Shown piece by piece: positions 1 through 64,000 of a stretch of DNA of 64,000 bases (the stretch's first letter is position 1; the number at the start of each line of letters is the position of its first letter). Origin of the DNA: Thermodesulfobacteriota bacterium (GTDB lineage: Bacteria > Desulfobacterota > Desulfarculia > JACQYL01). Where the stretch lies: positions 416,001 through 480,000 of the forward strand of contig CAXXLZ010000001.1 of NCBI GenBank assembly GCA_963675595.2. The letters are read 5' to 3'. The notes under the pieces are model-generated. The model did no database searches and was not told the origin of the DNA. It saw nothing but the letters and a program-made list of their open reading frames with translations. The position numbers were made by a program, and so were the translations under genes.

Positions 1-39
1 AGAGCGTGTCGAAAGAACGTGAAGCATTGGCGTACTCTG

Positions 40-864
40 TCATGAATTAGGTCCATTTAATTGTTTTGCGACATAAGAGGCGATTCCCCCTGCGGCGGAG
101 TTGCAGCATCGGGAAAAGCTGGGCCAGTCGTTGAGATCGACGAGCAATACCCCGCCCGAAGGGGTCAGGATAAGGTCCCCGCCGTATATTTCCAGTCCGG
201 CGGCATCGGCCGCGCGACGAACGCAGTCCACGAGGGCGGAAGAAGGGGAGTCGATCAGGGTGCCGTCCGGGATACGGTAGGCACGGAAGTAGGCGCCCTT
301 ACCTACGCCGTAAAATTTCACTTCTTCTCCCCGCACGTGCTCTTGAAGCAGAATTTCACGGATGTCCGACTCTCGATAATGGCGCAACGCGATTTCCAGG
401 TCTTCGTCCGATTCGACCAGAACCACGTCTCCTTTCCTGACGGCATGCACGTCCCCTCGTTTCAGCCAGAAGGGAAACGGAAAAATGGAGGAAGGCTCCT
501 TCCTTTCCAACTCTTCCGTGGAAACGATTCGGCTGGAGGGCATGGGAACGCGGGCATCCTCGAGGGCTCGAATAAGAGATGCGCGAAAGCAGGTGCGAAC
601 CGATCGCACGGAATTGACGATGCGGACTCCGTTCGTGCCCACTCGCTCCAACTCGGCAAGGGCCTCACGAGATTGAGCCATACTGAGCACGAGAGCCCGA
701 TCGCCTTTGAGCATCGCGATCTCGTCGAGTCGCAGCGTACGAGTGCGAAAACCGAGGCGTGACAGCTCTGCAAGACTTTTCTGCAGAATCGCGGCGTCCT
801 CCGAAACCTTGCCCGGAGAGAAGACCGATTCTCTGAGCACGCCGTAAATCATTGTCGGATTCAA
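40..864 (-). CDS. ATP-grasp fold protein (RimK/ITPK1-like), last visible gene of the inositol operon
   Basis: Motifs PFWLKRG, LLQEHVRG..VKFYGV, IYGGDLIL, LVDLNDWPSF typical of ATP-grasp C-terminal domains; start overlaps stop of upstream gene (861-864). Confidence 0.7.
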   Translation of the reverse strand: MNPTMIYGVLRESVFSPGKVSEDAAILQKSLAELSRLGFRTRTLRLDEIAMLKGDRALVLSMAQSREALAELERVGTNGVRIVNSVRSVRTCFRASLIRALEDARVPMPSSRIVSTEELERKEPSSIFPFPFWLKRGDVHAVRKGDVVLVESDEDLEIALRHYRESDIREILLQEHVRGEEVKFYGVGKGAYFRAYRIPDGTLIDSPSSALVDCVRRAADAAGLEIYGGDLILTPSGGVLLVDLNDWPSFSRCCNSAAGGIASYVAKQLNGPNS

Positions 865-1571
865 TGGCCGCCCGTTTCTCTGAGGTAGTCCTCAGCTTTC
901 TGGATGTCCGCCGGGTGATCCACGTCAATGGTCTTCGGGATCGGCACACCATACAGGGGAAAGCCGGACTCCGTCAATAGCGCGAGAAACTCTCTGAGAG
1001 CTCCGAGATTGCGCCGTCGAGCCTCCGGGATCAGAGTAAAAATATCGGGACCGAAATGGTACAAACCCGCCGTCACAAAAGGAGTGGGGCGCGCTTCGGG
1101 ACCCAAACGCATTATTCGGCCCGAAGAATCGTCCATTTTGGCCCAAAGAGGTTTTTCGTCGTCGACATAGTCGGTCAGGGCCAAGACGGCCCCCGCATCC
1201 GAAAAAGTCAGTGCCTTGGACAAGAAAAGCGATGGAACCTCGGGGCGAAACACCGCATCCACCGTGAAGAGCAGAAAGGGTTCTCCTCCAAGTAACGGTT
1301 GAAGTCCAAAAAGACTTTCCATGGAACTAGGCGTCGTCCGAACCACCAGATCGACCGGGAGCGGCCAGGGACCACGCTCCAAATACGTCTTCACTTCGAC
1401 ATTCACTTCGTTGATGATGCACGCCACCGATTCGGCGCCTGCGGAGTGCGCGGCTTTGATGACCCTGGCAATCAAGGCGTCGCCCAAGATGGGGACCAAG
1501 GGTTTGGACACGGGAATTCCGCCTTTTGTCATTCTTTCTCCCATGCCCGCCGCAATAATTCCCGCTTTCAT
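861..1571 (-). CDS. Nucleotidyltransferase (NTP_transferase family; putative inositol-1-phosphate cytidylyltransferase)
   Basis: N-terminal GIIAAGMGERM...SKPLV signature, C-terminal IDVDHPADI; 4-bp overlaps with both neighbours. Confidence 0.8.
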   Translation of the reverse strand: MKAGIIAAGMGERMTKGGIPVSKPLVPILGDALIARVIKAAHSAGAESVACIINEVNVEVKTYLERGPWPLPVDLVVRTTPSSMESLFGLQPLLGGEPFLLFTVDAVFRPEVPSLFLSKALTFSDAGAVLALTDYVDDEKPLWAKMDDSSGRIMRLGPEARPTPFVTAGLYHFGPDIFTLIPEARRRNLGALREFLALLTESGFPLYGVPIPKTIDVDHPADIQKAEDYLRETGGH

Positions 1572-2287
1572 GACAGTAACGCCTCCAATTGATCCAGCGC
1601 CGTGATGCAGGCGTCGATCGCCCCGGGTGCCTCAGGCAATCTGGGATTCGGCCCTTTCATCCAAATCGTGACCATTCCCAGCTCTCGGGCCGGTACCATA
1701 TCTCGTTCGAAGGAATCTCCTACGAAGGCCACTTGCTCCGGGGAAAGCCCCAGGGAAGCGATCGCCGTTCGGAATAATCGAGGATCGGGTTTGGCTAATC
1801 CGACTCGGGTAGAGTCCAGAATCACGTCGAGAGACGAGGCGAGGCCTGCCTCGCCGCAAAGCACCTCTACGTTGCCGTAGAAATTGGACACTACCCCCAT
1901 GCGGAATCTGGGACGGAGTCCCGCTAGTATGACGGCGTTTCGGGAAAGGAAAGACTCCGTTTTCTTGCAGAAACTTCCGACGATTTCGGCTTCTCCGGCC
2001 GGATCATCGATTCCCAGCTCAAGAAACTGGAGATGAACGTGGTGGGTCATCAGTGGGCGAAGGCCCAAAATATTCACACTCGGGTCTTCATCGCAACGGC
2101 GATCCGCCTGGTAAAAAACTCGCTTAATCTCCTCGAAGGGAATATCCGGAAGGCTCTCGCGGTAGTGTTCTACGAACCTGTCGAGCCAGTGTTCGCCGTC
2201 GGAGTCCAGCGTCCCGCCGAAATCGAAAAGGATCCCCCGACAACCGGAGATCCTTTTCATATTGTTACATATTTCCGGAACAATCAC
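1568..2287 (-). CDS. HAD-superfamily hydrolase (phosphatase)
   Basis: Motif I LFDFGGTLD, motif II VVSN, motifs III/IV KPDP...FVGDS..RD. Confidence 0.85.
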   Translation of the reverse strand: MIVPEICNNMKRISGCRGILFDFGGTLDSDGEHWLDRFVEHYRESLPDIPFEEIKRVFYQADRRCDEDPSVNILGLRPLMTHHVHLQFLELGIDDPAGEAEIVGSFCKKTESFLSRNAVILAGLRPRFRMGVVSNFYGNVEVLCGEAGLASSLDVILDSTRVGLAKPDPRLFRTAIASLGLSPEQVAFVGDSFERDMVPARELGMVTIWMKGPNPRLPEAPGAIDACITALDQLEALLS

Positions 2288-2329
2288 GTGACTAATTTAT
2301 CCTGAAGGATTGGAACCCCACATCGATCT

Positions 2330-3505
2330 TTAGATTTCAGTGGCTTTCCTCACGGGAACCTGCTCGTCGGGGGTGGATCGAGGTTCATTGGACGACGCGG
2401 CTCGGACCCCCCAACTTCCTTGAATAAAGGCCTCCGTCATGCGGAACGCCTCGTCGTCGCTGTACTGTCGGGGAGGATGTTTCATGAAATAAGAGGAGGG
2501 TGCGTATAAGACGCCGCCTTCTCCCCGGATCAGCGCCAGTTTGCAGCAACGGATCGCATCAATGACCACTCCGGCGGAGTTGGGCGAGTCCTCCACGGAA
2601 AGGCGCAGTTCCAGGTTCATGGGAACGTCGCCGAAGAGCTTGCCTTCCATTCGGATGAAACACAGCTTGTTGTCTTTCTGCCAAGCTACATAATCACTGG
2701 GACCGATGTGGATATTCTCGTCCTCCAGCCGACGCGCGGCCACGGATTGGACCGCCTCGGTCTTGGATTCCTTTTTCGAAAGCAGACGAGAGCGGTTGAG
2801 CATATTCAGAAAATCGGTATTTCCGCCGGTGTTCAACTGGTAAGTGCGCTCCAGTTTGGCTCCTCGTTTCTTGAACAGATCGGTCAGGGTGCGATGAACG
2901 ATGGTCGCCCCGAACTGAGACTTGATGTCGTCTCCGATGATGGGCAGTTTCTTCTCGGCGAATCGAGCGGCCCATTCCGGATCACTGGCGATGAACACCG
3001 GAATGTTGTTGACGAACGCGGTTCCCGCTTCGAGAGCGCATTCGGCGTAAAACCGGGCGGCCTGCTCGGACCCCACCGGTAGATAGTTCAACAGCACTTC
3101 GGCGCCCGACTCTTTCAACACGGACACCACTTCTTCTTTGGTCGGCTGCGGTTTATCGGCGGGGACAAAGGTGTATGAATCCGGATAATCCTTCATGTGG
3201 TCCGAAAAGCCGTCCAGAATTCGCCCCATTCTCACGGAAACGCCCGTTCGTTGAATATTTTCACAGAAAACTTGGGTGCAATTGGGCGCTTGGAATATGG
3301 CCTCCGACAGGTCTTTGCCGACTTTCCGACTGTCGATGTCGAACGCCGCCACCACTTCTATGTTGTGCGGTTTGTAGCCGGCGATGTCCAAATGCATCAA
3401 ACCGATGGCTTCATCGCCCGTCCTGTTCAGATAGAAATGGATCCCCTGTACCAGAGAGCTTGCGCAGTTCCCAACTCCGATAATGGCGATCTTGATGTTC
3501 TCCAT
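2330..3505 (-). CDS. ino1: myo-inositol-1-phosphate synthase
   Basis: IAIIGVGNCASSLVQG, NYLPVGSEQA, IIGDDIKSQFGATI, QLNTGGNTDFLNM, SVEDSPNSAG motifs; SD AAGGAG upstream. Confidence 0.95.
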   Translation of the reverse strand: MENIKIAIIGVGNCASSLVQGIHFYLNRTGDEAIGLMHLDIAGYKPHNIEVVAAFDIDSRKVGKDLSEAIFQAPNCTQVFCENIQRTGVSVRMGRILDGFSDHMKDYPDSYTFVPADKPQPTKEEVVSVLKESGAEVLLNYLPVGSEQAARFYAECALEAGTAFVNNIPVFIASDPEWAARFAEKKLPIIGDDIKSQFGATIVHRTLTDLFKKRGAKLERTYQLNTGGNTDFLNMLNRSRLLSKKESKTEAVQSVAARRLEDENIHIGPSDYVAWQKDNKLCFIRMEGKLFGDVPMNLELRLSVEDSPNSAGVVIDAIRCCKLALIRGEGGVLYAPSSYFMKHPPRQYSDDEAFRMTEAFIQGSWGVRAASSNEPRSTPDEQVPVRKATEI

Positions 3506-3859
3506 CAGTGGTTCATCTCCTTCCTCGGTCTCCTAAAAGGCGGGTACGTCAAAGCTGATAACCCGCAGCCCCCTTGGGTTTCCGACAGGTGATCGTATGG
3601 AGGTCCAGCTGTGTGATGAAAAAAGGCGAAAACCAAAGGCACGATGTTCGTGCCTGCATCAGGTTTCGGCAGGCACGACGGTTTCAACTCGTACGCGGGA
3701 TGCCGAAGCCGTTCGAGGACAATTTGGGTTTTCGCCGATTCGTATTCCGAGTCGTCAGAGCAAGATCGACGGGGACACGGACCCTCCCTTGTTGCATCAA
3801 TATGACCTAAAAAGAGCGTATCCCCTGCTTAAAGCCGCCTGACGCTTTTTGTCAATGAC

Positions 3860-3888
3860 TTGTTAGCATTTTGCCGTAATTGTGTAAA
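3860..3888 (-). promoter_or_regulatory. Candidate sigma70 promoter for the ino1 operon
   Basis: Minus strand TTTACA-N17-TAACAA with TG extended -10; imperfect match. Confidence 0.3.
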
Positions 3889-4016
3889 GCACTGTCTCGT
3901 GCCGGGGCCTCTCTTAACGTAAGCGTCACGGGACGAGGAGCGGTTTTTTCCCCCTCCACGACGACTGAAACGGCGAAAGCGCGTGAGTAAGGCTTCATCG
4001 GGCGAGAAACGTCCAA

Positions 4017-5054
4017 GTGGTCTCGCAAGCAGGGAGTCTTGGAAACACAGGGGGGTGGGATATGCTTTGTCTCCGAATTGTCACAAACGGATGGAAGCCG
4101 CTCATGGATTGCGATCGTCTATCACGCGCCGTCTTTGTCTTTCAGGGTCAGCCATGACAATATCAGGAAAAAGGCCGGCGAGCCCAAGGCGCTCAGTATG
4201 AGGAACCATTCCAGTTTGCCCCACAGTGCCAGGATCACCACCAGATAGATAAAATCTCGTCGGGTCAGGGCGTCCGCCACCCTGCCGAGGCGGCCGGGGG
4301 CGGCGGTGGTTTGAACGGAGGTGAACAACGGGCCGTCTCCGCTTTTACGGCGCATGGTGCGCCAATACACCAGTCCCGCGGAACCGATGGTCCCCAATAC
4401 CGCGGACGCGGAAAGGACGAGTGGAACCTGGGAAGTGATCCGGTCGCTCCAAGATAGGCCGATGCAGAAGAACACGGCACAGTGGACCACGTTATCTCCC
4501 CAGAAGTCCAGAAGCCCTCCGAAACGACTTTCCTGGTGGTCTCGCAAGCAGGGAGTCTTGGAAACACAGGGGGGTGGGATATGCTTTGTCTCCGAATTGT
4601 CACAAACGGATGGAAGCCGCTCATGGATTGCGATCGTCTATCACGCGCCGTCTTTGTCTTTCAGGGTCAGCCATGACAATATCAGGAAAAAGGCCGGCGA
4701 GCCCAAGGCGCTCAGTATGAGGAACCATTCCAGTTTGCCCCACAGTGCCAGGATCACCACCAGATAGATAAAATCTCGTCGGGTCAGGGCGTCCGCCACC
4801 CTGCCGAGGCGGCCGGGGGCGGCGGTGGTTTGAACGGAGGTGAACAACGGGCCGTCTCCGCTTTTACGGCGCATGGTGCGCCAATACACCAGTCCCGCGG
4901 AACCGATGGTCCCCAATACCGCGGACGCGGAAAGGACGAGTGGAACCTGGGAAGTGATCCGGTCGCTCCAAGATAGGCCGATGCAGAAGAACACGGCACA
5001 GTGGACCACGTTATCTCCCCAGAAGTCCAGAAGCCCTCCGAAACGACTTTCCTG
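4017..5054. repeat. Exact 519-bp head-to-tail tandem duplication (4017-4535 and 4536-5054)
   Basis: Both units begin GTGGTCTCGCAAGCAGGG and end GAAACGACTTTCCTG; ORF stops at 4122 and 4641 differ by 519; no mismatch seen in the stretches compared. Confidence 0.95.
4122..4535 (-). pseudogene. Duplicated 3' fragment of the CDP-alcohol phosphotransferase gene
   Basis: Protein QESRFGG...KDKDGA identical to C-terminus of the 4641-5816 product; lacks first half of the catalytic motif. Confidence 0.8.
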
Positions 5055-5816
5055 AAACTTGATCCGGGCGATTTCCCCGTCACAGCCGTCCAGGATCGAA
5101 TGGCCCAGAAACAACAGAGCCCCAGCCACTTGTACGGCGAGGACGTCCGGGACCATGAGCAGGGCTCCCAGCAGGCCCACGGTCAGGCTGATCAGAGTCA
5201 TCTGGTTGGGAGTGATGGAGGTGTTCACCAAACGCCGACTCAAAGCCAGAGAAATCCTGCGTTCGAAATGCCTGGACATGAAGCCTTCAGTGTCTTTGAT
5301 GAGAGACCTGAACAAATTTCGTTCAGCCTTTTCCAGTTTCCGTCTATCCCGAACATCATAGATCGTTCCCGAAACGGTTCGCGGTGACGGGTTCTCTCGC
5401 TCCACGGCGTGACGGATTTCGGAGAAACTTCTCTCGACCCACACGACACGCAATAATTCAACTGCGGTGTCGCCCGGCAGACCCAACACTTCGGGGCTTC
5501 CCGCCACGGTGAAAGGTACATCGTTCGGCGAAGTTTCCTGAATGCTCTCCAAGAATTCCATATCCGGGAGGTAACCGTTTTCAAGAAGGATGTACAAACT
5601 GCCGGGCCGATCGCCCACTTCTTGAGCACTCGATGCGAACACCGCGCCGCATTCCGCCACTTCACGAGGCACGGGTCGCTCACAAAGCACGACGACTTCC
5701 CGTATTCCAGCCTTCTTCGACGCCGACACCAGACGTTGAAGAAGTGGGAGTCCGGCTACACGCACGGCCGTGTTCGGCTCGGTTCCGAGAGCCGATATCA
5801 CCAAGACGGTCTTCAA
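4641..5816 (-). CDS. CDP-alcohol phosphotransferase with degenerate N-terminal nucleotidyltransferase-like domain (IPCT/DIPPS-like architecture)
   Basis: Signature DGCDGEIAR-x8-G-x3-D-x3-D, ITPNQMT, several TM helices; N-terminal VAGLPLLQRLV resembles NTP transferases; TTG start at 5816 with GAAGGA SD. Confidence 0.88.
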   Translation of the reverse strand: MKTVLVISALGTEPNTAVRVAGLPLLQRLVSASKKAGIREVVVLCERPVPREVAECGAVFASSAQEVGDRPGSLYILLENGYLPDMEFLESIQETSPNDVPFTVAGSPEVLGLPGDTAVELLRVVWVERSFSEIRHAVERENPSPRTVSGTIYDVRDRRKLEKAERNLFRSLIKDTEGFMSRHFERRISLALSRRLVNTSITPNQMTLISLTVGLLGALLMVPDVLAVQVAGALLFLGHSILDGCDGEIARIKFQESRFGGLLDFWGDNVVHCAVFFCIGLSWSDRITSQVPLVLSASAVLGTIGSAGLVYWRTMRRKSGDGPLFTSVQTTAAPGRLGRVADALTRRDFIYLVVILALWGKLEWFLILSALGSPAFFLILSWLTLKDKDGA

Positions 5817-6036
5817 AACGAATCCTTCGATCTTTTTTACATGGGTGCGTCGCAAACCCGCACGAAGCACGACCGGGAAGAAGAGCTTCTCGCCGGCGAA
5901 GTCCTCAACGCAGGAAAATCAATGAACCGGGAAGCCTGGAATTTCTCACAACGGGAGGCCGACTTCAAGAGCTTCAAAGAAGCCGAGCGCTCCCGGCCGA
6001 GACCGATTGAGGGCGGTTCGGTCTCGGGTCCCTCCG

Positions 6037-7098
6037 TTATCGAATCGGCGGGACTCCTGCGGAGGTGGTGGGACTCTTGCGGAGACGGAGTTGATTCCAT
6101 AGGTGTATCGCATAGAACAGGGGCACGTGGTCGCGCAGGGAAGGGAGAGAACCCAATAGTTCGGAGTTCTCGTCCGTTTGAGGGATTTCTTCGTGAATCT
6201 CACCTTGGGCATCAATATATTTCAACTTTCCCACATGAACATAAGGCGGGAAAGGGGGAAGCTCGGTCACCACGTCGTTGTGGTGCACAAAACGGTAAGC
6301 GGTGACGGGAAATCGATTCCGAAATTCTTCGTCGCCCACCTTGGGGGAACCGAAGGTGTAAAGACCCTGGATATAGGGATAACGGGAAGCCGCCACGGTG
6401 GCCAGCGCCGCTCCCAGGCTGTGGCCCGTGAGCCAGATTTTCGATCCTTCGGCTCTAAGGGCGTCCAGATAAGCTCTTAATCCCTCCTTTTCCCAGACTT
6501 CGTCCAACGCCTCGTTGAAACCATGGTGGACTTTGCCTCCTGCCGGGATTTCATCCATCCAAAGGGAGAAGTCGGTCCTTAAGTCGTTAATAATGTTTAG
6601 GATGTCGTACCATTGCCCCTCGGAGCGGACTTCGGTTCCGCGAAAGGCCACCACGGTGAAGTTTCCCTTACGGGCCGTGAAGCACTGGGTGCTGCGGCCG
6701 CTGAAAAACCGCACGTCGGAAAAACCGGCTTTTTCAAACTCTCTCGTTACAAACCCTGGTGAAGCGAAGACCAGGGTGGACGCTTCAATAAGCCACCACG
6801 CATTGACGAGGTCGAACCTTTCCGCGTAGGGGTTGAAGGGAAAGGATCGATGATCCTTGAAATACTCGTAATCCGGATAGGGGGGGCGCAGGTTTTTCAG
6901 AGTGATCTCAGGAAGGGGCCTCTTTTCAGGGCGTTGACTGTCGAGGACGGAATTGTCGTCCCGATCGGAAGGCTCGGCGGCAACCCCCCAGGCCGGCTCC
7001 CGCAGGTTCGGCAGGTCGGTCGAGAGCGCATATGAAGAAACCTGAGATACAAAAATTAGAGCGACGAAAATGAGGATCCCGGTCTGTAAGTGTTTCAT
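6037..7098 (-). CDS. Secreted lipase (class 3)
   Basis: VAFRGT, WLTGHSLGAALA nucleophile elbow, TFGSPKVG, HHNDVV, DH; signal peptide MKHLQTGILIFVALIF; AAGGAGA SD before ATG at 7098. Confidence 0.88.
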   Translation of the reverse strand: MKHLQTGILIFVALIFVSQVSSYALSTDLPNLREPAWGVAAEPSDRDDNSVLDSQRPEKRPLPEITLKNLRPPYPDYEYFKDHRSFPFNPYAERFDLVNAWWLIEASTLVFASPGFVTREFEKAGFSDVRFFSGRSTQCFTARKGNFTVVAFRGTEVRSEGQWYDILNIINDLRTDFSLWMDEIPAGGKVHHGFNEALDEVWEKEGLRAYLDALRAEGSKIWLTGHSLGAALATVAASRYPYIQGLYTFGSPKVGDEEFRNRFPVTAYRFVHHNDVVTELPPFPPYVHVGKLKYIDAQGEIHEEIPQTDENSELLGSLPSLRDHVPLFYAIHLWNQLRLRKSPTTSAGVPPIR

Positions 7099-7479
7099 CA
7101 GGGTTCTCCTTTCGTGCGGCCGTTCCATTGAGCGGCGGAGTTGATTCCGTGGGAGCGCCGCCGTGAGAAGGGCGAAGTCGGCCAGTCCTTTGAATGCGGC
7201 TTGTTTCCTTTGACACCGAGGAACAACATCGGCTTAATCGATCTCAACGACGGTGGAACAATCTCCGACGGAAGGCCCGTCGTCGGAACCTCGGGGGTTG
7301 ATATTCACGAAGAGGTCTGTTCAGGGATTCCCCCCTCGTCCGGTTATGGACTACTATTCCCTATGGGGGGCAACGAGCTTGGGGTTCGAGTGTATCCAGC
7401 TGATATAACAAGAAACGGTTGGAGTAAGCCCGTTGTCGATCGGTTGTTCCTTACCGGACTATGACGACGGTCTTCATCC

Positions 7480-8056
7480 CTTTCCACAGAGGGTTTTCGG
7501 GCGGCCGGTCCAGGTCCGAAGTGATCCGGTAGCGTTAGGTTTCGATGCGGCCATAGTTTTCGCCCGCTGTTTCAGATAATCATAACTCATGTCCCGGTAT
7601 TCGGACCGGAGTCAATCAGGAGCAAAAAAGCCGAGGTCCTCAGGAAAGCGTCCCAGGTTGCCTTTGAGGGCCGAAATGGATTCGATTTTCCCCGGAACCA
7701 CGACCGTGAGGTCGACTCAGGGCCTTGCAGCCAATAGTTCCAGTCTCTTTTTGAGACAAAGTCCGGATGACTCGAAGCCAACTCACGAAAGCTCCCTGAG
7801 ACTCCACCGGATCGATGCCGCTGGAAATCCGGGAAAAAGACACATGCGAGGGAATGCCGTGGGACAAACCCAAGAACATCCGGAACCGGTCTTCTTTGCA
7901 ACGGCCAAAGCCTGCATCCGTCACACCCGCCGCAGATGCAAATGACCGCGCAAAGGGCAATGGCAACCGTATCTTTGAGTTTACGGCTCTTGTTCGATAC
8001 ATCGGCTCCGTCAGATCGGAGAAATGTTCTTCAAAGGTCGTCTTGGCATCGCCCAA
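7480..8056 (-). mobile_element. Degraded ISAs1-family (H-repeat) transposase remnant
   Basis: FEEHFSDLTEP, FLGLSHGIPSHVSFSRI..IDP, IGCKALSR match ISAs1 N-terminal motifs; a second frame at ~7500-7575 reads ETAGENYGRIET*RY (cf. HGRIETR) with an in-frame stop; large internal deletions. Confidence 0.75.
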
Positions 8057-8407
8057 GTCCAGCCTCTTGATGACATTGATGTTATCAAGTACATAAAACG
8101 TGTAGCCTTACCCGCCGATGTTCATTTGTTCTTCCCAAATGAGGATTCCCTGGTTTCATACCGAAACGGACTGGTTTCCAAAATGATTCGCTTGAAAAAC
8201 GCCCATAATCGAAGCTAGACAAATCCGATAGGCGTGAATGCCCGGAGTCCCGCCTTGAAGAACGAAAATAGGCCCCGTCAAGAGCCGCTCCTTTCTCACT
8301 TCACTCGAGCCGACATGACCGACAGCGTTCTTGGCGGGGGCCCGGCGGAAGACCCCGGTGCGAGGAATCGGGCAACTCCACGTACCTTTTTCCGCTGGGA
8401 CCTTCCG

Positions 8408-11400
8408 CTATTTCGGAATCCTGATGCGGATATGGGTATCCCCTTCAATCACCAGAGATTCCTCACATTCCCGAAAAGTGTAGAAATCCGTAATGTAGGG
8501 AGTCACGGCAGCCCCCTCCGCTCCGTATTCCCGGTAATCGGTTCCCTCGGAAGTCAAAGGCAATCCCTCCATCCGCAGCCGGACAGGGAACACATAGGTT
8601 TCATACTCGAAGAACAGCAGGGCCGACCGGTCCTCCGAGACTTCACCCTCGATCCCTGCCGCGGCTTCGCCTTCCATGATATAGGTTCCGGAAAAGCGGT
8701 TTTCATTCCAGGTGAGGGGAATCGGCGTCTCACCGTCCGAATTGAAGATCAGCCTTGGAATACACTCAAGATCGGGATCGTCGCTTTCGAACACGAGTCT
8801 CAACCAAACCCGTATGCCCGGATCCGGAAGCTCAAGCGCCACCTTCACGGTCTTGTCCTCCACGTAACCGTTCATGATCAGAATGGTCAACGTGGGTACG
8901 TCTTGGCTCACCGAAACCTCGACCGGTTTGGAAATATCCGTGAGGTACATTTCCCCTCCGGAGGAAAGCATGACCCCCTGGTCGTTCTCCCGGAAGATCA
9001 CCATGCGGACGGCCTCCGCTCCAAGTTCTCCTCCCGTCAGGGAGAAAGACAGGGGCAGTTTGCTCTCCGTCTCCGTCTTGTAGCTCTCAGGCACCACCAC
9101 CTTCACCGCGTAGCAGGACAGCGGCTCCACCGCGTCGAACTCCACTCGCTTGTTGGTCTCGTCCAGGGTCTGGTAGCCCGTGTCGGCCGTGAACAGACTT
9201 GCGGCCAGCTTGTTGGGAACAAAGGCCTCGCTTTCCCGGAAAACGGCCTCCGCCGGGTGTTTGTACGTCCGGTCCACGGCGTAGTTACAGTACACTTCGG
9301 ACAGGCTCCTGGAGGTCCAGAAGGAAACCCACTCGCTGAGAGCCGCTCGGTACAACTTCCGATACGTCGCCATGGTGCGCCCGAACTTGTTCAGTGTCGC
9401 CGTGTACAGGTCCTGGAACAGGGACCCCAGGTAGGACCAGTCGTTGTGGTTGTACATGCGGGTCACGTACACGAAGAAGTCCTGCTTGGAGTAGTAGTCC
9501 TTGTTTTCCCCCCGGTGGGTGTAGTCGTCCACGGCACGGTTCAGGAATGCGAATTCGTCTCCGCCCCCCGTCATCTTTCGCACAGAAGCCGACGGCCCGG
9601 AAATGGACCCGTTGTTGTCCTGGTAGGACTGGCCCACGGGAACGGCCGTACCTTCCCAGTAGGGCTTCAACGAGTGGGTCGTGGAGTCCCAGCCCACCCG
9701 AACGTCGTACCCGGCCTGCACCGCGTGAAGCATTTCGTGAATTACCACGTGCCCCAGGGTGATCCCTTTGGCGGCCAAAGAGGTCTTGATGGCGTTGTAA
9801 TCCAGGTACAGCCGGCCCAGGGCCAACATTTCCTGCTCGGTCCTGCTCACCAAGCTGAAGTTCGCACTCTCCTCCGTTCCCGGTTGGTTGAAGCATACTT
9901 TTCCCGCCACATTGTGTATCAGGCGGGCATGAGGTTCCGTCGTCGTCGAAACCCACAGCTTGGGTCCACGAAACAGGGCGTTGGAGAGTGTTTGAGCCAC
10001 CGCCTTGGCTGCCGACTGGATTTCCCGGACGTTGACTTCCGTCAATGCGTTAGAGGAGTCCACCACGTGCCACGCAAAGGTCTTCCAGTCATACTCCGTC
10101 TGCCATGCCGCTTCGGAAAGGCTCCCCGTGTCCGGATAAAGTACCTGGTCGGGTTGAATCACCACCCCGAACACCCAGCCGTCATACAGCCCCGCCAGCT
10201 CCGCCGTGTACGTCTTGGAGACCGCATCGTATTCCCCGTGCACCGGCAACACCAGCCCGGTGCTCAGCCTGGTCTTCAGGGTCAGGTGAGCCGCATTGCT
10301 CACCGGCCCCGTCACCGGGAGGGAAACCTTGAAGAATCCATCCCCCGAAAGGGGTCCCTCATCCCCACCCACGGAAACCCGAACCACTCCGGATACCGAT
10401 GTCTCCCCCGCCTCTAATATCTCCGACGGGTCTGCCGAGGAAAGGGTCACCGGCTTCCCCGGAATCACGTCGTCGGTCAATTCGATGGAACTCCCCCCCG
10501 GTCCCGTGATCACCTTGGGATTGGGGTTCGGACCCATGCCCGTGAGACTGCACGAAGCCGCCGGAGTCCCCCCGCCGGCGTTCTGCGGTGCGGCGAAGCA
10601 ACGAGCCATGGCCGTTCCCTGCCCGCCGCTCAAAGACAAGGTCAGATGGGCCCCCGCACCCGCCAGGTCCCCCACATCCATTCCGTTTGACAGGTCCGGG
10701 TCCAGAAACACGTAAAGCGTGGACAGGTCCGCCGTGGCGATGACGATGCCCGCTCCCGTATCGTAGGACTGAACGTAGTAGTTCAGGGTCCCGGCCTGGC
10801 AGTCGGGGGACTTCCAGATGCCGTCGTGGGTCGTGACGGACGGGGTGCCGAAATGCTTGGTAATCGGATAGCTCTGCGGCCCGGACCCCGAAGGGGTCAG
10901 CACCGCGGAAGCCTGGCTCGAGGACGAAAAACTCAACGTCAGGTGATGCCCGCCGCCCGCCAGGTCCCCCACGTCGATGCCGTTGGAAAAGTCCGGGTCC
11001 AGAAACACGTGGAAGGTCTGAAGGTCCGCTGTGGCGATGACCAGGGCCGACCCCGCGACATAGGTCTGGATGTAGAAGTTCATGGTCTGGGCCGCGTTCT
11101 TCCATATCCCGTCATACTCCCCCGCAGGAGGAGGCGTTGTTCCCGGAACGTCCGCGCACACGTTGTCGAAACGGGCCTGGGTTCCCGTTCCCTGGGCCAT
11201 GAGCCACAACGTATCCACCACCCAGGGGGCGAAGGAGAAGGTCCCCTGGAAAACGGCCGCGGTGTTCTGCCGGTTGACACGCAGCACCGCCTGACTGTCG
11301 TAGAGCGCGAATCCTACGGAAGTGATGGGGCCGGCAATCGAAACCACGTTGGACTCGTACCATTTTCCTTCGAGCACGTCCCAGGCCATGAGGGAAGCCG

Positions 11401-11788
11401 CACCCTTACCAGGATACACCATGGCCGCGATTCCGTCGCTAAAGCTGCCTCCCACGTCCAGCACGGCGTCTCCCCGGGTGAAGGTGTAAATCCCGAAGCC
11501 GGCGTCCGTCCCGGCATCGAGAACCTCGAGGTCCACGTCGATCTGATACAACGCATCGGTGTAGAAGACGGTTTCCGCCGTGCCGAACCAGCCCGCCTGG
11601 ATCTGCGAAACGGAAAGCTTTCCGCTTTGTTCCATCCAGGTTGCATCATAATAGGACCAGGAATGGGGTGAACTCTCTGAAAAGTCCTCGTAAAAGAATG
11701 CACAATCTTCCGCCTGGACCCCCGCCGCGAACAACAGCGCCAAGCCAAGCCTGCACGTCGCCATAATCCACAACGCTCTTTTGCTCAT
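8408..11788 (-). CDS. Large secreted multidomain protein (~1126 aa) with HEXXH zinc-metallopeptidase motif and an internal two-copy repeat
   Basis: ATG at 11788 with TGGAGG SD; signal peptide ending AGVQA; VIHEMLHAVQ (9725-9739) followed by YWEGTA; two DGIWK...IATADL...FLDPD.SNG.DVGDLAG repeats. Confidence 0.8.
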   Translation of the reverse strand: MSKRALWIMATCRLGLALLFAAGVQAEDCAFFYEDFSESSPHSWSYYDATWMEQSGKLSVSQIQAGWFGTAETVFYTDALYQIDVDLEVLDAGTDAGFGIYTFTRGDAVLDVGGSFSDGIAAMVYPGKGAASLMAWDVLEGKWYESNVVSIAGPITSVGFALYDSQAVLRVNRQNTAAVFQGTFSFAPWVVDTLWLMAQGTGTQARFDNVCADVPGTTPPPAGEYDGIWKNAAQTMNFYIQTYVAGSALVIATADLQTFHVFLDPDFSNGIDVGDLAGGGHHLTLSFSSSSQASAVLTPSGSGPQSYPITKHFGTPSVTTHDGIWKSPDCQAGTLNYYVQSYDTGAGIVIATADLSTLYVFLDPDLSNGMDVGDLAGAGAHLTLSLSGGQGTAMARCFAAPQNAGGGTPAASCSLTGMGPNPNPKVITGPGGSSIELTDDVIPGKPVTLSSADPSEILEAGETSVSGVVRVSVGGDEGPLSGDGFFKVSLPVTGPVSNAAHLTLKTRLSTGLVLPVHGEYDAVSKTYTAELAGLYDGWVFGVVIQPDQVLYPDTGSLSEAAWQTEYDWKTFAWHVVDSSNALTEVNVREIQSAAKAVAQTLSNALFRGPKLWVSTTTEPHARLIHNVAGKVCFNQPGTEESANFSLVSRTEQEMLALGRLYLDYNAIKTSLAAKGITLGHVVIHEMLHAVQAGYDVRVGWDSTTHSLKPYWEGTAVPVGQSYQDNNGSISGPSASVRKMTGGGDEFAFLNRAVDDYTHRGENKDYYSKQDFFVYVTRMYNHNDWSYLGSLFQDLYTATLNKFGRTMATYRKLYRAALSEWVSFWTSRSLSEVYCNYAVDRTYKHPAEAVFRESEAFVPNKLAASLFTADTGYQTLDETNKRVEFDAVEPLSCYAVKVVVPESYKTETESKLPLSFSLTGGELGAEAVRMVIFRENDQGVMLSSGGEMYLTDISKPVEVSVSQDVPTLTILIMNGYVEDKTVKVALELPDPGIRVWLRLVFESDDPDLECIPRLIFNSDGETPIPLTWNENRFSGTYIMEGEAAAGIEGEVSEDRSALLFFEYETYVFPVRLRMEGLPLTSEGTDYREYGAEGAAVTPYITDFYTFRECEESLVIEGDTHIRIRIPK

Positions 11789-12222
11789 AATTGTCCTCCA
11801 GTGAAGGGCAATGCTCGTCCCGGCGGACTGCCCATGACCACGTTTTCCCTCACCGAGTCGCCCGGCTTGAACGTGCCCGTCCCCAGGAGCATCCCGGTGC
11901 AAAGTCGGGAAGCTGCGCGCGGAACCGTCGGCGTGGGGAGTGGATTCTTGCTGGTGGAGACTTGGAGAAACTCTTGTGCTTGTATGAGGTGCCGCATAGG
12001 ACTGGACCCCATGACGGGCGTCTGAATCAAGACGACCTCGGCTGCATGAACACATGCGGATCGGTCGTTATTTTCCCGGCATAGGGGTGTCGTGTGTTGT
12101 ACCCGGAAGAAGATGGTGGTTTTGTAGGCCAAGCCGGTGACGCCCAAAATCTTCCTGACACCGTTTGAACCTCGTGGGAACCGGAAGCATGGCCCCTATC
12201 ATATCCCGATGGTATGTCTTCC

Positions 12223-12251
12223 TAAATACCAAGTGGAGTCGGGGGTGTCAA
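12223..12251 (-). promoter_or_regulatory. Candidate sigma70 promoter upstream of the secreted peptidase gene
   Basis: Minus strand TTGACA-N17-TATTTA with TG extended -10, ~430 bp upstream of the start. Confidence 0.4.
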
Positions 12252-12424
12252 CAGGGCAAGCTTATTTGGGGTTAAGGAAAACGGGTTTTGGGCAAATCAG
12301 TTGTCCCCTCCTGCCTTGATCCTTTAGGCTCCGATGCTGTGATTATTGGAGCACACTTCTGTTCTTTCCAAGAGGGACACCTGCCGCGCTCCACCTGCCG
12401 TGTCAACTTCTGCCTTGGCTGTGC

Positions 12425-12660
12425 CATATAACCACCCCCCGGAAAGGCCCGAACAGAATTCCGCCGACAAAGGCAATCGGCAGCCCGTGAAGACGCAGCG
12501 CCGGCGCAACGGCGTAAATGAGCGAGCAGACTGCGGGAGCAAAGGCCCCATAGCTCTCGATCACTTCACGCAGGGTTTCCTGATCCGGGTATCGGGTTGC
12601 GCCGGTGGTCCGCATGACTCTATGGCGCCCACAACCGCAGCAAGGCCGGCAATCGTTCGA
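12425..12660 (-). pseudogene. Frameshifted, truncated VTT/TVP38 (DedA-family) domain, likely the former C-terminus of the upstream Fe-S protein
   Basis: Shifted frames read IAGLAAVVGAI, then RYPDQETLREVIESYGAFAPAVCSLIYAVAPAL..GLPIAFVGGILFGPFRGVV, a VTT-type motif; ends abruptly. Confidence 0.65.
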
Positions 12661-13966
12661 GCAGGCCCTTCTTCTTCGGAGCCTCGGGGACGTTGAAGGC
12701 TCGTTCACGGGTCACAGCGGAATCGACGGCCTTTTTGAAACGCTTCTTGAGACGGATTCGGTTCAGGTAGGTAAACGGGGCTTTCGCGACTTTGCTTTTC
12801 CCCCGCATAACGGCTTCAGGATCGAAAATGAGATCGAGAACGTGGTCGGTGGGCGTTCGGCGGTTCAGGAACCCGGCGCACCCGGCGCAGTAGGTGACGA
12901 TGCGTCTGTTCCCGGCTTCCTCTTCTCTGATCGTGCCCCATCGGCCGGGGAACTCAGGAGCCAGACAGGCCACCGATCCTCCTTCCCCGCAGCAAACAGT
13001 CTTTACGCCGCTGTGGGTCATCTCTTTCACTTCAAGGCCCTGCTTCCGGATCAGGCGGCGAACGGCGTCGTGAACCGTTTTTTCCGTGCGCACGCTGCAA
13101 GGGTCATGAACCGTCACCATGCCGGATACCGTGCTCAGCGGAATCCATCCATTGCCGGCCAATACCTCGTAAACGGTCTTGACCTTCAGGTCTCCGCCAT
13201 ACCGGGCAAAGACTTTGTGGCAATTGGGGCAAGCCACAAGAACCTCTCCAACGCCGTGATCCGTTAAAAAATTCTTCATCTCGCCGAACATAACGGCGAA
13301 ATAGTCCTCCCGACCCAGGTCGTGGGATATCTTGGTGCAGCAGTCCAGTACGATGCCCAAAGAAGGGACGCTTCTCCTCAATTGTTCAAAAATGGAGAAT
13401 GTCTTGTCCGGTCTTGTGCCGGGCAACGTACAACCCGGGAAGAACACGGTTTCGCATCCTTTCGGCAGGCCGTAGTAGCTGTAACGCCTGGAGGTACCCC
13501 GTCGCTCGTAGCCGAGCAACATCCCGTGTTCGGGATAGACGCCGTGGCCTCGTGCCACGGTTTCGTTACGCATTTGCAGAAACATTTCCGCGGGGTTCGC
13601 TCCCACCGGACACACGATGCCGCACAGACCGCATAGGCTGCACTCGAAGCACATGGCACGCTGTTTTTCTTCAAGGGGATCGTAGCCGTCGGCGATCTGT
13701 TTTGGGCTCCCGTACTTGCGGAGAAACGCACATTCCTTCGCGCAGAAGCCGCAATCGACGCACGTTGATGAGATTTGCTCGAGCTCCCGCCGTAAGGCCT
13801 CCCGCACCGGCAGGCGAGAAAAGTCATGGAGCTTGGGCTTTGCCTTTGCCACGGCGGCTTGCTTCTCTCTTCGATGTTGGTGGATTGCATCCATATTGAG
13901 GAGGATACCTGAAGAGTCGTTCCGCCCAGGTGATTGAAAGACGCGGTCTGCAACGTTGCGCTTCAT
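12620..13966 (-). CDS. Fe-S oxidoreductase with two ferredoxin motifs and CCG domains (HdrD/GlpC-like); start may be at MDAIH
   Basis: CVDCGFCAKEC, CSLCGLCGIVCP, FFPGC, DCC, ACPNC, HDPC, CCG, YCAGC. Confidence 0.85.
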   Translation of the reverse strand: MKRNVADRVFQSPGRNDSSGILLNMDAIHQHRREKQAAVAKAKPKLHDFSRLPVREALRRELEQISSTCVDCGFCAKECAFLRKYGSPKQIADGYDPLEEKQRAMCFECSLCGLCGIVCPVGANPAEMFLQMRNETVARGHGVYPEHGMLLGYERRGTSRRYSYYGLPKGCETVFFPGCTLPGTRPDKTFSIFEQLRRSVPSLGIVLDCCTKISHDLGREDYFAVMFGEMKNFLTDHGVGEVLVACPNCHKVFARYGGDLKVKTVYEVLAGNGWIPLSTVSGMVTVHDPCSVRTEKTVHDAVRRLIRKQGLEVKEMTHSGVKTVCCGEGGSVACLAPEFPGRWGTIREEEAGNRRIVTYCAGCAGFLNRRTPTDHVLDLIFDPEAVMRGKSKVAKAPFTYLNRIRLKKRFKKAVDSAVTRERAFNVPEAPKKKGLLERLPALLRLWAP

Positions 13967-14670
13967 CCCTCGTCACGGGGATGTTCACTATGGGTGCTTC
14001 TCCGGCCTTGAGACTTACGCTCCTTGCATATTGTCATTTTCCAGCGGCCCCATCCCGGCCTTTTTATATGGGCTGAATGCTTGGGCACGTGGATTCCGAG
14101 AGCTGCGGCTCTTACTTCGTGAAAAGACGTGAAGGGTGCCGATGCGATTCATGGGCTCTTACGGGGAGATTCTTATATTTGGATGGGTAATAAGTCAAAT
14201 TGCATCAGTCGATGGATCGGTGAACGATTCATTGGCTCATCCGATGTCCACGTGCCGGCCGTTGAGATCGCGAGAGGGGAAACATCGGAAGACGGCCAGA
14301 TTTCTAGCAGATGCGGTGTCTCTTGAACGGAATGCGCCATGGGAGGAATTCCGGCCGACGGCCGAGGCGCTTGTCTGCAATTGGAAGTGTCCCTCGTCGG
14401 GATTCACTCCACCAAAGATTCGGGCGCCGGACATGGGGTGAAAAGTTCACCGGGGAGTGTCTCTTTTACTATTGCTACGCGGCCGTTGATACGGTATTTT
14501 CAAAATACAGAGAAGGGTTTCGGGTTTCCCGCGGAAAAAGCCGTTGCATGCATCCGCAAGTTTGGGAGAAGGAACGGACCCCTTTTTGCGCCATGGGGAT
14601 TGTTCGAAGCCTCGTTCATTGCTATGATCTATTTGCGTTTGTTTGTCCCCATATACAAGGAGGGCTGGAC

Positions 14671-14982
14671 ATGAAAAGCTGGAGAGAAAGGATTGAGGGA
14701 GTATTTTCGGCCGTTGCTTTCGCGGAGGCGGGCGACAGTGGGACCTCCCTGGAACTGGCCCAATGGAATGCTTGGGATTTTAAGGTTGCAAGATTTCTCC
14801 GTCGCGCGAGCGATTATATGACTGCGGCGGCCTACGCGGAAGCGGGGATGCCGGAAACCGCGCTGTCGATTGTCGAAGTCCCGAAACCCAAGCCGGTCTT
14901 GAAGCTGCGAGCCCGCAATCCGTTTTTGCAAAGTGTGGGTCTTTCCGATGCTCAGGTTCATTTCGGGTTGGCACGGCTTTAG
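14671..14982 (+). CDS. Small hypothetical protein (103 aa) with two A-x-A-[FY]-A-E-A-G motifs
   Basis: ATG at 14671 with AAGGAGG SD; SAVAFAEAGD and TAAAYAEAGM. Confidence 0.7.
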   Translation: MKSWRERIEGVFSAVAFAEAGDSGTSLELAQWNAWDFKVARFLRRASDYMTAAAYAEAGMPETALSIVEVPKPKPVLKLRARNPFLQSVGLSDAQVHFGLARL

Positions 14983-15260
14983 AGCGGCAAGTAGAGGTCT
15001 GGGCACCTTTCCTCGGAGGAGCCTCGGAGGAGGGGTGCGCTTTGCCGGTGGGTTGATGGTTTGGTCCGACTTTCCAAGGGAATGCGCAAGGCGGTTTCGG
15101 TCGATGGTTGCCCAATCAATGGAATGAAACGGATTAATGTGAGTTCTCACGGGTACTGGAAATTTCAGGAGTCTCGAAGACACCAACAAGCGCTTTCCGG
15201 CCGAGCGACCGCTGCGACCCATCTGCCGCCTGGAAAGCCTGATGCCGAAGGAGACGGGTC

Positions 15261-15719
15261 ATGAAGGAGATGAAAGTTCTTTTGGTGGACGACGAGGAAG
15301 ATTTCGTCAAAACTCTTGCTGAGCGAATCAAGATGCGCGATTTGGGGTCGGAGGTGGCCCTCGACGGCGAACAGGCACTGCAGAGCGTGGACACCGATGT
15401 GCCCGACGTAATGGTTTTGGACCTCAAGATGCCCGGAATCGACGGGATGGAAGTCCTGCGTCGCGTGAAGAAGGCCTACCCTGAGGTTCAAGTGATCATT
15501 TTGACGGGCCATGGCTCCGAGAAGGATGAAGAGGAAGCGCGGAGGCTGGGAGTTTTTGAGTATCTTAAGAAGCCCGTGGATCTGGATGTATTGATCAAAA
15601 CCATGAAGAAGGCGTACCGCGAGAAGATGGAGAACACCATGGTTGCGGCGACCTTCGCTCAGGCCGGGGACTTTGATACGGCAAGAAACGTTATTAACGA
15701 AGAAAAAAAGAAATCCTAG
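15261..15719 (+). CDS. Stand-alone response regulator receiver with C-terminal AATFAQAG tail
   Basis: VLLVDDEE, VLDLKMPG, ILTGHG, YLKKP; GAAGGAG SD. Confidence 0.92.
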   Translation: MKEMKVLLVDDEEDFVKTLAERIKMRDLGSEVALDGEQALQSVDTDVPDVMVLDLKMPGIDGMEVLRRVKKAYPEVQVIILTGHGSEKDEEEARRLGVFEYLKKPVDLDVLIKTMKKAYREKMENTMVAATFAQAGDFDTARNVINEEKKKS

Positions 15720-15786
15720 GATTCTTCGAAGGGCATCTTCTGAAAGGCTTCTTCCACGATGAGGGAGCCCGACGGTTTTTTTGGGG

Positions 15787-15824
15787 CCGTGGGTGGGACC
15801 AGGGGTCCTTCCCACGGTTTTTTT
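15787..15824 (+). terminator. Rho-independent terminator
   Basis: CCGTGGGTGGGACC-agg-GGTCCTTCCCACGG hairpin followed by T7. Confidence 0.7.
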
Positions 15825-16165
15825 GGTTTTTTTGACGCGCATATGGGGTTTGGACGGCCCTTTTCCCGATGCCCCGGGTTCCGTTTACCTGATCTCCTCG
15901 TTTCACCGTCGTTCGGGCACGTCATTGCCGAAGACTTGATTCCCGCATCTTCAGCTCTCCCGATCATGGTCGAAGTCCGGTGCCGACAAGCCGGACCCTG
16001 TTGGAGGAAGGGGTTCCCCCGGGATCGTGTGAAAGGTTTCTCGGCTGCCGGGCATTGACAGCACGGCCGGCCGTGACCAAACATGAGTTATCGGCTTATA
16101 CTTTTGGGTCGATGGATTCTTCAGAAAAGCGGCGAAGCGGTTTCACGGCGAGGAAAGGGGCGGAC

Positions 16166-16603
16166 ATGAATACACGAGACGGCGATGCAGAGCAAGCGTC
16201 GGCCCAACAACCGCCGAGGATAAATGAGAATCTACGGCGTCATCCAAGAATGATGCCCGAGAGTGATACCTATGTGGGATTGGGCCCGTCGTTTGAGAAA
16301 TATGGAAAGGTCCTGGATGTCGGGTTGGGGGGGCTCGCCTTCGAGTATTTGGTGGGGGCGAGGCATTTCCCGGACGAGGAGGCCACCGAGGTGGACTTCT
16401 GCATCCGAGAGAGAGATTTCACACTTCGGGCGGTCCCTTGTCACATTGTCTATGATCGGGCCGTCCAGTCCGCGGGGAAATCGGATTCCCACATGAGAAG
16501 GTGCGGGGTGGCATTCGGGAGGCTCTCCACGGAGCAGCGCGAAGGGCTCAACGAGTTTCTCACCCGTCACGTCGTACCCATGTCGGGACAGGCAGCGGCG
16601 TAA
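16166..16603 (+). CDS. PilZ-domain (c-di-GMP-binding) protein
   Basis: RRHPR (RxxxR) and DVGLGG (D/NxSxxG-like), C-terminal RCGVAF; ATG at 16166 after AAGGGG. Confidence 0.75.
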   Translation: MNTRDGDAEQASAQQPPRINENLRRHPRMMPESDTYVGLGPSFEKYGKVLDVGLGGLAFEYLVGARHFPDEEATEVDFCIRERDFTLRAVPCHIVYDRAVQSAGKSDSHMRRCGVAFGRLSTEQREGLNEFLTRHVVPMSGQAAA

Positions 16604-16679
16604 CGACCTTCATTCAAGAGGGGGAGCGCCGGCTGTGCCGGCCTGGTCTGCGACCCTTCGGTCCGGCGTGGATCCCCTT

Positions 16680-16865
16680 TTAATAGAGATAGCTCCAGGT
16701 ATAGGTCAAGGGCCCGAAATCGCGTGCAAGATGGTCCCCGAAAGAGGCGGTTACGGGCCGATGATACGTGGGCACCGGGTAGTAGTAGCCCGAAATTCGG
16801 GGAGCGCACCCCAGTGCCGAAATGAGCAGCCAACCGATGATCAACGCCTTGGCGACAATCTTCAT
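16680..16865 (-). CDS. Putative small lipoprotein (61 aa)
   Basis: MK + hydrophobic core + lipobox SALGC; strong GAGGAGGG SD. Confidence 0.5.
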   Translation of the reverse strand: MKIVAKALIIGWLLISALGCAPRISGYYYPVPTYHRPVTASFGDHLARDFGPLTYTWSYLY

Positions 16866-17182
16866 TTCAATCCCTCCTCAACTGCCGTAGGATTTTCTTT
16901 CCCTCTGGTACGGGGGTCGGATCGAACCGACGGTATCTCCGCAGCCTTCCTGAATATCGGTCGAATCCCGTCAAATCTTTACATATACGCTTGCGGTCGG
17001 GCAACCAAACTTATAGAAAGTCGAGGAAGGAAGGTCGCCGAAGCGATTGGGCCTCGATCGGCATACGGCACGAAGGTTGTTTTGTCGCTTGATTTATGAT
17101 TAATGGGACCTTTTGAAAAAAGAGTCGTCCCAGTGGCCTGCGGGGTAAAGGATATCGTTGTGGAAAGCGGAGGATTCTTCCG

Positions 17183-18655
17183 GTGTTCGTCAATATGAGT
17201 CTGCGCGTTAAGATCGCGCTGCTGCTTTTCTTGTTGATAACGGTGACCCTTTCGGGCGCTTTTGTCACCATCTGGTATGCGGACCGAACGGACGAACTTT
17301 TCGGATCGGTGGCCGATCGGGACGTCAACGCCCTCAGAGCCGCGGAGGAACTTCAGCTCTCCTTGGCCATGCAAAAAGGGTATGTGACGTATTTCTACCT
17401 TTACGGTGAGCCTAAGTGGCTCGATGCTTTGAACGAATTTCATCATCGTTTCAAAGACCTCCTGACCACCGCGAGATCCACGGCGCGGTTGGACAGTGAA
17501 ATCGACATCTTGAACCGAATCGAATCCGGCTATGTTCGATATACGTTCTTCAGAAACCAAGTGATCAAGCTGTATGAGGAAGGGAATCGTGACAAAGGAG
17601 CGTTGCTGCACGAAGATGTGCGAGCACGCTTCCACGAGATCTACGGACTCTGCGATGAGTACAAGTCTCGATTTATCCGCAGCATCAGTGAGGCCAGGAA
17701 GCAGAGCAGCAAGAGGGTGGGCGCCATTACCAGCCTGGCCGTGGGGGCCAGTTTGGGGGTCTGCTTCCTGGGAGCGATTCTCGGCTATATTCTGTTTCAT
17801 CAGATTTTGTCCCCCATTCGCAGGCTGGCACTGGAGAGCAAACCGGAAACGCCTCGTAAAAGGGGCATCGACGACGAAGTGAAAGCGCTGAGTGAACGAG
17901 TCCACGGTCTCATGGAGGATGTGGACGCTACCAAGAACCGCCTTGAGGCGAGCCAGGAACACCTGATGCAGTCGGAGAAATGGGCGGTGGTGGGCAAACT
18001 CGCGGCCGGCATGGCACACAGCGTTAGGAACCCCCTCACATCGGTCAAGATGCGGCTTTTCTCCATCGGACGAAGTATGAACATGTCCGAAACGGAAAAG
18101 GAGGATTTCGAGGTTATTTACGAGGAAATTCGCCATATTGATACAATTGTCCAGAATTTTCTCGAATTCTCCCGACCGCCGAAGTTGAAGATGCAGGATG
18201 TGCACTTGTCGGAAGTGGTGGAGACAACGCTTCAATTACTGCGGCATCGCATGGAATCCTACGGCATCACGGTGGAGGTCAAAAAGGCGGAAGCGTCTCC
18301 CATGGTTCACGCAGATCCGGAACAGCTGAAGGAAGCCATGGTGAACTTACTGGTCAACGCCTGTGACGCCATGCGCGAGGGCGGGAAGATCATCATCGAG
18401 GAAGAGGCCCATAAGGGGGATGGGGAGGGCGCAGATGCCGTTATTCGGATTTCCGATACGGGTCCCGGTATTCCCGAGTCCGTGAGAGAAAAGGTTTTTC
18501 AGCCGTTCTTCAGCACCAAAGAGGAAGGAACCGGACTGGGACTCTGCATTTCGGCGAGAATCATAGAGAGCCATGGAGGTGCCCTGGATTTCACATCGGA
18601 AGAAGGAGTGGGAACAACCTTCATTATCAAGCTGAAAAGCAGCGCCCGCGGATAG
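17183..18655 (+). CDS. Membrane sensor histidine kinase (four-helix-bundle-like periplasmic domain)
   Basis: Two TM helices; H-box AGMAHSVRNPL; N-box NLLVNA; G boxes DTGPGI, GTGLGL. Confidence 0.92.
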   Translation: MFVNMSLRVKIALLLFLLITVTLSGAFVTIWYADRTDELFGSVADRDVNALRAAEELQLSLAMQKGYVTYFYLYGEPKWLDALNEFHHRFKDLLTTARSTARLDSEIDILNRIESGYVRYTFFRNQVIKLYEEGNRDKGALLHEDVRARFHEIYGLCDEYKSRFIRSISEARKQSSKRVGAITSLAVGASLGVCFLGAILGYILFHQILSPIRRLALESKPETPRKRGIDDEVKALSERVHGLMEDVDATKNRLEASQEHLMQSEKWAVVGKLAAGMAHSVRNPLTSVKMRLFSIGRSMNMSETEKEDFEVIYEEIRHIDTIVQNFLEFSRPPKLKMQDVHLSEVVETTLQLLRHRMESYGITVEVKKAEASPMVHADPEQLKEAMVNLLVNACDAMREGGKIIIEEEAHKGDGEGADAVIRISDTGPGIPESVREKVFQPFFSTKEEGTGLGLCISARIIESHGGALDFTSEEGVGTTFIIKLKSSARG

Positions 18656-18848
18656 TTTCGGGAATCGCCGTCGGTCGGGTTTTCTGTTCGGCCTCTGAGT
18701 CCGACCTCTCGGTGAGGCGGTGCGGCGCGCAGATCGCTCGCATGCGCCCGGTCCAAGCCCTGCGGCCGGGATCTTGAGGCCGTCGCTTGCCGTGGGAGGG
18801 CATATCCGGGCGGCTTGCGGACCATTGAATCGGGGAAGGGAGAACACG

Positions 18849-20282
18849 TTGTCGAAAATTCTGATCGTGGACGACGATGCTCAACTAAGGCAGAGCTTCA
18901 ACAAACTGCTTTGCCGGGAAGGTTATGACGTGGCCATGGCCGCGACGGGAGAGGCTGCGGTTTCCATGGTCCGCGAGTCTTCGCCCGATCTCGTCATTCT
19001 GGACGTCCGATTGCCGGGAATGGACGGTTTGGAGACATTGGAGGAGTTGCTGCAAATCGATTCCAGACTCCCCGTCATTATCATGACCGCGTACACCACT
19101 ACGGACACGGCAATCAAGGCGACCCAGAGGGGAGCCTTCGACTACGTTATCAAGCCCTTCGATATTCCGGATATTCTCAAGCTGATTCTTGAGGCCTTGG
19201 AAGTCAACAAGGCGATGCGGGCGCAGGGAGAGTCGGAATCTCAATTTGAGCCGGGTTCCATGGAAGGGCTGATCGGCACGAGCAAAGCCATGCAGGACGT
19301 CTACAAAGCCATCGGCCGAACGGCTTCATCGGACGCCACGGTTTTGATTCGAGGTGAGTCCGGCACGGGCAAGGAATTGGTGGCCCGGGCCATCTATCAA
19401 TACAGCAGACGATCGGACAAACCTTTTGTGGTCATCAATTGCGTTGCCATCCCCGACACCCTCCTGGAAAGCGAGCTTTTCGGGTACGAGAAGGGAGCGT
19501 TCACAGGAGCCCACAACCGCCATCTAGGCAAGATCGAATTGGGCCAACGCGGAACCGTTTTCTTCGACGAAATCGGGGACATGCCCATGGGAATTCAGGC
19601 TAAGGTCCTGAGGTTGCTGCAAGAGAAGAAAATCGAGCGCTTGGGCGGTGGAGGAGAAGTCATCCCGGTGGACGTTCGGATCATCGCGGCAACAAAGACC
19701 GATCTGGAGGCCGCCATAGAGCAGGGGAAATTCAGGGAGGATCTTTATTACCGGCTCAAAGTCGTCACCATTCAGCTTCCTCCTTTGCGGGAGCGGCCGG
19801 AAGACATTCCTCTGCTTGCGGATTTCTTTCTTTCTCGGTTCTCCACGGAACTGGGCTTTGAGAACCCCGGCGTCTCCGAAGAGGCCAAGAAGCTGCTCGG
19901 CGGATTGCCATGGCCCGGCAATGTGCGAGAGTTGGCCAACACCATGCAAAAGGCCTTGATCTTCAACAGAGGATGCCCCATTCGACCGGAGGACATCTCT
20001 CCGGTGATGAACGGCAGGGAACCTCAGTCGGGACTCAAAGAGAGCGAAGTGGAGGAAGTGCTTCGAAAATGGGTCCGGCAAAGGTTGGTCACAGGTTTCG
20101 AAGACAATCTCTTCGATGTTCTCATGGACGGTTTCGGCAGCGCTCTCGTGGGTGAAGCCTTGGAGCTGTCCGGGGGCAACCGGAGCCGTGCCGCCAAAAT
20201 GCTGGGCATTTCGCGCCCCACTCTTCAGTCGAAAATCGAAAAGTATCATTTGAGGATCGACGCTTCCATCAAGCAGGAGTGA
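18849..20282 (+). CDS. Sigma54-dependent response regulator (NtrC/AtoC family)
   Basis: Receiver ILIVDDD; Walker A GESGTGKE; [15 protein letters not shown]; WPGNVREL; Fis-type HTH; TTG start at 18849. Confidence 0.95.
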
Positions 20283-20710
20283 CTCGAACCGCCGCCCCTG
20301 CCACATCCTTTTCCACAACCCCTCCCTCCCCTGTTTCCGGCGGACGCCGGCCGATGATTCACCGCTTGGTTCATCACTGCTTCGACGCCGCGCCGTCCAT
20401 CGCGCTCCATCCTTTATGACGGGGTAACAACCCAACGATACTACGTCAATCGCGCCGGCCCGGGGACCACTCTCAGCGCCGCGACGATATCCAAACGAAG
20501 CGTTCTTGAGTCGGCCGGCATGGGGCTCACCCGCGCATTTCGGAAGGCCGATCTCGCAGTGTCCTTACCGCTTCCCACCGACACAGAATCTTTGCAATCT
20601 GTAAAAGAACTTGTCGCCGCAAATATTTCCCTCACCGTTTCATCCTGCCGATATTCGATAAAAGACCCGTTAAGTCAGATAGTTACGGATTTCCCGAGGG
20701 GATGGGGTTC

Positions 20711-20726
20711 TGGCACGAGGCTTGCT
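20711..20726 (+). promoter_or_regulatory. Sigma54 (-24/-12) promoter
   Basis: TGGCAC-GAGGC-TTGCT, full consensus, ending ~34 bp before the next gene; IHF-like AGTCAGATAGTTA at 20673-20685. Confidence 0.85.
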
Positions 20727-20759
20727 CAAAATGCCGTAAACCCTAAAGAGGTCCGTGCG

Positions 20760-21185
20760 TTGGCTCAAGTTCCCTTAATTATGGTCGCAGACCGAAATCG
20801 CCACGTTCGCGAGCTGTTGCGGCGGGAGCTTTCTTCCCGCGGGTACGGGGTGTGCATCGCCAAGGACGATCGCGAGGTCTTTGAAAGCATTTCAGAGAAA
20901 ACGCCCGACCTGCTGGTTTTGGACCTGGAATTACCCTTTGACGGCGGGATGGCGATTTTGTCCAAGCTCAAAGCCATGGGTTCCGCGATCCAAGTCGTGG
21001 TTTACTCCTATGCCAATGATTTCATGCCGGACCCATCGATTTGTGATGTCTCGGCATTTGTGGAAAAGACGGAAAATACCGACAGGCTGCTCTCGGTGGT
21101 ATCGGAACTGATCCAAAAAAGAGAAGACGGAGGCGTTGTACAAGACTCCTTATGCCAACAAGAAACCGGTACAAAAGTTCGGTGA
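20760..21185 (+). CDS. Atypical stand-alone receiver-domain protein
   Basis: IMVADRNRHVRELL, PDLLVLDLELP, FVEK; acidic pocket DR instead of DD; TTG start at 20760. Confidence 0.75.
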   Translation: MAQVPLIMVADRNRHVRELLRRELSSRGYGVCIAKDDREVFESISEKTPDLLVLDLELPFDGGMAILSKLKAMGSAIQVVVYSYANDFMPDPSICDVSAFVEKTENTDRLLSVVSELIQKREDGGVVQDSLCQQETGTKVR

Positions 21186-21189
21186 TCAA

Positions 21190-22908
21190 ATGAAAGAAGA
21201 TAATAACATACATCATTCCACGCGCTATTATAATTCAATCAAGAGAAATATGCTGGTAATGCTTTTGGTTGTTTCGCTTGGACCATTGGCTTCAGTAAGC
21301 GCAATCATATTATACCAGTTCCAGAAATCGTATTATGAAAAATCTACAGCTTTTCTAGAATTGTTGGTTCTTAAACATAAGCTCCAAATAGACAATTTTC
21401 TTTATGATAGGCTGTCCGATATTAAACTCCTGCTCGATATGACTAGCTTCGAGCAACTAACGGATGAAAGGTTCCTTGAGAAAACTCTTTTTGGATTACA
21501 GAAAAACTATGGCGGTGTGTTTGTCGATTTGGGGGTGATTGATCAGAACGGGCTCCAGGTGGCCTATGCGGGTCCCTTCAAGCTCGGCATGGTTGTCTAC
21601 TCCGACTCCACTTGGTTCCGTGAGGCGGTCAACAGCGACTCATTTGTCAGTGACGTGTTTATGGGATTTCGTGGCCTGCCGCACTTCATCGTGGCTGTTC
21701 GGAGACAATGGGAGGGGGAAACCTGGATTGTTCGAGCGACCATCGACTTTGTGGCGTTCAACTCGCTGGTTGAGCGCATCCAGATCGGCCGGACGGGTCA
21801 GGCTTACATCCTTAACAAAAAAGGGGAGTTCCAGACCCAGGTGCGTTCCAAAGCCATTTCAGCTAGCCTGTTGAGCCGGGAGTTTTCGGACAAGGAATTG
21901 AACGCGGGAGAGGTTCTGGTCGCCAGAAGGCATAACGATGCCGGGAAGGAGTTCATTTACGTCGTCACGGATTTGAAGAACGGCGATTGGATTCTGGTGT
22001 ACCAGCAGACGATCTCGGACTTCCTGGCGGGTTTTGAAACGGCCAGGGCGCTGTCCGTCCTGATCTTTATCATAGGCGGCTTATGTATTGTCGCTACCGC
22101 TTTCATTGTCTCCACCACCATGGTCAACCGGATCATCAAAACGGATCGAGAAAAGGAAATGATGAACGAGCAGGTGATTGAGGCGGGAAAGCTTGCGTCC
22201 GTGGGCGAATTGGCTGCGGGCATCGCTCACGAGATCAACAATCCTGTGGCGATCATGGTGGAGGAAGCGGGATGGATGGAAGACCTTCTCGAGGAAGAGG
22301 AACTGGCGGAGACGAAGAACGTCGAAGAGTTCAGAGCTTCTCTACTGCAAATCAGGAATCAAGGCAAACGTTGTAAGAACATAACCCACAAACTCTTGAG
22401 TTTTGCCCGCAAGACGGATCCCGAGGCCCGGGATATCGATGTGAATGAGTCTCTGGAAGAAGTGATCAATCTTTCGCGACAGCGGGCCAAGTACGGCAAT
22501 GTGGAAATCAGGATGAACCTGACCCCCGGATTGCCCAAGATCAAAGTATCGCCGTCGGAGTTTCAGCAAGTCTTGCTGAACCTGATCAATAACGCCTTGG
22601 ACGCCATGGACGGTAAAGGCGGCCGGCTCGAGCTCACTACCCGACTCGATGGGCGTTTTGTGGCGGTGGACGTATCGGATACGGGTCACGGGATTCCCAA
22701 AGCGGACCTGTCCAGAATCTTCAATCCTTTTTACACGACCAAACCCGTGGGTAAGGGAACGGGCCTGGGGCTCTCCATATGCTTTGGAATCATCAACAAA
22801 GTTGGCGGAGAGATCAAGGTGAGCAGTGCGGTGGGGGTCGGGACCACCTTCCACATAATGGTTCCCTTGTCCGTTAGGTTGGAAGAGGAAGCCGATTCGG
22901 CTTCCTAA
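21190..22908 (+). CDS. Sensor histidine kinase with Cache-like periplasmic domain
   Basis: Two TMs; AYAGPF, WF..A, SDVFMGFR; H-box AGIAHEINNP; NLINNA; GKGTGLGL. Confidence 0.92.
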   Translation: MKEDNNIHHSTRYYNSIKRNMLVMLLVVSLGPLASVSAIILYQFQKSYYEKSTAFLELLVLKHKLQIDNFLYDRLSDIKLLLDMTSFEQLTDERFLEKTLFGLQKNYGGVFVDLGVIDQNGLQVAYAGPFKLGMVVYSDSTWFREAVNSDSFVSDVFMGFRGLPHFIVAVRRQWEGETWIVRATIDFVAFNSLVERIQIGRTGQAYILNKKGEFQTQVRSKAISASLLSREFSDKELNAGEVLVARRHNDAGKEFIYVVTDLKNGDWILVYQQTISDFLAGFETARALSVLIFIIGGLCIVATAFIVSTTMVNRIIKTDREKEMMNEQVIEAGKLASVGELAAGIAHEINNPVAIMVEEAGWMEDLLEEEELAETKNVEEFRASLLQIRNQGKRCKNITHKLLSFARKTDPEARDIDVNESLEEVINLSRQRAKYGNVEIRMNLTPGLPKIKVSPSEFQQVLLNLINNALDAMDGKGGRLELTTRLDGRFVAVDVSDTGHGIPKADLSRIFNPFYTTKPVGKGTGLGLSICFGIINKVGGEIKVSSAVGVGTTFHIMVPLSVRLEEEADSAS

Positions 22909-22967
22909 TGAGCGCTGTGAACACCGGCGCTTGCCGGGAAGACATCGAGAACACGATAGGGGGTATC

Positions 22968-23399
22968 ATGGAGTCGACAAAAGTGATGTTGGTGGATGAC
23001 GAAGAGGCCTTCGTGCAGACCATGGAGAAAAGGATCACCCGGCGGGGACTTTCAGTGGTTACCGCGTCTAGTGGAAGGAAAGCCCTCGAGGTGATCAAAG
23101 GAAACAAAGACCTCGACGTTGTCATATTGGACGTCAAGATGCCGGAAATGGACGGCTTAGAGACGCTGAAGAGAATCAAGAGCGACTATCCTCTTGTGGA
23201 GGTCGTTATGCTCACCGGGCATGCCACCGTGGAGTCGGCCATAGAAGGGATGAAATTGGGGGCCTTCGATTACCTCATGAAGCCCTCCGACCTGGACCTG
23301 CTTCTCGCCAAGGTGAAGGAAGCCCACGACAAAAAGAAAGCTCACGAGCAGAAGATCATCGAAGCTCAACTCAAGGAGATCACCTCTCGTCGAGCTTGA
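22968..23399 (+). CDS. Stand-alone response regulator receiver
   Basis: VMLVDDEE, ILDVKMP, MLTGHA, DYLMKP. Confidence 0.92.
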   Translation: MESTKVMLVDDEEAFVQTMEKRITRRGLSVVTASSGRKALEVIKGNKDLDVVILDVKMPEMDGLETLKRIKSDYPLVEVVMLTGHATVESAIEGMKLGAFDYLMKPSDLDLLLAKVKEAHDKKKAHEQKIIEAQLKEITSRRA

Positions 23400-23815
23400 T
23401 GGGGAATCCGAGAATGGTTGGTACGCCCGAGAAATTCGACCGCCGAATCAGGGTCCTGCTCGTGGACGACGAGGAAGGGTACGTGCGGGTCCTCTCCAAA
23501 CGGATGCGGAAACGAAATATTGAAGTCACCTCGGCTCTCAGTGGTGAAGCGGCGATACGGGCCGTACGACGAGAAGACTTCGATGTGGCGGTCCTGGATC
23601 TGAAGATGGAGGACATGGACGGCATGGAAGTCCTCAAGATACTAAAAAAGATGGACCCTGATCTGGTGGTTGTCATGCTCACGGGACACGGTTCGGAGAC
23701 GGCGGCCAGGGAGGGAATCGCCATGGGAGCATCCGATTACCTGACCAAACCCTGTGACTTGGACGAACTACTGGCAAAAATCCGCAAAGCGCGCGGGAAC
23801 GTTCGTAACTGCTGA
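23399..23815 (+). CDS. Stand-alone response regulator receiver
   Basis: VLLVDDEE, VLDLKME, MLTGHG, DYLTKP. Confidence 0.9.
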   Translation: MGNPRMVGTPEKFDRRIRVLLVDDEEGYVRVLSKRMRKRNIEVTSALSGEAAIRAVRREDFDVAVLDLKMEDMDGMEVLKILKKMDPDLVVVMLTGHGSETAAREGIAMGASDYLTKPCDLDELLAKIRKARGNVRNC

Positions 23816-23851
23816 AGAGGATAAGGAATTCCGGATCGAGAGGGAGATGAC

Positions 23852-25438
23852 ATGAAGAAAATCTTGACCAATAAAGCCTTCCAGCTCTGTTTTGCAGTGA
23901 GTTTGGGGGTCATTGTCCTGTTGCTGCCCAGGCCGGAAGGAACCCGGTTCAAAATTGTCGGCGACGTGGACAAGAGTTTGGCAACGCAGGTAAGTTCGCA
24001 CTTCGAGTTGTTCTCGGAGGGCAAGAAAAAAGGGGACGGATATGTCCTGAAAGTCAAAGAACCCATCGGCCCTGAGTCTAATGCGCGGTACCTTGTGAAT
24101 CAGGCGGCCGCGTTGGACCTTCAGGGAGTTCAGGTCGATTACGTGGACGGCCTGTCTCCGAGAAGCAAGCGGTTTCTGGCCGTACTGGTTTTCTTGATTT
24201 TCTTGTTCGTGGTGGAAACCATTCCCCTCGAAATCACGGCGGCGCTCATCGGCGTCTTCCTGGTCGTCATGGGGGTCACGGACACCAAAGGAGCGTGGGC
24301 GCCGTATATGCACCCGGTGGTGGTGTTCATCATGTGTTGTCTGATCTTCGCCATCGCCTTGGACAAATCGGGACTGACCAAACGCCTGGGCTATTATATC
24401 GTGAAAAAAGCGGGCGATAGTGTGATCCGTTTTACTTTCATTCTCAGTATGGGGCTGGGAATCGCCTCAGCGGTGATGCACGACGCCGCGGCCACGGCCA
24501 TCGGGATCGTGACCATGCTGCCCATGATGCGTGCCGCGGGAATAGAACCTCAGTCCAACACGGCCAAATTTATGATGCTTTCTCTTCCCTTCGCCTGCTC
24601 TTGCGGAGGTATGGGCACCTTGATCGGAGGCGGTCGATGCATGGTGGCCGCCGCCTTTCTCAAGGAGTTCACGGGAATCGAGATTACCTTTCTGGACTGG
24701 ATTCTCTATGCCATGCCGGCGGCGATCATTACCGTTCCTCTGGCGGTTCTGATTGTCTATTTCGTATTCCGGCCCAATCCCAAGTACAGACTGCCTCAGT
24801 TCGATGAGGAGTTGGGGCCCCTGACTCCGCTGGAAAAGAAAACCTTGATCATCTCCGCCATTGTGTTTGCGCTCTGGTTGACCAAGAGCCTGCACGGTCT
24901 CCACTACTCCATCACGGGTATTCTGGCGGTGGCGGCGTTGGTGCTTTCCGGTGTCCTGAAATGGGAGGATATCCACACTCATCTGGAATGGGGTACGGCG
25001 CTGTTCATCTTCGGCGGGGGCATTTCCCTCGGTTTGGCCATGGGTGAATCCGGAGCCGCAGACTACTTCGCCAATCTGTTCTTCCCCTTGGTCAAAGGCG
25101 GCGGTTGGCTGTTGCTTTTCATCGGTATGGGAGTTTTCGGGGCCTTGGTGACCAACGCCATGGCCAATGTAGCTGCGGCGGCCTTGATTCTGCCCATCGT
25201 GATTCCCATGGCTCAGCTCGAGGGCGTAGACCCGAGGGTTCTGGCCATGGGGCTGGGAATGGCCACCTCGTTCGCCATGCTGCTGGTGATCGGTTGTCCG
25301 CCCAACGCCATCGCTTATAGCTACAGGTATTTCAAGGCTTCCGACTTGACCAAGGTGGGAGCCGTTGCGACTCCCATTCTGCTGGCGGCATTGGTTCTGG
25401 TGGCCGCGCTTTGGTGGCACATTCTTGGATTGGTGTAA
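23852..25438 (+). CDS. SLC13/DASS-family sodium:anion symporter
   Basis: Many TM helices; CGGMGTLIGG, ITFLDW, LFIFGGGISLG, SFAMLLVIGCPPNAIAY. Confidence 0.88.
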   Translation: MKKILTNKAFQLCFAVSLGVIVLLLPRPEGTRFKIVGDVDKSLATQVSSHFELFSEGKKKGDGYVLKVKEPIGPESNARYLVNQAAALDLQGVQVDYVDGLSPRSKRFLAVLVFLIFLFVVETIPLEITAALIGVFLVVMGVTDTKGAWAPYMHPVVVFIMCCLIFAIALDKSGLTKRLGYYIVKKAGDSVIRFTFILSMGLGIASAVMHDAAATAIGIVTMLPMMRAAGIEPQSNTAKFMMLSLPFACSCGGMGTLIGGGRCMVAAAFLKEFTGIEITFLDWILYAMPAAIITVPLAVLIVYFVFRPNPKYRLPQFDEELGPLTPLEKKTLIISAIVFALWLTKSLHGLHYSITGILAVAALVLSGVLKWEDIHTHLEWGTALFIFGGGISLGLAMGESGAADYFANLFFPLVKGGGWLLLFIGMGVFGALVTNAMANVAAAALILPIVIPMAQLEGVDPRVLAMGLGMATSFAMLLVIGCPPNAIAYSYRYFKASDLTKVGAVATPILLAALVLVAALWWHILGLV

Positions 25439-25526
25439 TAGCCCGAAGGGTTTGGCTCGAACCCGAATGTTGCGCTCTTGCGAGGACACTTTCGGGTTCG
25501 AGCTTCACGGTTGAGGAGATCGAATT

Positions 25527-25967
25527 ATGGTGCGAATTCCGACGAAGGTATTGGTCGTCGATGACGAAAAGGACTTTGTGGAAATGTTCACCATGCGCCT
25601 GGAAGACGCGGGTGAACGGGTCCGGAAGGCATACAGCGGCGAAGAGGGCCTGGAGGTTCTCGCCAAATCCGACATCGATGTGGTGATTCTGGATATCAAG
25701 ATGCCCGGAATGGACGGCATCGAAACGTTGAGGGAAATCAAACGGAGGTTTCCACTGGTGGAAGTGATCCTGCTCACGGGTCACGGAGCCGTGGACACGG
25801 CGGTGGAAGGAATGAAATTGGGGGCGTTCGATTATCTGAATAAGCCCGCCGAGTTCAAGGAGCTACTGGAGAAACTCACCGGAGCGCGCAAGCGTAAGGA
25901 TGAGCAGGAAGAAAGGATCCGGAAGGCGGAAGAACGTGGTCTTCTGAGGAGAACCGGAGAATTCTAA
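25527..25967 (+). CDS. Stand-alone response regulator receiver
   Basis: VLVVDDEK, ILDIKMPG, LLTGHG, DYLNKP; GAGGAG SD. Confidence 0.92.
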   Translation: MVRIPTKVLVVDDEKDFVEMFTMRLEDAGERVRKAYSGEEGLEVLAKSDIDVVILDIKMPGMDGIETLREIKRRFPLVEVILLTGHGAVDTAVEGMKLGAFDYLNKPAEFKELLEKLTGARKRKDEQEERIRKAEERGLLRRTGEF

Positions 25968-26000
25968 GAAGGGTCGGTATGGGAACGGTCCAATTTTGAT

Positions 26001-26036
26001 CGGAGGGCGGGCCTATGGCCCGCCCTCCGCTTTTTC
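26001..26036 (+). terminator. Rho-independent terminator closing the sigma54 operon
   Basis: Perfect 13-bp stem CGGAGGGCGGGCC-tat-GGCCCGCCCTCCG followed by CTTTTT. Confidence 0.85.
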
Positions 26037-26137
26037 TGATTGAACATAGTGTCGCGGCCTAATCCCATTGGGGAAGTCGGAAATTGACAAAACTCCAACA
26101 GTCTGCGATTGTCATTTCCTTAATAGAAGGGGCTTCT

Positions 26138-27397
26138 GTGGCACGTTCGGAAAACTACATCTCGATCCCACTGGACGAAGACGGTCTCAGGATGAGAAAC
26201 CGTGTGTTGTCCGTGCTTCTGGACATGAGCAGCTTTTTGTCCGGCGACTGGAGCCTCCAGGAATTGTTGAACGGGGCGCTTTCGCGGCTGATGGAGGTGC
26301 TTCGTTTCGACGGCGGACGCATTTACCGTGTCGAGCGAGAGAGTGGATCCCTTCGTCTGGTCGCGTTTAAGGGACTGGAGCCCACCGGCCTGGAAAACAT
26401 GGCGATGGGAGAGGGATTTTCCGGGAGATCGGCCGAGAGTCGCTCGTTTCTCGCCCAACGCGTGGATGAGTTGGAGGATTGGGAGCGTGCCAACCTTCTA
26501 TCGCAAAAGGGCTTCAAAATCATTGTCTGTGTTCCCATGCTGGTGGGACACGATGTCGTGGGGGTGATGAACCTCGCATCACGCCGCGAGATCGGATTAA
26601 ATCAAGAAGATGTCGATCTGATGGTCGCCATGGCAAACCAGATCGCCGTAGCGGCGAGCCGGGTGGAGACCTACCAGGGGTTGCTCGCCGGACTTGAGGA
26701 GATCAAACAGAAGAATGAGACCATCAAGTTCATGACCTATTCGGCGTCTCACGATCTGAAGAGCCCGGCCACGGCGGTACTCGGCCTCGCCAGATTGCTT
26801 CGGAAACGGTATGCGGAGACACTGGCCGAAGCCGACAGGCAGATTTGCCTGCAGATCGAGAAGGCCGCCGAGCAGATGATTCGCCTTCTGGATGACTTGA
26901 ACGCTTATGCTAAGTCCAAAGAGTCCACCCTGAAGTACGAAGTGTGCCCCATGACCGAGGTTTTTGAAACCATCGCTCAGGAATTCGATTCGGTCTTGAA
27001 GGGAAAAAAGGTTCGATTTGAAGTTCCCGCCGAGCTTCCGGCCATTGTGGCCGATAAGATCGCGGTTTTGAGAATTTTTAGGAACCTGACGGACAATGCA
27101 CTCAAGTACGGAGGGCCTGATTTGCGGAACGTGGTCGTCCGCTATAATGAAGATAAGGACGCCCATATTTTTTCGGTTGTGGACGATGGTGTGGGCCTGT
27201 CCAGGGAGGGCATGGAACTTATTTTTGAACCGTTCCGTCGGTATGAAACTTCAAAAGGGACCGAAGGAACCGGTCTGGGGCTCGCCATCGTCCAGGAACT
27301 CGCCAAACGCCACCAAGGTACCCTGGCCGTCAGTTCGGACCCCGGTAAAGGGGCCACATTCAGGGTGACTTTCTCCAAGACTCTGATACCTTCTTGA
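26138..27397 (+). CDS. Cytoplasmic GAF-domain histidine kinase
   Basis: GAF (GEGFSG, VCVPML...VVGVMNL); H-box SHDLKSP; NLTDNALKY; GTGLGL; GTG start at 26138 after GAAGGGG. Confidence 0.88.
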   Translation: MARSENYISIPLDEDGLRMRNRVLSVLLDMSSFLSGDWSLQELLNGALSRLMEVLRFDGGRIYRVERESGSLRLVAFKGLEPTGLENMAMGEGFSGRSAESRSFLAQRVDELEDWERANLLSQKGFKIIVCVPMLVGHDVVGVMNLASRREIGLNQEDVDLMVAMANQIAVAASRVETYQGLLAGLEEIKQKNETIKFMTYSASHDLKSPATAVLGLARLLRKRYAETLAEADRQICLQIEKAAEQMIRLLDDLNAYAKSKESTLKYEVCPMTEVFETIAQEFDSVLKGKKVRFEVPAELPAIVADKIAVLRIFRNLTDNALKYGGPDLRNVVVRYNEDKDAHIFSVVDDGVGLSREGMELIFEPFRRYETSKGTEGTGLGLAIVQELAKRHQGTLAVSSDPGKGATFRVTFSKTLIPS

Positions 27398-27490
27398 ACC
27401 ATCGGTTCACGGCGCATTCGAAAGAAAATCGCGGCGGAGGTACGGAGAGGCAATCGCCGGCACCTACCCCCTTAGAAAGAAGGAATCCCG

Positions 27491-28144
27491 ATGAGTATTC
27501 GGATTCTGCTTGCGGAAGACCAGTTTCTTATCCGGGAAGCACTCAAGGACCTCATTGAACGGGAGCCCGATTTTGAGGTGGTCGCCGAAGCGGACGACGG
27601 CAGAGACGCCGTGCAACTGGCGGGTGAAACGCTCCCTGATGTCGTAATCATGGATATCTCCATGCCCCATTTGAACGGCGTGGAAGCCACTCGCCGAATC
27701 CGGAACAAAGTTCCCGGAGTGAAGGTAATCGCGCTTACCATGCATACCGATCGACTTTTCGTCAGCGAGATGTTGCGGTCGGGAGCCTCCGGTTTCCTGG
27801 TGAAGCACGGATCATTTGAAGAGCTGGTGACCGCGGTCCGGTCGGTGATTTCCGGAAGAACATATCTCAGTCCTTCCGTGGCCAATGTGGTGGTCGAGGG
27901 ATTCCTGAACGAAAATGAAAGAAAGGATCCTTCGCCCTTCAACGTCCTTTCCCACCGTGAAAGAGAGGTGCTGCAACTGCTGGCGGATGGAAAGACGGCG
28001 AGAGAGATTGCGAATCAGCTCAGCATCAGTAGGAGCACGGTGGAATCCCACCGTCGGCAACTGAAGATCAAACTTAAAGTGGACACCATGGCGGGTCTGA
28101 TCAAATACGCCATTCGTCACGGTCTTACCAATCTGGATTCCTGA
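27491..28144 (+). CDS. NarL/LuxR-family response regulator
   Basis: ILLAED, IMDISMP, LSHREREVLQL, HTH STVESHRRQLKIKL. Confidence 0.93.
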   Translation: MSIRILLAEDQFLIREALKDLIEREPDFEVVAEADDGRDAVQLAGETLPDVVIMDISMPHLNGVEATRRIRNKVPGVKVIALTMHTDRLFVSEMLRSGASGFLVKHGSFEELVTAVRSVISGRTYLSPSVANVVVEGFLNENERKDPSPFNVLSHREREVLQLLADGKTAREIANQLSISRSTVESHRRQLKIKLKVDTMAGLIKYAIRHGLTNLDS

Positions 28145-28387
28145 ACGGCGTCGGGCCTTCGAACTCAATTCCTCGTCCCTCTCTTCCGCCTCCTTATGAA
28201 TGTTTTTTAGACCGGTCTCGAATCGAATTCCCGTGCGCTGAACGGGCCGGCCCTGTTTTCGGGGTCTCGGAGTATACGTGGCCGAAGGCTCGTTTCGGCC
28301 TTTTCCGAAAGCTGGAACGGCATTCGCCATCGTGGACCTCGCAGTACCGGCTCCGAAACCTTGTCCAACGCGGGTTTCAGGAATTAG

Positions 28388-28502
28388 TGCTCAAAAAATG
28401 AGCAGCTAACCCTGCTTATTTTGATTTCTAATGCAATTTCAATAAGATCTGCCGGCTCAAATTTTGAGCAGGAATGTTTGAGAATTGTTCAGTTATTGGG
28501 CA
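28388..28502. promoter_or_regulatory. Three 17-bp palindromic sites (putative upstream activator sequences)
   Basis: TGCTCA-N5-TGAGCA (28388-28404), GGCTCA-N5-TGAGCA (28454-28470), TGTTCA-N5-TGGGCA (28486-28502) in an AT-rich spacer. Confidence 0.7.
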
Positions 28503-28552
28503 GATATCGGCGGTGCTCCAAATAAATAGCGTGAATTCAATCGATTAGCATG

Positions 28553-28568
28553 TGGCATAGGCCTTGCT
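28553..28568 (+). promoter_or_regulatory. Sigma54 (-24/-12) promoter
   Basis: TGGCAT-AGGCC-TTGCT, ~107 bp upstream of the second NarL-type gene. Confidence 0.8.
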
Positions 28569-28674
28569 ATCGGAGAGCGGGAGAAAGAACCTGATTATTT
28601 CCGGACGTCCGTCCGTTTGCTCCGTCCCGCCGGCTCGTGCTCCGAAGGCTGGAGACGGGAGAAAGGAAAGCCGC

Positions 28675-29328
28675 ATGGCCATTCGGATCCTATTGGTGGA
28701 GGACCACATCATTGTACGTGAAGCGCTTCGGCGAATGATGGAAAAACATCGCCACCTGGAAGTCGTGGGAGAAGCCGATAACGGCCGGGACGCCGTGCTC
28801 CTTACGGGAGAGTTGTTTCCCGACGTCGTCGTGATGGATTTGAGCTTACCCAAACTTAACGGGGTGGAGGCCACCCGTCAGATCGTATCCGAACATCCCG
28901 ATGTTCGCATCGTCGCACTTTCGATGCATGTGGAAAGGGTATTCGTCGCCGAAATGTTGCGCGCGGGAGCTGCGGCCTATGTGGTCAAAAGCGGCCCCTT
29001 TTCCGAAGTGCTCGACGCGGTTGAAGCGGTTTCTCGAGGCCGTAAGTATTTGAGTCCCGCCGTAGCGGGCATCGTGGTGGAAGGCTTTCTGGGGAGGGAT
29101 CAGGAGGCGAAGACTTCGGCGTTCATGGTTTTGACGGATCGGGAAAGAGAAGTTCTTCAACTCATCGCCGAGGGGCAGTCCACCAAAGAGATCGCCACCC
29201 AACTTCAGGTGAGTCCCAGCACGGTGGATTCTCATCGCAGGCAGTTGAAGTTGAAGCTCAGCATCCACAACATCGCGGATCTGGTCAAGTACGCCATTCG
29301 ACAGGGATTGACCGGCCTTGAGGCATGA
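28675..29328 (+). CDS. NarL/LuxR-family response regulator (paralog of 27491-28144)
   Basis: ILLVEDH, VMDLSLP, LTDREREVLQL, STVDSHRRQLKLKL; ATG at 28675 after AAAGGA. Confidence 0.93.
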   Translation: MAIRILLVEDHIIVREALRRMMEKHRHLEVVGEADNGRDAVLLTGELFPDVVVMDLSLPKLNGVEATRQIVSEHPDVRIVALSMHVERVFVAEMLRAGAAAYVVKSGPFSEVLDAVEAVSRGRKYLSPAVAGIVVEGFLGRDQEAKTSAFMVLTDREREVLQLIAEGQSTKEIATQLQVSPSTVDSHRRQLKLKLSIHNIADLVKYAIRQGLTGLEA

Positions 29329-29331
29329 GGT

Positions 29332-30054
29332 TCACGGTCTGTGAACGAGTTCTTTGAGCTGTACCGCCAACAGCATTTTAAGGGCGTCTTCGATTCTCCG
29401 GTCCAGCCGTTTATCCTGCTCGGAGAGCGCGGTTTCGAATTCGGCGCTTTCTCGAGTCAGCGTCGGAAAACCGCGACCCGGACCTCGTCCTACGAGCTGC
29501 AACCCCACCACGCCCCAGGACGGCTCCCACAGGGATATCCATAGTCCGGTGCCTTCATTGCATAGGCAAAGGTAGAAGCTCTCCGGACGGCTGCAGGCCG
29601 CGGCGTCCAGTTCTTGGATTCGTTTGGGCGTTCCAAGGAGTTCTGAAAGGCGTTCTTCCAGCGATAGGAAGCGCCGCCGCCCTACGTCGCCGTCGGCGTC
29701 TCCAAGGATCTCGGCTCCTTTCCAAACGGTTTTCACCAATCCATAGTCACGGTCCATGATGAGCAGGAACAGGTCGGTGGCGGGCAGATATTCAGGCGCA
29801 TAGTCCATTCGATAGATGGAAAAGCGTCCGATTTCTCTTTCCAGGGTAACCTCTTTTCCCTTCTTTTCGATATCTTGAACCTGCATTCCCCATTGGAATT
29901 CGGGGGCGTCGCCCGCCCTCGCGGAGGGAACCGACAGCAAGACGGCTAAAGCCGTCAGCAGACTGAAAAAGAGGGATTCGGCCGAGAAAAGGGTAGGGCG
30001 GTGCGAGAATCTCAGGGACGACTTTGAGAGGTCGCACATGGTGGATCGAGTCAT
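29332..30054 (-). CDS. Hypothetical exported protein
   Basis: ATGA overlap with upstream stop; hydrophobic segment ending ARA followed by FQWGM. Confidence 0.6.
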   Translation of the reverse strand: MTRSTMCDLSKSSLRFSHRPTLFSAESLFFSLLTALAVLLSVPSARAGDAPEFQWGMQVQDIEKKGKEVTLEREIGRFSIYRMDYAPEYLPATDLFLLIMDRDYGLVKTVWKGAEILGDADGDVGRRRFLSLEERLSELLGTPKRIQELDAAACSRPESFYLCLCNEGTGLWISLWEPSWGVVGLQLVGRGPGRGFPTLTRESAEFETALSEQDKRLDRRIEDALKMLLAVQLKELVHRP

Positions 30055-31043
30055 TTCAACCATGAAATGCCCCCGTGTGGGTTGGCCCAGTTCAACGGGG
30101 CTTCTCCCGACATGACTCGGCGTATGTTTTCAGCCACTCCTGAGCCGATGCCATGGTAAGAAACATCGGTTACGCCTCCGATGTGCGGTGTGACCAGAAG
30201 ATTTGAACACTGGAAGAGTGCATCTTCGGGGTCCGGCGGTTCGCTCCAATACACATCCAGGGCCGCTCCTCCGATTCGGCCGCGGTTCAACGCCGCCTGG
30301 AGCGCCTCCTTGCCGATAATGGGGCCACGCGACGCGTTGATGAGAAAGGCGCCGTCGGGCATGAGGTCGAACTCCTTTTCACCGATGAGTTCGAAGGTTT
30401 CAGGCTTCAGCGGCAAACAGATGAAGAGGTAATCCGACATCGCGATGAGTTGGGGAAGGGAGTCCATGTCTCCCAACCAGACTAGATGGAATCGCTCTTT
30501 CAGATCGTGGTCGGGACTCCGCTTGACCGCCGCGAGGTGCATTCCGAACGGACGCAGTCGGGATGCCAGGGCTCTGCCGATGCCGCCGAAACCAACGAAT
30601 CCCGCGGTCCGACCGATGAGGGACCGCCCGGCGGGAGCCCCCCAGGGGCCTTTTTCACGAACAGTCGCTTCGACGGCGGGATAGCTGCGGCTGAGGCAAA
30701 TGGCGGCCATAACGCACCATTCGGCCACGGACTCCGCGTTTCCGGTGTTCTCCGTGGGCACGTTGGCCACGGCCACCTTGTATCGGCGGGCCATTTCCTG
30801 GTCCACACCATCCAGACCGGATCCCCACTGCTGGATCAGACGAAGTCTGTCGGCGGCTCGGAACACGGACTCGTTAATCCTGGTCATGGCCGGTATCAAC
30901 ACGTCCGCCTCTTTCACGGCGTTTTCCAGGTGTTCGACCTCCGATGCCTCCACGGTGCTCGCGGGCAGCAACGCTCTCAGGTGATGCACCAAGGGTTCGA
31001 AATGCTTTCCGGCGACAACGATGTGAGCTTTGATTTCAGGCAT
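30051..31043 (-). CDS. D-isomer-specific 2-hydroxyacid dehydrogenase
   Basis: NAESVAE, GFVGFGGIG, LINASRG, LDVY..EP, TPHIGG. Confidence 0.92.
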   Translation of the reverse strand: MPEIKAHIVVAGKHFEPLVHHLRALLPASTVEASEVEHLENAVKEADVLIPAMTRINESVFRAADRLRLIQQWGSGLDGVDQEMARRYKVAVANVPTENTGNAESVAEWCVMAAICLSRSYPAVEATVREKGPWGAPAGRSLIGRTAGFVGFGGIGRALASRLRPFGMHLAAVKRSPDHDLKERFHLVWLGDMDSLPQLIAMSDYLFICLPLKPETFELIGEKEFDLMPDGAFLINASRGPIIGKEALQAALNRGRIGGAALDVYWSEPPDPEDALFQCSNLLVTPHIGGVTDVSYHGIGSGVAENIRRVMSGEAPLNWANPHGGISWLK

Positions 31044-31299
31044 GATCCAAATATTCTCCGAATAGGTTCGTCGGGTTGCGTATGGTCGTACTGAAACGCG
31101 GCCGCGAGGGATTGTGAACGACTGAATAGGGTTGCGCAGAGGCGTCGTTTCGTCAGCCGCTCTGTTGACTCTCCCCGCGTGCAAACCATCCTTAAACCCT
31201 TAGGCTCCGAGCCACCAGAGGCGAAACGACTGTGCTCGAAAAGGTTCGCCTCCCCGTTGGCTGGTTGCAGGTTAGGAGACGACCTTCGGCACGGCAAGC

Positions 31300-33216
31300 T
31301 CAACAGTCCGGGCGTCGTTCGGTATTTCTTTCTTCTACCTCCCCGGATGCGCGGGCTCGTTTGATCCAGACCTGCAGAATGCTGATGGCGGCCGGTGTAA
31401 TGCCCGAGATGCGAGACGCCTGCCCCAGGGAACGGGGCCGGATTCGGCCGAGTTTCTCCTTCACCTCGTTGGACAAGCCGGGAATCCCGCTGAATTCCAG
31501 AGCGTCAGGGATGGTTTCCGACTCCGCCTGACGGAAGCGGGCCACTTCATCCTCTTGCCGCCTGATGTAGCCGTCGTACTTCACCTGAATCTCCACCTGT
31601 TCGGCGGCAACGGCGGAAAGGTGCGACAGGCCCTCGTCAAAGCGGGCCAAGCCCTTCAGGCGGATTTCCGGGCGTCGCAACAGGTCTTCCAGGGTGGCCG
31701 GATTAATCAAAGGTGCGGAACCCAGTTCGCGTAATTGATCGTTGACCGCCGCGGACGGCATCAGTCGTTGAGCCCGGATGCGCTCAAGCAGGCTTTCGAC
31801 GGCTCGTTTTTTTTCCTGAAAAGCCTGATATTCCGCATCCTTCAGAAGCCCGATGGATCGCCCTCGTTCACAGAGTCGCAAGTCCGCGTTGTCCTCACGA
31901 AGCAACAAACGATACTCCGCCCGACTGGTGAACATTCGGTATGGTTCCTGCGTTCCGCGAGTGACCAGATCGTCGATCAGCACTCCAATGTAGGCATCGG
32001 CACGCGTGGGGACGAAAGGCTCCCGGCCCTGCACACGAAGGGCCGCGTTGATCCCGGCCATCAATCCCTGTGCCGCGGCCTCTTCGTATCCCGAAGTGCC
32101 GTTGATCTGTCCGGCAAAGAACAGACCGCCCACTTCCTTGGTTTCCAGGCTGTGATGGAGGTGGGTCGGGTCTACATAATCGTATTCAATGCCGTATCCG
32201 GGACGGACGATTTCCGCTTTCTCCAGTCCCGGGATGGATTTGACCATCCGAATTTGAGTCTCAATGGGCAGAGAGGTGGGAATCCCGTTGGGGTAGACTT
32301 CTTCGGTTTCCATTCCCTCGGGTTCCAGGAAAATCTGATGCCTGGGTTTTTCACGGAACCGGACCACCTTGTCTTCGATGGACGGGCAATATCGTGCCCC
32401 CACCCCGGTGATGACGCCGGCGTAAAGGGGAGACTGGTCCAGGGAGCCCAGAATGATTTCGTGCGTCTTATCATTGGTGTAGGTGATGTAACAAGGAACC
32501 TGCTCACGTTCGATGGGGGGTGAAAAAAAGGAGAACGGGCGTGGGTTCGGGTCGCCGTGCTGGGGCTCGAGGCCCTGGAAATCAATGGTGCGGCCGTTGA
32601 GGCGCGGCGTGGTACCGGTTTTCAAACGACCCACTCGGAAGCCCAACTGAGAAAGACAGTCGGAGAGCCGGTTGCTGGGCGGGTCGCCCAACCGCCCTGC
32701 GGGGAAGTTCTTGAGACCGATGTGCACCAGACCGTGCAGAAACGTTCCGGTGGTGAGAATTACATTGGGTGCGAAAAAACGTTGACCGATGCCGGTTTCG
32801 ATTCCCCGGACCCGATGGTCTTCCACCAGGATGAGGTCGGCGGTTCCCTGTTTGACATCCAGATGCTCCTGGTGTTCCAGGACACGGCGCATCAATCGTT
32901 TGTACAGTTCCATGTCCGCTTGGGCTCTGGACGACTGTACGGCGGGCCCTTTCTTCGTGTTCAGGCGGCGGAACTGAATCCCCGCTTGGTCCGCCACCTG
33001 AGCCATACGTCCCCCAAGGGCGTCGATCTCCTTCACCAGATGTCCTTTGCCCAGACCTCCCACGGCGGGGTTGCAGCTCATGGCGGCAATGTGATCCACG
33101 TTGATCGTCAGCAGCAAGGCCCGACAGCCCATGCGGGCGGCGGCCAAGGCGGCCTCGCACCCCGCGTGCCCCGCGCCCACCACGATCACGTCATAGTCAT
33201 AAGTGTTTTCCGCCAT
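31300..33216 (-). CDS. mnmG: tRNA uridine-5-carboxymethylaminomethyl(34) synthesis enzyme MnmG (GidA)
   Basis: [57 protein letters not shown]. Confidence 0.97.
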
Positions 33217-33564
33217 GGGTGCTCAATTATCTCCCGAGAGTTATTTGATCGGACCGGTCAAAAACGTGGACTGTCGCGCCATGCTCCATCACTCGTCACA
33301 GTGATGTGCTCCATGCACGTCCTCTCGTGAGCGGCAGGAGTTGTATGTCGTCGTTCTTTTGTTCGCTCTTGTCGAATCCGGTTCTTTCAGCGGACTATGA
33401 TAATACGGATTCATATAACAGATTCTCTCTCAAGATGCATCCGGTCCGGAGAAAACGACGATGAAGCCGTTGGATCGAGGATGCGGTTACTCTTGAACAT
33501 GGGGAGGATTGGATAGGGAGGTTTCCGGAGCCACGGATACCCCTTCAAGCGGGAAATGAGAGAA

Positions 33565-33588
33565 GGGCGGAGCAGGGACGCTCCGCCC
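33565..33588 (-). terminator. Hairpin, likely terminator after the GalT-like gene
   Basis: GGGCGGAGC-6 nt-GCTCCGCCC, followed on the minus strand by TTCTCTCATTT. Confidence 0.55.
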
Positions 33589-33608
33589 GATCAATCGACC
33601 AACGGAGA

Positions 33609-34640
33609 TCAGGACTGGAAAAACGTCCGCAGCCCCTCGGCTATTTCCTCAGGCGTGAAAAAGGTGGTGGATTCGTCGTGCATTCGTTCGAAGTAATTGA
33701 TGTCCGATACGCCGAAACCGGGCAGATTCACCCTCGGGATCAGACGGACAAGATGGAAAACCGAGTCGGCATCGGTAACGGCGGATGTGTAGAGGCTGAA
33801 GTTGAAGCTCTGAATGTTTCGGCTTCCGAAGAAGCGGATGACCCGGGACATGCCGTCCGCCAGATCACGCGTCAGAGAAGAGGATAAGGACAAGAAACCG
33901 GATGACCTTGGGAGGACCCCCCACAGGTCCATCAGGCCTTTGGGCGCGAATGCGCTGAGCCAGTGGACTTCCCCTGTTCGACCCACGTATCGTTTTCCAT
34001 CGGTGACTTCATGTTCGAGCAAAGCGTCGAAAATCGCTCCCGAATCTTGTCCGTTGAACTCACCGGCGGCCCGCAGCAATGTCGCCTGGTAGCGGGTCGG
34101 TGTGTTCGAGGCGAGAACTTGGACATGGGGATGAATGAGACCCGCACCGGACAACGGCATGTAATTGCAGTTCACCGAAGCGTGGATGCAATCGGGGTTT
34201 TGCTCCACGATCTTAATCAGGTAGGCCTTCGCCACTGCGAGACCATCGGTCACAAGCTCCGGCCGGAAATCCGCCGGTGCCACGAAATGATCCGGACCCA
34301 GCACGGCTACGGCGCTGTGCCGGGCATAAGGAAAGGCATTGGGGAACAAGGTGGCGCAACCTTCTCGAATGCGCCCGCCGGGCACTCCGAAAGAGGGCAG
34401 GAAACGGCTTGTCTTGGCTTCCAGGACCTCAGGGCAGAAGGGACAGGTCTCCTTGGATCGTTCGACGATTTGAGTGAGGTCCACCGGTTCGAAGGGCTTC
34501 AGTCTGAAGGGAACGATGCGGCAGACGTGTCCGGAAAGAGGGTCTATTCGGACTTCGCCTTTCATGGTGGCGGGTTCAAATCCTTTGAAAGGACTTTCAA
34601 AGGTAGCCTCCTGAGCCTCTGCGACAAAATCCAGTTTCAT
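33609..34640 (-). CDS. Galactose-1-phosphate uridylyltransferase-like (GalT/HIT superfamily) protein
   Basis: EVRIDPLSG, CPFC, FPNAFPY, SGAGLIHPHVQ (HxHxQ), FAP. Confidence 0.8.
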   Translation of the reverse strand: MKLDFVAEAQEATFESPFKGFEPATMKGEVRIDPLSGHVCRIVPFRLKPFEPVDLTQIVERSKETCPFCPEVLEAKTSRFLPSFGVPGGRIREGCATLFPNAFPYARHSAVAVLGPDHFVAPADFRPELVTDGLAVAKAYLIKIVEQNPDCIHASVNCNYMPLSGAGLIHPHVQVLASNTPTRYQATLLRAAGEFNGQDSGAIFDALLEHEVTDGKRYVGRTGEVHWLSAFAPKGLMDLWGVLPRSSGFLSLSSSLTRDLADGMSRVIRFFGSRNIQSFNFSLYTSAVTDADSVFHLVRLIPRVNLPGFGVSDINYFERMHDESTTFFTPEEIAEGLRTFFQS

Positions 34641-34673
34641 TTTCTACCTCCCCGAGCTTGCCACGACGGACGT

Positions 34674-35246
34674 TCAGACGGTTTCCGCCGTTTCTTTACG
34701 CGTGCGTCCTTCATGAGTGCGTACGTATTCCGAGACTTCCACACGAACCCTTTCCGTAACCAGGTCCGCTTTGTCGATGAGCCACAAAGGTGCCGATGTG
34801 CCGGTCATGACCAATTCCACGTTTCTGGGTTTCGCTCTGATGAGGTCCTTGGTCTCCGATTCCGTGATCCAACCTGCCGTCAGGGCGTCCAGAACGCCGT
34901 CGGCTATGACGAGAGCGTAAGAGCCGGACTTCAGCGCTTCGATGAGTCTGGTGATGCCTTGATGGGGATTGCCGGAGGGAACGTCGCGGATATCGGGTAG
35001 GCTTCCCGGCAGGCCGAAAAGTTCGATTTTAATTTTGGGCAAAAGCTCTCGAATGGCCGCGTAACCATGAATTTCGTCGTGCCGGAAGCGGGCCATGAAG
35101 GTCTCGAAGCGGTAAGTGGACATTCGGACCGCCAAGCCGAAAATGGCCAGCGATTTCCCGTAGCCGCTTCCCATGTGTATCTGCGTGTAGCCTTGCCGGA
35201 TCTTCTTGGGAGGTCTTGATGGCTTGCGGTTGGGCATACTGTCCAT
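34674..35246 (-). CDS. CobA/CobO/BtuR-like cob(I)alamin adenosyltransferase homolog with degenerate motifs
   Basis: QGYTQIHMGSGYGKSLAIFGLAVR, YALVIADG, KPRNVELVMTG..AP..LIDKADLVTE. Confidence 0.7.
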   Translation of the reverse strand: MDSMPNRKPSRPPKKIRQGYTQIHMGSGYGKSLAIFGLAVRMSTYRFETFMARFRHDEIHGYAAIRELLPKIKIELFGLPGSLPDIRDVPSGNPHQGITRLIEALKSGSYALVIADGVLDALTAGWITESETKDLIRAKPRNVELVMTGTSAPLWLIDKADLVTERVRVEVSEYVRTHEGRTRKETAETV

Positions 35247-35865
35247 GGATTCTTCGTTTCTCGTGGGTTTTCGGCATAGCCGGCCGGTGCTCCGGCAAGG
35301 GATCGGGTTCTCCCGATGATTAATCGAAAGTCGCTTTGTTGCTTGAACGGTGGAGCGCCGACGGGTACAAAGGCCGCAGTCGGGGATCCTCGCTCGTTGG
35401 GTTCATGATCTCCCCGTATGTTCACCTTGATCGGACTCTCGACCGGAAGATTCCATCATCTCCGGCAAAGGTGCTTCCAAGAGAAGCAGCGGGACCGGGC
35501 AAGGATAACGAGTTCGCTGTTGAGCGCGAGGCAACAGAGGATTCTTGGATTACACGAGCGAAACATGCGGCAAAGATTTTTCTAACGTAAGGGTCGGAAG
35601 ACTGTCAAGAGAGTTGTATATTTTCCGGAACGGCAGGTCCCGCTTTGGCGAAAATCCTCGCGTCGGGCTTCGGCGAGGTAACGGATATTTTTCGCGACTT
35701 ATTGGTTCCGTAGCGCGGCTTCCGGGCCAAACACTTGATCGCCGAGAAGCCGGGCCTTAAACTCCCCCGAAGTACCGTCCGAGCGTATCGTCGATTGATG
35801 CGATAGAAGGGCATGAACGACGGCCCTCAATTCCTTTTGTCCTTTGGAACCCCACATGAGCCAAG

Positions 35866-37221
35866 ATGCGCTGTCTCTTTGTTAATCCACAAATCGGCGA
35901 CTTTTTCGAGGGGCTGACTCCCGGGCAGGTGCCCTTGCTCAAAAGGGTGGTGGCCGGCAGCAGAACGTTGCGGGAACGCCTCGAATTCAGCCGCAAAGCC
36001 CTGTCGTCGTTAGGACTCCTCACCGCGGCGACTGTGGGCTCCGGAGTTCGGCCCGGCGTACATTTCGACTTTATCGACGAGAATCTGGATGCGCGGGCGG
36101 TGGAAGACGAGCTCGAGCAGGGAGTGGACCTTCTTGCTCTGGGCGGTACCGTCTATCAGATGAATCGCATCCTGGCCTTGATCCGGGAAGCGGTTAAGCG
36201 GAAGATTCCCGTTGTGGTGGGCGGCGCTGCGGCGATGACCTTCCCGGACCTGTTTATGCGGAAAGGCGTCTCCGTCGTTCTTGGAGAGAGTGAGCCACTT
36301 TTCCCGGAATTCTTGACCGATTGGGAAAAGGGCGCTCCCAAAGGCAGGTACGAGTCGCATTCCAATGCCGGTATGGATCTCAAACACTCTCCCGTGCCGG
36401 ACTTCTCTCTGGCCGAGACGTACGACCACACCTTCGTCGGGATTCAGACGAGCCGGGGCTGTCCCTATCACTGTGAATTCTGTCAAGTCTCCGGGATGCT
36501 TGGAGACACCTACCGACGAAAACCCTTGGAGCGTATCGTGGAAGAAACACGGCGGGTGAAGTCTCTGTGGCCCGATGCGTTCTTTTTCTTCTATGACAAC
36601 AATTTTTTTGCCGACCGTGAGTTCGCGCGCGGTGTCCTTTTAAGTCTATCCCGCGAAGGCGTAAAGCTGGGGCGGTGGGGCACCAACGCCGACGCTTCGG
36701 TGTACGAAGACGGGGAGCTGCTGGATTTGGCGATGAGCCTCGGTCCTCTGGATTATCTGGGTATCGGGTTCGAATCTCTTTCCGGGGACAGCCTGAGCAC
36801 CATAAAGAATCGGAAGAAAGCCGGCCTTCTGAAGAAGTACGATGAGGTTGTAGCGGCCCTTAAGGCCAAAGGTGTGGGCGTTTTCGGATATTTCATGTTC
36901 GGGTTCGAAAACGGCACGGCGGGCGATCTGGAAGCGGCGGTCCAATTTATTCTTCATCACGATATTGACGCCCAAATCAGCCGCCTTGTTCCCATGCCCG
37001 GAACCCGTCTTTATGATCGACTACTGGACGAGGTCCGGGAACGATCCGGTGCGGTGAGCAGAGGGCCTTTAGGACGTTGGAATCAAGTGCGGGAATTGCT
37101 TCTGGAGAAGAGCGGCTTTACTTTGCTCGGCCTTACCGAGTTGCTGGCCGGAGCCTATGAACGGATCTACGACGATTCCAGGCGCGCTTCGGCTCTCCCG
37201 CTGCCTGCTCCCTTTCTTTGA
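35866..37221 (+). CDS. Cobalamin-binding radical SAM protein #1
   Basis: SLGLLT, IDEN, IPVVVGG (B12-binding domain); QTSRGCPYHCEFC; IGFES; YFMFGF. Confidence 0.9.
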   Translation: MRCLFVNPQIGDFFEGLTPGQVPLLKRVVAGSRTLRERLEFSRKALSSLGLLTAATVGSGVRPGVHFDFIDENLDARAVEDELEQGVDLLALGGTVYQMNRILALIREAVKRKIPVVVGGAAAMTFPDLFMRKGVSVVLGESEPLFPEFLTDWEKGAPKGRYESHSNAGMDLKHSPVPDFSLAETYDHTFVGIQTSRGCPYHCEFCQVSGMLGDTYRRKPLERIVEETRRVKSLWPDAFFFFYDNNFFADREFARGVLLSLSREGVKLGRWGTNADASVYEDGELLDLAMSLGPLDYLGIGFESLSGDSLSTIKNRKKAGLLKKYDEVVAALKAKGVGVFGYFMFGFENGTAGDLEAAVQFILHHDIDAQISRLVPMPGTRLYDRLLDEVRERSGAVSRGPLGRWNQVRELLLEKSGFTLLGLTELLAGAYERIYDDSRRASALPLPAPFL

Positions 37222-37257
37222 CGGCGCCGCCGCACTATCCCGTGTTTAGGAGCTGAA

Positions 37258-40200
37258 TTGCATTCGGACGAGGAACATTATCGCCGTTGGAAAGGGGAAT
37301 TGCAAACGGCCGAGGCCGTGGCGGTCGTGGGACTGGCCGCCCGGCTCCCCGGGGCTTCCGATATCCTGCGGTTCTGGAGGAACCTGGAGTCGGCCAGGGA
37401 CTGCATCACGGAAGTGACCCGTTGGAACCACGAATCGCTGTTTTCAACCAACCGGGAAGAGCCGGGAAAGACTTACTGTAAATGGGGGGGCTTCCTCGAC
37501 AGTGTGGACCGTTTCGATTCGGGATTCTTTCAGGTATCCCCGGCCCAGGCCCTCGAAATGGACCCAAGGCAGCGGCTGTTTCTGGAAGTCGCCTGGGAAG
37601 CCATCGAGAACGCGGGCATACCGGCGAGAGACCTCGCCGGCTCAAAGACCGGTGTGTTCGTGGGGGCTTCGAACAATCAGTACCTTCATCTATGGGGAAG
37701 CTCCGGTCTCGGAAGAATGAACGGTCTGGACAATACCGGCGCCGGTATCGCCAATCGCGTGTCCTTCTTCCTGGATTTGCGGGGACCGAGCACCGCGGTG
37801 GACACCACCTGCTCTTCTTCGATGACGGCGGTTCACACAGCCTGCCGGAGCCTGCTTTCGGGCGAATCGGAAACCGCGCTGGCCGGGGGAGTTCATCTGA
37901 ATCTTCTTCCGGAATATTACCTGACCATGAGCCGGATGCGCCTCCTGGCGTCCGAGGGGAAGCACCGGGTACTGGACCGACGGGCCGACGGCTTCATACC
38001 CGGAGAAGGCGTCGCGGTTGTGGTGCTCAAGCCGTTGGACCGGGCAATCCGCGACGGAGATACGATTCATGCGGTCATTCGGGGCTCGGCCGTGAATTAC
38101 TCCGGCAGGACGGGCCATTTGACGGAGCCGTCCCCGGAGGCCGAGAAGGAGGTGGTGGCCGAAGCCTTGGCCCGGTCGGATGTGGACCCGGAAAGCGTCT
38201 CTTATATCGAGCTCAACGGGGCGGGTACGGTCCTGGGCGATTCCGCGGAGGCCAACGCGCTTGGGGAGATATTCGGCGGGAATCGGAGCGGTCCCCTGTT
38301 CCTGGGCTCGGTGAAGAGCGGCATCGGCAACCTCGAGGCCGCCTCCGGCTTGGTGGGAATGATCAAAGTGATCCTGTCCATGCGTTTCCGAACCTTGCCC
38401 GCCATGCTTCATTTCGAGCAACCCAACCGGTTCGTTCGGTGGCGGGAGCTACCTTTTCAGGTGGTTTCGGAAACCGTACCGTGGGATGAGCGTTGTCGTC
38501 CCTTTCGTGCCGGGGTGAGTTCCTTCGGAGTGGGTGGAGCCAACGTACATGTCGTGCTCGAAGAGTGCCCCCGAGACATGGGAAACAAGGGACTCCCGGG
38601 CACCGTTCACCTATCACGGCCGCGTGAGGTTGATGAACGCCCCAGGCTCTTCGTCTGTTCGGCCCGGTCTCGTGAGGCGCTGAAACAGGGGCTGAGCAGA
38701 CTGTACCAAACGGTGGCGGAACGGATAGGCCCCGACGACCTTGGGAATCTGGCCTACACTCTGGCTGCGGGCAGGGAGCATTTCTCCCATCGTTTGGCCT
38801 GGGTCGTCTCCACCGGGGATGAGCTGCTTTCCGCCATGCGCCGATGCATGGAAACGGAAACATGGGAAAGTCTTTCCGAGGAGGAAGGGTGCTTTTACGG
38901 GGTGGCACCGACAACGAATACAAGGCGAAAAAAATCCTTCCCATGGATGGCCGAGGGAAAAAAGGAGGCGGCATCCGCCCGTCGTAACCCTGAGTTCGTA
39001 TTCGCCTTTGCGGCCTTCCGACCCGAGGATACGGCTTCATGGCGGGATGTGGAGTCTTGCGGAGCACCGGCTTGGATCCGCAAGTCCCTCATGGAACGGA
39101 AAGGCAAGGTGAACGCACTCCTGGACCGCTTTTTGTCGTCTGCGCGAGAGCGAGGCTTCACGCTTTCCAGCCAAGTCGCCGATAAGATCGAATGGGTGCT
39201 TCGAGGCATGGCGTTTCAGGAAACCGCAGCGCGCTTTCTATGGGAACTCGGTGTTCGGCCCGTCCGGACCGTGGCGGTCGGGTGGGGGGAATATGCGAAA
39301 CACTGCTTCGAGAATCCCGATGAATTGGAGACGATCTGCTCGGACTTGATGAACCGGGCGTCCTTGGACGAGCCGTTCATGGGAGAGTCCGATCCGCCTT
39401 TTGGTGTTTCCGACCCTGATGTTTTTGTTTTTTCGCCCGCATCGGTGCTTCGAGGCGGCGAGCTGTTGGGTCGGGCCGCCCGAGCCCACGTGCGGGGAGT
39501 GAGCCTCCGGTGGGAGTTGTCGACGGACGACGGTCTCAAACGCAAGTTGGCGTTACCCTCCTATCCTTTCGAGGGGCGGAGGTATTGGCCCGTTCCGGAC
39601 GGTGTCGAGCCGACAGGATCCGAGGCCTTGGAAGTCGGCGTGGAGAGGGAAGCGGCCGAGAACGCCAACCGCGCTTCGACGGATGTGGGGCCGGTTCGCT
39701 CCGAGGACCTTGCAGAGCGGATTAGTTCCGTTTTCATGCACGGCATGGTGGAGAAACTGGGCTTTCGCCCTGAAGAAATCGATGTGGACCGGCCGTTGGA
39801 GGCCTATGGATTCGACTCCATTTTCCTGGTTTCCTGCCTGGAGGAGTTGGAGCGGTCTTTGGGTGTGGTCATCAGCCGTTTCGAGGTCACGGATGCATCG
39901 ACTCTTCGGGGTATCGTGGAATGTTGCGTCTCCGTGGTCCTTCGGAAAAGTCCTGCTTCGGGCACCATTCGCCACACGTTTTCGGTGGGTACCCGCCGAA
40001 CCGATCGGAACGACTCCGAGGAGAGAATCGCAGTGGTGGGGATGGCGGGACGTTTTCCGGGAGCGGACGACCTGGACGAATACTGGGAGAACCTAATTTC
40101 CGCTCGGGAGTCCATTGTGGAGGTTCCACAGGAACGCTTCGACCTGTCTGCGCTCTACGACCCGGATTCCAGAAAGCCGGGGAAGACGGTCTCGAAATGG

Positions 40201-41307
40201 GCGGGGCTCATCCGGGATATCGATTCCTTCGACGCTGCCGGCTTCCACGTGCATCCCAGAGCGCTGCGGAGCATGGACCCGCAACAACGGCTTCTCCTAC
40301 AGGAGGCGAAAAAAGCCCTCACGGACGCCGGGTACGAGCCCGGAAGCGGTCTTCCCAAGCGAGTGGGTGTCTACGTCGGCGTGAGCGCCCATGAATACGC
40401 GTGGCGGCTGCTGCGCGACGGAAAGCCGCTGGATCATTACGCGGGTCTGGGAACGGCCCGATCCATGGCGGCGAACCGGATATCTCATTTCTTCGGTTTT
40501 ACGGGGCCGAGCCTCACCGTGGATACGGCCTGTTCCTCCTCTTTGGCCGCCGTTCACCTGGCGGTGCGGGCTCTGCAAAGAGGGGAATGCGACGTCGCTC
40601 TGGCAGGCGGCGTCAACTTGATTCTGGACCCGTCGGCGTTCTTGATCTTCAGCAAGGCGGGTGTGCTTTCCCCCTCGGGGAGTTGCAGGGTATTCGACGA
40701 CGGTGGGGACGGGTACGTGCGCGGAGAAGCGGCGGGCGTGGTGGTACTTGAAACTCTGGATCGGGCCTTGCGTAATGAGGACGGAATCCGAGGAGTGGTG
40801 CTGGGCTCGGCGCTCAATCATAACGGCGAAAACTTCAGCATCACCGCGCCGAGTCTCCGCGGGCAAATTGCTCTGCTGGAGGAGGTCTACGGAGGCACGG
40901 GCGTCGATCCGGGTTCGATTTCCTACGTGGAGGCCGGAAGCACGGGGAGCAGGGAAGGCGATCCTTTGGAGACGAGGGCTCTCCTCTTCGTGCTGGATGG
41001 GTCGTCGTCTCCCGTGTCGTGCGCCTTGGGGTCCGTCAAACCCAATATCGGACACGCCGAGGCGGCATCGGGTATCGCAGGGTTGCTCAAAGTACTGCTT
41101 GCCCTGCAACGAAAAACCATTCCGCCTTTAGTGATCCATTCGGCCATGAACCGGGCGATCGATCTTTCGGCTTCGCGATTGTTCATTCCGCATGGGCCTC
41201 TCGGGTGGCCCGTGGGCGAACTCCCGAGACGTGCCGCCGTCACTTCCTTCGGGTACGGGGGAGCCAACGCGCATTTGGTAGTGGAAGAGGCGCCGTCGGC
41301 CGACTGA
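37258..41307 (+). CDS. AT-less type I PKS-like protein KS-(AT remnant)-ACP-KS; both KS non-canonical
   Basis: KS1 DTTCSS / ELNGAGT / GIGNLE; LPSYPFEGRRYW linker; ACP GFDSIF (Ser 39817); KS2 DTACSS / EAGSTGS / NIGHAE; no GHSxG AT motif; TTG start with AGGAG SD. Confidence 0.92.
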   Translation: MHSDEEHYRRWKGELQTAEAVAVVGLAARLPGASDILRFWRNLESARDCITEVTRWNHESLFSTNREEPGKTYCKWGGFLDSVDRFDSGFFQVSPAQALEMDPRQRLFLEVAWEAIENAGIPARDLAGSKTGVFVGASNNQYLHLWGSSGLGRMNGLDNTGAGIANRVSFFLDLRGPSTAVDTTCSSSMTAVHTACRSLLSGESETALAGGVHLNLLPEYYLTMSRMRLLASEGKHRVLDRRADGFIPGEGVAVVVLKPLDRAIRDGDTIHAVIRGSAVNYSGRTGHLTEPSPEAEKEVVAEALARSDVDPESVSYIELNGAGTVLGDSAEANALGEIFGGNRSGPLFLGSVKSGIGNLEAASGLVGMIKVILSMRFRTLPAMLHFEQPNRFVRWRELPFQVVSETVPWDERCRPFRAGVSSFGVGGANVHVVLEECPRDMGNKGLPGTVHLSRPREVDERPRLFVCSARSREALKQGLSRLYQTVAERIGPDDLGNLAYTLAAGREHFSHRLAWVVSTGDELLSAMRRCMETETWESLSEEEGCFYGVAPTTNTRRKKSFPWMAEGKKEAASARRNPEFVFAFAAFRPEDTASWRDVESCGAPAWIRKSLMERKGKVNALLDRFLSSARERGFTLSSQVADKIEWVLRGMAFQETAARFLWELGVRPVRTVAVGWGEYAKHCFENPDELETICSDLMNRASLDEPFMGESDPPFGVSDPDVFVFSPASVLRGGELLGRAARAHVRGVSLRWELSTDDGLKRKLALPSYPFEGRRYWPVPDGVEPTGSEALEVGVEREAAENANRASTDVGPVRSEDLAERISSVFMHGMVEKLGFRPEEIDVDRPLEAYGFDSIFLVSCLEELERSLGVVISRFEVTDASTLRGIVECCVSVVLRKSPASGTIRHTFSVGTRRTDRNDSEERIAVVGMAGRFPGADDLDEYWENLISARESIVEVPQERFDLSALYDPDSRKPGKTVSKWAGLIRDIDSFDAAGFHVHPRALRSMDPQQRLLLQEAKKALTDAGYEPGSGLPKRVGVYVGVSAHEYAWRLLRDGKPLDHYAGLGTARSMAANRISHFFGFTGPSLTVDTACSSSLAAVHLAVRALQRGECDVALAGGVNLILDPSAFLIFSKAGVLSPSGSCRVFDDGGDGYVRGEAAGVVVLETLDRALRNEDGIRGVVLGSALNHNGENFSITAPSLRGQIALLEEVYGGTGVDPGSISYVEAGSTGSREGDPLETRALLFVLDGSSSPVSCALGSVKPNIGHAEAASGIAGLLKVLLALQRKTIPPLVIHSAMNRAIDLSASRLFIPHGPLGWPVGELPRRAAVTSFGYGGANAHLVVEEAPSAD

Positions 41308-41397
41308 ATGTGAGTCGCGCTTCCGCGGATCGAGGTGTTTCCCATGGACCGCAGCGGAAAAGCATCTCTGCGACTTTGAGGCAAAACGGAGTCCTGT

Positions 41398-42729
41398 TTG
41401 GTTGTTTTGCTGGTGAATCCCAACCGGGTTAAGCCTCTAGTCCCTCCGTTGGGACTGGAATACTTGTCCGATGCGCTGCGCCTTGCCGGGCACGAAGTGC
41501 TTTTCTTCGATCTGGGATTCCGGCCTCCCGCGTCTTTGTTCGAGCTGGTTCGGCGGAAGAAGCCTGACATCATCGGGGTTTCCATCCGAAACCTGGACGA
41601 CGTCACCCTGCTTCGGAAGCACAACTACGTGCCCGGCATCGTCCGTCTGGTGAGGGAACTCCAACGTGTCTCGGATGCCCGGATCGTTCTGGGGGGGGCC
41701 GGCTTCTCGATTCTACCCCGAGAGCTCATGGAAGTCACGGGTGCGGATTTCGGGATTGCCGGTGATGGGGAAGAAGCCATGGTGGGGCTTCTGAACGATC
41801 TCGGTCAACCGCAACATATTCCCCGGGTTTGGTTCCGGGAGGGTGGTCCTTCGGGGCCGGTCCGTTTTTCTTTCGAGGGGCTTTCCGGGTCCTGGGGAGC
41901 CGGTTGCTCGCCACGTTCACTGCTGGACTACGCAGGATATCTGCGTCGAGGGAGTTCGTGCAACGTTCAGACCAAACGAGGTTGCACTCACCGTTGTCTA
42001 TACTGTCCAGAGCCGCGTGTTATGGGACGGATGATGCGGCTGCGCCCCGCGGAAGCGGTTGCGGAGGAGTTCGAAATCCTCGCTTCCATGGGCGTCCGGG
42101 AGCGGGTCTTTTTGGTGGACTCGGAATTTAATCTTGTTGAGGAACATGCCCTGGAAGTCTGTCGGATTCTGACGGAAAGGGCCTCCGGGGTGAAATGGGT
42201 ATGTTCCATGACCCCGAAATACGTGACGGAAGAACTCATCGGCTTGATGAAACGGGCGGGTTGTGACATGGTGATTTGGAGCGTGGACTCCGTATCCGAT
42301 GCAACACTGCAATCCCTGAGAAAAGACGTAGAGGAGACGGATGTTTTTCGAGTGTGCGGCTGGTGCGAAAAGGCGGGCTTGCCTTATTGTCTGGCACTGC
42401 TGCTTGGCGGACCGGCGGAAACGCCGGACACATTGAAGGCAACCTTTCGGAACGCCGGGAAGACTCGGGCGGCGTTTATCGCCGTGGGTGTCGGCTTGAG
42501 AATCTATCCAGGTACCGGTTTGCACGAAGTGGCCTTGGCGGAGGGCCAAGTGACCCGAGAAACGGATTTCCTGCAGCCTGTGTACTATCGAGAAGCTTGG
42601 GTGCGCGACACGTTGATTCCTCTGGTTCGAACGCAGATCGCAGAGGAGAGAAGGGCGGTGATGTTCGGCTCTCGACCGGACGTGACGGTCGAGGCGGAGA
42701 TTCGGAAGGTTTATCCCGTGCCCTTTTGA
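41398..42729 (+). CDS. Cobalamin-binding radical SAM protein #2 (lipid-biosynthesis/TsrM-like N-terminus)
   Basis: LLVNPN..KPLVPPLGLEYL, IGVSIRNLDD, LGGAGFS, QTKRGCTHRCLYCPEP, VDSEFN, GLRIYPGT. Confidence 0.9.
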   Translation: MVVLLVNPNRVKPLVPPLGLEYLSDALRLAGHEVLFFDLGFRPPASLFELVRRKKPDIIGVSIRNLDDVTLLRKHNYVPGIVRLVRELQRVSDARIVLGGAGFSILPRELMEVTGADFGIAGDGEEAMVGLLNDLGQPQHIPRVWFREGGPSGPVRFSFEGLSGSWGAGCSPRSLLDYAGYLRRGSSCNVQTKRGCTHRCLYCPEPRVMGRMMRLRPAEAVAEEFEILASMGVRERVFLVDSEFNLVEEHALEVCRILTERASGVKWVCSMTPKYVTEELIGLMKRAGCDMVIWSVDSVSDATLQSLRKDVEETDVFRVCGWCEKAGLPYCLALLLGGPAETPDTLKATFRNAGKTRAAFIAVGVGLRIYPGTGLHEVALAEGQVTRETDFLQPVYYREAWVRDTLIPLVRTQIAEERRAVMFGSRPDVTVEAEIRKVYPVPF

Positions 42730-42821
42730 ACATGGTGTCGAACCGACCTGAAACAGTCCCCACCAGTAGATCCGAAGTATCCGACCGGACTGCCGACGGC
42801 CTCATCTGAACGGATTCAATC

Positions 42822-44351
42822 ATGATTCAATTCACTTCCTTGGTTCCCAGATGGATCGGTGGAACTTCGCTTTCTCTGGTGGTGCTGCGAAGTTTCCTGC
42901 TTCATCACATGCCTCGGTTGAACATCGGCTATGGAACCTATCTGTGCGACGACGATCCGGAGGAAATCCTCGCGGGCGTCTACTCCCCGGATACGCGGGT
43001 CTACGCCTTCTCGGCGTATATGTGGAACCTCGAACTCACCTTGGATCTATGCCGGCGTCTCAAAGACCGAAATCCTCATTGTTTCGCTTTGCTGGGTGGA
43101 CCCACCGCCTCCTTTTCAGCCGACGCAATCCTGTCCTCGAATCCGTGGGTGGACCTCATTGTCAAGGGGGAGGGAGAGCTTCCTCTGCTGGAGTTGATTT
43201 CACGCATGGACCGAGGGGAGGAGGATTTTTCCGACATTCCCAATCTCGCCTACCGCCTGGACGGCCGACGAGTGGACACCCCGGCCATACCCACCATCCT
43301 CAATCTCGAAGACCAGCATTATGCTTTGGACGTCGACATGTTCGCGGGTGTGTCCACGGTTTATTATGAGACTTCCAGAGGATGCGTGTTCAAATGCCGC
43401 TATTGTTCCTGGAACGTCAACCAGTCGGGGATCAAACGTATCCGGCCGTACCCTCTGGAAAAGGTGATGCGCGAGCTGAGGCTGCTTTTCCGGCAGGAGG
43501 GGCTGGAAATGTTGCTGCTCACGGATTCGAATATTCTCCTGGGGGGCGAGCGGACCAAAGCCGTCTTCTCCGAGATCAACGCGCTCAACCAGGGTCGTCG
43601 AAGCAACGGCCTCCCCATGGTCAAGATCAACTTTGAATTCAATCCGGAGCATCTTACGGACGATCTCCTTCCGGAGATCAAGAAACTGCATGTCGAGAAC
43701 TACCCCATAGGTCTTCAAAGCGTGAATAAGGAGGTGCTCACGGAGGCGGGCCGGCCTTTCCACAGGGATAAGTACCTCGATGGGCTGAACAGGCTGCGAG
43801 AGAAGGCTGGGGCCGCCGTTTTGGTGGAGATTATTTACGGGCTGCCCAAAGATACGTTGGAAGGTTTCAGACGAACTCTTGAGTTTGTCCTGTCGGAGTT
43901 GAAAGCGGAGCTTTTTGTTTGTTACCGGTACTCGGTGCTGCCGGGTTCCGAGTTCTGGGATCGGAAGGAGCGTTACGGAATCCGCCATCTGGACGCGCCG
44001 CCCTATACGATCCTGAGTTCGGACTCCTTCCCGGAAGAAGACTTGGAAAAGGCCCAGGAGTTGGTTTATTACCTTCAGATCATTTACCGGGTCTTTCGGA
44101 GCCTGAAAAAGACCGTGGAAAACTCCGTGGAGGGAGACAAGCTGCCGGTGTATGAAGCGATCATACGCCGGTTTTCCGACAAGTATGGCGAGATACTCCG
44201 CCCCAAACTGATCTATGACGACGGTTTTCTGGACGATGTGGCCCGTTTGCGTTCGCGGGAGTTTTCCGAAACCCGTCGCAAGATGCTCTCCGAGGCCAGG
44301 GAGATCGTCAAAGAATATGCAGCCTCCAGGGAGGCTGAACGGAAATCATGA
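42822..44351 (+). CDS. Cobalamin-binding radical SAM protein #3
   Basis: FSAYMWN, LLGGP, GEGE, YETSRGCVFKCRYC, IGLQS, IYGLPKDT. Confidence 0.9.
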   Translation: MIQFTSLVPRWIGGTSLSLVVLRSFLLHHMPRLNIGYGTYLCDDDPEEILAGVYSPDTRVYAFSAYMWNLELTLDLCRRLKDRNPHCFALLGGPTASFSADAILSSNPWVDLIVKGEGELPLLELISRMDRGEEDFSDIPNLAYRLDGRRVDTPAIPTILNLEDQHYALDVDMFAGVSTVYYETSRGCVFKCRYCSWNVNQSGIKRIRPYPLEKVMRELRLLFRQEGLEMLLLTDSNILLGGERTKAVFSEINALNQGRRSNGLPMVKINFEFNPEHLTDDLLPEIKKLHVENYPIGLQSVNKEVLTEAGRPFHRDKYLDGLNRLREKAGAAVLVEIIYGLPKDTLEGFRRTLEFVLSELKAELFVCYRYSVLPGSEFWDRKERYGIRHLDAPPYTILSSDSFPEEDLEKAQELVYYLQIIYRVFRSLKKTVENSVEGDKLPVYEAIIRRFSDKYGEILRPKLIYDDGFLDDVARLRSREFSETRRKMLSEAREIVKEYAASREAERKS

Positions 44352-45892
44352 AACCGGTTCTGCTCAACGCGATCATTCCCAAATATTTCGGCAGTACCTC
44401 CATTTCATTGGTGATGCTGAAAAGCTATGCGTTGGACAAGTTTCACAGGGAAGGACGGTACCGGGACCTGGAATTGAGAGTTGCCCGCCATTACTGCGAG
44501 GAGGGCGAAGAAGCCATCTTGGAGCGCATTCTCGCGGACGGCTCCGATTTCCTGGCCTTCGCCGTTTACCCCTGGAATCATGCCCTGGTTCGTAGTCTGG
44601 TATCGCGGATCAAGTCGGTTCGGGAGGAGGCATGGATCGTATTGGGCGGACCCTCGGTCACCTATGACGCCTCGCGAGTGCTTGCAGCATGGGACGGAGC
44701 GGACGTCGTTGTGCGAGGCCCCGGTGAAGAGACTTTTTCCCTGCTTCTGGACCGTCGCCTTTCCGGGCAAGGGATCGAGGGCGTGCCCAACGTGGTCTAC
44801 CGGAACAACGGAGCGGTGCTCGAAGCTCCCGTTGAATTGAATTTTCGTATCGAGGACCAGGAATACGAACTGCTTACCGAGGACCTGGAAGACCTGGATA
44901 TCGTCAACTACGATACTTCCAGGGGGTGCACCTTTCAATGCGGATATTGCGCCTGGAACGTGGACGGCATCGAGCCCAAGGGATTTCGTTTCTACCCAAT
45001 GTCCAAAGTAGGGCGGGACCTGGAAAAGATATTTAAATTGGACGCTCTCGAAAAGCTGCTGCTCAACGATTCGAACATCACGATTCGGGAGGAACGATGC
45101 ATCGAAGTGTTCCGGCTCATTCGGTCCCTTAACGAGCGGCGCCGTTTGGAAGGGAAGAATCAGGTCTTCATTGTGTTGGACCTGAATCCCCAGTACTTCA
45201 CGGATCGGATCATCGACGAGTTGAAGAGGATGCACATCGGGGTTCTGGGATTCGGATTGCAGACCATCGATTCGGAAGTCCTGGATATCGCCCACCGGAA
45301 GTTGGACCTGGAACGATACGTAGGGAATCTCCGCAAGCTGGCGGAGAAAAGCGGCATTCAGATCATCATCGAATTCATCTTCGGCCTTCCCGGCGATACC
45401 ATGGAGAAGTTTCGCAAGAACCTCGAGTTCTTCTTCGAGGAGCTCGATACTTTCAGTTTCATCAGTTTTCGGTTTCTCCTGCTTCCCGGCTCCCCCTTCT
45501 GGCGAGAGAAGGAACACTACGGCATCGTACACTCACCCGAGCCGCCGTATGACGTGCTGTCCACACCCACATTCTCCGCCGAAGAAATGGACTATGCGGA
45601 TTGGCTGTCCTCCTGGTTCGAGATCTTCTTCAGTATTTTCCGAAGCGTGAAGAAGACCGTTGACGCTTCGGCCAAAGAGAATGGTCTGTCACGGGTTGCC
45701 GTTTACGAAGCGTTGTTTGAACGTTTGTCCAAGAACTACGAATGGTTTTTCGATAAAGGGTGGAAGCAGGAGCACACCTACTACTATATCGAGAAGATTC
45801 GCGAACGGGAAAACGCGGCCGTTCGACAGGGGATTTTGGCGGATTCCAGGCGGGTCCTTAAAGATGTTGTAAAGACTCTAAACGTGCGGTAA
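44348..45892 (+). CDS. Cobalamin-binding radical SAM protein #4 (paralog of #3)
   Basis: FAVYPWN, VLGGP, GPGE, YDTSRGCTFQCGYC, FGLQT, IFGLPGDT; ATGA-coupled to #3. Confidence 0.9.
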   Translation: MKPVLLNAIIPKYFGSTSISLVMLKSYALDKFHREGRYRDLELRVARHYCEEGEEAILERILADGSDFLAFAVYPWNHALVRSLVSRIKSVREEAWIVLGGPSVTYDASRVLAAWDGADVVVRGPGEETFSLLLDRRLSGQGIEGVPNVVYRNNGAVLEAPVELNFRIEDQEYELLTEDLEDLDIVNYDTSRGCTFQCGYCAWNVDGIEPKGFRFYPMSKVGRDLEKIFKLDALEKLLLNDSNITIREERCIEVFRLIRSLNERRRLEGKNQVFIVLDLNPQYFTDRIIDELKRMHIGVLGFGLQTIDSEVLDIAHRKLDLERYVGNLRKLAEKSGIQIIIEFIFGLPGDTMEKFRKNLEFFFEELDTFSFISFRFLLLPGSPFWREKEHYGIVHSPEPPYDVLSTPTFSAEEMDYADWLSSWFEIFFSIFRSVKKTVDASAKENGLSRVAVYEALFERLSKNYEWFFDKGWKQEHTYYYIEKIRERENAAVRQGILADSRRVLKDVVKTLNVR

Positions 45893-45989
45893 CGACGGCT
45901 GATCGTCGACGGTCCACTGGCGCGGTTCGATCCCTGAAGGATCGAAATCCGGATCGTACGGTGCCGACACTCATTCGGGAGAGAGGAAC

Positions 45990-46397
45990 TTGGAAGTCAG
46001 GTCAAGAGAGGAAATTCTCGAAGAACTCAAGCTGATCATCGCGGAGATTACCGGTTACGATCCCGAGGAACTCCATGAAGAAGATTCTCTCAGCGAGGAC
46101 ATCGGCATTGAGTCTTTTGATATTGTGGACATCAACTTTCGGGTGGAGGAAACGTTCGGGGTCGAAATGGGGGACAAGGTATTTTGGAATTTCCGAGACT
46201 TGTTCGGAGACCCCGATCTCATAGACGAAAACAACAATCTGACCTTGGCGGGAATCCAAGAGGTGAAGCGGCGTGTGCCCAATCTGGATCCCGATGGGAC
46301 TTTAGAAAATCGGGGAACGGTCAATTTCTCGGATATGTTGGCTCAAGTGAAGGTGCGGCATTTCGTCGATTTCCTCGAACAGAGTCAACGCGGGTGA
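45990..46397 (+). CDS. Long (135 aa) acyl carrier protein with insertion
   Basis: DIGIESFDIVDINFRVEETFGV around the Ppant Ser; ~50-aa insert before the last helix; TTG start with GAGG SD. Confidence 0.85.
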   Translation: MEVRSREEILEELKLIIAEITGYDPEELHEEDSLSEDIGIESFDIVDINFRVEETFGVEMGDKVFWNFRDLFGDPDLIDENNNLTLAGIQEVKRRVPNLDPDGTLENRGTVNFSDMLAQVKVRHFVDFLEQSQRG

Positions 46398-46662
46398 CAA
46401 CTCGAATCCTCATGGGAAAATCACCTTGGGATGGAATTTCCGAGAGCCGGTTCCGGTAGACCTTGCCGGGCAATCAAAGGCGCTCTTATGGAGGCAAAGT
46501 CGTTCATGCGAAGTTTTGGCCAAGAGCGTTGCCCAATGGTGCCCCGACTCTTGTCCGGCTTGAGAGGCTTCACGTCCTTCCCCGCTTTCGGACTCTTATG
46601 GATGGGGCCGGCGGCCGAGCGTGCGCTTCGAGCTCTTCTTTTCGAGGACCTTTCGCGTGCCG

Positions 46663-47793
46663 ATGAAAGCTGAAGACGTTATCCAAGAGGCTCGCGATAC
46701 AGCGGCCTCGCCTTATGCTCGGTTCCGGAAGTCCCTTCCGGAAGGGCGAAAGCCCATGGGCTACGCTTGTCCGTTCATTCCCGAGGAATTGATCCATGCG
46801 GCGGGGATGCTTCCTTTGCGAGTCTATGGCCGAAGCGCCGATTTAGGGGGGGCGGACCGATACCTTCCCAGCCAGTGCTGCGAGGTCGCCCGCGCCATGG
46901 TAAGTTCCGTCGCCGGGGGAGAACTTCGGTTTTTGGAAAGCATGGTCTTCGGCTTCTGTTGCGACACCATACGGGCCGCGGCCGGGACCTTGCAGGCCCG
47001 ACCTGGATTTGAGACGTTCTTTCTCAATATTCCCACAAGACTCAACGGTCCGGGCGTTCGGGACTATCTGGTGCGTGAGATTGCGGCGTTTGGGACGAGT
47101 ATGGCGGTCCGGCTGGACTTGAAGCCGGATCCCGAAAAACTCCGATCCTCGATATGCGTCTACCGGGAAAACGACGCTCTGCTCCATCAACTCCGGCGGC
47201 TGAGGTTGGAGAAGCCCCGCGCCCTTTCCGGATCCGACTATGTCGCTCTGACGGTTATGGGACAGGTGATGCCGAAAGAGGAGCACAACGAAAGGCTGAG
47301 CGTGCTTTTGGAGGCGTTCCGTTCCGGCAAGGAGTTCAACGAAACCGGAGGCGGAAAACGCGTTTTGGTTGCGGGCCTGCTCAACGGCAATGTGGAATAC
47401 CTGAGGCGTCTCGAGTCCCTGGGCCTGGATATTGTGGACGACGATTTGTGTGAAGCGTCCAGGAGTCTCGCAGAGGAAACGCCTGCCGAAACGGATCCTT
47501 TGTATTCCGTGGCGGATCGGATCCTCTCCAGATACTGCCCCGTGAAAATCAAGGACGGCCTGGATTCGGCGACCCTATGGGCTGAAAAGTGCTCGCGCAG
47601 CGGGGCGGAGGCCGTGGTCGTGTTCCTTTTCCGCTTTTGCGATCCCCAATATATGGAATATGCCACGGGCAAACCGGGATTGAAGGAACGAGGCATTCCC
47701 TGCGCCGTCGTGGAGGTGGGGCTGGACGGAATGGGCGGCGGCCAGGCGGATACCCGTCTGGAGGCATTCATTGAAAGCCTCGGAAGCCAATGA
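46663..47793 (+). CDS. 2-hydroxyacyl-CoA dehydratase / benzoyl-CoA reductase family subunit (HgdB/BcrC-like)
   Basis: GYACPFIPEELIHAAG, SQCC, CCDTIR, VDDDLC, FCDP, TRLEAFIE. Confidence 0.85.
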   Translation: MKAEDVIQEARDTAASPYARFRKSLPEGRKPMGYACPFIPEELIHAAGMLPLRVYGRSADLGGADRYLPSQCCEVARAMVSSVAGGELRFLESMVFGFCCDTIRAAAGTLQARPGFETFFLNIPTRLNGPGVRDYLVREIAAFGTSMAVRLDLKPDPEKLRSSICVYRENDALLHQLRRLRLEKPRALSGSDYVALTVMGQVMPKEEHNERLSVLLEAFRSGKEFNETGGGKRVLVAGLLNGNVEYLRRLESLGLDIVDDDLCEASRSLAEETPAETDPLYSVADRILSRYCPVKIKDGLDSATLWAEKCSRSGAEAVVVFLFRFCDPQYMEYATGKPGLKERGIPCAVVEVGLDGMGGGQADTRLEAFIESLGSQ

Positions 47794-47955
47794 TCATTCG
47801 GATGAAAGTATTCCAAAGCCGGCGGTGGTTTTCTTGGGACGTTTGCCGGTGCGGCGGGGTTTCAGCCAGGCCGGCGCCGCGAGAGACCGGTCCGGGGGGT
47901 CGGTAGGGCATCCGCGTGGAACCATCGGCAAATTGTTGGTCACTGAAATGGGCTT

Positions 47956-49296
47956 TTGGTGACCGGAGAATTGGAAAAAGTGGCGGCAGGTAATAAGCGA
48001 CAACGAAAAGAGCCGGGCAAAAGGGTGCCGCAAGCTCCTCTATTCCTTCTCAACGACCTGTTCACCCGGTACTATCGAACTTTGAAGAAGGCGGACGCCA
48101 ACGGCCGTCTTGTGGCTTGGAGCGCCTTGGGTTTCCCCAAACACGTGCTTTTCGCCCTGGGCATGATTCCGGTGTATCCTCAATTTCATGTGGCGTTTCA
48201 GTCGTCCAGGGGGCTCACCGGCCGGATCATCCGAGACGTCGAGGGAAGGTACGAGATTCCCCACGACATCTGCGGTGAGGTCAAATCCATGATCGGCACG
48301 ATCCTCAACGGGGAAAAGCTGGCATTCAAACTTCCCGAACCCGACCTCATCGCGTCCTGCAACAGCACGTGCGGCGCGACGGCCAAGGGCTTTCAGTTTC
48401 TACGAAAGCATCTGGGAATCCCGCTCTATTTCTGTGACTATCCGTGCGTTACCGACTCGACACCGGGAGCCCACTCCCTCCGGTACGTTCGGGACCAGAT
48501 CGACGCCTTCGTCCTTTCCGCGGAGGAGGCCCACGGAGTCCGATTGGATCGGAAGAAGTATCGTCGGATTCTCTCGCAGGATTTCATGGCCCTGGAAATC
48601 TGGACGGAAATCGTGAAACTGTGCGCCCGCAAGCCCGCTCCCGTGGACGCCATGGACCTGTATTTCTTCATCCTGCCGTTTTTTATCATGGAATTCGAAA
48701 ACGACGACTTTCTCGACCTCTTGATCCGGTTGTACAACGACCTGTACCGCAGGTGCGAGGAAAGCTCCGGAGAGTCGACGGGGAAGGAAATTCGGCTTCT
48801 CTGGGACCTCCTCCCCGTTTACCACAAGACCGGTTTCTTCAAGAAAGCGTTCGCCGAGCATGACGCTTCGGTGGTCATGTCCACGTATCTCACGGGGGCC
48901 CTGGCCTACCCGGACGGTTTCGAGCCGAAATACGGTTTTCCTCTGAAGAAGGAAGCCGTGGCATCAACCCTTCAGGCAATTCCGGATGAAGAGATTGCGG
49001 ACCGACTGAACTATTCCCTGGTCCATGACGGCAAACTTCCTCTGGAATTTCGAAAGCATAAGATTCGGCGGATGATTTCCGACTTCGCCATCGACGGGGT
49101 GGTGATGCATATGGATCGAAGTTGCCGGCCGGTGTCCCTTCCCCAGTTCGAGCTGTGTCGGTATGTCGAGGAAGACCTGGGAGTTCCCGTATTGCTCTTC
49201 GACGCCGACAGTATGGACGAACGTTATTTTGCGGGAAACCAGGTGCTCACAAGGATCGAAGCCTTCATGGAGCGACTGGCGGTGAGGAAGGAGTGA
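47956..49296 (+). CDS. 2-hydroxyacyl-CoA dehydratase / benzoyl-CoA reductase family subunit (HgdA/BcrB-like)
   Basis: PVYP, DICG, LPEPD, NSTC, DGVVMH..RSCRP, DSMDER, TRIEAFME; exact start uncertain. Confidence 0.85.
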   Translation: MVTGELEKVAAGNKRQRKEPGKRVPQAPLFLLNDLFTRYYRTLKKADANGRLVAWSALGFPKHVLFALGMIPVYPQFHVAFQSSRGLTGRIIRDVEGRYEIPHDICGEVKSMIGTILNGEKLAFKLPEPDLIASCNSTCGATAKGFQFLRKHLGIPLYFCDYPCVTDSTPGAHSLRYVRDQIDAFVLSAEEAHGVRLDRKKYRRILSQDFMALEIWTEIVKLCARKPAPVDAMDLYFFILPFFIMEFENDDFLDLLIRLYNDLYRRCEESSGESTGKEIRLLWDLLPVYHKTGFFKKAFAEHDASVVMSTYLTGALAYPDGFEPKYGFPLKKEAVASTLQAIPDEEIADRLNYSLVHDGKLPLEFRKHKIRRMISDFAIDGVVMHMDRSCRPVSLPQFELCRYVEEDLGVPVLLFDADSMDERYFAGNQVLTRIEAFMERLAVRKE

Positions 49297-49357
49297 ACCC
49301 GCTTAGAGGCACACGTTCGTCGCGAACCGTTTTCCGTTGTGTCGGCAAGGGGTTGTG

Positions 49358-50725
49358 ATGAGAATGCTTTGCATCTGCCCCGGGGTTTCCCGGGCGTACA
49401 TGGCCCATGTGCGTTCCATCGCCCGAAGGGGTTGGGATCATGCGGCGTTCTTAGAGAGGGACGTAAAGCGCCACGGCCGGCATGTGAAGCGTGTGTTTTA
49501 CGGTCTGGGCCTGCTCACGCTGGTTTCTTCTCTTCCCCAAGGAACCGATGTCGTCTTCGTGGACGAGAACCTGGAAAAGGGTCCTTTGGAGACGATTTAC
49601 AGGGAGGACTACGATCTCGTGGCTCTCACGGGACAAGTGATTCAGGCGGAACGAACGCTGGAGCTGGCGGCTCGGTTTGTTGAGCGAAACATCCCCGTGG
49701 TGGTGGGAGGCGTGCACGCCTCCGTCTTCCCGGAGGATTACGAGGCGTTGGGCGTATCCGTGGTGTGCGGGGAGGGGGAAGGCCTGTTCCAGGAATATCT
49801 GGCTGATCTGGAACGGGGTGAAACACGTTCCGTCTATCGAAAGGACCCCAAGGACTGCGTCGACCTGTCCACGATTCCGGATCCCGTGTTTTCCCATGTC
49901 TCCGGGAACCGCTACAGTTTGATGGGGGTGCAGACCACGCGCGGATGTCCTTACCGGTGTCGCTACTGCAATGTCTCCGCCATGCTGGGGGATCGCTATA
50001 GGCATCGACCGGTGGAGCGGGTTCGACAAGAAGTCGTTGAAGTCAAACGGCGATGGCCGGACGCCATGTTCTACTTCTTCGACGACAACCTTTTCGCAGA
50101 TACGGAATATGCGCTCGAATTGTTCGAATCTCTGGCGGACCTGGATCTGGGAATCTGGGGGACTCACGCGGACGTTTCCATTGCGGAGAACAAGGAGTTG
50201 CTTCGTCTGCTGACACGAAACGGCAGACCTTTCCTGGCTATTGGATTCGAAACGCTTTCGGAGACCAACGCCAAGGCTCTGGGGAATCCGGTCAAGGCCG
50301 GAGCGGTAAACGACTTGGGCCGTCGTGTGGACAAGCTACGAAACGCGGGAATCGACGTGGGGGGGTCCTTCATGTTCGGGTTTCCGGGAGACACGGCGCG
50401 TGAGCTGGAACGGATCGTGAGTTTTGTTCAAGAACACGGGATTCGAGGCTATATTACCCGATACTCGGCCATACCGGGTTCCGCCATGTATGAGGATCTG
50501 GTCCGGGAAATCGAGGATGTCCGGGGACCCATTCCGGTTCACGGCACCGAGCGGGCCCGGCTGGTCAATGAGTACCTCGGAGAAACCGTGTCCGATCAGC
50601 GAACGGACTCGGAAGGCATGATCGTCGATGCCTTGAAAGCGGCCTACGCCAAAGAACTCCCTCTCTCCCAGATCGACGCCCTGGCGGTGTATCGGTGCTT
50701 CTTCGAATCTCCGGGTCATGGCTAA
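49358..50725 (+). CDS. Cobalamin-binding radical SAM protein #5 (paralog of #1)
   Basis: LGLLTL, VDEN, IPVVVGGVHAS, GEGE, QTTRGCPYRCRYC, FDDN, IGFET, SFMFGF. Confidence 0.9.
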   Translation: MRMLCICPGVSRAYMAHVRSIARRGWDHAAFLERDVKRHGRHVKRVFYGLGLLTLVSSLPQGTDVVFVDENLEKGPLETIYREDYDLVALTGQVIQAERTLELAARFVERNIPVVVGGVHASVFPEDYEALGVSVVCGEGEGLFQEYLADLERGETRSVYRKDPKDCVDLSTIPDPVFSHVSGNRYSLMGVQTTRGCPYRCRYCNVSAMLGDRYRHRPVERVRQEVVEVKRRWPDAMFYFFDDNLFADTEYALELFESLADLDLGIWGTHADVSIAENKELLRLLTRNGRPFLAIGFETLSETNAKALGNPVKAGAVNDLGRRVDKLRNAGIDVGGSFMFGFPGDTARELERIVSFVQEHGIRGYITRYSAIPGSAMYEDLVREIEDVRGPIPVHGTERARLVNEYLGETVSDQRTDSEGMIVDALKAAYAKELPLSQIDALAVYRCFFESPGHG

Positions 50726-51422
50726 AAAACGAGAGTTGGACGCCGAGGTCCTTTCGGCGCTGAGACAGGAGGTCCCGGTCTTTCTGCCCCGGGGGACGGG
50801 GCTGGGGGTGATCCATTCGGCGAACCTGGGAAACTTCGTTCTCGACCCTTTGGAGGCCGACTGCCTGAGCAGGCAGGCCGGTGAGAAGCGAAGAACGGAA
50901 TTCGCCCTGGGAAGGGCTGCGGCTCACGAGGCCCTGAGCCGGATCGGACTCGACAGTGGGCCGGTTCTCAAAGGGAAACGTGGAGAGCCGCTGTGGCCGG
51001 GTAACGTGACGGGCTCCATCAGCCATAAGGGAGGGGCGGCCGTGGCCTTGGCCGGGTCTCGAAACCGGTTCCGTTGGCTGGGCATCGACCTGGAAAGCGA
51101 TTTGGATCCCATTTCTCCGGGCATCGCCCGCCGTATTTGTACTTCCGTCGAGGGATCATGGCTGTACTCCCGCCCCCAGTTGGTTTCGCGGCGTATCCGA
51201 ATGGTTTTCTCCGCCAAGGAATCCGTGTTCAAGGCGGTGAACCAGGCAGGCGGCGTGTTTCTGGGGTTTCAGGATATGGAGCTGTCATGGTCGGGAGACG
51301 AGAGCTGTTTCGAGGCCCGGCTTTCCGAGAGAAAATCGGCAAAGGGGGGGATACCTCGAACCATGGCGGGCCGTTGTTTCCGAAGGCCGGGGGTCATCAT
51401 GACTTTTTTGGCGGTGTCCTGA
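50718..51422 (+). CDS. 4'-phosphopantetheinyl transferase (EntD/Sfp type)
   Basis: KRRTEF..GR, GEPLWP..VTGSISH, LGIDLE, FSAKESVFKA. Confidence 0.92.
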   Translation: MAKKRELDAEVLSALRQEVPVFLPRGTGLGVIHSANLGNFVLDPLEADCLSRQAGEKRRTEFALGRAAAHEALSRIGLDSGPVLKGKRGEPLWPGNVTGSISHKGGAAVALAGSRNRFRWLGIDLESDLDPISPGIARRICTSVEGSWLYSRPQLVSRRIRMVFSAKESVFKAVNQAGGVFLGFQDMELSWSGDESCFEARLSERKSAKGGIPRTMAGRCFRRPGVIMTFLAVS

Positions 51423-51426
51423 ACTC

Positions 51427-52416
51427 GTGGAGATTCGACCCTTTCAAGGCCAATACGAAGAGTTGGCCGATCTCATCGCCCGTGCCTGGCCCTTGGAACA
51501 CAAAGGACACGCGGGGTTTTCCGCCGAATATCTGCGCTTTCTCCTAAGTGCTCCGGACGTGGATCGGGAGCTGACGCTTGCAGCATTCGTCGGAGGACGG
51601 CCGACGGCTTTCCTTTTGTCCAAATCAAAACGGCTGGTGATCGGTGGAGAGCGCCGCCGGGGGCTTTTCCAGACGCTGGCCACTGCGGACCCTCGGCACA
51701 GCCATGAGTTTCCTTATCTGAAAATCAAAGATCGATGCGTCCGCATGGCCCAAGAACGAGGGTATGAACTCAGCTATGGATTCATTGCTCAAGGTATCCG
51801 GAACAATGAAATCGAAAAGAGTTACGCCGCGAGGCGCGGATTCTCCTGTATCCTCGCGGCCGCCTTCGGCTGGTTCGCGGGGCTGCCGGACGATGCAACC
51901 GGAACGGGAAAGGACGCGGTTCTCGAAATCAGGGAGCCCGTTCCTCAAGAGCTGACGGACTGCCGTTCCTTGATGGAGGAAGGGATTCGAACCCGGGCCG
52001 TGTTCGAGGAGTGGACTCCCACCGCCTTTGCCTATCGGGCCGTGGGCAACCCCTTCAATCAGCCCCTGCTCGTTCTGAAGGACGGAATCGCCGTGGGGTG
52101 GCTGCTTTACACGAGACTGACCATGCAGTACCCCAGGGTGCGACGAAAGGTGGCCGTGGTCTACGATCTCTTTCTGCAACGGTTGACCGGAACGGAAAGA
52201 ACGTGGGTATTCCGCCGACTCAAGAATCGTTGCGCGGAGGAGGGTATCGAGGGTATCAGCATACCGAATACGGGGTCGCTGCCCAAAGAGGATTTGCGAA
52301 ACGCAGGCTTCCTGGAATCCTCGCTCGGGAGTCATCGAACGAACCTGTACTTCACTTTTTTCGGCGATGACCGTCCCGTGGAATCAGGCTTGTCTTTCTA
52401 CCTGGAAATCATCTGA
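51427..52416 (+). CDS. Putative tandem GNAT-fold acyltransferase
   Basis: Two GNAT-like halves each starting with EIR (MEIRPF, LEIREP), with beta-strand segments PTAFLL and AVGWLLY; weak motif evidence. Confidence 0.55.
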   Translation: MEIRPFQGQYEELADLIARAWPLEHKGHAGFSAEYLRFLLSAPDVDRELTLAAFVGGRPTAFLLSKSKRLVIGGERRRGLFQTLATADPRHSHEFPYLKIKDRCVRMAQERGYELSYGFIAQGIRNNEIEKSYAARRGFSCILAAAFGWFAGLPDDATGTGKDAVLEIREPVPQELTDCRSLMEEGIRTRAVFEEWTPTAFAYRAVGNPFNQPLLVLKDGIAVGWLLYTRLTMQYPRVRRKVAVVYDLFLQRLTGTERTWVFRRLKNRCAEEGIEGISIPNTGSLPKEDLRNAGFLESSLGSHRTNLYFTFFGDDRPVESGLSFYLEII

Positions 52417-52429
52417 ACCGGGGGAATCC

Positions 52430-53383
52430 ATGACGGTTTCCGGACATGACGAGAACCTGGAAGATCGGTTCTACGAAATTATGGCGGAAGGGTATCGAGA
52501 GGACTCCGTTTACGACTACCTGGTTCTTTTTTCGGGAGGCAAGGACAGCACATATCTGGCGCACCTGTTGAAGAAGGCTCGAGGGAAACGAGTCTGCCTT
52601 TTCACGGTGGAAAACGGTTTCGAGGAATCCGGCTTTTTGCCTCATGTCTTTGAGACCGCGGAGCTGCTTGGTCATGATGTGTACGTGTATCGACCTCCCA
52701 AGGAACGATTCGTTCATCTGTACCGATACCTGATCACGGAACCCGTGCTCCGGTCCATGGACGGGAACCCTTTATGTTTCTTTTGCGGCAGGCATTTTAT
52801 GTCGCTGGGCGTGCGTTTCGCCGAACAATGGAAGATTCCTTTCGTGCTGTATGGTGCGACACCGGACCAAGTGAGTTCGGGGACTCGCCCCAAGACGGCG
52901 AGGGACCTGCGGATCCTGGAAATGGTTTCCGCCAGGGTGTTTGACAAGAATTATGAAAAGATTCGTTCCACCCGGGGGTATTGTGAAGACGCATGGGTGC
53001 GGGAATCCATGGATGCGGTTTTCCATCGTTCTTCCACCGTTCGGCTTCTGTTTCCTTTTCTCTTCGTCGGCTACGACGTGGAAGGAATCAAAGCGGCGCT
53101 GAAACAGGCGTATGGGTGGAAGAATCCATCCGGTTTGTCGGACGACCGATATTTGACGTCGGGGTGCCGGATGGTTGAGTTGTTCGGTGTTCTCGCGCGG
53201 AAAGCGGGGTTCGCTCCTCACGAAAAGGATCAGTTCGAGCGGAATTATCGGGAAGGAACGCTGGGGGAGTCGGCCTACCGTTGGAACCGTGACCTGTTCG
53301 ACGAGATATTGAAGGGAGAAGTGACTCCTCGTGTGAGGGAGCTGGCGGAGGAATTGGGAGTGGAGGACATGCTCCCGGATTGA
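52430..53383 (+). CDS. PP-loop (AANH-superfamily) ATP pyrophosphatase with CxxC plus distal Cys
   Basis: LVLFSGGKDSTY (52532-52549), FTVENGF, PLCFFCG, TSGC. Confidence 0.8.
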   Translation: MTVSGHDENLEDRFYEIMAEGYREDSVYDYLVLFSGGKDSTYLAHLLKKARGKRVCLFTVENGFEESGFLPHVFETAELLGHDVYVYRPPKERFVHLYRYLITEPVLRSMDGNPLCFFCGRHFMSLGVRFAEQWKIPFVLYGATPDQVSSGTRPKTARDLRILEMVSARVFDKNYEKIRSTRGYCEDAWVRESMDAVFHRSSTVRLLFPFLFVGYDVEGIKAALKQAYGWKNPSGLSDDRYLTSGCRMVELFGVLARKAGFAPHEKDQFERNYREGTLGESAYRWNRDLFDEILKGEVTPRVRELAEELGVEDMLPD

Positions 53384-53394
53384 CGGCGAGGTCC

Positions 53395-54447
53395 ATGGGA
53401 GGAGTGACGGAATTGGCGCAAAGCGACGTGCCTCCATTAGATAAGAAAGTTGTTTCCGCCCAATTGCAGGTGGTGGGAGATGTGGTCGGGGCCTGGAAGG
53501 CCCAGGTGTTGATGACCCTTTTCCGGCTGGGGGTATTCGAAGAACTGCGGGAAGGCCCCCGGAACGGCCCGTTCCTGTCGTCCCGCCTGGGCTTGCCCCT
53601 GGAATCCCTGACACGTCTATTGGAATGCGGCTCGGATTTGGGGTACTTGAAAAAGCTGGAAGATCGATACGAGAATGTGGAGGCGACGTCCTCCGTCCTG
53701 CTGGAAGGCAGTGCCGGATACCTGGGAAACTGGCTGAACCTGGCGTCGAGATGGTACCACTCCTTCGGCCGTCTGGAGGAGGCCGTTCGGCAGGGAAAAG
53801 CCGTGGAGAACGCCAACGAGCCTGAGGACTCTTCATATCGGGATGATTTTGTTCGCGGCATGATCGATTTCGCCCGATACCGGGGAAGAGAAGTCGTGGA
53901 CTATCTGGACTTGGATGGAAAGCATCATCTTCTCGACGTGGGATGCGGTCCGGGTGTTTATTCGGCGCTCTTCGCGGAACATCACCCTGAGCTTCGCTGC
54001 ACCGCCGTCGACTTGCCCGATGCCCTGGTTTCAGCGGAAGAGTACGTGAGAAGCCGCGGCCTCGAAGATCGTGTACGCCTGGAAGCGTGCGATTACCTGA
54101 CTTCCGAATTCCCCGGGAAGGAATACGACGTGGTGTTCCTCTCCCACGTTCTGCACCAGCAGAACCGGGAGGAGTGCCTGGATTTGCTTCGCAAGAGCCG
54201 GGACGTTTTGAAGAGCGGCGGACTGGTGGTGGTTCAGGCCATGTTCGGTGAAGAAGGCGGATGGGGTTCCAAGTACGCTTCTCTTCATGACCTGTTGAGC
54301 CTTCTGGTGTTCCCGGGCGGGAAAAACCATTCGGTCGCGGACACCATGCACTGGATGGAGCTAACGGGTTTTCGGAATACGGCGCACCGGAAGATGTCCG
54401 TGTTCAACTCCAATTCGCTGGTGATCGGCGAAAAGCCTCGGAATTGA
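53395..54447 (+). CDS. SAM-dependent O-methyltransferase (Methyltransf_2 with dimerisation domain)
   Basis: LGVFEEL N-terminal domain, LLDVGCGPG, VDLP, LSHVLH, LKSGG. Confidence 0.88.
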   Translation: MGGVTELAQSDVPPLDKKVVSAQLQVVGDVVGAWKAQVLMTLFRLGVFEELREGPRNGPFLSSRLGLPLESLTRLLECGSDLGYLKKLEDRYENVEATSSVLLEGSAGYLGNWLNLASRWYHSFGRLEEAVRQGKAVENANEPEDSSYRDDFVRGMIDFARYRGREVVDYLDLDGKHHLLDVGCGPGVYSALFAEHHPELRCTAVDLPDALVSAEEYVRSRGLEDRVRLEACDYLTSEFPGKEYDVVFLSHVLHQQNREECLDLLRKSRDVLKSGGLVVVQAMFGEEGGWGSKYASLHDLLSLLVFPGGKNHSVADTMHWMELTGFRNTAHRKMSVFNSNSLVIGEKPRN

Positions 54448-54451
54448 TCGC

Positions 54452-55594
54452 ATGGACCTCGAACCGAAACAATCCGAGCAGGACCGAATCCGGGAAATCC
54501 GGCGGATCTGCGGGGAATATCTGGAACCCCTTGCATCGGCCATGGACCGCTCGGCTGATTTCCCTTTGGAAACCCTGAAGCTTCTGGGTGAATTCGGCTT
54601 CTTGGGTCTTCAGGTTCCGGAGGAATACAAAGGCTGCTTCTCAGGGGATGCGTATTATTACTCGGTCATCGAAGCCATGGCCGAAACGAGTCCGGCGCAT
54701 GCGCTCACCGTGATTTCTCATTCCTTGTGCTGTCGCTTGATCAGGGACTTCGGCACGGATTCCCAGAAAGCGGCCTATCTGTCCGGCCTGGCCACGGGCC
54801 GGATCATGGGCGCCGTATGCATGACCGAAGCGGGAGCGGGATCGGATTTGAACTCCATACGAACTCGGGCGGTAAAGCGAAAGAACCGCTACGTGATTGA
54901 TGGGCGAAAGCTCTTTATCACCAACGGCGGTTTCGCGGACGTCTTCGTGGTCCTGGCGTCTACGTCGGATCAAGACGGGCCCTTTACCAAGAGTCTGTTT
55001 ATTGTTCCTAAAACGTCCAAGGGTATCCGTTCGGGGAAAAAAGAGATGAAGCTGGGCTTCCGGGGAGCGGATACTCGAGAAGTGATTCTGGACGGAGTGG
55101 ACGTGCGGTCGGACCTTCTGCTGGGCCGGGAAGGAAACGGATTGATCCAGATGGCGCGTGCCATGGAAGGATCGCGATTGGCCGTGGCGGCCATGGCCTT
55201 GGGACTTGCGGAACGGTCTCGGCGGCTGGCGCTGAAAAGCGTTCGATTCCAGGAAAAAGACGGGACTTCCGAGGCGGTGCTGGAGGGTCATCGAATGCTG
55301 TTGGCGGAGACGGCCACGGAGATCATGTGCGTGCGTTTGCTGATCAAAAGGGCCGCGGAAGTCCAGGCGGAAGGAAAACCCGTCACGGACCTGGCGGCCA
55401 TGGCCAAATGGTTTTCCGCCGAAACGGCGATGCGGGCCGCATCGAATACGCTCCAAATCTTGGCGATGACGGAGGACCGCCACCACCGGGAAGCGGAGCG
55501 GCTCTTTCGGGACGCCAAGTTGTGCGGCATCATCGAAGGCACCACGGAAATCCAGAAAAAGATCGTGGCCCGCTTCGCATTTACGGGTGATTGA
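54452..55594 (+). CDS. Acyl-CoA/acyl-ACP dehydrogenase family protein
   Basis: CMTEAGAGSD, GRKLFITNG, KLGFRG, RDAK..IIEGTTEIQK. Confidence 0.9.
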   Translation: MDLEPKQSEQDRIREIRRICGEYLEPLASAMDRSADFPLETLKLLGEFGFLGLQVPEEYKGCFSGDAYYYSVIEAMAETSPAHALTVISHSLCCRLIRDFGTDSQKAAYLSGLATGRIMGAVCMTEAGAGSDLNSIRTRAVKRKNRYVIDGRKLFITNGGFADVFVVLASTSDQDGPFTKSLFIVPKTSKGIRSGKKEMKLGFRGADTREVILDGVDVRSDLLLGREGNGLIQMARAMEGSRLAVAAMALGLAERSRRLALKSVRFQEKDGTSEAVLEGHRMLLAETATEIMCVRLLIKRAAEVQAEGKPVTDLAAMAKWFSAETAMRAASNTLQILAMTEDRHHREAERLFRDAKLCGIIEGTTEIQKKIVARFAFTGD

Positions 55595-55731
55595 TCGCGG
55601 CGCACATTGCAGTAACGAGGGACACGGCGCGAAGCATCGCATCGTGTTAACCGACGGCCCACCAATAGGTGGCCGGCCCTTGACGAACACCGGAGGCGCG
55701 TACGGCTGCGAATAAGGACGGGAACGACTCG

Positions 55732-57300
55732 TTGCATTCAACGGTCTCCTTCTTGGAGGACGCCGCCGAGGAATATTCGGGAAAGACCGCATTGATGGGA
55801 GCCGGTCGAAAGACCACCTATGCGGAGTTGCGGGCCGGCGCCCGCCGGTTTTCGGAGGCTCTTCAAAGCGGGGGGGTGAAGCCCGGGGCCAGAGTCGTGC
55901 TGAGCTTCACCCGTGAAACGGAATTCGTCCAAGCCTATTGGGGAGCCCTTCTGGCTTCGGCGATTCCCGTGTTGGTGAGCGCGGCGATGCCTCCCTCCAA
56001 GCTGGAATACGTGATCAACGACTCGGGCGCGGCAGCCTTCGTTGGTGCCGAGGCCGCGTTCAAGGCACTGCCCGAGCCTCCCTCGTCGCTGAAGACCGCT
56101 TTGCTGATTTGTGGAGGCGCGGGTGGGCCGGAGAGAGGCTTCCAAATCGAGATTCCGAACAGCGGCGTGAATGTGCATCGGCCGGACGGGGGGGCCCCGG
56201 AATCTCCCGGTGAACGGGAAGGGATTCCGGGATTCACCTGTATTTACACTTCGGGAACCACGGGCCGACCCAAGGGGGTCATGCTTTCGGCAACCAACAT
56301 CCGGTACGGAACCCGCATGATCCGGGAGTTCTTGGCCCTCGGTCCGGAAGACCGGAGCCTTCCGGCCATGCCGTTCACCCATTGTGCCGGACTGCTCCAC
56401 CTCCTCGCCCTTCTCGAGACGGGGGGGGCGGTGGTCACGGGATTTGCACCGGCATTGCCCGGTTCTTTCCTCAACGCCGTGAGGGATTTGAAGGTGACCG
56501 TCCTGCCGGTGGTTCCGGCGATGATGACCTTGCTTCTCAGCCGTTACGGAAGAGACCTGCCGGAGCGGTGTCGATCCCTCAGGGTGATGGAGTTCTCCAG
56601 CGCTCCGTTGGCGCCGTCCCTGGTGCGGGAGGTTCGCGGACTGCTTCCGCAGGTTGATCTGTTCAATACTTACGGCCTCACCGAGGCACCCAGAATCACC
56701 TACGCCCGCCTCGAAAGCGAAGAGGGCGACGAGGACCATGTGGGACGGGTGAATCCGGAGCTGACCGTGTTCATCGACCGATCCGCAAACCCTTCCGACA
56801 AGGTGGGGGAGGTTTGCGCGCAAGGGCCCAATGTGGCCGAGGGCGGCTATTGGAACGGTTCCGCGGGCGGTGACGCGCGGTTTTCTTCCAACGGGTTCCG
56901 CACCGGTGACTTAGGTTGGCTGGATGAGGAGAACCGGTTGCATCTCGCCGGGAGATCCGACGATCTGTTCAAGGTGGGAGGAGAAAACGTCTATCCGGAG
57001 GAGATCGAACGGGTCATTTCGTCAATGAAGGGGATATCGGACGCACGGATCGATGCGGTCGAAGACCCCTTGCTCGGCACGCGCATCGTTGCACGCGTGG
57101 TCGGATGTTCCCCCGAAGTGACCGCGAAAGCCGTTTCCGCGTATTGCCTGCGTCATCTCGAACGCTTCAAGGTCCCTTCCCGGATCGATTTTGTCGAAGA
57201 AATTCCACGGACGGAGTCGGGCAAGCACTCCCGGTCCCGGTCTCGTGTTGACTCGGACCCCTGCAGGTTCGGCGGATCCAACGGGAACGGGTCGGCCTAG
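55732..57300 (+). CDS. Class I adenylate-forming enzyme (acyl/aminoacyl-AMP ligase) #1
   Basis: IYTSGTTGRPKG, TYGLTE, FRTGDLG, GENVYPEEIE, PRTESGK. Confidence 0.92.
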   Translation: MHSTVSFLEDAAEEYSGKTALMGAGRKTTYAELRAGARRFSEALQSGGVKPGARVVLSFTRETEFVQAYWGALLASAIPVLVSAAMPPSKLEYVINDSGAAAFVGAEAAFKALPEPPSSLKTALLICGGAGGPERGFQIEIPNSGVNVHRPDGGAPESPGEREGIPGFTCIYTSGTTGRPKGVMLSATNIRYGTRMIREFLALGPEDRSLPAMPFTHCAGLLHLLALLETGGAVVTGFAPALPGSFLNAVRDLKVTVLPVVPAMMTLLLSRYGRDLPERCRSLRVMEFSSAPLAPSLVREVRGLLPQVDLFNTYGLTEAPRITYARLESEEGDEDHVGRVNPELTVFIDRSANPSDKVGEVCAQGPNVAEGGYWNGSAGGDARFSSNGFRTGDLGWLDEENRLHLAGRSDDLFKVGGENVYPEEIERVISSMKGISDARIDAVEDPLLGTRIVARVVGCSPEVTAKAVSAYCLRHLERFKVPSRIDFVEEIPRTESGKHSRSRSRVDSDPCRFGGSNGNGSA

Positions 57301-57302
57301 GC

Positions 57303-58247
57303 ATGGTCGTCGATTTCCACGTTCATTTATTCGACCACGACTGGCTCCCTCGTCGTTGGTGGAAGGCCATGGAGGACTTTCACGAGCGGAGAGGCCCGAT
57401 CAAAGGCCTGGGCAAACCTTTCGATATGGGAGAATACTGCGATCCCTCGGGCGAACGTTTAGTCCGGGAGATGGATGAGGCAGGCATCGACCACAGCGTG
57501 GTGTTTCCTTTGGACGTGGGTCTACTGCTGGGAGAGCCCCCGGTTTCCATACGGAAGCAGAACGAACTCCTCGCGGATGTGGCCCGCAGGTATCCTTCAA
57601 GGATTACGGCCTTTTTCGGAGTGGATCCACGAAGACCAGGGGCCGTTGAATGGATCGAAGCCGGCATCCGAGAGTGGGGCATGGGAGGCGTGAAATTTCA
57701 TCCGGGCTCGGGGTTTCACCTAAGTCGGGAGGAGTTCTTTCCCGTGCTGGAACGAATCGCCGATCTCGGGGTCCCTTTGGTAACGCATACCGGACCCGCT
57801 TTCGGACCTCTGGACGGCAGCGGCTGCGATCCCATGGAACTCGACAAGGCTTTGGGACGCATTCCCGGGCTCAAGATCGTGGCCGCCCATCTGGGCGGTG
57901 GACGGGTGGACGAGCTGTGCTGGTTGGGCGCCATGAAGGAAAGTCTTTATGCGGACATCTCCCTCCGGCAGCTCGAATGTCGCCGGAACCCCGAGGCGTT
58001 CGCTGAGACATTGAGAAAGGCCCTGGATTTCATGGGGCCCGACCGGATTCTATTCGGTACGGACTGGCCGTTTTCCCGAAAGGCGATGGCGGCGGGAGCG
58101 TATGTTCGAGCTCTTCGGGAGTTTTCCCGCGGCTCGTCGGCCGTTCTGCTCTCCGGTGAAATCAAACGATTGCTGGGGGGTAACGCCCTCCGGCTTCTGG
58201 GAAAAAAAGGAGAGGCTCTTCAGCGTGGATATCGAGTCGACACGTGA
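57303..58247 (+). CDS. Amidohydrolase_2 family metal-dependent hydrolase
   Basis: DFHVH, KFHP, HTG, AAHLG, FGTDWP, GGNA. Confidence 0.88.
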   Translation: MVVDFHVHLFDHDWLPRRWWKAMEDFHERRGPIKGLGKPFDMGEYCDPSGERLVREMDEAGIDHSVVFPLDVGLLLGEPPVSIRKQNELLADVARRYPSRITAFFGVDPRRPGAVEWIEAGIREWGMGGVKFHPGSGFHLSREEFFPVLERIADLGVPLVTHTGPAFGPLDGSGCDPMELDKALGRIPGLKIVAAHLGGGRVDELCWLGAMKESLYADISLRQLECRRNPEAFAETLRKALDFMGPDRILFGTDWPFSRKAMAAGAYVRALREFSRGSSAVLLSGEIKRLLGGNALRLLGKKGEALQRGYRVDT

Positions 58248-58482
58248 ATCGGTTTATAGGTTTATACGGGATGAAATGAACCATGGAGAGGAGTTTCCTC
58301 TGGAGACCGACCTGATTCAACAGGGGCTGATCGACTCCATGGGCGTGATGAAACTTATCGGCTTCCTTGAAACGACCTTCGGCATCCAGATCGAATTGGA
58401 CCGGGTAAGCGCGGAGCATTTTCAGTCCGTGGGGGCCGTGGCGGATCTGGTGGCCTCATGCGAGAAGGGCGAGACTGCGTGA
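58225..58482 (+). CDS. Stand-alone carrier protein (DltC/aminoacyl-ACP-like)
   Basis: LIQQGLIDSMGVMKLIGFLETTFGI; GTG start at 58225 after AAGGAGAGG. Confidence 0.85.
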   Translation: MDIESTRESVYRFIRDEMNHGEEFPLETDLIQQGLIDSMGVMKLIGFLETTFGIQIELDRVSAEHFQSVGAVADLVASCEKGETA

Positions 58483-58751
58483 TGATGGAAAGAGAAGGGG
58501 TCCTTGCCCTGATCGAAGAGTTTATCAGGGATACGTGCAACATCCCGGCAGACACTCCCGGATTCACCAGATCGTGCGATCTTTTTGAGGAAGGGTTCGT
58601 GGATTCCATGGCCCTGGTGAGGCTCGTCGCTTTCCTGGAATCCGAATTCGATGTTGAAATCGAAGAAGAGAATTTATTCGACGAGCGCTTCCTGACCATC
58701 GAAGGACAGGGAGACTTGGTCCTGGAACTGAAGAATTCAGTGGGGCGGTAA
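58482..58751 (+). CDS. Stand-alone carrier protein (DltC/aminoacyl-ACP-like), second copy
   Basis: LFEEGFVDSMALVRLVAFLESEFDV; start overlaps upstream stop. Confidence 0.87.
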   Translation: MMEREGVLALIEEFIRDTCNIPADTPGFTRSCDLFEEGFVDSMALVRLVAFLESEFDVEIEEENLFDERFLTIEGQGDLVLELKNSVGR

Positions 58752-59073
58752 GGCGAGGACGGAAGAACGTCCGAGCCTGTCATGAGTTCGCTGCACCCCC
58801 GATAGGATGCGCGTTTGGGTCGTCCTTGGACGCTTCCATGAGCCTCGTCCTCGATTTGGAGCCTCGGTCCCGTGAGGGCGGGCCATAGTCCCCGTCCTGC
58901 GCGCAAGAACACACAGATACCGAGAGTCCCCTTAGGATACGGCGGAGTTGGGAGAACAGTCACGATTCCGGCGTCCGATTCTTTCCTGATGGATGTTTCA
59001 AATGTATTATTCCCCGACCACTCCGTGGACGCGCACCTGAAAGGGTTCATGGCAAGCTGTGGTGAGGTCATCC

Positions 59074-62067
59074 ATGTCGGCTGACATGAGTCACCGGGAC
59101 ATTGCCGTCATCGGCATGGCGTTTCGTTTGCCCGGAGGAGACGATCCGGAGGTTTTCCGGGATCGGCTTCTTGCGTCGGAAGACTGCCTGGGAACGTGGC
59201 CGGATTCCATCCGCAGCGGTGCGCGGGGTCCCGTGAGGCCTGCCGGAATCATCCAAGGAGTCGACCTGTTCGACGCTGCGTATTTTGGAATCGCTCCTCG
59301 CGAAGCCGCCTTGACGGATCCAAGGCGGCGTTTGGTTCTCGAGATGTCCGCCACCGCGCTGGAGACCTGCGGCTATGGAGGAGATCGTCTTCGAGGTTCC
59401 GACACCGGGGTGTTCCTCGGCGTGAGCAACAATGGAGACTACGGCACCGGGGGCGCCGCCGGGGGCTTGGGAGCACTCAACGTATCGGACGCCATGATCG
59501 CTCACGAGGTGTCCCGATTCTTTGATTTCACGGGACCCAGCCAGGTGGTGGACACCCTCTGTTCTTCGGCCTTGGCGGCGGTGCACCAAGCCTGTTGCGC
59601 CTTGCGGGAAGGTCGTTGCTCAACGGCTCTGGCCGGAGGCGTCAGCCTGCTTCTTTCGGTGAGTCATTTCGAAGCCCTGGAAGGCATGGGACTGCTGTCG
59701 CGATCCGGAAAATGTCGAACCTTCGACGTGGATGCCGACGGATTCGTCCTGGGAGAAGGCGTGGGCGTGTTTCTCCTGAAGTCTTTGAAAGCCGCACTTC
59801 GAGACGGGGACCCGCTTTGGGGCGTGATCAAAGGCGGTGCCGTGGCTTTCAACGGGCGTGGAGAACACCCCTTGGCCCTGCGTGCCGAAGCGGTGGAGCG
59901 AGTGGTGACGCGGGCCATGAGGGACGCGGGGACCGCTCCGGCCGCCATCTCCTTTATCGAAACCGCCGGAACCGGGACCCCCATGGGAGACGCCGCCGAG
60001 GTTCGAGGGCTGCGTTCGGCCTTTGGTTCCGCGGTCGGTAAGGCACCTTTCTGTGGATTGGGAGCCGTGAAGACCCGTGTGGGCAACCTCGAAGCGGCCT
60101 CGGGGATTGCCGCACTGGTAAAGACTTTGTTGATGATGCGGGGGAAATTCATTGCGGCGAACCTGAACTTCCATCGTGTGAATCCGCTTATCCGGCTCAA
60201 AGGATCGCCCTTCCGTCTCTGCAACGAGCTCGACGAATGGACGACGGCCAACCGGGCGCCCAGGAGGGCGGGAGTTTCCGCTTTGGGCATAGGAGGAGCT
60301 CATTACCACCTGATCCTGGAGGAGCCGCCTTCGGAAGGGTTTACCCTGGGACCGAGTCGACCGCGAACATCCGAGCCGCTCTTGCTGTGCCTTTCGGCCG
60401 GGAGCCTTTTCCAACTCAGAGAGCTTTGCCGCAGGTACCGGCGCAGGCTCGAGGATCTTTCGGAATGCACGCCCGAGGAGCTTTGTCACACCCACAACAC
60501 CGGAAGCGGAGATCTGCCGGTTCGGCTGGCCTTGACCGCCCGAGACGGGGAGGAACTTATTGGCCTTCTGAAGCGGGGCGAGTTCGACGACCCCGTGCCC
60601 CGACACGGTTTGGAGGGCATGTTCTTCCACGACGGTTACGCTGGGGATATCCGAAGGAAACGGAACCCCCTCAAAGATCTTCGTTCTCCGAGCGGTGAGG
60701 GCGGGCGGGCCGATCCCGAACGCCTTGCCGGACGAACCGGACTGATTCAGGGTGATTTGGTGTCGTGCGAACATCCCGAGACTGCACTCCAATCCATCGG
60801 CGTTTCGCTCGGTGAATGGGGGGTCAGGGTGGGCCCTTCGATAAGCGCTGCGGCCGGCGACACGCAGCCCGACGCCGAGGCGATGGTGCCGGACCGCCTG
60901 CGCGAATGCGTCTCCCGAGGTATTCGCACTTTTGTAACCATGGGGCTGTCGGACGATTTTCGCAACCGGATTTCGGAAGAGGTGCCGGAAGCGTTTCTGA
61001 TTCCGTGGCCCGGCTCGGGCGCCGATCTTATGGAGCGCAGGCGTCTCGCGGCCGCACTTTACGCACATGGCGCCCGTCTCGATTTCGAAATGCTTCAGGG
61101 GAGCGGCAACCTTCGCAAAGCGATGTTGCCGCCGTACCCTTTTGCCCGGAAATCTTTTTGGAGAACGGCTCCCGATGATGGGCTGCATAAGGCTTCGCCG
61201 GCCGGGACTTGTGCTGCGGAGAGGATTTCACCTGAAGACCTCGCCGGGATGCCCCCATCGGAGTTGAAGGAACGGGTGGAGGGCTTTCTGAGGGAGGCGG
61301 CCTGCGAAAGCGCGGGCTTGGATTGCGGGAAAGAAGAGATCGTGCTCTTCTCGGATTGGTGCTTGGACTCACTGGCGCGCGTTCAACTCGCCCGTCGGGT
61401 CGAGTCTCGGTTCGGAGTCCGCATTGACCTTCAGGCGTTTCTGCGGCATGACCACGTGGCTCTGCTGGCCGAATACGTGGTGGGCCGGATTCGGTATGGG
61501 AGCGTGGAAAAGCCCGTGGAGCCCCGAGAGGATGATCATCGGGCTCGGGTCATCCTGGAGACGGCTTCCGCCGCTCATTGGGAGGCGGTGCGTGCCTGGC
61601 TGAACGACGAGGGAGTCAACCAGTGGCTGGATCCGTTTTTCCAGGAAGGATTCGGCGCTCGAGAATACGCCTACTTCCTGAAACAACGGGATCGGAATAC
61701 CTGGGTCATCGTGGAGGACGGAATTCCGGTGGGAATCTGCGGGCTGGTCCAGGTGGACCTGCGCAACCTCGGCGCGGAAACCTGGATCGTGGTGGGCGAC
61801 CTCTCGGCGCGTCTCAGGGGTGCGGCCGTTGCCGCGGGCGAAGCTTTGTGTGGAAAGGCGTTTCTTGAATTGGGCCTAAGAACCTTGAACGCCAAGGTGA
61901 GATGGGACAATGTTCCCGCCTTGGAAATGACGGAGTACTCGGGTTGGAGGCGGGTGGGCACCCTTAGAAACTCCCTGAAGGTGGGAGATGCCTTCCACGA
62001 CAGGGAGCTTTTCGAACTGACCCGTGAGGATTTCGAGGACCGGCGGAATCGAGGCGAAACTCCATGA
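59074..62067 (+). CDS. AT-less PKS-like protein KS-(AT remnant)-ACP-GNAT; KS non-canonical
   Basis: KS DTLCSS / ETAGTGT / RVGNLE; LPPYPFARKSFW; ACP CLDSLA (Ser 61369); C-terminal RimJ/RimL-like GNAT (AFLELGLRTL.A.V..DN..A...GW..VG.LR). Confidence 0.9.
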   Translation: MSADMSHRDIAVIGMAFRLPGGDDPEVFRDRLLASEDCLGTWPDSIRSGARGPVRPAGIIQGVDLFDAAYFGIAPREAALTDPRRRLVLEMSATALETCGYGGDRLRGSDTGVFLGVSNNGDYGTGGAAGGLGALNVSDAMIAHEVSRFFDFTGPSQVVDTLCSSALAAVHQACCALREGRCSTALAGGVSLLLSVSHFEALEGMGLLSRSGKCRTFDVDADGFVLGEGVGVFLLKSLKAALRDGDPLWGVIKGGAVAFNGRGEHPLALRAEAVERVVTRAMRDAGTAPAAISFIETAGTGTPMGDAAEVRGLRSAFGSAVGKAPFCGLGAVKTRVGNLEAASGIAALVKTLLMMRGKFIAANLNFHRVNPLIRLKGSPFRLCNELDEWTTANRAPRRAGVSALGIGGAHYHLILEEPPSEGFTLGPSRPRTSEPLLLCLSAGSLFQLRELCRRYRRRLEDLSECTPEELCHTHNTGSGDLPVRLALTARDGEELIGLLKRGEFDDPVPRHGLEGMFFHDGYAGDIRRKRNPLKDLRSPSGEGGRADPERLAGRTGLIQGDLVSCEHPETALQSIGVSLGEWGVRVGPSISAAAGDTQPDAEAMVPDRLRECVSRGIRTFVTMGLSDDFRNRISEEVPEAFLIPWPGSGADLMERRRLAAALYAHGARLDFEMLQGSGNLRKAMLPPYPFARKSFWRTAPDDGLHKASPAGTCAAERISPEDLAGMPPSELKERVEGFLREAACESAGLDCGKEEIVLFSDWCLDSLARVQLARRVESRFGVRIDLQAFLRHDHVALLAEYVVGRIRYGSVEKPVEPREDDHRARVILETASAAHWEAVRAWLNDEGVNQWLDPFFQEGFGAREYAYFLKQRDRNTWVIVEDGIPVGICGLVQVDLRNLGAETWIVVGDLSARLRGAAVAAGEALCGKAFLELGLRTLNAKVRWDNVPALEMTEYSGWRRVGTLRNSLKVGDAFHDRELFELTREDFEDRRNRGETP

Positions 62068-63623
62068 ATACCTTGCCGGAGTGCATTCGAGCGGCCGCAG
62101 CAGCGGGCGACAAAGAAGCCCTCGTGTTCGGAAAGGAACGGCTTACTTACGGCGATCTCGATAGGCGTTCGAGCCGTTTGGCCGGACTGCTCCGGCGGGC
62201 CGGGGTGCGCAAAGGAGACCGGGTCGGCCTCGTAATGCCCAATTGCGTGGAGAGTGTCGTTGCATTCACGGCGATCCTCAAGATGGGGGCCGTGGAAGTG
62301 GGATTCCATCTCGAGACATCGGTGGAAACCCTGGCGCGGGCGTTCCGCGAGGTGGACGCATCTCTGGTGATTTGCGCGCGCACGCCGGTCTCCAAGATGA
62401 AAGACCTGATCAGAGCCTTACCCTCCCTCAACTGGGTCATCGACGGCATCCCTCCCGATGTGGGAACAAGCGAGGGAGCATTCATCGACCTGGCGGAGGC
62501 CGAGAGGGAGCACGATGATTTTGATTTCGGCCTGGACGATCCTTCCACTCCCCTTGTCCAGTTTACGTCGGGATCCACGGGAGAGCCCAGGGGCGTCGTG
62601 TTGACCCAGGCCGGGTTTCTCGCCGCGTCGCGGGCCAGGAATGAATTCCTGCATCTGGACCGGGACGACCGGATTCTCGATATTCTCAAACTCTCCCATT
62701 CCTGCGGCAAGTCCCTGCTTTTCGACGCCTTTTACCTGGGGGCCTGTCTCGTGCTGGGTAAAGGACTCGTCCCTCCCTCCGCGTTCATCAAAACGGTGGT
62801 GGGTGAGAAGGTGAGTCTGATTACCGGCCCGCCCTACCTGTTCGAAGTGCTCCTGAAGATTCGCAACGATGTTCGGGTCATGGAAGCGCTGAAGAATTCG
62901 CTGAGATTCCTGGAGGTGGGCATGGCGCATCCATCCGTGAGGCTGCTCAAGGATTTGAGGAGCGTGTTTCCCTGGACGTCTCTGGTGAATCGTTATGGGC
63001 TCACGGAAAATGCCGGTGCGGCTTCTCTCCAGGTTCACGCGTCCGAAGACGGAGACAGGTTTGGGACCATGGGACGCGGCTGTTCCGTCATGCAATTGGA
63101 TCTGGTGGACGAATCCACCGGTCTGCCCTCGGATTCCAACGCGGGCACGATCCGATTGCGAGGCGAGGCTCTCATGCTGGGCTACTGGGACGAATGGAGC
63201 GCGGGACGCAGGACGGATTACGCTGTTTCCGGTTTCGTTACCGGAGACCGGGCCGAAAGGGACTCGGAAGGGTTTTTCTATTTCAAAGGACGCGGCGACC
63301 ATCTGTTGAAAGTGTGCGGGGAACGGATCGCTCCCGAAGAAATCGAGGAAGCGGTCTGCGCACTCCCCGGAATTGCCGAGGTCACGGTTTTCGGTGTGGA
63401 AGACGACTTGACGGGTGACCGAATTGTCTGCCTTTACCGTGCGGCCGGGGAGGTAGCGCCTGAATCGGTCAAGGCTCACTGCGCCCGATCGTTGCCTTCC
63501 TACAAAGTCCCCGCCGTGGTTCTTGTTTCCAGCGAACCCATCCCCCGCACCGCCACCGGAAAGATATCCAGGCGGCTGGCCCGGGAAGCCTACCTGTCCG
63601 GCGGGTATACCGGAGAGGAATGA
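62064..63623 (+). CDS. Class I adenylate-forming enzyme #2
   Basis: QFTSGSTGEPRG, RYGLTE, FVTGD, GERIAPEEIE, PRTATGK; ATGA-coupled to the PKS-like gene. Confidence 0.92.
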   Translation: MNTLPECIRAAAAAGDKEALVFGKERLTYGDLDRRSSRLAGLLRRAGVRKGDRVGLVMPNCVESVVAFTAILKMGAVEVGFHLETSVETLARAFREVDASLVICARTPVSKMKDLIRALPSLNWVIDGIPPDVGTSEGAFIDLAEAEREHDDFDFGLDDPSTPLVQFTSGSTGEPRGVVLTQAGFLAASRARNEFLHLDRDDRILDILKLSHSCGKSLLFDAFYLGACLVLGKGLVPPSAFIKTVVGEKVSLITGPPYLFEVLLKIRNDVRVMEALKNSLRFLEVGMAHPSVRLLKDLRSVFPWTSLVNRYGLTENAGAASLQVHASEDGDRFGTMGRGCSVMQLDLVDESTGLPSDSNAGTIRLRGEALMLGYWDEWSAGRRTDYAVSGFVTGDRAERDSEGFFYFKGRGDHLLKVCGERIAPEEIEEAVCALPGIAEVTVFGVEDDLTGDRIVCLYRAAGEVAPESVKAHCARSLPSYKVPAVVLVSSEPIPRTATGKISRRLAREAYLSGGYTGEE

Positions 63624-63675
63624 AATACTTCCCGCGGCGTATGGGCAAAAAGGGAGTGGTCGATTGAAACGAGGT

Positions 63676-64000
63676 ATGGAAACGGCCCGTCGTTTCTTCC
63701 GTAGCTTCGGCGAGGAACTGGTCATCGGAGGCGTTCCGGCTTCCGAAATCGCGGACATGGCCGGCACCCCGTGTTATGTCTATGATTTGGATCTGATGCG
63801 GCGGAATCTGGAAGGATTGCGGGAAGGATTGGACCCCGCCGTCGAGATTTTCTATTCCGTCAAAGCCAATCCGGCTTTGGCTTTGTGCCGGGAATTCGCG
63901 AAACTCGGCCTGGGGGCCGAAGTGGCCTCGCTTGGAGAACTGGAAACGGCGCTGGAGGCGGGATTCTCTCCGGATCGTATCGTGTTCGCAGGTCCGGGAA
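63676..64000 (+). CDS. PLP-dependent type III decarboxylase (LysA/BtrK-like); partial, runs off the window and is not in the ORF track
   Basis: Manual translation from ATG 63676 (GAGG SD): ...GTPCYVYD...IFYSVKANP...GAEVASLGEL...IVFAGPG. Confidence 0.85.
   Translation, partial: METARRFFRSFGEELVIGGVPASEIADMAGTPCYVYDLDLMRRNLEGLREGLDPAVEIFYSVKANPALALCREFAKLGLGAEVASLGELETALEAGFSPDRIVFAGPG

Follow-up and report, generated by a model that had tools for sequence, protein, structure and literature searches.

What could a bacterium build with a gene series in which KS domains and free carrier proteins stand beside five B12-radical SAM enzymes? The window analysed here, a stretch of 64,000 nt, carries 21 co-oriented genes on the + strand from position 35866 to its end at 64000 (ORF listing and Pfam), with a largest intergenic gap of 307 nt and seven overlapping junctions (-4, -8, -50, -4, -22, -4 and -4 nt; g05 overlaps the g04 stop, and g20 the g19 stop, by 4 nt). 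An earlier note had described 21 co-oriented genes over more than 28 kb, several of them translationally coupled and extending beyond the window edge, and all of this is borne out: g21 is interrupted by the window end, so the cluster runs past position 64000. Our answer to the question is tentative and falls somewhat short of an even chance: the genes may constitute the operon of an NRPS-independent, closthioamide-like carrier-protein pathway of an uncultured anaerobic bacterium of Thermodesulfobacteriota and sulfate-reducer type, in which carrier-bound intermediates are tailored by radical enzymes. The genes and a divergent neighbour are:

34674..35246, - strand: CobA/CobO-like corrinoid adenosyltransferase, divergent neighbour (PF02572, 86.6 bits)
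35866..37221, + strand: g01, B12-binding radical SAM enzyme (Pfam Radical_SAM, 57 bits; CPYHCEFC motif)
37258..41307, + strand: g02, KS-linker-ACP-KS protein without AT, 1349 aa (Pfam, motifs, alignment)
41398..42729, + strand: g03, B12-radical SAM enzyme, nearest NCBIfam family TIGR04072 ('lipid biosynthesis B12/rSAM')
42822..44351, + strand: g04, B12-radical SAM enzyme, weakly KedN5-like (Pfam, NCBIfam)
44348..45892, + strand: g05, B12-radical SAM enzyme, paralogue of g04 (35%; Pfam, NCBIfam)
45990..46397, + strand: g06, free-standing ACP, 135 aa, with a C-terminal extension (Pfam PP-binding)
46663..47793, + strand: g08, HGD-D family beta-like subunit (PF06050, 189 bits)
47956..49296, + strand: g09, HGD-D family alpha-like subunit (PF06050, 172 bits)
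49337..50725, + strand: g10, B12-radical SAM enzyme (Pfam, NCBIfam)
50718..51422, + strand: g11, Sfp-type 4'-phosphopantetheinyl transferase (PPTase; Pfam 4PPT_N and ACPS)
51427..52416, + strand: g12, tandem-GNAT protein, 329 aa, predicted N-acyltransferase (structure; no Pfam match)
52367..53383, + strand: g13, PP-loop ATP pyrophosphatase, predicted Fe-S thioamide synthetase, CtaC/TtuA-like (SGGKDS and three conserved Cys)
53380..54447, + strand: g14, SAM-dependent O-methyltransferase (PF00891)
54452..55594, + strand: g15, acyl-CoA dehydrogenase (ACAD) family flavoprotein (Pfam)
55732..57300, + strand: g16, ANL (AMP-forming) ligase (Pfam)
57303..58247, + strand: g17, Amidohydro_2 metal-dependent hydrolase or decarboxylase (PF04909)
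58226..58482, + strand: g17b, free-standing ACP, 85 aa, GTG start (PP-binding in ORF 58102-58482)
58479..58751, + strand: g18, free-standing ACP (Pfam PP-binding)
59059..62067, + strand: g19, KS(Cys/Ala/Asn)-linker-ACP-GNAT protein, 1002 aa (Pfam)
62064..63623, + strand: g20, ANL ligase (Pfam)
63676..64000, + strand: g21, Orn/DAP/Arg-family PLP decarboxylase, N-terminus only (PF02784)

With family matches counted at E<=1e-3, 19 of the 21 first-pass ORFs have at least one Pfam family, and every enzyme class listed in the earlier note was recovered by Pfam, motifs or, for the second GNAT, structure. The five B12-radical SAMs it had claimed are g01, g03, g04, g05 and g10, each with Radical_SAM and B12-binding domains and CxxxCxxC (5/5); its five ACP domains lie in g02, g06, g17b, g18 and g19, its Hgd/Bcr-type dehydratase pair is g08/g09, and its two GNATs are the C-terminal domain of g19 (Pfam) and g12, visible only by structure. 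An 80-aa ORF at 46431-46673, which has neither a family match nor a counterpart in the related locus, is left out of the gene count, which the extra ACP, g17b, brings back to 21; the GTG start of g17b is preceded by a ribosome-binding site, AAGGAGAGG. Nine alternative ORFs put through Pfam (seven antisense and one alternative-frame within the cluster, one upstream) gave no match. Likely starts within longer ORFs are ATG 46663 for g08 (open from GTG 46621), GTG 58479 or ATG 58482 for g18 (open from 58458), overlapping the g17b stop, and ATG 63676 for g21 (open from 63523), while the database version of g09, at 423 aa, would point to a start at 48025. Upstream of the cluster lie inositol-lipid or solute genes.

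Is this series a unit at all? A Desulfobacula MAG (L001) keeps the arrangement of g03-g19 for 16 of these 17 genes, at 32-52% identity (43% for g03, 48% for g04, 50% for g10, 52% for g18, 49% across 131 aa for g06), the counterpart of g17b lying at 20154-20429. This shared order exceeds chance, and the cluster is therefore a real conserved operon and a selected unit whose genes do co-occur in other genomes. A Bacillota MAG locus (L002) again brings together an ACP-KS-ACP-KS protein, an HGD pair and a radical SAM enzyme. The families of g09 (15 relatives, 43-54% identity) and g12 are rare. The closest named relatives of the host MnmG are from Deltaproteobacteria/Thermodesulfobacteriota MAGs (65-75% identity), a lineage of anaerobe type, in line with the earlier anaerobe reading.

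Do the KS domains extend a chain? None of the three in the window has the full Cys-His-His triad; Cys is retained in each and one or both His are lost. In g02 the triads read Cys/Asn/Asn (KS1) and Cys/Gly/His (KS2), with identical motifs in a relative at >=90% identity (P0052), and a residue-level alignment of the g19 KS with the solved trans-AT KS 7zma places Ala and Asn at the two His. Among the best 120 matches, g19 has two full-length relatives (P0106, P0107) and another with the same KS, ACP and GNAT domains (P0108); across g19 and four relatives Cys is kept and Asn replaces the second His in all five, and the first His site is Ala or Asn in three, the other two falling outside the search pattern. 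No PF00698 (AT) match was found in g02 or g19, relaxed Pfam scans revealed no hidden domain in the g02 linker (residues 530-830) or that of g19, and Pfam detected no AT, KR, DH, ER or TE domain in the scanned cluster proteins. Because no KS has a full triad and there is no acyltransferase, the window is predicted to encode no polyketide extension. The earlier label 'PKS-like' thus stands for two AT-less KS proteins, but with one or both catalytic His missing it does not allow polyketide or lipid chain assembly to be assumed.

Which known system comes closest? By analogy it would appear to be the NRPS-independent, carrier-based closthioamide pathway, because g13 has a CtaC/TtuA-like motif and matching residue offsets, the KS lack the triad and g12 is NMT-like. 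SGGKDS, Cys137, Cys140 and Cys267 of g13 are invariant against the L001 ortholog, and the protein seems to carry the motif of the Fe-S sulfur-inserting enzymes TtuA and CtaC; a profile alignment to TtuA PH0300, weak at E 0.2, matches SGGKDS and pairs PLCFYCG with PPCSYCG. Excerpts of the CtaC study report that D77A and S78A abolished thioamidation and that C154A, C157A and C284A diminished it (PMC6772006), and D60, S61, C137, C140 and C267 of g13 lie at a constant 17-position offset from these published residue numbers. Amidine or amide formation is nevertheless a live alternative to judge from sequence, because the best curated match of g13 is the WbuX-type N-acetyl sugar amidotransferase family (52.7 bits against a cut-off of 203; Atlas likewise). 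No glutaminase domain was found in g13, whose AF2 model has a pLDDT of 47.8. The fold modelled for g12 (AF2 pLDDT 92.5; Atlas GNAT 0.96) is N-myristoyltransferase-like, its top Foldseek matches being NMTs (E about 1e-17, TM 0.71-0.78). The two systems have in common a PP-loop enzyme, ANL ligases, free carrier proteins and a decarboxylase of the Orn/DAP family; to these the present cluster adds B12-radical SAMs, a dehydratase pair resembling HadBC and His-less KS shuttles. For three closthioamide enzymes, CtaD (ATP-grasp), CtaG (papain-like) and CtaJ (transglutaminase), Pfam shows no equivalent in the window's cluster genes. In closthioamide assembly, according to excerpts of PMC7183216, an ANL ligase loads the PCP, an Orn/DAP/Arg-family PLP decarboxylase acts on the carrier-bound amino acid, a Cys transacylase takes part and CtaC works on the carrier; that anaerobes encode CtaC homologues beside PKS and radical SAM genes had already been noted for this pathway (closthioamide sources PMC6772006, PMC7183216). 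No published description of a cluster with the present combination was found in the literature, as the earlier note's failure to recognise a characterised cluster had suggested, although closthioamide logic does supply a known relative.

How might such a pathway run? The PPTase g11 would prime the five carrier domains, and the ligases g16 (nearest solved: oxalate-CoA ligase, 171 bits, FadD5, MenE and malonyl-CoA synthetase) and g20 (LgrA adenylation domain, 165.6 bits, and FadD13; no FDxS-type motif) would, in the manner of CtaI, adenylate carboxylic acids and pass them to the free ACPs g06, g17b and g18. The three KS, having the acyl-accepting Cys and no decarboxylation His, could serve as transacylases that shuttle from carrier to carrier without extension. 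Ketyl-radical dehydration of a 2-hydroxyacyl thioester on carrier or CoA may fall to the HadBC-like pair (best solved relatives HadC for g08 and HadB for g09, 117 bits each, then BzdN and BzdO), for which no HgdC/BcrAD-type activator ATPase was found in the window or the examined parts of L001 and L002, and the ACAD g15 would afterwards reduce (or form) the enoyl thioester. The NCBIfam scores of g15 all lie under cut-offs (acryloyl-CoA reductase AcrC 267.6 bits, cyclohexane-1-carbonyl-CoA dehydrogenase 230.2, prolyl-PCP dehydrogenase 184.7); acryloyl-CoA reductase is the partner of lactoyl-CoA dehydratase in the acrylate pathway. The five B12-radical SAMs may place methyl or other alkyl groups on unactivated carbons. 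Methylation is the commonest activity of this class, and it is assigned here only as class-typical because all five score far under every curated NCBIfam cut-off; g03, for example, reaches 297.9 bits with TIGR04072 (cut-off 360), 174.5 with BzaD and 167.3 with tryptophan 2-C-methyltransferase. The B12-binding domain of g01, a paralogue of g10 (40% identity, blastp), scores 27.6 bits against a Pfam cut-off of 32.1. A hydroxyl or carboxyl would be capped by g14, the amine partner, possibly carrier-bound as with CtaF, would come from g21 (TIGR03099 78.2 bits, LysA 77.2 bits; NCBIfam), g12 and the g19 GNAT would form amide bonds and release the product, and an amide held on a carrier would become a thioamide through g13. 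The product is probably a small sulfur-containing (likely thioamide), C-methylated acyl-amide and not a long polyketide. Gene content thus supports the thiotemplated operon rich in oxygen-sensitive radical enzymes envisaged earlier; with two N-acyltransferases of GNAT type and a decarboxylase that yields an amine, the acyl-amide half of the previous product guess is reasonable, but a lipid chain cannot be assumed where the KS lack one or both catalytic His. The former 'amidohydrolase' g17 keeps its Amidohydro_2 family, but its nearest solved relatives are LigW/ACMSD-type decarboxylases (5-carboxyvanillate decarboxylase and ACMSD, E 5e-10 to 2e-8).

Could the chain-building part simply lie elsewhere? 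It is possible, if doubtful, that the window shows the beginning of a genuine trans-AT PKS cluster, in which the His-less KS are the non-elongating KS0 of split modules, AT and elongating modules lie beyond 64000 and a polyketide chain is what the radical enzymes modify. Among solved structures, those nearest to the g19 KS are indeed trans-AT PKS KS domains (7zma, the 'AT-less polyketide synthase' 4qyr and PksJ), RhiE-like and CurL-like linkers were detected (Pfam), the cut in g21 leaves room for an acyltransferase and elongating KS modules downstream, and L002 holds one canonical Cys-His-His KS. However, 28 kb pass without one complete triad or any of the domains sought by Pfam, no elongating module occurs among the 16 genes seen in L001 (whose KS ends after 194 residues), and the C-terminal GNAT of g19 resembles a release domain. 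The lack of an elongating KS also weighs on an unusual membrane lipid, such as a fatty acyl chain that is cyclised or bears several methyl branches, akin to 'ladderane-type' Desulfobacterota clusters, which we regard as unlikely: the best family of g03 is a lipid-biosynthesis one, inositol-lipid or solute genes lie nearby, and excerpts of two papers place ladderane-type clusters of unknown function in Desulfobacterota MAGs (PMC9902471) and note their synteny with Deltaproteobacteria (PMC2649909), but g03 stays under its cut-off, FabZ, free-standing FabF, a phytoene-desaturase-like gene and a glycerolipid acyltransferase are all missing from the window's cluster genes (Pfam, NCBIfam), the PP-loop enzyme, GNATs, PLP decarboxylase and ANL ligases indicate amide chemistry, and the rarity of the g09 and g12 families is unlike a core membrane function.

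The amidotransferase score of g13 and the resemblance of g16 to oxalate-, malonate- and succinylbenzoate-activating ligases could also be read as cryptic protecting-group chemistry, in which the PP-loop enzyme, the O-methyltransferase and the Amidohydro_2 protein amidate or methyl-esterify a dicarboxyl-ACP starter and later hydrolyse it, no thioamide being made. Precedents appear in excerpts on gladiolin (GbnC/GbnM) and aurantinin (Art28) (10.64898/2026.04.24.720606; PMC8302727). We nonetheless hold such chemistry to be distinctly unlikely, since g13 combines the lack of a glutaminase domain with the CxxC...C motif of sulfur-inserting enzymes, GbnC, an asparagine-synthetase homologue, is by name of another family, and the solved structures closest to g17 belong to decarboxylases rather than amidases. 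Highly improbable is a catabolic operon for anaerobic aromatic or hydroxy acid breakdown (CoA ligases, Bcr/Hgd-type enzyme, ACAD, LigW-type decarboxylase): five carrier domains, a PPTase, three KS, two GNATs and five B12-radical SAMs are foreign to known degradation pathways, and Bcr ATPase subunits, a thiolase and a hydratase set are absent, even though g08/g09 also resemble BzdN/BzdO, g15 the cyclohexane-1-carbonyl-CoA dehydrogenase (230 bits), g20 the benzoate-CoA ligase family (151 bits, NCBIfam) and g17 the 5-carboxyvanillate decarboxylase.

As for the closthioamide-like operon itself, its putative membership may extend to the divergent adenosyltransferase; this CobA/CobO-like protein, which scores 65 bits in NCBIfam, under the cut-off, and has no counterpart adjoining L001, may be a source of cofactor for the B12 enzymes.

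The cluster is real, conserved in two Desulfobacterota lineages, and orphan. On the + strand an uninterrupted series of ORFs runs from 35866 to the window end (ORF listing); 19 of the 21 first-pass ORFs match Pfam at E<=1e-3, family-level detail coming from NCBIfam, and with one small ORF dropped and one carrier gene (g17b) added the series reads as follows.

Genes of the cluster, in order, all on the + strand between 35866 and 64000
g01: B12-binding radical SAM enzyme (B12-rSAM)
g02: protein of ketosynthase-linker-carrier-ketosynthase order (KS-linker-ACP-KS), 1349 aa
g03, g04, g05: B12-rSAMs
g06: ACP, 135 aa
g08 and g09: HGD-D family pair
g10: B12-rSAM
g11: Sfp-type PPTase
g12: protein of 329 aa without a Pfam match
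g13: PP-loop protein
g14: O-methyltransferase (PF00891)
g15: acyl-CoA dehydrogenase (ACAD) family protein
g16: ANL ligase
g17: Amidohydro_2 protein
g17b and g18: two small ACPs
g19: KS-linker-ACP-GNAT protein, 1002 aa
g20: ANL ligase
g21: Orn/DAP/Arg-family PLP decarboxylase, cut by the window end

Three carriers (g06, g17b and g18) are free-standing, with the dedicated Sfp-type PPTase g11 alongside (Pfam); the fifth carrier domain, g17b, is an 85-aa ACP that begins at GTG 58226 after a AAGGAGAGG site and was masked by ORF 58102-58482, inside which it lies. Seven junctions overlap, the widest intergenic gap measures 307 nt, and nine alternative ORFs (seven antisense and one alternative-frame within the cluster, one upstream) are without a Pfam match. 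Domain matches, the CxxxCxxC motifs, the junctions and these matchless alternative ORFs thus bear out the gene inventory of the earlier note, which was right almost item for item as judged from the ORF listing, Pfam and NCBIfam, and the truncation of g21 at 64000 agrees with its statement that the cluster continues past the window edge. An Arg/Gly-rich ORF of 80 aa (46431-46673, +) fills the g06-g08 spacer and stops 6 nt past the likely g08 start. It has no match in Pfam or NCBIfam and no tblastn match in L001, a related locus in a Desulfobacula MAG; lacking a homologue, it is probably not a gene, and could only conceivably encode a small coupled peptide. An Rfam scan of the whole window at gathering scores returned no riboswitch or other RNA, and within 44001-64000 both promoter-like sites (4, against 4.9 in shuffled controls) and terminator-like sites (23, against 22.3) are uninformative on transcription units.

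Among species-representative genomes, 25 stretches were matched and two loci confirmed. In L001, 16 of the 17 genes of g03-g19 are colinear at 32-52% identity, namely counterparts of g03, of g04/g05 (in single copy), g06, g08-g17, both small ACPs and a KS gene, 194 residues into which the locus ends; co-occurrence in other genomes, on which the earlier note had let its claim depend, is thereby found. The second locus, L002 (Bacillota MAG, 3-12156), encodes a 1811-aa ACP-KS-ACP-KS protein and an HGD pair, alongside a PEMT/ICMT-type membrane methyltransferase, an ABC-2 exporter and a radical SAM protein that lacks a B12 domain. Relatives of g09 are rare (47 proteins at E<=1e-20 among 4146 candidates), with just 15 of the 47 at 43-54% identity and the next tier at 35-38%; rare, too, is g12, for which 1.84 billion representative proteins held 47 relatives at E<=1e-3 and 15 at E<=1e-30. 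For g19, 8000 candidates were scored and 828 proteins reached E<=1e-30; among the best 120 of the 828 are P0106 and P0107, KS-ACP-GNAT relatives of full length, P0108, a protein with KS, ACP and GNAT domains as in g19 whose best local alignment spans 53% of it, and P0105, a near-identical fragment. Between the g03-like B12-rSAM gene of L001 and the remaining operon lies a 1.1-kb AT-rich stretch (5757-6888) with no ORF of at least 70 aa; it may have a promoter or regulatory function or be the scar left by an insertion. L002 is a smaller cousin of the cluster and is adjoined by the gene for a dockerin-bearing GH10 xylanase.

What, then, could the KS domains of such a cluster do? In a KS, two His residues drive malonyl decarboxylation and a Cys carries the acyl chain.

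Catalytic triads of the KS domains in the window and in L002
g02 KS1: Cys/Asn/Asn (motifs and KS alignment)
g02 KS2: Cys/Gly/His (motifs and KS alignment)
g19 KS: Cys/Ala/Asn (motifs and KS alignment)
L002 KS1: Cys/Asn/His (KS alignment)
L002 KS2: Cys/His/His, canonical (KS alignment)

Aligned residue by residue with the solved trans-AT KS 7zma, g19 has Ala in place of the HGTGT His and Asn in place of the second catalytic His, the Cys being kept. Cys, and Asn at the second His, recur in all five members of the set formed by g19 and four relatives; the first His is Ala or Asn in three of the five, the other two lying outside the search pattern with the residue unread. A near-identical relative of g02 has motifs identical to those of g02. 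With His lost and Cys kept, such a KS could accept and pass on an acyl group and should not extend it, a Cys-only behaviour ascribed to the KS0 domains of trans-AT synthases. As predicted from these residues, the KS domains of the cluster are not condensing enzymes, and polyketide extension is not encoded within the window. Pfam found no AT domain in g02 or g19 and no PF00698 acyltransferase in the 47 window ORFs scanned, the cluster being cut at 64000, and relaxed Pfam scans of the KS-ACP linkers for a hidden AT or DH gave nothing at E<=10. The earlier description of g02 and g19 as AT-less PKS-like proteins can be kept as regards the missing AT, but a chain-extending role cannot be assumed for them, the full Cys-His-His triad being present in none of the three KS domains of the window.

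A strong lead to the chemistry comes from g13, which would be a CtaC-like putative thioamide synthetase, residue spacing rather than whole sequences having been compared. Its PP-loop SGGKDS (residues 56-61) and Cys 137, 140 and 267 are all invariant in the L001 ortholog. In the available part of PMC6772006, CtaC bears the TtcA/TtuA cluster motif and was mutated at D77 and S78 of the ATP site and at C154, C157 and C284 of the Fe-S site; in that published numbering, D60, S61, C137, C140 and C267 of g13 each lie exactly 17 positions off the CtaC residues. Searched by sequence and by profile, solved structures offered g13 weak PP-loop matches only, among them one to TtuA PH0300 (profile search, E 0.2), the alignment of which pairs SGGKDS with SGGKDS and PLCFYCG with PPCSYCG; an AF2 model from a two-sequence alignment reached a pLDDT of 47.8.

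No sequence in Pfam, NCBIfam or the PDB matches g12, which precedes g13. In the protein atlas it falls among GNAT clusters (score 0.96), 6 of the 22 members of its family weakly match Acetyltransf_9 and 6 of 22 NMT, and its AF2 model (22 sequences, pLDDT 92.5) has N-myristoyltransferases as top structural matches (E about 1e-17, TM 0.71-0.78). On the strength of the model, g12 is read as a predicted tandem-GNAT N-acyltransferase. The eukaryotic NMT, with whose fold that predicted for g12 agrees, takes a fatty acyl group off a thioester and places it on an amine; g12, in contrast, is bacterial, shares 7-11% sequence identity with the matched chains and is about 60-110 residues shorter than they are.

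These features bear similarities to the NRPS-independent thiotemplated assembly of closthioamide (cta) in Ruminiclostridium cellulolyticum, where, according to the accessible portions of PMC7183216 and PMC7898593, an ANL ligase loads an acid onto a PCP, an Orn/DAP/Arg-family PLP enzyme decarboxylates a carrier-bound amino acid, a Cys transacylase joins the pieces and CtaC thioamidates on the carrier. Shared with that system, as far as those portions describe it, are an anaerobic host and free-standing carriers, ANL ligases that would load an acid on a carrier (CtaI; g16 and g20), a PLP decarboxylase (CtaF; g21, the carrier-bound action of which is predicted by analogy), a PP-loop with a putative three-Cys Fe-S motif (CtaC; g13 as a candidate, with five residues at offset 17) and Cys-based transacylation (CtaG; predicted for the His-less KS domains). 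By analogy, the cluster would belong to the non-canonical thiotemplate pathways, with closthioamide's four kinds of part. In contrast to cta, the window is without an ATP-grasp CtaD, a papain-like CtaG, a transglutaminase CtaJ, an aldo-keto reductase and an aminotransferase, no match to the CtaD, CtaG and CtaJ families having been found in the cluster proteins scanned up to 64000; the cluster adds three KS domains, two GNAT-type acyltransferases, five B12-rSAMs, a HadBC-like pair, an ACAD, an O-methyltransferase and an Amidohydro_2 protein. The places held in closthioamide by papain-like and transglutaminase enzymes would fall here to KS(Cys) and GNAT domains. The nearest relatives of g16 are oxalate-, fatty-acid-, succinylbenzoate- and malonate-activating ligases, and those of g20 an NRPS adenylation domain and FadD13; a pattern check found the FDxS-type motif, a mark of amino-acid adenylation domains, in neither. 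The decarboxylase g21 matches PF02784, about 108 of its residues lying inside the window, and g17 is nearest the LigW and ACMSD decarboxylases.

CxxxCxxC, Radical_SAM and B12-binding are found in all five B12-rSAMs (the B12 domain of g01 under its gathering score), which form three groups, g01 with g10 (40% identity), g04 with g05 (35%) and g03 alone; g01, g04, g05 and g10 are far from every curated family in NCBIfam. The products of g08 and g09 match PF06050 at 189 and 172 bits (Pfam), and their best solved relatives are HadC and HadB, respectively, of 2-hydroxyisocaproyl-CoA dehydratase (117 bits each), with BzdN/BzdO behind. Since the HGD pair lies next to KS and ACP genes in all three loci (window, L001 and L002), a carrier-bound substrate is suggested, for which we know of no precedent in the HGD-D family. 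No HgdC/HadI activator (BcrAD_BadFG family) was found in the 47 window ORFs or the L001/L002 ORFs scanned, and the remaining L001/L002 genes have as counterparts window genes other than activators; the activator could be encoded elsewhere in the genome. The best family match of g15 is acryloyl-CoA reductase (267.6 bits), followed by cyclohexane-1-carbonyl-CoA dehydrogenase and prolyl-PCP dehydrogenase, all under their cut-offs. Like HadBC, HgdAB, LcdAB and the class I benzoyl-CoA reductase BzdNO, g08/g09 form a two-subunit HGD-D pair, with an ACAD nearest acryloyl-CoA reductase close by; unlike those systems, from which they differ by low identity, they have no activator ATPase or CoA-transferase at the cluster.

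It is tentatively proposed that the cluster encodes a non-elongating, amide-forming and probably thioamide-forming carrier pathway with radical tailoring, the intermediates of which would be dehydrated by the Had-like pair g08/g09, reduced by the ACAD g15 and alkylated by the B12-rSAMs. This reading and its rivals partly overlap. The cluster might instead, though this seems rather unlikely, be the first part of a genuine trans-AT PKS, its extending modules following downstream: as in KS0 modules of such synthases, Cys is kept and His lost, no AT is integrated and an ACP follows each KS, and the KS fold and linkers are nearest trans-AT structures, whereas all three KS domains are of the non-elongating type (two without both His), the 28 kb hold no elongating module, trans-AT or reductive domain, and one KS-ACP ends in a GNAT. 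Distinctly less probable is an unusual membrane-lipid pathway akin to the 'ladderane-type' clusters of anammox bacteria and Deltaproteobacteria. The two have in common an anaerobe's B12-rSAM nearest TIGR04072 beside ACP/KS-family genes, yet g03 stays under the TIGR04072 cut-off, at 297.9 against 360 bits (the other four B12-rSAMs score 56-87), and the ladderane-type type II FAS genes (FabF paralogues, FabZ variant) and phytoene-desaturase-like genes, as listed in the available part of PMC2649909, are absent among the cluster genes in the window.

There is a slimmer chance still that cryptic amidation or esterification chemistry takes the place of thioamidation; the best curated match of g13 is a WbuX-type amidotransferase (52.7 against a cut-off of 203 bits, NCBIfam), and the protein atlas labels it 'N-acetyl sugar amidotransferase / PP-loop', to be set beside the residue spacing that it shares with CtaC. 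Catabolism is highly improbable.

Two known pathways were also compared with the cluster and set aside. A vicenistatin-type starter involves two adenylating enzymes, an ACP, a PLP decarboxylase, a VinK-type acyltransferase and the amidohydrolase VinJ (PMC11284099, available part); for such a beta-amino-acid starter the ligases, ACPs and decarboxylase are there, whilst Pfam gave no AT up to the window end and g17 is Amidohydro_2/LigW-like. A pyrrolyl-carrier (Pig/Red) reading of the ligase, ACP, ACAD, KS-KS and O-methyltransferase was set aside in that g15 scores better on acryloyl-CoA reductase than on RedW/PigA, and g02 reaches 263 bits against PigJ, where the cut-off is 900.

Is this gene combination new? 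No report of it was found in the literature, most subscription papers lying beyond the searched full texts, and nothing in those texts joins '2-hydroxyacyl-CoA dehydratase', 'biosynthetic gene cluster' and 'acyl carrier protein'; to that extent, with few subscription papers covered, the combination remains as unrecognised as the earlier note had it. According to the available part of PMC6772006, about 75% of 100 CtaC homologues have thiotemplated genes in their vicinity, mostly in anaerobes, and PKS and radical SAM genes are among the marked neighbourhoods, so that the general class has already been noticed, though not the architecture of this cluster; the same source counts a single bacterial pathway to a thioamide-bearing non-ribosomal peptide as worked out by 2019.

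A bolder version of the proposed pathway, to which only a small likelihood is given, is a 'radical thiotemplate' logic specific to strict anaerobes, i.e. a carrier assembly line without any Claisen condensation of the carbon skeleton, conceived because the window holds neither an acyltransferase nor a KS competent for condensation. The five B12-rSAMs would then both construct and branch the skeleton, alkylating ACP-bound intermediates repeatedly by radical chemistry, the ketyl-radical HadBC-type dehydratase would act, as a first, on a carrier-bound rather than CoA-bound substrate, the Cys-only KS domains would be purely shuttles, and the CtaC-like enzyme would supply the thioamide sulfur. The distinctive trio consists of the predicted His-less KS shuttles, a Had-type pair tied to carriers and the CtaC-like enzyme beside five B12-rSAMs. 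Five B12-rSAMs and a ketyl-radical dehydratase pair are combined in the cluster with a probable thioamide synthetase, all around carrier proteins. It supplies candidates for new B12-rSAM reactions that act on acyl-carrier substrates, for transacylation by His-less KS domains beyond the classical PKSs, and for thioamides as natural products of sulfate-reducer-type bacteria. Were its product found, the cluster would widen the thioamide field and one further field.

As to the host, MnmG, the gene of which lies 2.6 kb upstream of the cluster, shares 75% identity with a protein recorded as 'MAG: Deltaproteobacteria bacterium' and 65-67% with others under the names Candidatus Desulfofervidus, Thermodesulfobacteriota and Desulfobacterales. 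The upstream region also encodes sigma-54 activators, HdrD/DsrK-like Fe-S proteins and numerous two-component systems, consistent with a Deltaproteobacteria/Thermodesulfobacteriota lineage. A CobA/CobO-like corrinoid adenosyltransferase gene (34674-35246, -) diverges from the first B12-rSAM gene across a 619-nt spacer; its product scores 65 bits against an NCBIfam cut-off of 185 and has no counterpart beside L001. The D-2-hydroxyacid dehydrogenase class supplies Hgd-type dehydratases in fermenters, and a gene of this kind (30051-31184, -) is set apart from the cluster by mnmG; its end is overlapped by a 243-aa ORF (29332-30063, -) which, like a 343-aa ORF (33609-34640, -), has no Pfam or NCBIfam match. 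Equally matchless are a 1215-aa ORF (8408-12055, -) and the 727-aa ORF that overlaps it (8234-10417, +). A signalling block (17183-29328, +) comprises three histidine kinases, a sigma-54 activator and four further response regulators, with a DASS/citrate-type transporter inside it (23852-25438), and an HdrD/DsrK-like Fe-S protein with a CCG domain (12620-13966, -) best matches 'pyridine nucleotide-disulfide oxidoreductase/dicluster-binding protein' (208 bits, cut-off 530). Finally, a run at 861-5870 (-) encodes a MobA-like nucleotidyltransferase, a HAD phosphatase, an inositol-3-phosphate synthase (437 bits) and a CDP-alcohol phosphatidyltransferase nearest the archaeal-type DIPP synthase (116.6 bits, under its cut-off), and suggests that this Desulfobacterota-type genome has a pathway to an inositol-phosphate solute or an inositol lipid.

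Follow-up and report, generated by a model that had tools for sequence, protein, structure and literature searches.

Five genes for B12-binding-domain/radical SAM proteins (r1–r5) lie on the plus strand between positions 35866 and 50725 of the window, i.e. the whole 64,000-nucleotide stretch of Thermodesulfobacteriota DNA analysed here (C1:416001–480000). We propose that r1–r5 belong to one rare, conserved, operon-like cluster organised around carrier proteins and that they act there at separate steps of the route outlined below, a reading to which we assign a probability of about 55%. The carrier-protein context of the five genes is strongly supported.

Five class B radical SAM genes

The original prediction placed five cobalamin-type radical SAM genes in this interval, and they are recovered there by ORF and Pfam checks:

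35866–37221, plus strand: r1, 451 aa; class B radical SAM protein, r1 lineage of the r1/r5 family
41398–42729, plus strand: r2, 443 aa; class B radical SAM protein, relative of TsrM and TIGR04072
42822–44351, plus strand: r3, 509 aa; class B radical SAM protein with TokK/CysS-like architecture
44348–45892, plus strand: r4, 514 aa; sister paralogue of r3
49358–50725, plus strand: r5, 455 aa from ATG; class B radical SAM protein, r5 lineage

All five proteins match Pfam Radical_SAM (PF04055) above the cut-off (57–77 bits against 29.5, with r1 at 57 bits). Pfam B12-binding (PF02310, cut-off 32.1) is matched by r2 (69.2 bits), r3 (42.2 bits), r4 (51.4 bits) and r5 (47.7 bits), so that the B12-binding domain expected from the original prediction is detected by HMM in four of the five, r1 falling just below with 27.6 bits (E 2.8e-6). 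r1 aligns with r5 from residue 33 on, spanning the N-terminal domain; among the r1 orthologues, some lack a precomputed B12 match. The CxxxCxxC motif is present in 5/5, as predicted, starting at residues 199 (r1, CPYHCEFC), 196 (r2), 188 (r3), 194 (r4) and 204 (r5, counted from TTG 49337, where its longest ORF starts), and it is kept in all full-length clade members (r1 8/8, r5 type 25/25, r3 15/15, r4 9/9). The sequence features by which the pairs had been recognised occur in both translations of each pair, namely (i) WPDA.F.F.D.N.FAD.E.A, WGT.AD.S and an insert of ~35 residues before LGLLT in r1 and r5, and (ii) TS.SLV.L.S, C.WNV, LLL.DSNI and FRS.KKTV in r3 and r4. The proteins lie outside characterised or housekeeping families, as had been expected: r1–r5 all stay below every curated NCBIfam cut-off. 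From these matches we take r1–r5 to be intact enzymes of class B (with a B12 domain) that fall into three subfamilies (r1/r5, r3/r4 and r2), and we predict that they use cobalamin.

About 30 sites in the 6.79-Mb genome match a B12-radical SAM model at E ≤ 1e-3. Since this number would place only ~0.07 sites in 15 kb, the occurrence of five is far above random placement and is not due to chance. As a caution, a further group of five radical SAM ORFs occurs elsewhere in this genome (C2:1581160–1604535).

Two old paralogue pairs

Pairwise blastp and trees bear out the 2+2+1 pattern of paralogues that had been described. r1 and r5 share 40.1% identity over 382 aa (E 4e-87), r3 and r4 share 34.6% over 515 aa (E 1e-111), and the other eight pairs range from 21 to 27% identity (E 7e-5 to 8e-19). 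In a search of the genome, the best match of each pair member by bit score is its partner, which upholds the claim that the pairs are each other's closest relatives at this level; r3 also matches a third paralogue on C2 (35.9% over 432 aa, compared with 34.8% over 511 aa for r4 in the same genome search).

Both families are monophyletic in the trees, in which r1, r5, r3 and r4 form separate clades with orthologues of 46–61% identity on metagenome contigs. The r1 clade comprises 8 rows (support 100; best orthologue 61%) and the r5 clade 24 rows (support 99; orthologues up to 59%). r3 and r4 fall into sister clades (support 97), with 14 full-length orthologues of r3 at 48–61% and 7 of r4 at 46–57%. 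The original description of duplicated and diverged pairs stands as to paralogy, with the correction that the duplications are not recent: judged from these trees both duplications are old, and four old lineages each have orthologues elsewhere. Since r1, r5, r3 and r4 persist as distinct lineages of orthologues, a step of its own for every enzyme is most likely.

Carrier proteins and probably non-extending ketosynthases

The radical SAM genes are interspersed with, and followed by, carrier-protein genes:

37258–41307, plus strand: PKS1; KS(Cys, Asn, Asn) – linker – ~290 aa without Pfam match – ACP – KS(Cys, Gly, His)
45990–46397, plus strand: free-standing acyl carrier protein, 135 aa; Pfam PP-binding 36.9 bits
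50718–51422, plus strand: Sfp-type 4'-phosphopantetheinyl transferase; Pfam 4PPT_N 77 bits, ACPS 44.1 bits; overlaps r5 by 8 nt
59059–62067, plus strand: PKS2; KS(Cys, Ala, Asn) – ~240 aa without Pfam match – ACP – GNAT

Pfam thus identifies three carrier (ACP) domains and an Sfp-type PPTase within the operon. The positions of the Cys-His-His catalytic triad of the KS domains were read off alignments to PDB 7zma: in this genome, the Cys is kept in 3/3, the first catalytic His is missing in 3/3 and both His are missing in 2/3. Among the ORFs examined, no Pfam AT (Acyl_transf_1), KR, DH or ER domain was found, either in cis or stand-alone, and PKS1 residues 530–835 and PKS2 residues 500–745 match no Pfam family. 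An AT-like Atlas lead covers PKS1 residues 537–825 with a score of only 0.83–0.86, and the ~290-aa stretch is a possible AT remnant; the GHSxG motif, which we take to be that of AT domains, was not seen in residues 537–825. Since no AT, KR, DH or ER domain was found and all KS domains keep the Cys but lack the first His, no elongating module is visible. The PKS parts thus appear unable to perform normal chain extension, a point that the original prediction had missed. The best PDB match, the 7zma bimodule, belongs to the non-elongating KS0 modules of trans-AT polyketide synthases, which likewise have an AT-less KS–linker–ACP–KS organisation and keep the Cys without the HGTGT histidine. Unlike in trans-AT polyketide synthases, every KS of this cluster (3/3) is of the non-elongating type.

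Dehydratase-like pair and further cluster genes

The remaining genes of the cluster and its upstream neighbour are as follows:

34674–35246, minus strand: ATP:corrinoid adenosyltransferase (CobO/BtuR type); Pfam CobA_CobO_BtuR 86.6 bits
46621–47793, plus strand: HGD-D beta subunit, HadC/BzdN-like; Pfam HGD-D 189 bits; HadC 3o3m_B E 7e-33, BzdN E 1e-29
47956–49296, plus strand: HGD-D alpha subunit, HadB/BzdO-like; Pfam HGD-D 172 bits; HadB 3o3m_A E 1e-32, BzdO E 2e-21
51427–52416, plus strand: N-myristoyltransferase-like tandem GNAT acyltransferase, 329 aa; no Pfam match of its own
52367–53383, plus strand: PP-loop ATPase, weakly WbuX N-acetyl-sugar amidotransferase-like; TIGR03573 52.7 bits (cut-off 203), weak PP-loop Pfam matches
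53380–54447, plus strand: class I SAM O-methyltransferase; Pfam Methyltransf_2 81.9 bits
54452–55594, plus strand: acyl-CoA/acyl-carrier dehydrogenase; three ACAD Pfam domains
55732–57300, plus strand: acyl-AMP/CoA ligase 1; Pfam AMP-binding 216.9 bits
57303–58247, plus strand: amidohydrolase_2 family protein; Pfam 117.1 bits
62064–63623, plus strand: acyl-AMP/CoA ligase 2; Pfam AMP-binding 219.4 bits; TIGR03098 224.4 bits, under the cut-off
63523–64000, plus strand: start of a PLP-dependent decarboxylase; Pfam Orn_Arg_deC_N 135.2 bits; runs past the window and is complete at L181:1524–2981

The cluster genes are co-directional and tightly spaced (−50 to +223 nt). The adenosyltransferase gene points away from r1, from which 620 bp separate it, and its tie to the cluster is positional only. 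Three flanking ORFs match no Pfam family. Downstream of the PLP decarboxylase (TIGR03099 375.9 bits, cut-off 478; LysA 291.9 bits, cut-off 297.9) follow DUF481 and then HlyD/ABC/2x FtsX exporter genes. Rfam has no match in the entire window, and hence no cobalamin riboswitch. A scan of positions 34500–47000 yielded no usable signal, with 8 promoter-like sites (3.3 expected) and 12 terminator-like sites (16.6 expected).

HadBC ((R)-2-hydroxyisocaproyl-CoA dehydratase) and BzdNO (Bzd-type benzoyl-CoA reductase) are two-subunit HGD-D pairs like the one found here, which differs in being embedded in a carrier-protein cluster and scores far under the equivalog cut-offs (144 against 750 and 111 against 700). 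The cysteines aligned to those of HadB/HadC are kept in both subunits. No HGD activator (BcrAD_BadFG) is encoded in the window; the 10 matching sites of the genome all lie elsewhere. The best NCBIfam match of the dehydrogenase is acryloyl-CoA reductase (267.6 bits, cut-off 640), followed by cyclohexane-1-carbonyl-CoA dehydrogenase. The structure model of the tandem GNAT protein (pLDDT 93.8) matches the whole fold of eukaryotic N-myristoyltransferases in Foldseek (TMq 0.71–0.78, E ~1e-17), from which this smaller, bacterial protein differs with 7–11% identity; 13/29 of its distant relatives match NMT and 12/29 Acetyltransf_9.

Relatives of the five enzymes

The closest solved relatives of r3 are TokK (7kdx, E 9e-24) and CysS (9n1b, E 8e-18). 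A structure model of r3 (pLDDT 91.8) has the same two as best Foldseek matches over the whole-chain fold (CysS TMq 0.79, TokK TMq 0.75, probability 1.00), CysS, the cystobactamid alkoxy-group methylase, being the closest. Like r3, both consist of an N-terminal B12 domain, a radical SAM barrel and a helical C-terminal domain, yet identity is only 17–19% and r3 and r4 are shorter (~510 aa against 624–681 aa). Neither r3 (103.5 bits) nor r4 (106.8 bits) reaches the cut-off of 700 for NF033712 (KedN5 family C-methyltransferases). TokK/ThnK are described in the available part of PMC9358933 as sequential methylases of carbapenem C6.

An O-methyltransferase is also encoded in the present cluster, beside this likeness to TokK/ThnK and CysS. 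The thienamycin pathway, to which the cluster had been compared, uses three enzymes of this class (ThnK, ThnL, ThnP). The comparison applies to the enzyme class only: among the 38 products in or next to the cluster examined with Pfam, none of the other gene products matched carbapenem- or cystobactamid-pathway families, and the sole trace of the families that we take to define carbapenam formation was Asn_synthase on the PP-loop protein, at chance level (E 0.052).

C-methylation, as originally suggested, is plausible for r3 and r4 because CysS and TokK are the best structural matches of the r3 model, a likeness that concerns the fold only. Because both matches were solved with pantetheinylated substrates, according to their PDB titles, action on successive ACP-bound intermediates is plausible as well, in keeping with the three ACP domains and the PPTase.

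The best matches of r1, r5 and r2 include non-methylases (AprD4, HpnJ, BchE) besides methylases, without any close characterised relative. The top NCBIfam matches of r1/r5 include HpnJ and BchE, AprD4 is among their solved matches, and the nearest solved chain of r5 is MgmA (9ccb, E 4e-11). r2 lies near TsrM, BzaD and TIGR04072 in NCBIfam and solved structures, with TsrM 6wte as closest solved relative (E 7e-40) and TIGR04072 ('lipid biosynthesis B12-binding/radical SAM protein', Kuste2803 type, ladderane-type clusters) as best family, whose cut-off of 360 it does not reach (297–297.9 bits). A paralogue of r2 on C2, located beside two FabF-like genes, is a genuine member of this family (400.6 bits). 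TIGR04072 members and r2 alike have KS and ACP genes as neighbours. The term 'TIGR04072' is absent from the literature searched; in the available parts of PMC2649909, PMC13459092 and PMC9902471 the family has no assigned function, cyclisation being proposed for it in PMC2649909.

Occurrence of the cluster

The cluster is rare: a search of 94 other genomes of the class did not find it, and no orthologue was detected in 400 sampled genomes of the phylum. Patterns specific to r3 hit 50 stretches of genome contigs, all unrelated; alignment patterns matched at least 596 stretches, at least 585 of them related, of which the best 80 are only 24–32% identical, in a search that could miss orthologues. 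On metagenome contigs, at least 595 stretches matched and at least 527 were related, and among the matches listed only three loci (L089, L090 and L091) exceed 31% identity. L091 is collinear with the cluster from HGD-beta to the amidohydrolase at 39–59% identity, its visible part holding three r5-type genes and one r3/r4-type gene against the five radical SAM genes here. Because L091 starts inside HGD-beta, the collinearity covers none of the upstream half (r1, PKS1, r2 and ACP), whose arrangement is described here from the one organism. Orthologues of r3, r4, r5 and r1 have longest contigs of the same size (54857; 36350; 190240; 138768/138797; 23801; 23145; 110141), which we therefore read as co-location. 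DNA of r3–r4, all or part, occurs in nine runs from three studies, and no RNA run is listed for this stretch. Our literature search, supplements aside, found no paper describing such a cluster.

Proposed route and competing readings

We propose that the in-operon PPTase primes the three carrier domains, onto which the two AMP-forming ligases would load carboxylic acids. Because the KS domains keep only the acyl-accepting cysteine, they would hand thioesters on without chain extension. Loss of a 2-hydroxyl or a change in saturation would fall to the HadBC-like pair, whose activator would be encoded elsewhere, together with the acyl-CoA-dehydrogenase homologue. r3 and r4 may then place methyl groups onto unactivated carbons of a pantetheine-tethered intermediate in the manner of CysS/TokK, with r1, r5 and r2 performing further radical alkylations or rearrangements. 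The N-myristoyltransferase-like GNAT and/or the GNAT domain of PKS2 could transfer the acyl chain to an amine supplied by the PLP decarboxylase, and the product might be O-methylated or amidated before it leaves through the MacAB-type pump. Such a product is probably made without oxygen and heavily methylated. Every chemical step of this route is proposed from distant homology.

Most of the five enzymes could instead catalyse other B12-radical SAM chemistry on a tethered substrate (ring formation or contraction, 1,2-shifts, dehydration, C–C coupling), with the HGD pair as a benzoyl-CoA-reductase-like ring reductase and a carbocyclic product. We regard this as possible, if doubtful. The kinship of r1/r5 with HpnJ, BchE and AprD4 and of r2 with TsrM, BzaD and the putative cyclisation family fits such chemistry, as do the BzdN and BzdO matches of the HGD subunits and the second-best match of the dehydrogenase; however, r3, and r4 via paralogy, find their best sequence and fold matches in methylases, and the HGD pair scores higher against HadB/HadC than against the reductase subunits, all scores being far under family cut-offs. 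A catabolic locus for anaerobic breakdown of an aromatic, alicyclic or branched acid, with the radical SAM genes as accessories, is very unlikely. While the set of ligase, HGD-D pair, ACAD and amidohydrolase_2 resembles anaerobic degradation modules, and the genome has several other HGD-D pairs besides its 10 activator matches, the PPTase, carrier domains, KS, O-methyltransferase, GNATs and adjacent exporter indicate biosynthesis, and the related genomes searched lack the cluster.

The original prediction also considered heterodimers. Obligate r3+r4 and r1+r5 dimers of one catalytic and one scaffold subunit are unlikely in our view: the r3 and r4 genes overlap by 4 nt, suggesting coupled translation, and their orthologues share two longest-contig sizes (138797/138768 and 23801), but CxxxCxxC is retained across all orthologues of either member of a pair, r1 and r5 are 12 kb apart, several contigs have an r3 orthologue and no r4 orthologue (in searches limited by word sharing), and the unequal gene numbers in the visible part of L091 do not fit obligate pairs. 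Complex prediction for r3 (1–495) with r4 (1–500), each with its own alignment, gave a score of 0.00 and is evidence neither way. A RiPP cluster, in which the radical SAM enzymes would act on a ribosomal peptide, is hardly credible; many class B enzymes do act on peptides, and there are weak matches to RiPP methylase models (TIGR03975 59.4 and 43.7 bits, ApyD 35.7–52.9 bits), yet the two largest intergenic gaps (35250–35865 and 46398–46620) hold no plausible precursor-peptide ORF, Pfam detects no peptidase or RiPP recognition domain, and carrier-protein machinery dominates the locus.

Discussion

Only a few class B radical SAM enzymes have been characterised; as a class they methylate or rearrange unactivated carbons and need no oxygen to do so. 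To our knowledge, characterised clusters hold one to three of them, so that five from three subfamilies would be unusual. Our preferred reading, separate steps in one carrier-based cluster, may be extended to a fairly improbable but specific form: an assembly line that, with a decarboxylation histidine missing from each KS and at most an AT remnant, performs no Claisen extension and whose skeleton is grown and branched in one-carbon steps by as many as five radical SAM enzymes, reshaped by the ketyl-radical dehydratase and handed over to an amine by the NMT-like GNAT. If this form were true, the organism would make a branched lipid-amide by radical chemistry and entirely without oxygen, and the pattern of alkylation would follow from how many radical SAM paralogues a cluster version carries, which is five here and four in the part of L091 that is visible.

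The cluster offers a compact set for study, comprising carriers, non-extending ketosynthases, a ketyl-radical-type dehydratase and a bacterial N-myristoyltransferase-like enzyme. It would give access to new radical C–C chemistry on tethered substrates and to a test of the role of Cys-only KS domains. The old, retained paralogue lineages represent a natural experiment on how substrate and site specificity diverge in class B radical SAM enzymes, and the cluster may yield a new natural product or surface lipid from an anaerobe.

Five radical SAM genes in a 2+2+1 pattern

Five plus-strand ORFs within positions 35866–50725 of the window, r1–r5, encode a Radical_SAM core (5/5 proteins, 57–77 bits against a Pfam cut-off of 29.5). 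The original prediction had read a CxxxCxxC motif in each of them, which holds for all five, and every other motif that it quoted was found in the translations. All five also carry a B12-binding domain at the N terminus, scored by Pfam at 69.2, 42.2, 51.4 and 47.7 bits in r2, r3, r4 and r5 (cut-off 32.1) and just below the cut-off, at 27.6 bits, in r1. In pairwise blastp comparisons, r1 and r5 are 40% identical across 382 aa (E 4e-87), r3 and r4 34.6% across 515 aa (E 1e-111) and the remaining eight pairs only 21–27% (E 7e-5 to 8e-19); the proposed 2+2+1 paralogue pattern is real. From r1 to the amidohydrolase, the genes are co-directional with intergenic gaps of −50 to +223 nt.

Genes of the cluster and its flank
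35866–37221, +: r1, B12-binding/radical SAM (B12-binding just below the Pfam cut-off)
37258–41307, +: PKS1, ketosynthase (KS) – linker – ~290 aa without Pfam match – acyl carrier protein (ACP) – KS
41398–42729, +: r2, B12-binding/radical SAM
42822–44351, +: r3, B12-binding/radical SAM
44348–45892, +: r4, B12-binding/radical SAM
46621–47793 and 47956–49296: HGD beta and alpha subunits
49358–50725, +: r5, B12-binding/radical SAM
overlapping r5 by 8 nt, +: Sfp-type PPTase (Pfam)
51427–52416: ORF without Pfam match
59059–62067, +: PKS2, KS – ~240 aa without Pfam match – ACP – GNAT
in the cluster, +: free-standing ACP (Pfam)
in the cluster: acyl-CoA dehydrogenase, best NCBIfam match acryloyl-CoA reductase
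in the cluster: AMP-forming ligases, two copies
in the cluster: O-methyltransferase; amidohydrolase_2; PP-loop protein, weakly WbuX-like
just past the window: PLP-dependent decarboxylase, short of the cut-offs of TIGR03099 (375.9 bits) and LysA (291.9 bits)
beyond the window, after the decarboxylase: DUF481, then a MacAB-type exporter (HlyD/ABC/2x FtsX)

Family placement

We scanned r1–r5 with NCBIfam models, and no curated cut-off was reached by any of the five, in line with the non-housekeeping status predicted for them. The top models were TIGR04072 and HpnJ for r1 (67.8 bits each), TIGR04072 for r2 (297.9 bits versus a cut-off of 360) and r5 (86.8 bits), and the KedN5 family for r3 and r4 (103.5 and 106.8 bits versus 700). 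The closest solved structures are TokK (E 9e-24) and CysS (8e-18) for r3, 9ccb (MgmA, E 4e-11) and then CysS for r5, and TsrM (E 7e-40) for r2. The AlphaFold model of r3, computed from an input alignment of 16 sequences, has a pLDDT of 91.8, and its best fold matches in the PDB are CysS and TokK (Foldseek score with the model as query, TMq, 0.79 and 0.75), both of which were crystallized with pantetheinylated substrates according to the PDB titles. We conclude that r3 and r4 add new, distant members to the TokK/CysS/KedN5-like branch of the class B (cobalamin-dependent) radical SAM enzymes, that r2 is a divergent relative in the TsrM/TIGR04072 branch and that r1 and r5 are a family without a close characterised relative. 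The analogy to thienamycin biosynthesis drawn originally applies to the enzyme class but to nothing beyond it.

Age of the duplications

A search of 5.8 billion clustered proteins returned 14 full-length relatives of r3 (48–61% identity), all of metagenomic origin and none informatively named; r4 has 7 (46–57%) and r5 about 30 (37–59%). The sole relative with a name is a protein assigned to a Desulfobacterales MAG. In quick maximum-likelihood trees, with SH-aLRT as the single support measure, the r1/r5 family forms a single clade (34 rows, support 100) that contains an r1 clade (8 rows, support 100), where the best orthologue reaches 61% identity, and an r5-type clade with several sub-lineages (24 rows, support 99). 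The r3/r4 family is likewise a single clade (28 rows, support 98), in which the r3 and r4 groups (14 and 10 rows) and an extra row, P0015, are united with support 97, and a third lineage includes a stand-alone paralogue of the same genome. The paired members are thus each other's closest relatives within their own genome, as predicted, yet in these trees each is an old lineage with orthologues of its own. Retention of CxxxCxxC in all full-length members (r1 8/8, r5-type 25/25, r3 15/15, r4 9/9) argues against decayed copies.

The stand-alone paralogue (L169:9916–11361, minus strand, second contig of the genome; 481 aa, 36% identical to r3) has a chemoreceptor gene on one side and formate-dehydrogenase-like genes on the other. 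A formate-dehydrogenase-like gene (L169:11883–14702, +) consists of two in-frame ORFs split by a single TGA (...CART-TGA-HAPTV...); the context suggests that this codon encodes selenocysteine and does not interrupt the gene. The r4 clade also includes a gene on a 7.4-kb metagenome contig (L089:2073–3713; 46% identity to r4) that neighbours DUF4143/AAA and CO-dehydrogenase-type flavoprotein and 2Fe-2S subunits, and no gene for a carrier protein lies close by; the r4 lineage is therefore not confined to the cluster.

Conservation and rarity of the cluster

Collinearity with the window extends from HGD-beta to the amidohydrolase in a metagenome locus, L091, at 39–59% identity. The genes there run HGD-beta (end), HGD-alpha, r5-type, r3/r4-type, r5-type, r5-type, PPTase, unknown ORF, PP-loop protein, O-methyltransferase, acyl-CoA dehydrogenase, ligase and amidohydrolase (start). 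With three r5-type genes and one r3/r4-type gene, this set differs from ours, so the paralogue count varies between cluster versions; the single r3/r4-type gene groups in the tree with the stand-alone paralogue. Repeatedly equal longest-contig sizes suggest that orthologues of r3, r4, r5 and r1 share the same metagenome contigs; sizes given for contigs with such orthologues include 54,857, 138,797, 190,240, 145,635, 110,141 and 36,350 nt. The upstream half (r1, PKS1, r2, ACP) was observed in its own genome only.

Matches to r5 at E<=1e-50 occur in 25 of 401 genomes sampled from the phylum, but beyond the own genome none is an orthologue, the best being 34–40% identical and no closer than r1. 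For r3, the best match in 40 relatives is 29–32% identical, and the ORF at 51427–52416, used as a marker, was found in its own genome only among 95 genomes of the class (E<=1e-15). The cluster is conserved but rare, and it was not seen in the reference genomes searched. Full-text literature searches returned no description of this gene combination.

Elsewhere in the genome, five minus-strand ORFs (C2:1581160–1604535; 909, 517, 476, 499 and 515 aa), each with CxxxCxxC and 25–28% identical to r2/r5, mean that five-fold radical SAM clustering occurs twice. The genome also holds, outside the window, a ladderane-type cluster, a kind separate from the present one and treated in Rattray 2009 (PMC2649909), in a review from 2026 on radical SAM enzymes that modify lipids (PMC13459092) and in a Cariaco Basin BGC survey (PMC9902471). 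At L170:6907–10413 (minus strand, about C2:2958906–2962412), a genuine TIGR04072 B12-radical SAM gene (400.6 bits versus 360) immediately precedes a FabF-like KS of 402 aa and a short KS-like ORF of 279 aa, which resemble the KS/chain-length-factor-like pair reported for ladderane clusters (bioRxiv 10.64898/2026.05.19.726425).

Carrier proteins and accessory genes

The histidines of KS domains drive decarboxylative condensation. Aligned to the solved trans-AT bimodule 7zma, all three KS domains of PKS1 and PKS2 keep the active-site cysteine, whereas Asn, Gly or Ala stands in place of the first catalytic histidine (3/3) and Asn in place of the second (2/3). None of the ORFs examined has a Pfam AT, KR, DH or ER domain, and the sole AT trace is an Atlas lead (0.83–0.86) in PKS1 that suggests a remnant. 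With Cys-only KS domains and these domains absent, both proteins look like thioester-handling scaffolds rather than chain extenders.

The HGD-D pair is HadB/HadC-like (E 1e-32 and 7e-33), with subunits of Bzd-type reductases as the runners-up, and retains the cysteines aligned with those of HadB/HadC; no HGD activator ATPase lies in the window, all 10 genomic matches being elsewhere. The family of the ORF at 51427–52416 is very small (47 representatives among 1.84 billion at E<=1e-3). The model of this bacterial protein (pLDDT 93.8) has the predicted tandem-GNAT fold of eukaryotic N-myristoyltransferase (NMT; TMq 0.71–0.78), and distant relatives match NMT and GNAT models (13, 12 and 11 of 29). 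The ligase starting at 62064 and the PLP-dependent decarboxylase, which together cover 62064–64000 of the window and L181:65–2981, resemble NCBIfam's exosortase-A-system-associated pair (224.4 bits for TIGR03098 and 375.9 bits for TIGR03099, neither reaching its cut-off). A divergently oriented corrinoid adenosyltransferase gene (34674–35246, minus strand), 620 bp upstream of r1, may handle cofactor for the B12 enzymes, a purely positional link, and a scan of the whole window with Rfam yielded no cobalamin riboswitch.

A proposed pathway and its alternatives

We favour, with a probability of about 0.55, five functional class B enzymes that would perform separate steps on carrier-bound intermediates, r3 and r4 being methylases. 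This value covers the general statement; the individual steps are rated much lower, all being inferred. Mainly non-methylating radical chemistry leading to a carbocycle is the less probable alternative, and obligate heterodimers of the paralogues, also raised originally, seem improbable. We give still less weight to a catabolic locus, and least of all to a RiPP cluster, for which no plausible precursor ORF was seen in the two largest intergenic gaps.

For separate steps on carrier-bound intermediates, the carriers would be primed by the PPTase and loaded with acids by the ligases, and the Cys-only KS domains would relay the thioesters. The HGD pair and the dehydrogenase could strip a hydroxyl from the chain or change its degree of saturation, r3 and r4 would place methyl groups on unactivated carbons of the carrier-bound intermediate in the fashion of CysS/TokK, and r1, r5 and r2 may contribute additional radical alkylations or rearrangements. 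The acyl group might then be transferred to an amine supplied by the decarboxylase, via the NMT-like GNAT protein and/or the GNAT domain of PKS2, and tailoring and export of the product would come last.

Follow-up and report, generated by a model that had tools for sequence, protein, structure and literature searches.

A cluster of 22 genes, spanning 29.4 kb in the genome of an anaerobic sulfate reducer, seems to encode a non-canonical thiotemplated pathway whose product would be a polymethylated N-acyl thioamide, made with no extension of a polyketide chain. We hold this best explanation, which is drawn from the sequences, with moderate confidence. Obligate anaerobes have so far yielded few known secondary metabolites. 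In this cluster, closthioamide-type chemistry is combined with five B12 enzymes, which fall into three types, and with megasynthase-like proteins that are apparently non-elongating. In the open-access literature that was searched, no description of the cluster was found.

Extent, gene content and relatives of the cluster

The window, i.e. the whole stretch of 64,000 nucleotides that was analysed, contains 21 co-oriented genes of the cluster (g01 to g21, all on the plus strand), which agrees with the count in the preliminary description. That the cluster passes the window edge is also true, though by about 1.3 kb only, as the extended contig reveals. In the window numbering, continued beyond 64000 along the same contig, the decarboxylase gene g21 (63676..64980) crosses the edge at 64000 and is followed by the small carrier protein gene g22 (65004-65276, wholly outside the window; 50% identity to g18) and then by a converging minus-strand gene. 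The proposed translational coupling of several genes corresponds to five start/stop overlaps (44348-44351, 50718-50725, 53380-53383, 58482 and 62064-62067), and the largest intergenic gaps in the cluster measure 307 and 265 bp.

All parts of the gene inventory that had been listed were found. The five carrier domains claimed for the window are two internal ones in g02 and g19 and three free proteins, the 135-aa "long" ACP g06 (45990..46397; GIES motif with Ser42 and a conserved C-terminal extension) and the small carrier proteins g17 (58228..58482; Ser37) and g18 (58482..58751; Ser42); g22 is the sixth. They are accompanied by an Sfp/EntD-type phosphopantetheinyl transferase (PPTase; g10, 50718..51422), a SAM-dependent O-methyltransferase (O-MT; g13, 53380..54447; Methyltransf_2 with dimerisation domain), an acyl-CoA/ACP dehydrogenase (ACAD; g14, 54452..55594) and an Amidohydro_2 protein (g16, 57303..58247), whose nearest solved structures are, weakly (E 5e-10), LigW/ACMSD-type decarboxylases. 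Two GNATs had been named, and one of them stands as the C-terminal domain of g19. The other, g11 (51427..52416), has no Pfam match of its own and is a probable tandem GNAT acyltransferase by an ESM Atlas match (0.96) and a sub-cutoff Pfam match of its orthologue.

The host genome encodes DsrA and CbiD, in line with the earlier view of an anaerobic, carrier-protein-based pathway that employs several B12 enzymes. The expected co-occurrence in other genomes is seen in the loci L083 and L085, which represent one metagenomic lineage and carry orthologues of the 13 genes g07 to g19 in the same order, with 39-59% identity. In probes of the sampled kin no orthologue was found. The family recurs in uncultured anaerobes with varying radical-SAM copy number (the type of g09 has three copies in L083), which predicts a series of congeners.

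Could this be a cluster that was once active and has since fallen silent or partly decayed in this strain? The ACAD g14 lacks two FAD-binding motifs which its L083 orthologue keeps, the second His of the third ketosynthase domain is lost here and kept in L083, and the B12-binding domain of g01 scores 27.6 bits, below the Pfam cut-off of 32.1. However, the reading frames are intact in all 22 genes, and so are the carrier Ser, KS Cys, radical-SAM motif, PLP Lys and AANH residues throughout the cluster. A contig from another study covers 40181-55600 with about 97% identity; of the indels listed for it, three fall between genes and the remaining one is an in-frame insertion in g02. We therefore regard decay as very improbable.

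Ketosynthase domains of g02 and g19

Both PKS-like proteins lack a Pfam AT domain, as had been stated; in the whole genome there is one AT-family match, on another contig far from the cluster. The domain organization of g02 (37258..41307) is KS0-linker-ACP-KS0 (Cys185/ELNGAGT/GNLE; Ser854; Cys1092/EAGSTGS/GHAE), that of g19 (59059..62067) KS0-linker-ACP-GNAT (Cys168/ETAGTGT/GNLE; ACP Ser771). The linker of g02 possibly contains a dead AT remnant, as we assume from a motif. At the Cys-His-His sites, the three domains read C/N/N (KS1), C/G/H (KS2) and C/A/N (KS3), so that the Cys is kept and the His of the HGTGT motif is lost in each of them; for KS1, an alignment to solved ketosynthases also shows Asn at the two His positions. 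Among 323 KS domains from 150 PKS proteins, a control biased by a search pattern that skips strongly diverged KS0 domains, 318 have His at both sites. The L083 orthologue of KS3 lacks the first His as well.

Therefore the notion of ordinary chain extenders is not supported, and an elongating type I PKS was rejected (the Cys-His-His triad is missing, and Pfam finds no AT in any protein of the cluster). Because the Cys is kept, the HGTGT His is missing and there is no acyltransferase, the three domains look like acyl relays (KS0), and from these residues we are highly confident that they are non-elongating. Annotation tools would misname proteins like g02 and g19 as polyketide synthases. KS0 domains swap substrates between ACPs (PMC7619045). 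The KS0 modules of trans-AT PKSs, such as MmpE of mupirocin (PMC7619045), are AT-less KS-ACP proteins like g02 and g19, in which the KS keeps its Cys and moves an acyl group between carriers for tailoring, as proposed here. However, in those systems such modules are a minority within an elongating line, whereas here all three KS domains are of this kind, and the cluster has no trans-AT, KR, DH or TE.

The His-less domains might also do other chemistry, for example a Claisen condensation without decarboxylation between two acyl groups on carriers, a cyclisation or the formation of a C-N bond, with KS1 as the candidate. The retained Cys of all three domains, an Asn/Asn pair that none of the 323 control domains has, and several carriers that could provide two acyl partners are consistent with this. 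On the other side, KS3 differs from L083 at both sites (Ala here and Asn there at the first, Asn here and His there at the second), which suggests relaxed constraint and not a new conserved active site. Such chemistry is in our opinion improbable.

B12 enzymes, the Hgd-type pair and a possible lipid product

Five B12-binding/radical-SAM proteins had been described, and each has the CxxxCxxC motif. They sort into one TsrM-like, two CysS/TokK-like and two unplaced enzymes, the latter being g01 (35866..37221) and its paralogue g09 (49358..50725; 40% identity). The view of them as radical enzymes is not supported for all five, since g03 (41398..42729) bears the signature of TsrM, which transfers methyl groups by a non-radical route: its Arg64 and Glu243 align with TsrM Arg69, under the cobalt, and Glu273, at the unique iron, a Glu that is common among radical SAMs according to a review. 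The nearest solved structure is TsrM (E 7e-40), and g03 is a probable sp2 C-methyltransferase. With the TsrM/BzaD/ladderane enzymes (TIGR04428, TIGR04385, TIGR04072) it shares this Arg and Glu but stays under the cut-offs of the three families, and no thiopeptide, cobamide or ladderane genes (amxFabZ, FabF, desaturase) surround it.

For g04 (42822..44351) and its paralogue g05 (44348..45892; 35% identity), the best matches are CysS/TokK (profile E 4e-35 and 1e-32). Trp68 of g04 aligns with TokK Trp76, and this Trp is invariant in 17 aligned sequences including g05. The lower-axial Trp is thus shared with the family of CysS (cystobactamid), TokK (asparenomycin) and KedN5, and the O-MT of the cluster could supply the methoxy substrate. 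However, both proteins score far under the KedN5 cut-off (104-107 of 700 bits) and are about 130 residues shorter than CysS, and NRPS or carbapenem genes are missing here. We consider g04 a probable sp3 C-methyltransferase, possibly iterative, and it is very likely, judging by these residues and matches, that g03 to g05 are methyltransferases.

The Hgd-type pair consists of two HGD-D subunits, the HadC/BzdN-like beta subunit g07 (46663..47793) and the HadB/BzdO-like alpha subunit g08 (47956..49296), whose cluster Cys C106, C139 and C390 align with HadB. However, at the site where dehydratases and aryl-CoA reductases have a conserved Glu, and where six of six other aligned paralogues of this genome have it too, g08 carries Gln76; L083 also has Gln. 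The matching HadB residue, E55, belongs to the active site, and BzdO Glu65 has such a role too (PMC11971306). The cluster contains no ATP-dependent activator (BcrAD/HgdC), while ten BcrAD-family matches lie elsewhere in the genome. Therefore the dehydratase pair that had been proposed is not supported as a canonical one. In comparison to the HAD/BCR radical enzymes (HadBC, BzdNO) it shares the two subunits and the three alpha Cys, but differs by the Gln and by the lack of an activator, CoA-transferase or catabolic genes nearby, and unlike them it probably acts on a carrier-bound substrate.

The preliminary description also considered a lipid, which we keep as a rival but not as the best reading. 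In this case the B12 enzymes would methylate or cyclise a type II fatty acyl group on the long ACP, as has been suggested for ladderanes, and the group would receive an amide or thioamide head group, giving a specialised lipid or fatty-acyl amide for membrane or cell surface. The best family of g03 is indeed the ladderane-cluster enzyme TIGR04072, with 298 bits. Long-chain fatty acid-CoA ligase is the best family of both AMP-forming ligases, g15 (55732..57300, a stand-alone acid:carrier ligase) and g20 (62064..63623). The sole genome paralogue of the long ACP lies in a FabF/FabZ/FabG-like type II locus, and neither exporter nor resistance genes occur in the cluster. On the other hand g03 stays under the TIGR04072 cut-off of 360, which another gene of the genome passes with 401 bits. 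FabF, FabZ, FabG, desaturase and glycerol-phosphate acyltransferase are absent among the 22 genes, a search of 94 further genomes of the class found no long ACP, which is not expected of a core lipid pathway, and methoxy or branched alkoxy chemistry is what the O-MT and the CysS-like pair suggest. A lipid product seems unlikely to us, but deserves some weight. A ladderane lipid cluster, which would combine a TIGR04072 enzyme above the cut-off with amxACP, FabZ, FabF and desaturase-like genes, was rejected, given the score of g03 and no type II genes present.

The thioamide synthetase candidate g12 and the proposed pathway

The earlier suggestion of an acyl-amide overlooks the PP-loop enzyme g12 (52430..53383), a candidate Fe-S thioamide synthetase of the CtaC clade of AANH proteins. 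Its residues D39/S40/C116/C119/C246 match CtaC D77/S78/C154/C157/C284 with a constant offset of 38. The ATP-binding motif SGGKDS (D39/S40) is invariant in 32 aligned sequences, and the Fe-S Cys have the spacing of CtaC, column for column. As a point against, WbuX-type proteins show the three-Cys pattern too, with other spacings. A protein bearing the exact CtaC residue numbers, from the locus L203 with cta gene content, is 27% identical to g12 over 271 aa (E 5e-32). In an unrooted tree of rows gathered by similarity to g12, g12 and CtaC share one clade (32 of 108 rows, support 100/97), a group taken over from a previous tree of these rows; within it, g12 and CtaC lie in sister subclades, with a distance of about 3 substitutions per site. 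A carrier protein is encoded in 11 of 15 loci of this clade and in 0 of 14 loci of the WbuX-type clade. The locus L086 has the order AANH-ACP-ligase-decarboxylase-GNAT.

Alternatively, g12 might insert nitrogen within the same assembly line, which would give an amidine, lactam or amide and no thioamide. The top Foldseek match of its model is the WbuX-type N-acetyl-sugar amidotransferase 8wex (TM 0.54-0.59), above TtuA and AsnB, with CtaC not among the structural matches listed; WbuX (TIGR03573) is its only NCBIfam match at E<=1e-8, and some homologues are annotated as asparagine synthase. However, g12 reaches only 53 bits against the WbuX cut-off of 203 and has no HisH/HisF-like partners beside it, while both tested members of the WbuX-type clade exceed the cut-off and adjoin HisH/HisF. 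The CtaC-numbered protein of L203 matches WbuX too, with 124 bits, and the tree puts g12 with CtaC. A WbuX identity was thus rejected on score and partners, and nitrogen insertion appears rather improbable. Based on residues and tree position, g12 is likely a thioamide synthetase.

For the thioamide pathway we propose the following steps, whose order, like the identity of acid and amine, is much less sure. The ligase g15 would load an acid from host metabolism onto g17 or g18. In view of the O-MT, the Bcr-like pair and the TsrM-like and CysS-like enzymes, this is slightly more likely to be an aromatic or alicyclic acid than a fatty acid. The KS0 domains of g02 would shuttle the acyl group between carriers and deliver it to the long ACP, where g01, g03-g05, g09 and g13 might methylate it, and g07/g08 could perform a one-electron reductive step with a borrowed ATP-dependent activator. 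On a parallel branch, g20, g22 and the fold-III PLP decarboxylase g21 may provide the amine unit, a carrier-bound beta-alanine/GABA-type group or a diamine. Amino-acid adenylation domains typically have an Asp where both g15 and g20 have His, which leaves an amino-acid route to g21 unexplained. Other points against the proposal are the loss of FAD motifs in g14 and a cluster that contains neither a transporter nor a resistance gene, and no aromatic-acid synthase, activator or releasing thioesterase either. Then g19 would accept the finished acyl group, its GNAT domain (and g11) would make the amide, as CtaG does in closthioamide, and g12 would adenylate the amide oxygen and swap in sulfur from host sulfide at its [4Fe-4S] site.

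More tentatively, and with some doubt, the PKS-derived line could be a pure conveyor, in which three KS0 domains move one acyl group over six carriers, the B12 and Hgd-fold enzymes modify it, and KS0-ACP-GNAT amide formation leads to the thioamide; a new carrier-bound ketyl reaction of the Glu-to-Gln Hgd-fold enzyme is included in this doubtful joint reading. If this is true, the assembly logic would be new, and sulfate reducers would be the source of a thioamide class of natural products. Several enzymes of the cluster can be tested directly: a relative of CtaC that has no Zn finger, a KS0-ACP-GNAT module for amide formation, a TsrM-type methylase possibly working on a carrier, and an Hgd-fold enzyme without the general acid/base.

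Among bacterial nonribosomal peptides, closthioamide was described as the only one with a thioamide (PMC6772006). With its pathway (PMC6772006, PMC7183216) the cluster shares an anaerobic host, free carriers, the CtaC-clade Fe-S AANH, an AMP ligase (CtaI-like, 22-27%) and a fold-III PLP decarboxylase (g21 and the CtaF-like protein of L203 share 34% identity, and g21 keeps the PLP Lys), and NRPS condensation domains are absent in both. When the L203 ORFs were compared to the 22 cluster proteins (BLASTP, E<=1e-3), only the CtaC-, F-, H- and I-like genes matched. Counterparts of CtaA, B, D, G and J were not found, i.e. the cluster lacks chorismate lyase (CtaA), aminotransferase (CtaB), ATP-grasp CtaD, papain-like CtaG and transglutaminase CtaJ, and in g12 and its L083 orthologue the N-terminal Zn finger of CtaC is absent. 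In contrast, the cluster possesses in addition three KS0 domains, two GNATs, five B12 enzymes, the Hgd/Bcr-like pair, an O-MT, an ACAD, an amidohydrolase and the long ACP.

Extent and host of the cluster

The preliminary description placed 21 genes on the plus strand of the window (G000:C1:416001-480000) from position 35866 on, and family profiles together with translation confirm these genes and the domains named for them. It also let the cluster run past the window edge. This holds for the decarboxylase gene, which extends to 64980, and for a sixth carrier domain at 65004-65276 (positions beyond 64000 are window coordinates continued along contig C1), where the cluster ends, the next gene converging from the opposite strand. 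Translation of the interval between two neighbouring genes revealed the carrier gene at 58228-58482, and the complete cluster comprises 22 genes (g01 to g22) in 29.4 kb. The ORF 46431-46673 is not counted among the genes, as it matches no family and a 1-nt insertion breaks its frame in a 97% identical contig. Promoter and terminator scans of 35200-50800 were uninformative (7 sites against a shuffled mean of 4.1, and 16 against 19.5), and Rfam gave no match in the window or in L001, the fetched locus that includes DNA beyond the window edge.

Ahead of the cluster a CobA/BtuR-like corrinoid adenosyltransferase gene (34674-35246, minus strand; below the NCBIfam cut-offs) points away from it, followed by a gene for a 343-aa protein (33609-34640, minus strand), GalT/HIT-like by eye and with no Pfam or NCBIfam match. 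On the other side a PEMT/ICMT-family membrane methyltransferase gene (L001:3254-3904, minus strand) converges on the end of the cluster; 3 kb beyond it lies a MacAB-like exporter (L001:6432-10707, plus strand) consisting of HlyD, an ABC ATPase and two permeases.

The host genome (6.79 Mb, 98% complete) contains DsrA, CbiD and 10 BcrAD-family matches, all above the family cut-offs, a gene content which marks the host as an anaerobe that makes sulfide and B12. The GC content of the cluster is 58.4%, compared with 56.3 +/- 1.5% in 160 equal-size windows of contig C2. Since 9% of these windows exceed the cluster in tetranucleotide distance, its composition argues at best weakly for a foreign origin.

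Recurrence in other genomes

Among 160 fetched loci only two, the metagenomic loci L083 and L085, matched more than seven cluster proteins, and both come from one organism (99.65% identity over 16,285 bp). They harbour orthologues of g07, g08 and g09-g19 in conserved order at 39-59% identity. Three extra B12-dependent radical SAM enzymes (B12-rSAMs) separate the g08 orthologue from that of g09; two of them belong to the g09 type and the third to the g04/g05 type. A smaller unit, L086, combines a B12-rSAM, an AANH enzyme, an ACP, an AMP ligase, a PLP decarboxylase and a GNAT. In a run of another study one contig covers 40181-55600 with 478 differences and a second covers 35701-39119, while a further, more diverged contig joins short pieces of g04, g06 and g08; the small-share runs X10 and X12 gave short pieces only and were left out.

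Protein searches found 45 matches for the AANH (PP-loop) enzyme g12, 34 of them at 36% identity or above, 17 for the long ACP g06 (16 non-self, at 47-69%) and 140 for the B12-rSAM g04, 14 of which are near full length at 48-61%. The same six contig sizes (54857, 36350, 190240, 8179, 23145 and 79380) recur across these match lists, so that homologues of g04, g06 and g12 may share contigs. One g04 homologue is labelled as a Desulfobacterales MAG, and g12 homologues as Aminicenantes, Spirochaetales and Clostridia.

Probes of sampled genomes, kin among them, gave no comparable match: g08 had no orthologue among 40 relatives (best match 30%), the long-ACP profile found nothing in 94 other genomes of the class or in sets of 8, 1, 7 and 96 genomes from other groups, the g04 profile nothing in 21 genomes and g11 nothing in 400 genomes of the phylum, and g12 gave no strong match in 400 genomes of the phylum (35 weak ones, E >= 1e-23). 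A positive control was lacking for several of the searches, and the negatives hold for the searched genomes. As judged from these comparisons, the cluster is conserved yet patchy, and in this resembles a secondary-metabolite locus.

Ketosynthases, B12 enzymes and their partners

By Pfam, g02 has the architecture KS-linker-ACP-KS (KS1, KS2) and g19 KS-linker-ACP-GNAT (KS3). The active-site Cys is kept in all three KS domains. The His of the HGTGT motif is required for malonyl decarboxylation. Aligned with solved ketosynthases, KS1 reads ELNGAGT in place of EAHGTGT and GNLE in place of GHxE; the corresponding motifs are EAGSTGS and GHAE in KS2, and ETAGTGT and GNLE in KS3. The KS3 orthologue in L083 reads Asn/His, so the loss of the first His is common to both and the substitute residue is variable. 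As a control, both His were found in 318 of 323 KS domains from 150 fetched PKS proteins, a figure which exaggerates the rarity of non-elongating ketosynthases (KS0) because the domains were chosen by a pattern that misses strongly diverged ones; the proteins were the best 150 of a representative search with g19, namely 149 multimodular PKSs and one near-copy. Pfam found no AT domain in the cluster, and the sole AT match of the genome lies on a different contig. The three KS domains thus do not look able to elongate.

The B12 enzymes of the cluster are of three kinds. CysS makes branched alkoxy groups and uses a carrier-bound methoxy-aryl acid as substrate. It is, together with TokK, nearest to g04 and g05, in which the Trp under the cobalt is kept (compared with bioRxiv 2025.11.17.688841), and an O-methyltransferase (g13) is present alongside. 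For g01 and g09 there are distant relatives only. A lone g04/g05 paralogue (35%) lies at G000:C2:3225915-3227360, with no carrier genes seen nearby. The third kind is represented by g03, whose nearest match is TsrM (E 7e-40). Because the equivalents of TsrM Arg69 and Glu273 (positions from PMC8992657) are kept, g03 may be a non-radical methylase of an sp2 carbon. Its best family is a ladderane-cluster model, which it matches below the cut-off (298 of 360 bits) and which another gene of the genome passes; the ladderane gene set was that of PMC13459092 and PMC2649909. At G000:C2:2958644-2962412 (L209) a B12-rSAM over the ladderane-cluster cut-off (TIGR04072, 401 bits) adjoins a FabF-like gene, a chain-length-factor-like gene and an ACP, in the same genome as DsrA.

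The Hgd-type pair g07/g08 keeps its cluster cysteines, and no activator for it was found within the cluster. At the site of HadB Glu55, an active-site residue, g08 has Gln76. The L083 orthologue also has Gln, and all six other aligned paralogues of the host genome have Glu. In BzdO, the corresponding Glu65 is the proposed proton donor (PMC11971306); the g08 alignment with BzdO starts just after the site. The ACAD g14 (54452-55594) has lost both the RxQFG and the HGGxG motif without a frameshift, and both are kept in its L083 orthologue. An AlphaFold model of g11, a probable tandem GNAT, was built from two sequences and discarded (pLDDT 41).

The assignment of g06 as amxACP was dropped, as passages of PMC10139942 give no support for it and PDB matches lie mainly over the canonical ACP part. 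The genome has another long-ACP gene, 32% identical to g06 over 88 aa, at G000:C2:3379887-3386024 (L208). Labelled from sequence, its neighbours are two genes each of the FabF-like and FabG-like kinds, a FabZ-like gene and an ABC transporter; Pfam gave no match for the ACP and FabZ-like ORFs. This type II locus could feed or parallel the cluster.

The AANH enzyme, the proposed pathway and known systems

In g12 the residues D39, S40, C116, C119 and C246 are invariant. Adding 38 to each position gives the residues that were mutated in CtaC, the closthioamide thioamide synthetase (PMC6772006). Locus L203 encodes a 355-aa protein with D77, C154, C157 and C284, and its neighbours (chorismate-lyase, aminotransferase, ATP-grasp, carrier, decarboxylase, C39-like, ligase and transglutaminase genes) correspond to the cta set (PMC7183216). 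This protein and g12 share 27% identity over 271 aa (E 5e-32) as well as the motifs LCFFCGR and SGC. When 108 AANH rows, thinned at 62% identity from 230 extracted, were put into a maximum-likelihood tree, both fell with 30 others on one side of a branch (support 100/97). Of the loci examined, 11 of 15 from this clade contain carrier genes, compared with none of 14 from another, a count from loci of unequal length and with a carrier profile built from the g12/CtaC clade; the two members tested from that other clade are genuine WbuX proteins and have HisH/HisF partners. However, the best fold match of the predicted g12 structure is WbuX-type (8wex), three-Cys patterns are found across the AANH family, and g12 has no Zn finger and is a distant sister of CtaC, all of which counts against a CtaC-type enzyme. 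We regard g12 as a CtaC-clade enzyme and a candidate thioamide synthetase. The decarboxylase g21 shares 34% identity with a CtaF-like protein and keeps the PLP Lys; a comparison of the L203 proteins with the 22 cluster proteins found the CtaD, CtaG, CtaJ, CtaA and CtaB functions absent.

AANHs of the g12 subclade (37-39% to g12, nearer than CtaC is) also occur, by gene labels from sequence, in NRPS or free-carrier clusters at L204 (G073:C1:1204001-1224000), L205 and L206, the first with an additional FkbH/ACAD/dehydrogenase-like set. A recurring actinomycete locus (L027, L038, L040, L044, L045, L050, L061, L071, L074) has a three-Cys AANH outside the CtaC clade, AMP ligases and in some cases an ACAD.

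The domains present and the residues lost are directly observed, and for the pathway we infer all substrates and the order of steps. The acyl branch would pass through the ligase g15, the small carriers g17/g18, g13, g14 and the amidohydrolase g16, and then by KS0 hand-offs via g02 to the long ACP g06, on which the B12 enzymes and the Hgd-type pair would tailor it. The amine branch would use the ligase g20, the carrier g22 and g21, the amide would be formed by the KS0-ACP-GNAT protein g19 with g11, and g12 would exchange O for S. Both ligases have the His of a CtaI-like aryl-acid ligase, and the L086 ligase has Asp at the same site. The acid is slightly more likely to be aromatic or alicyclic than fatty; no gene for the biosynthesis of such an acid is among the cluster genes. 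The parts of a pyrrole pathway (ACAD, ligase, carrier, O-methyltransferase, KS-KS) are present, but a prodigiosin- or clorobiocin-like pathway was rejected, because RedW scores 185 of 650 bits, PigA scores 154 of 500, and neither ligase has the amino-acid Asp. Methoxymalonyl-ACP formation was likewise rejected, as the cluster has neither FkbH nor a 3-hydroxyacyl dehydrogenase.

A search of open-access literature, by listings and the beginnings of abstracts apart from the papers cited here, found no paper on this gene combination. The cluster is real, conserved and uncharacterised, and a variant of a rare pathway type. Clusters of CtaC with rSAM enzymes are mentioned in the legend of Fig. 3 in PMC6772006. 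The likeness to closthioamide biosynthesis lies in the non-canonical thiotemplate, although the cluster is not a member of that pathway; similarly, it would work like the KS0 modules of trans-AT systems but does not belong to such a pathway.
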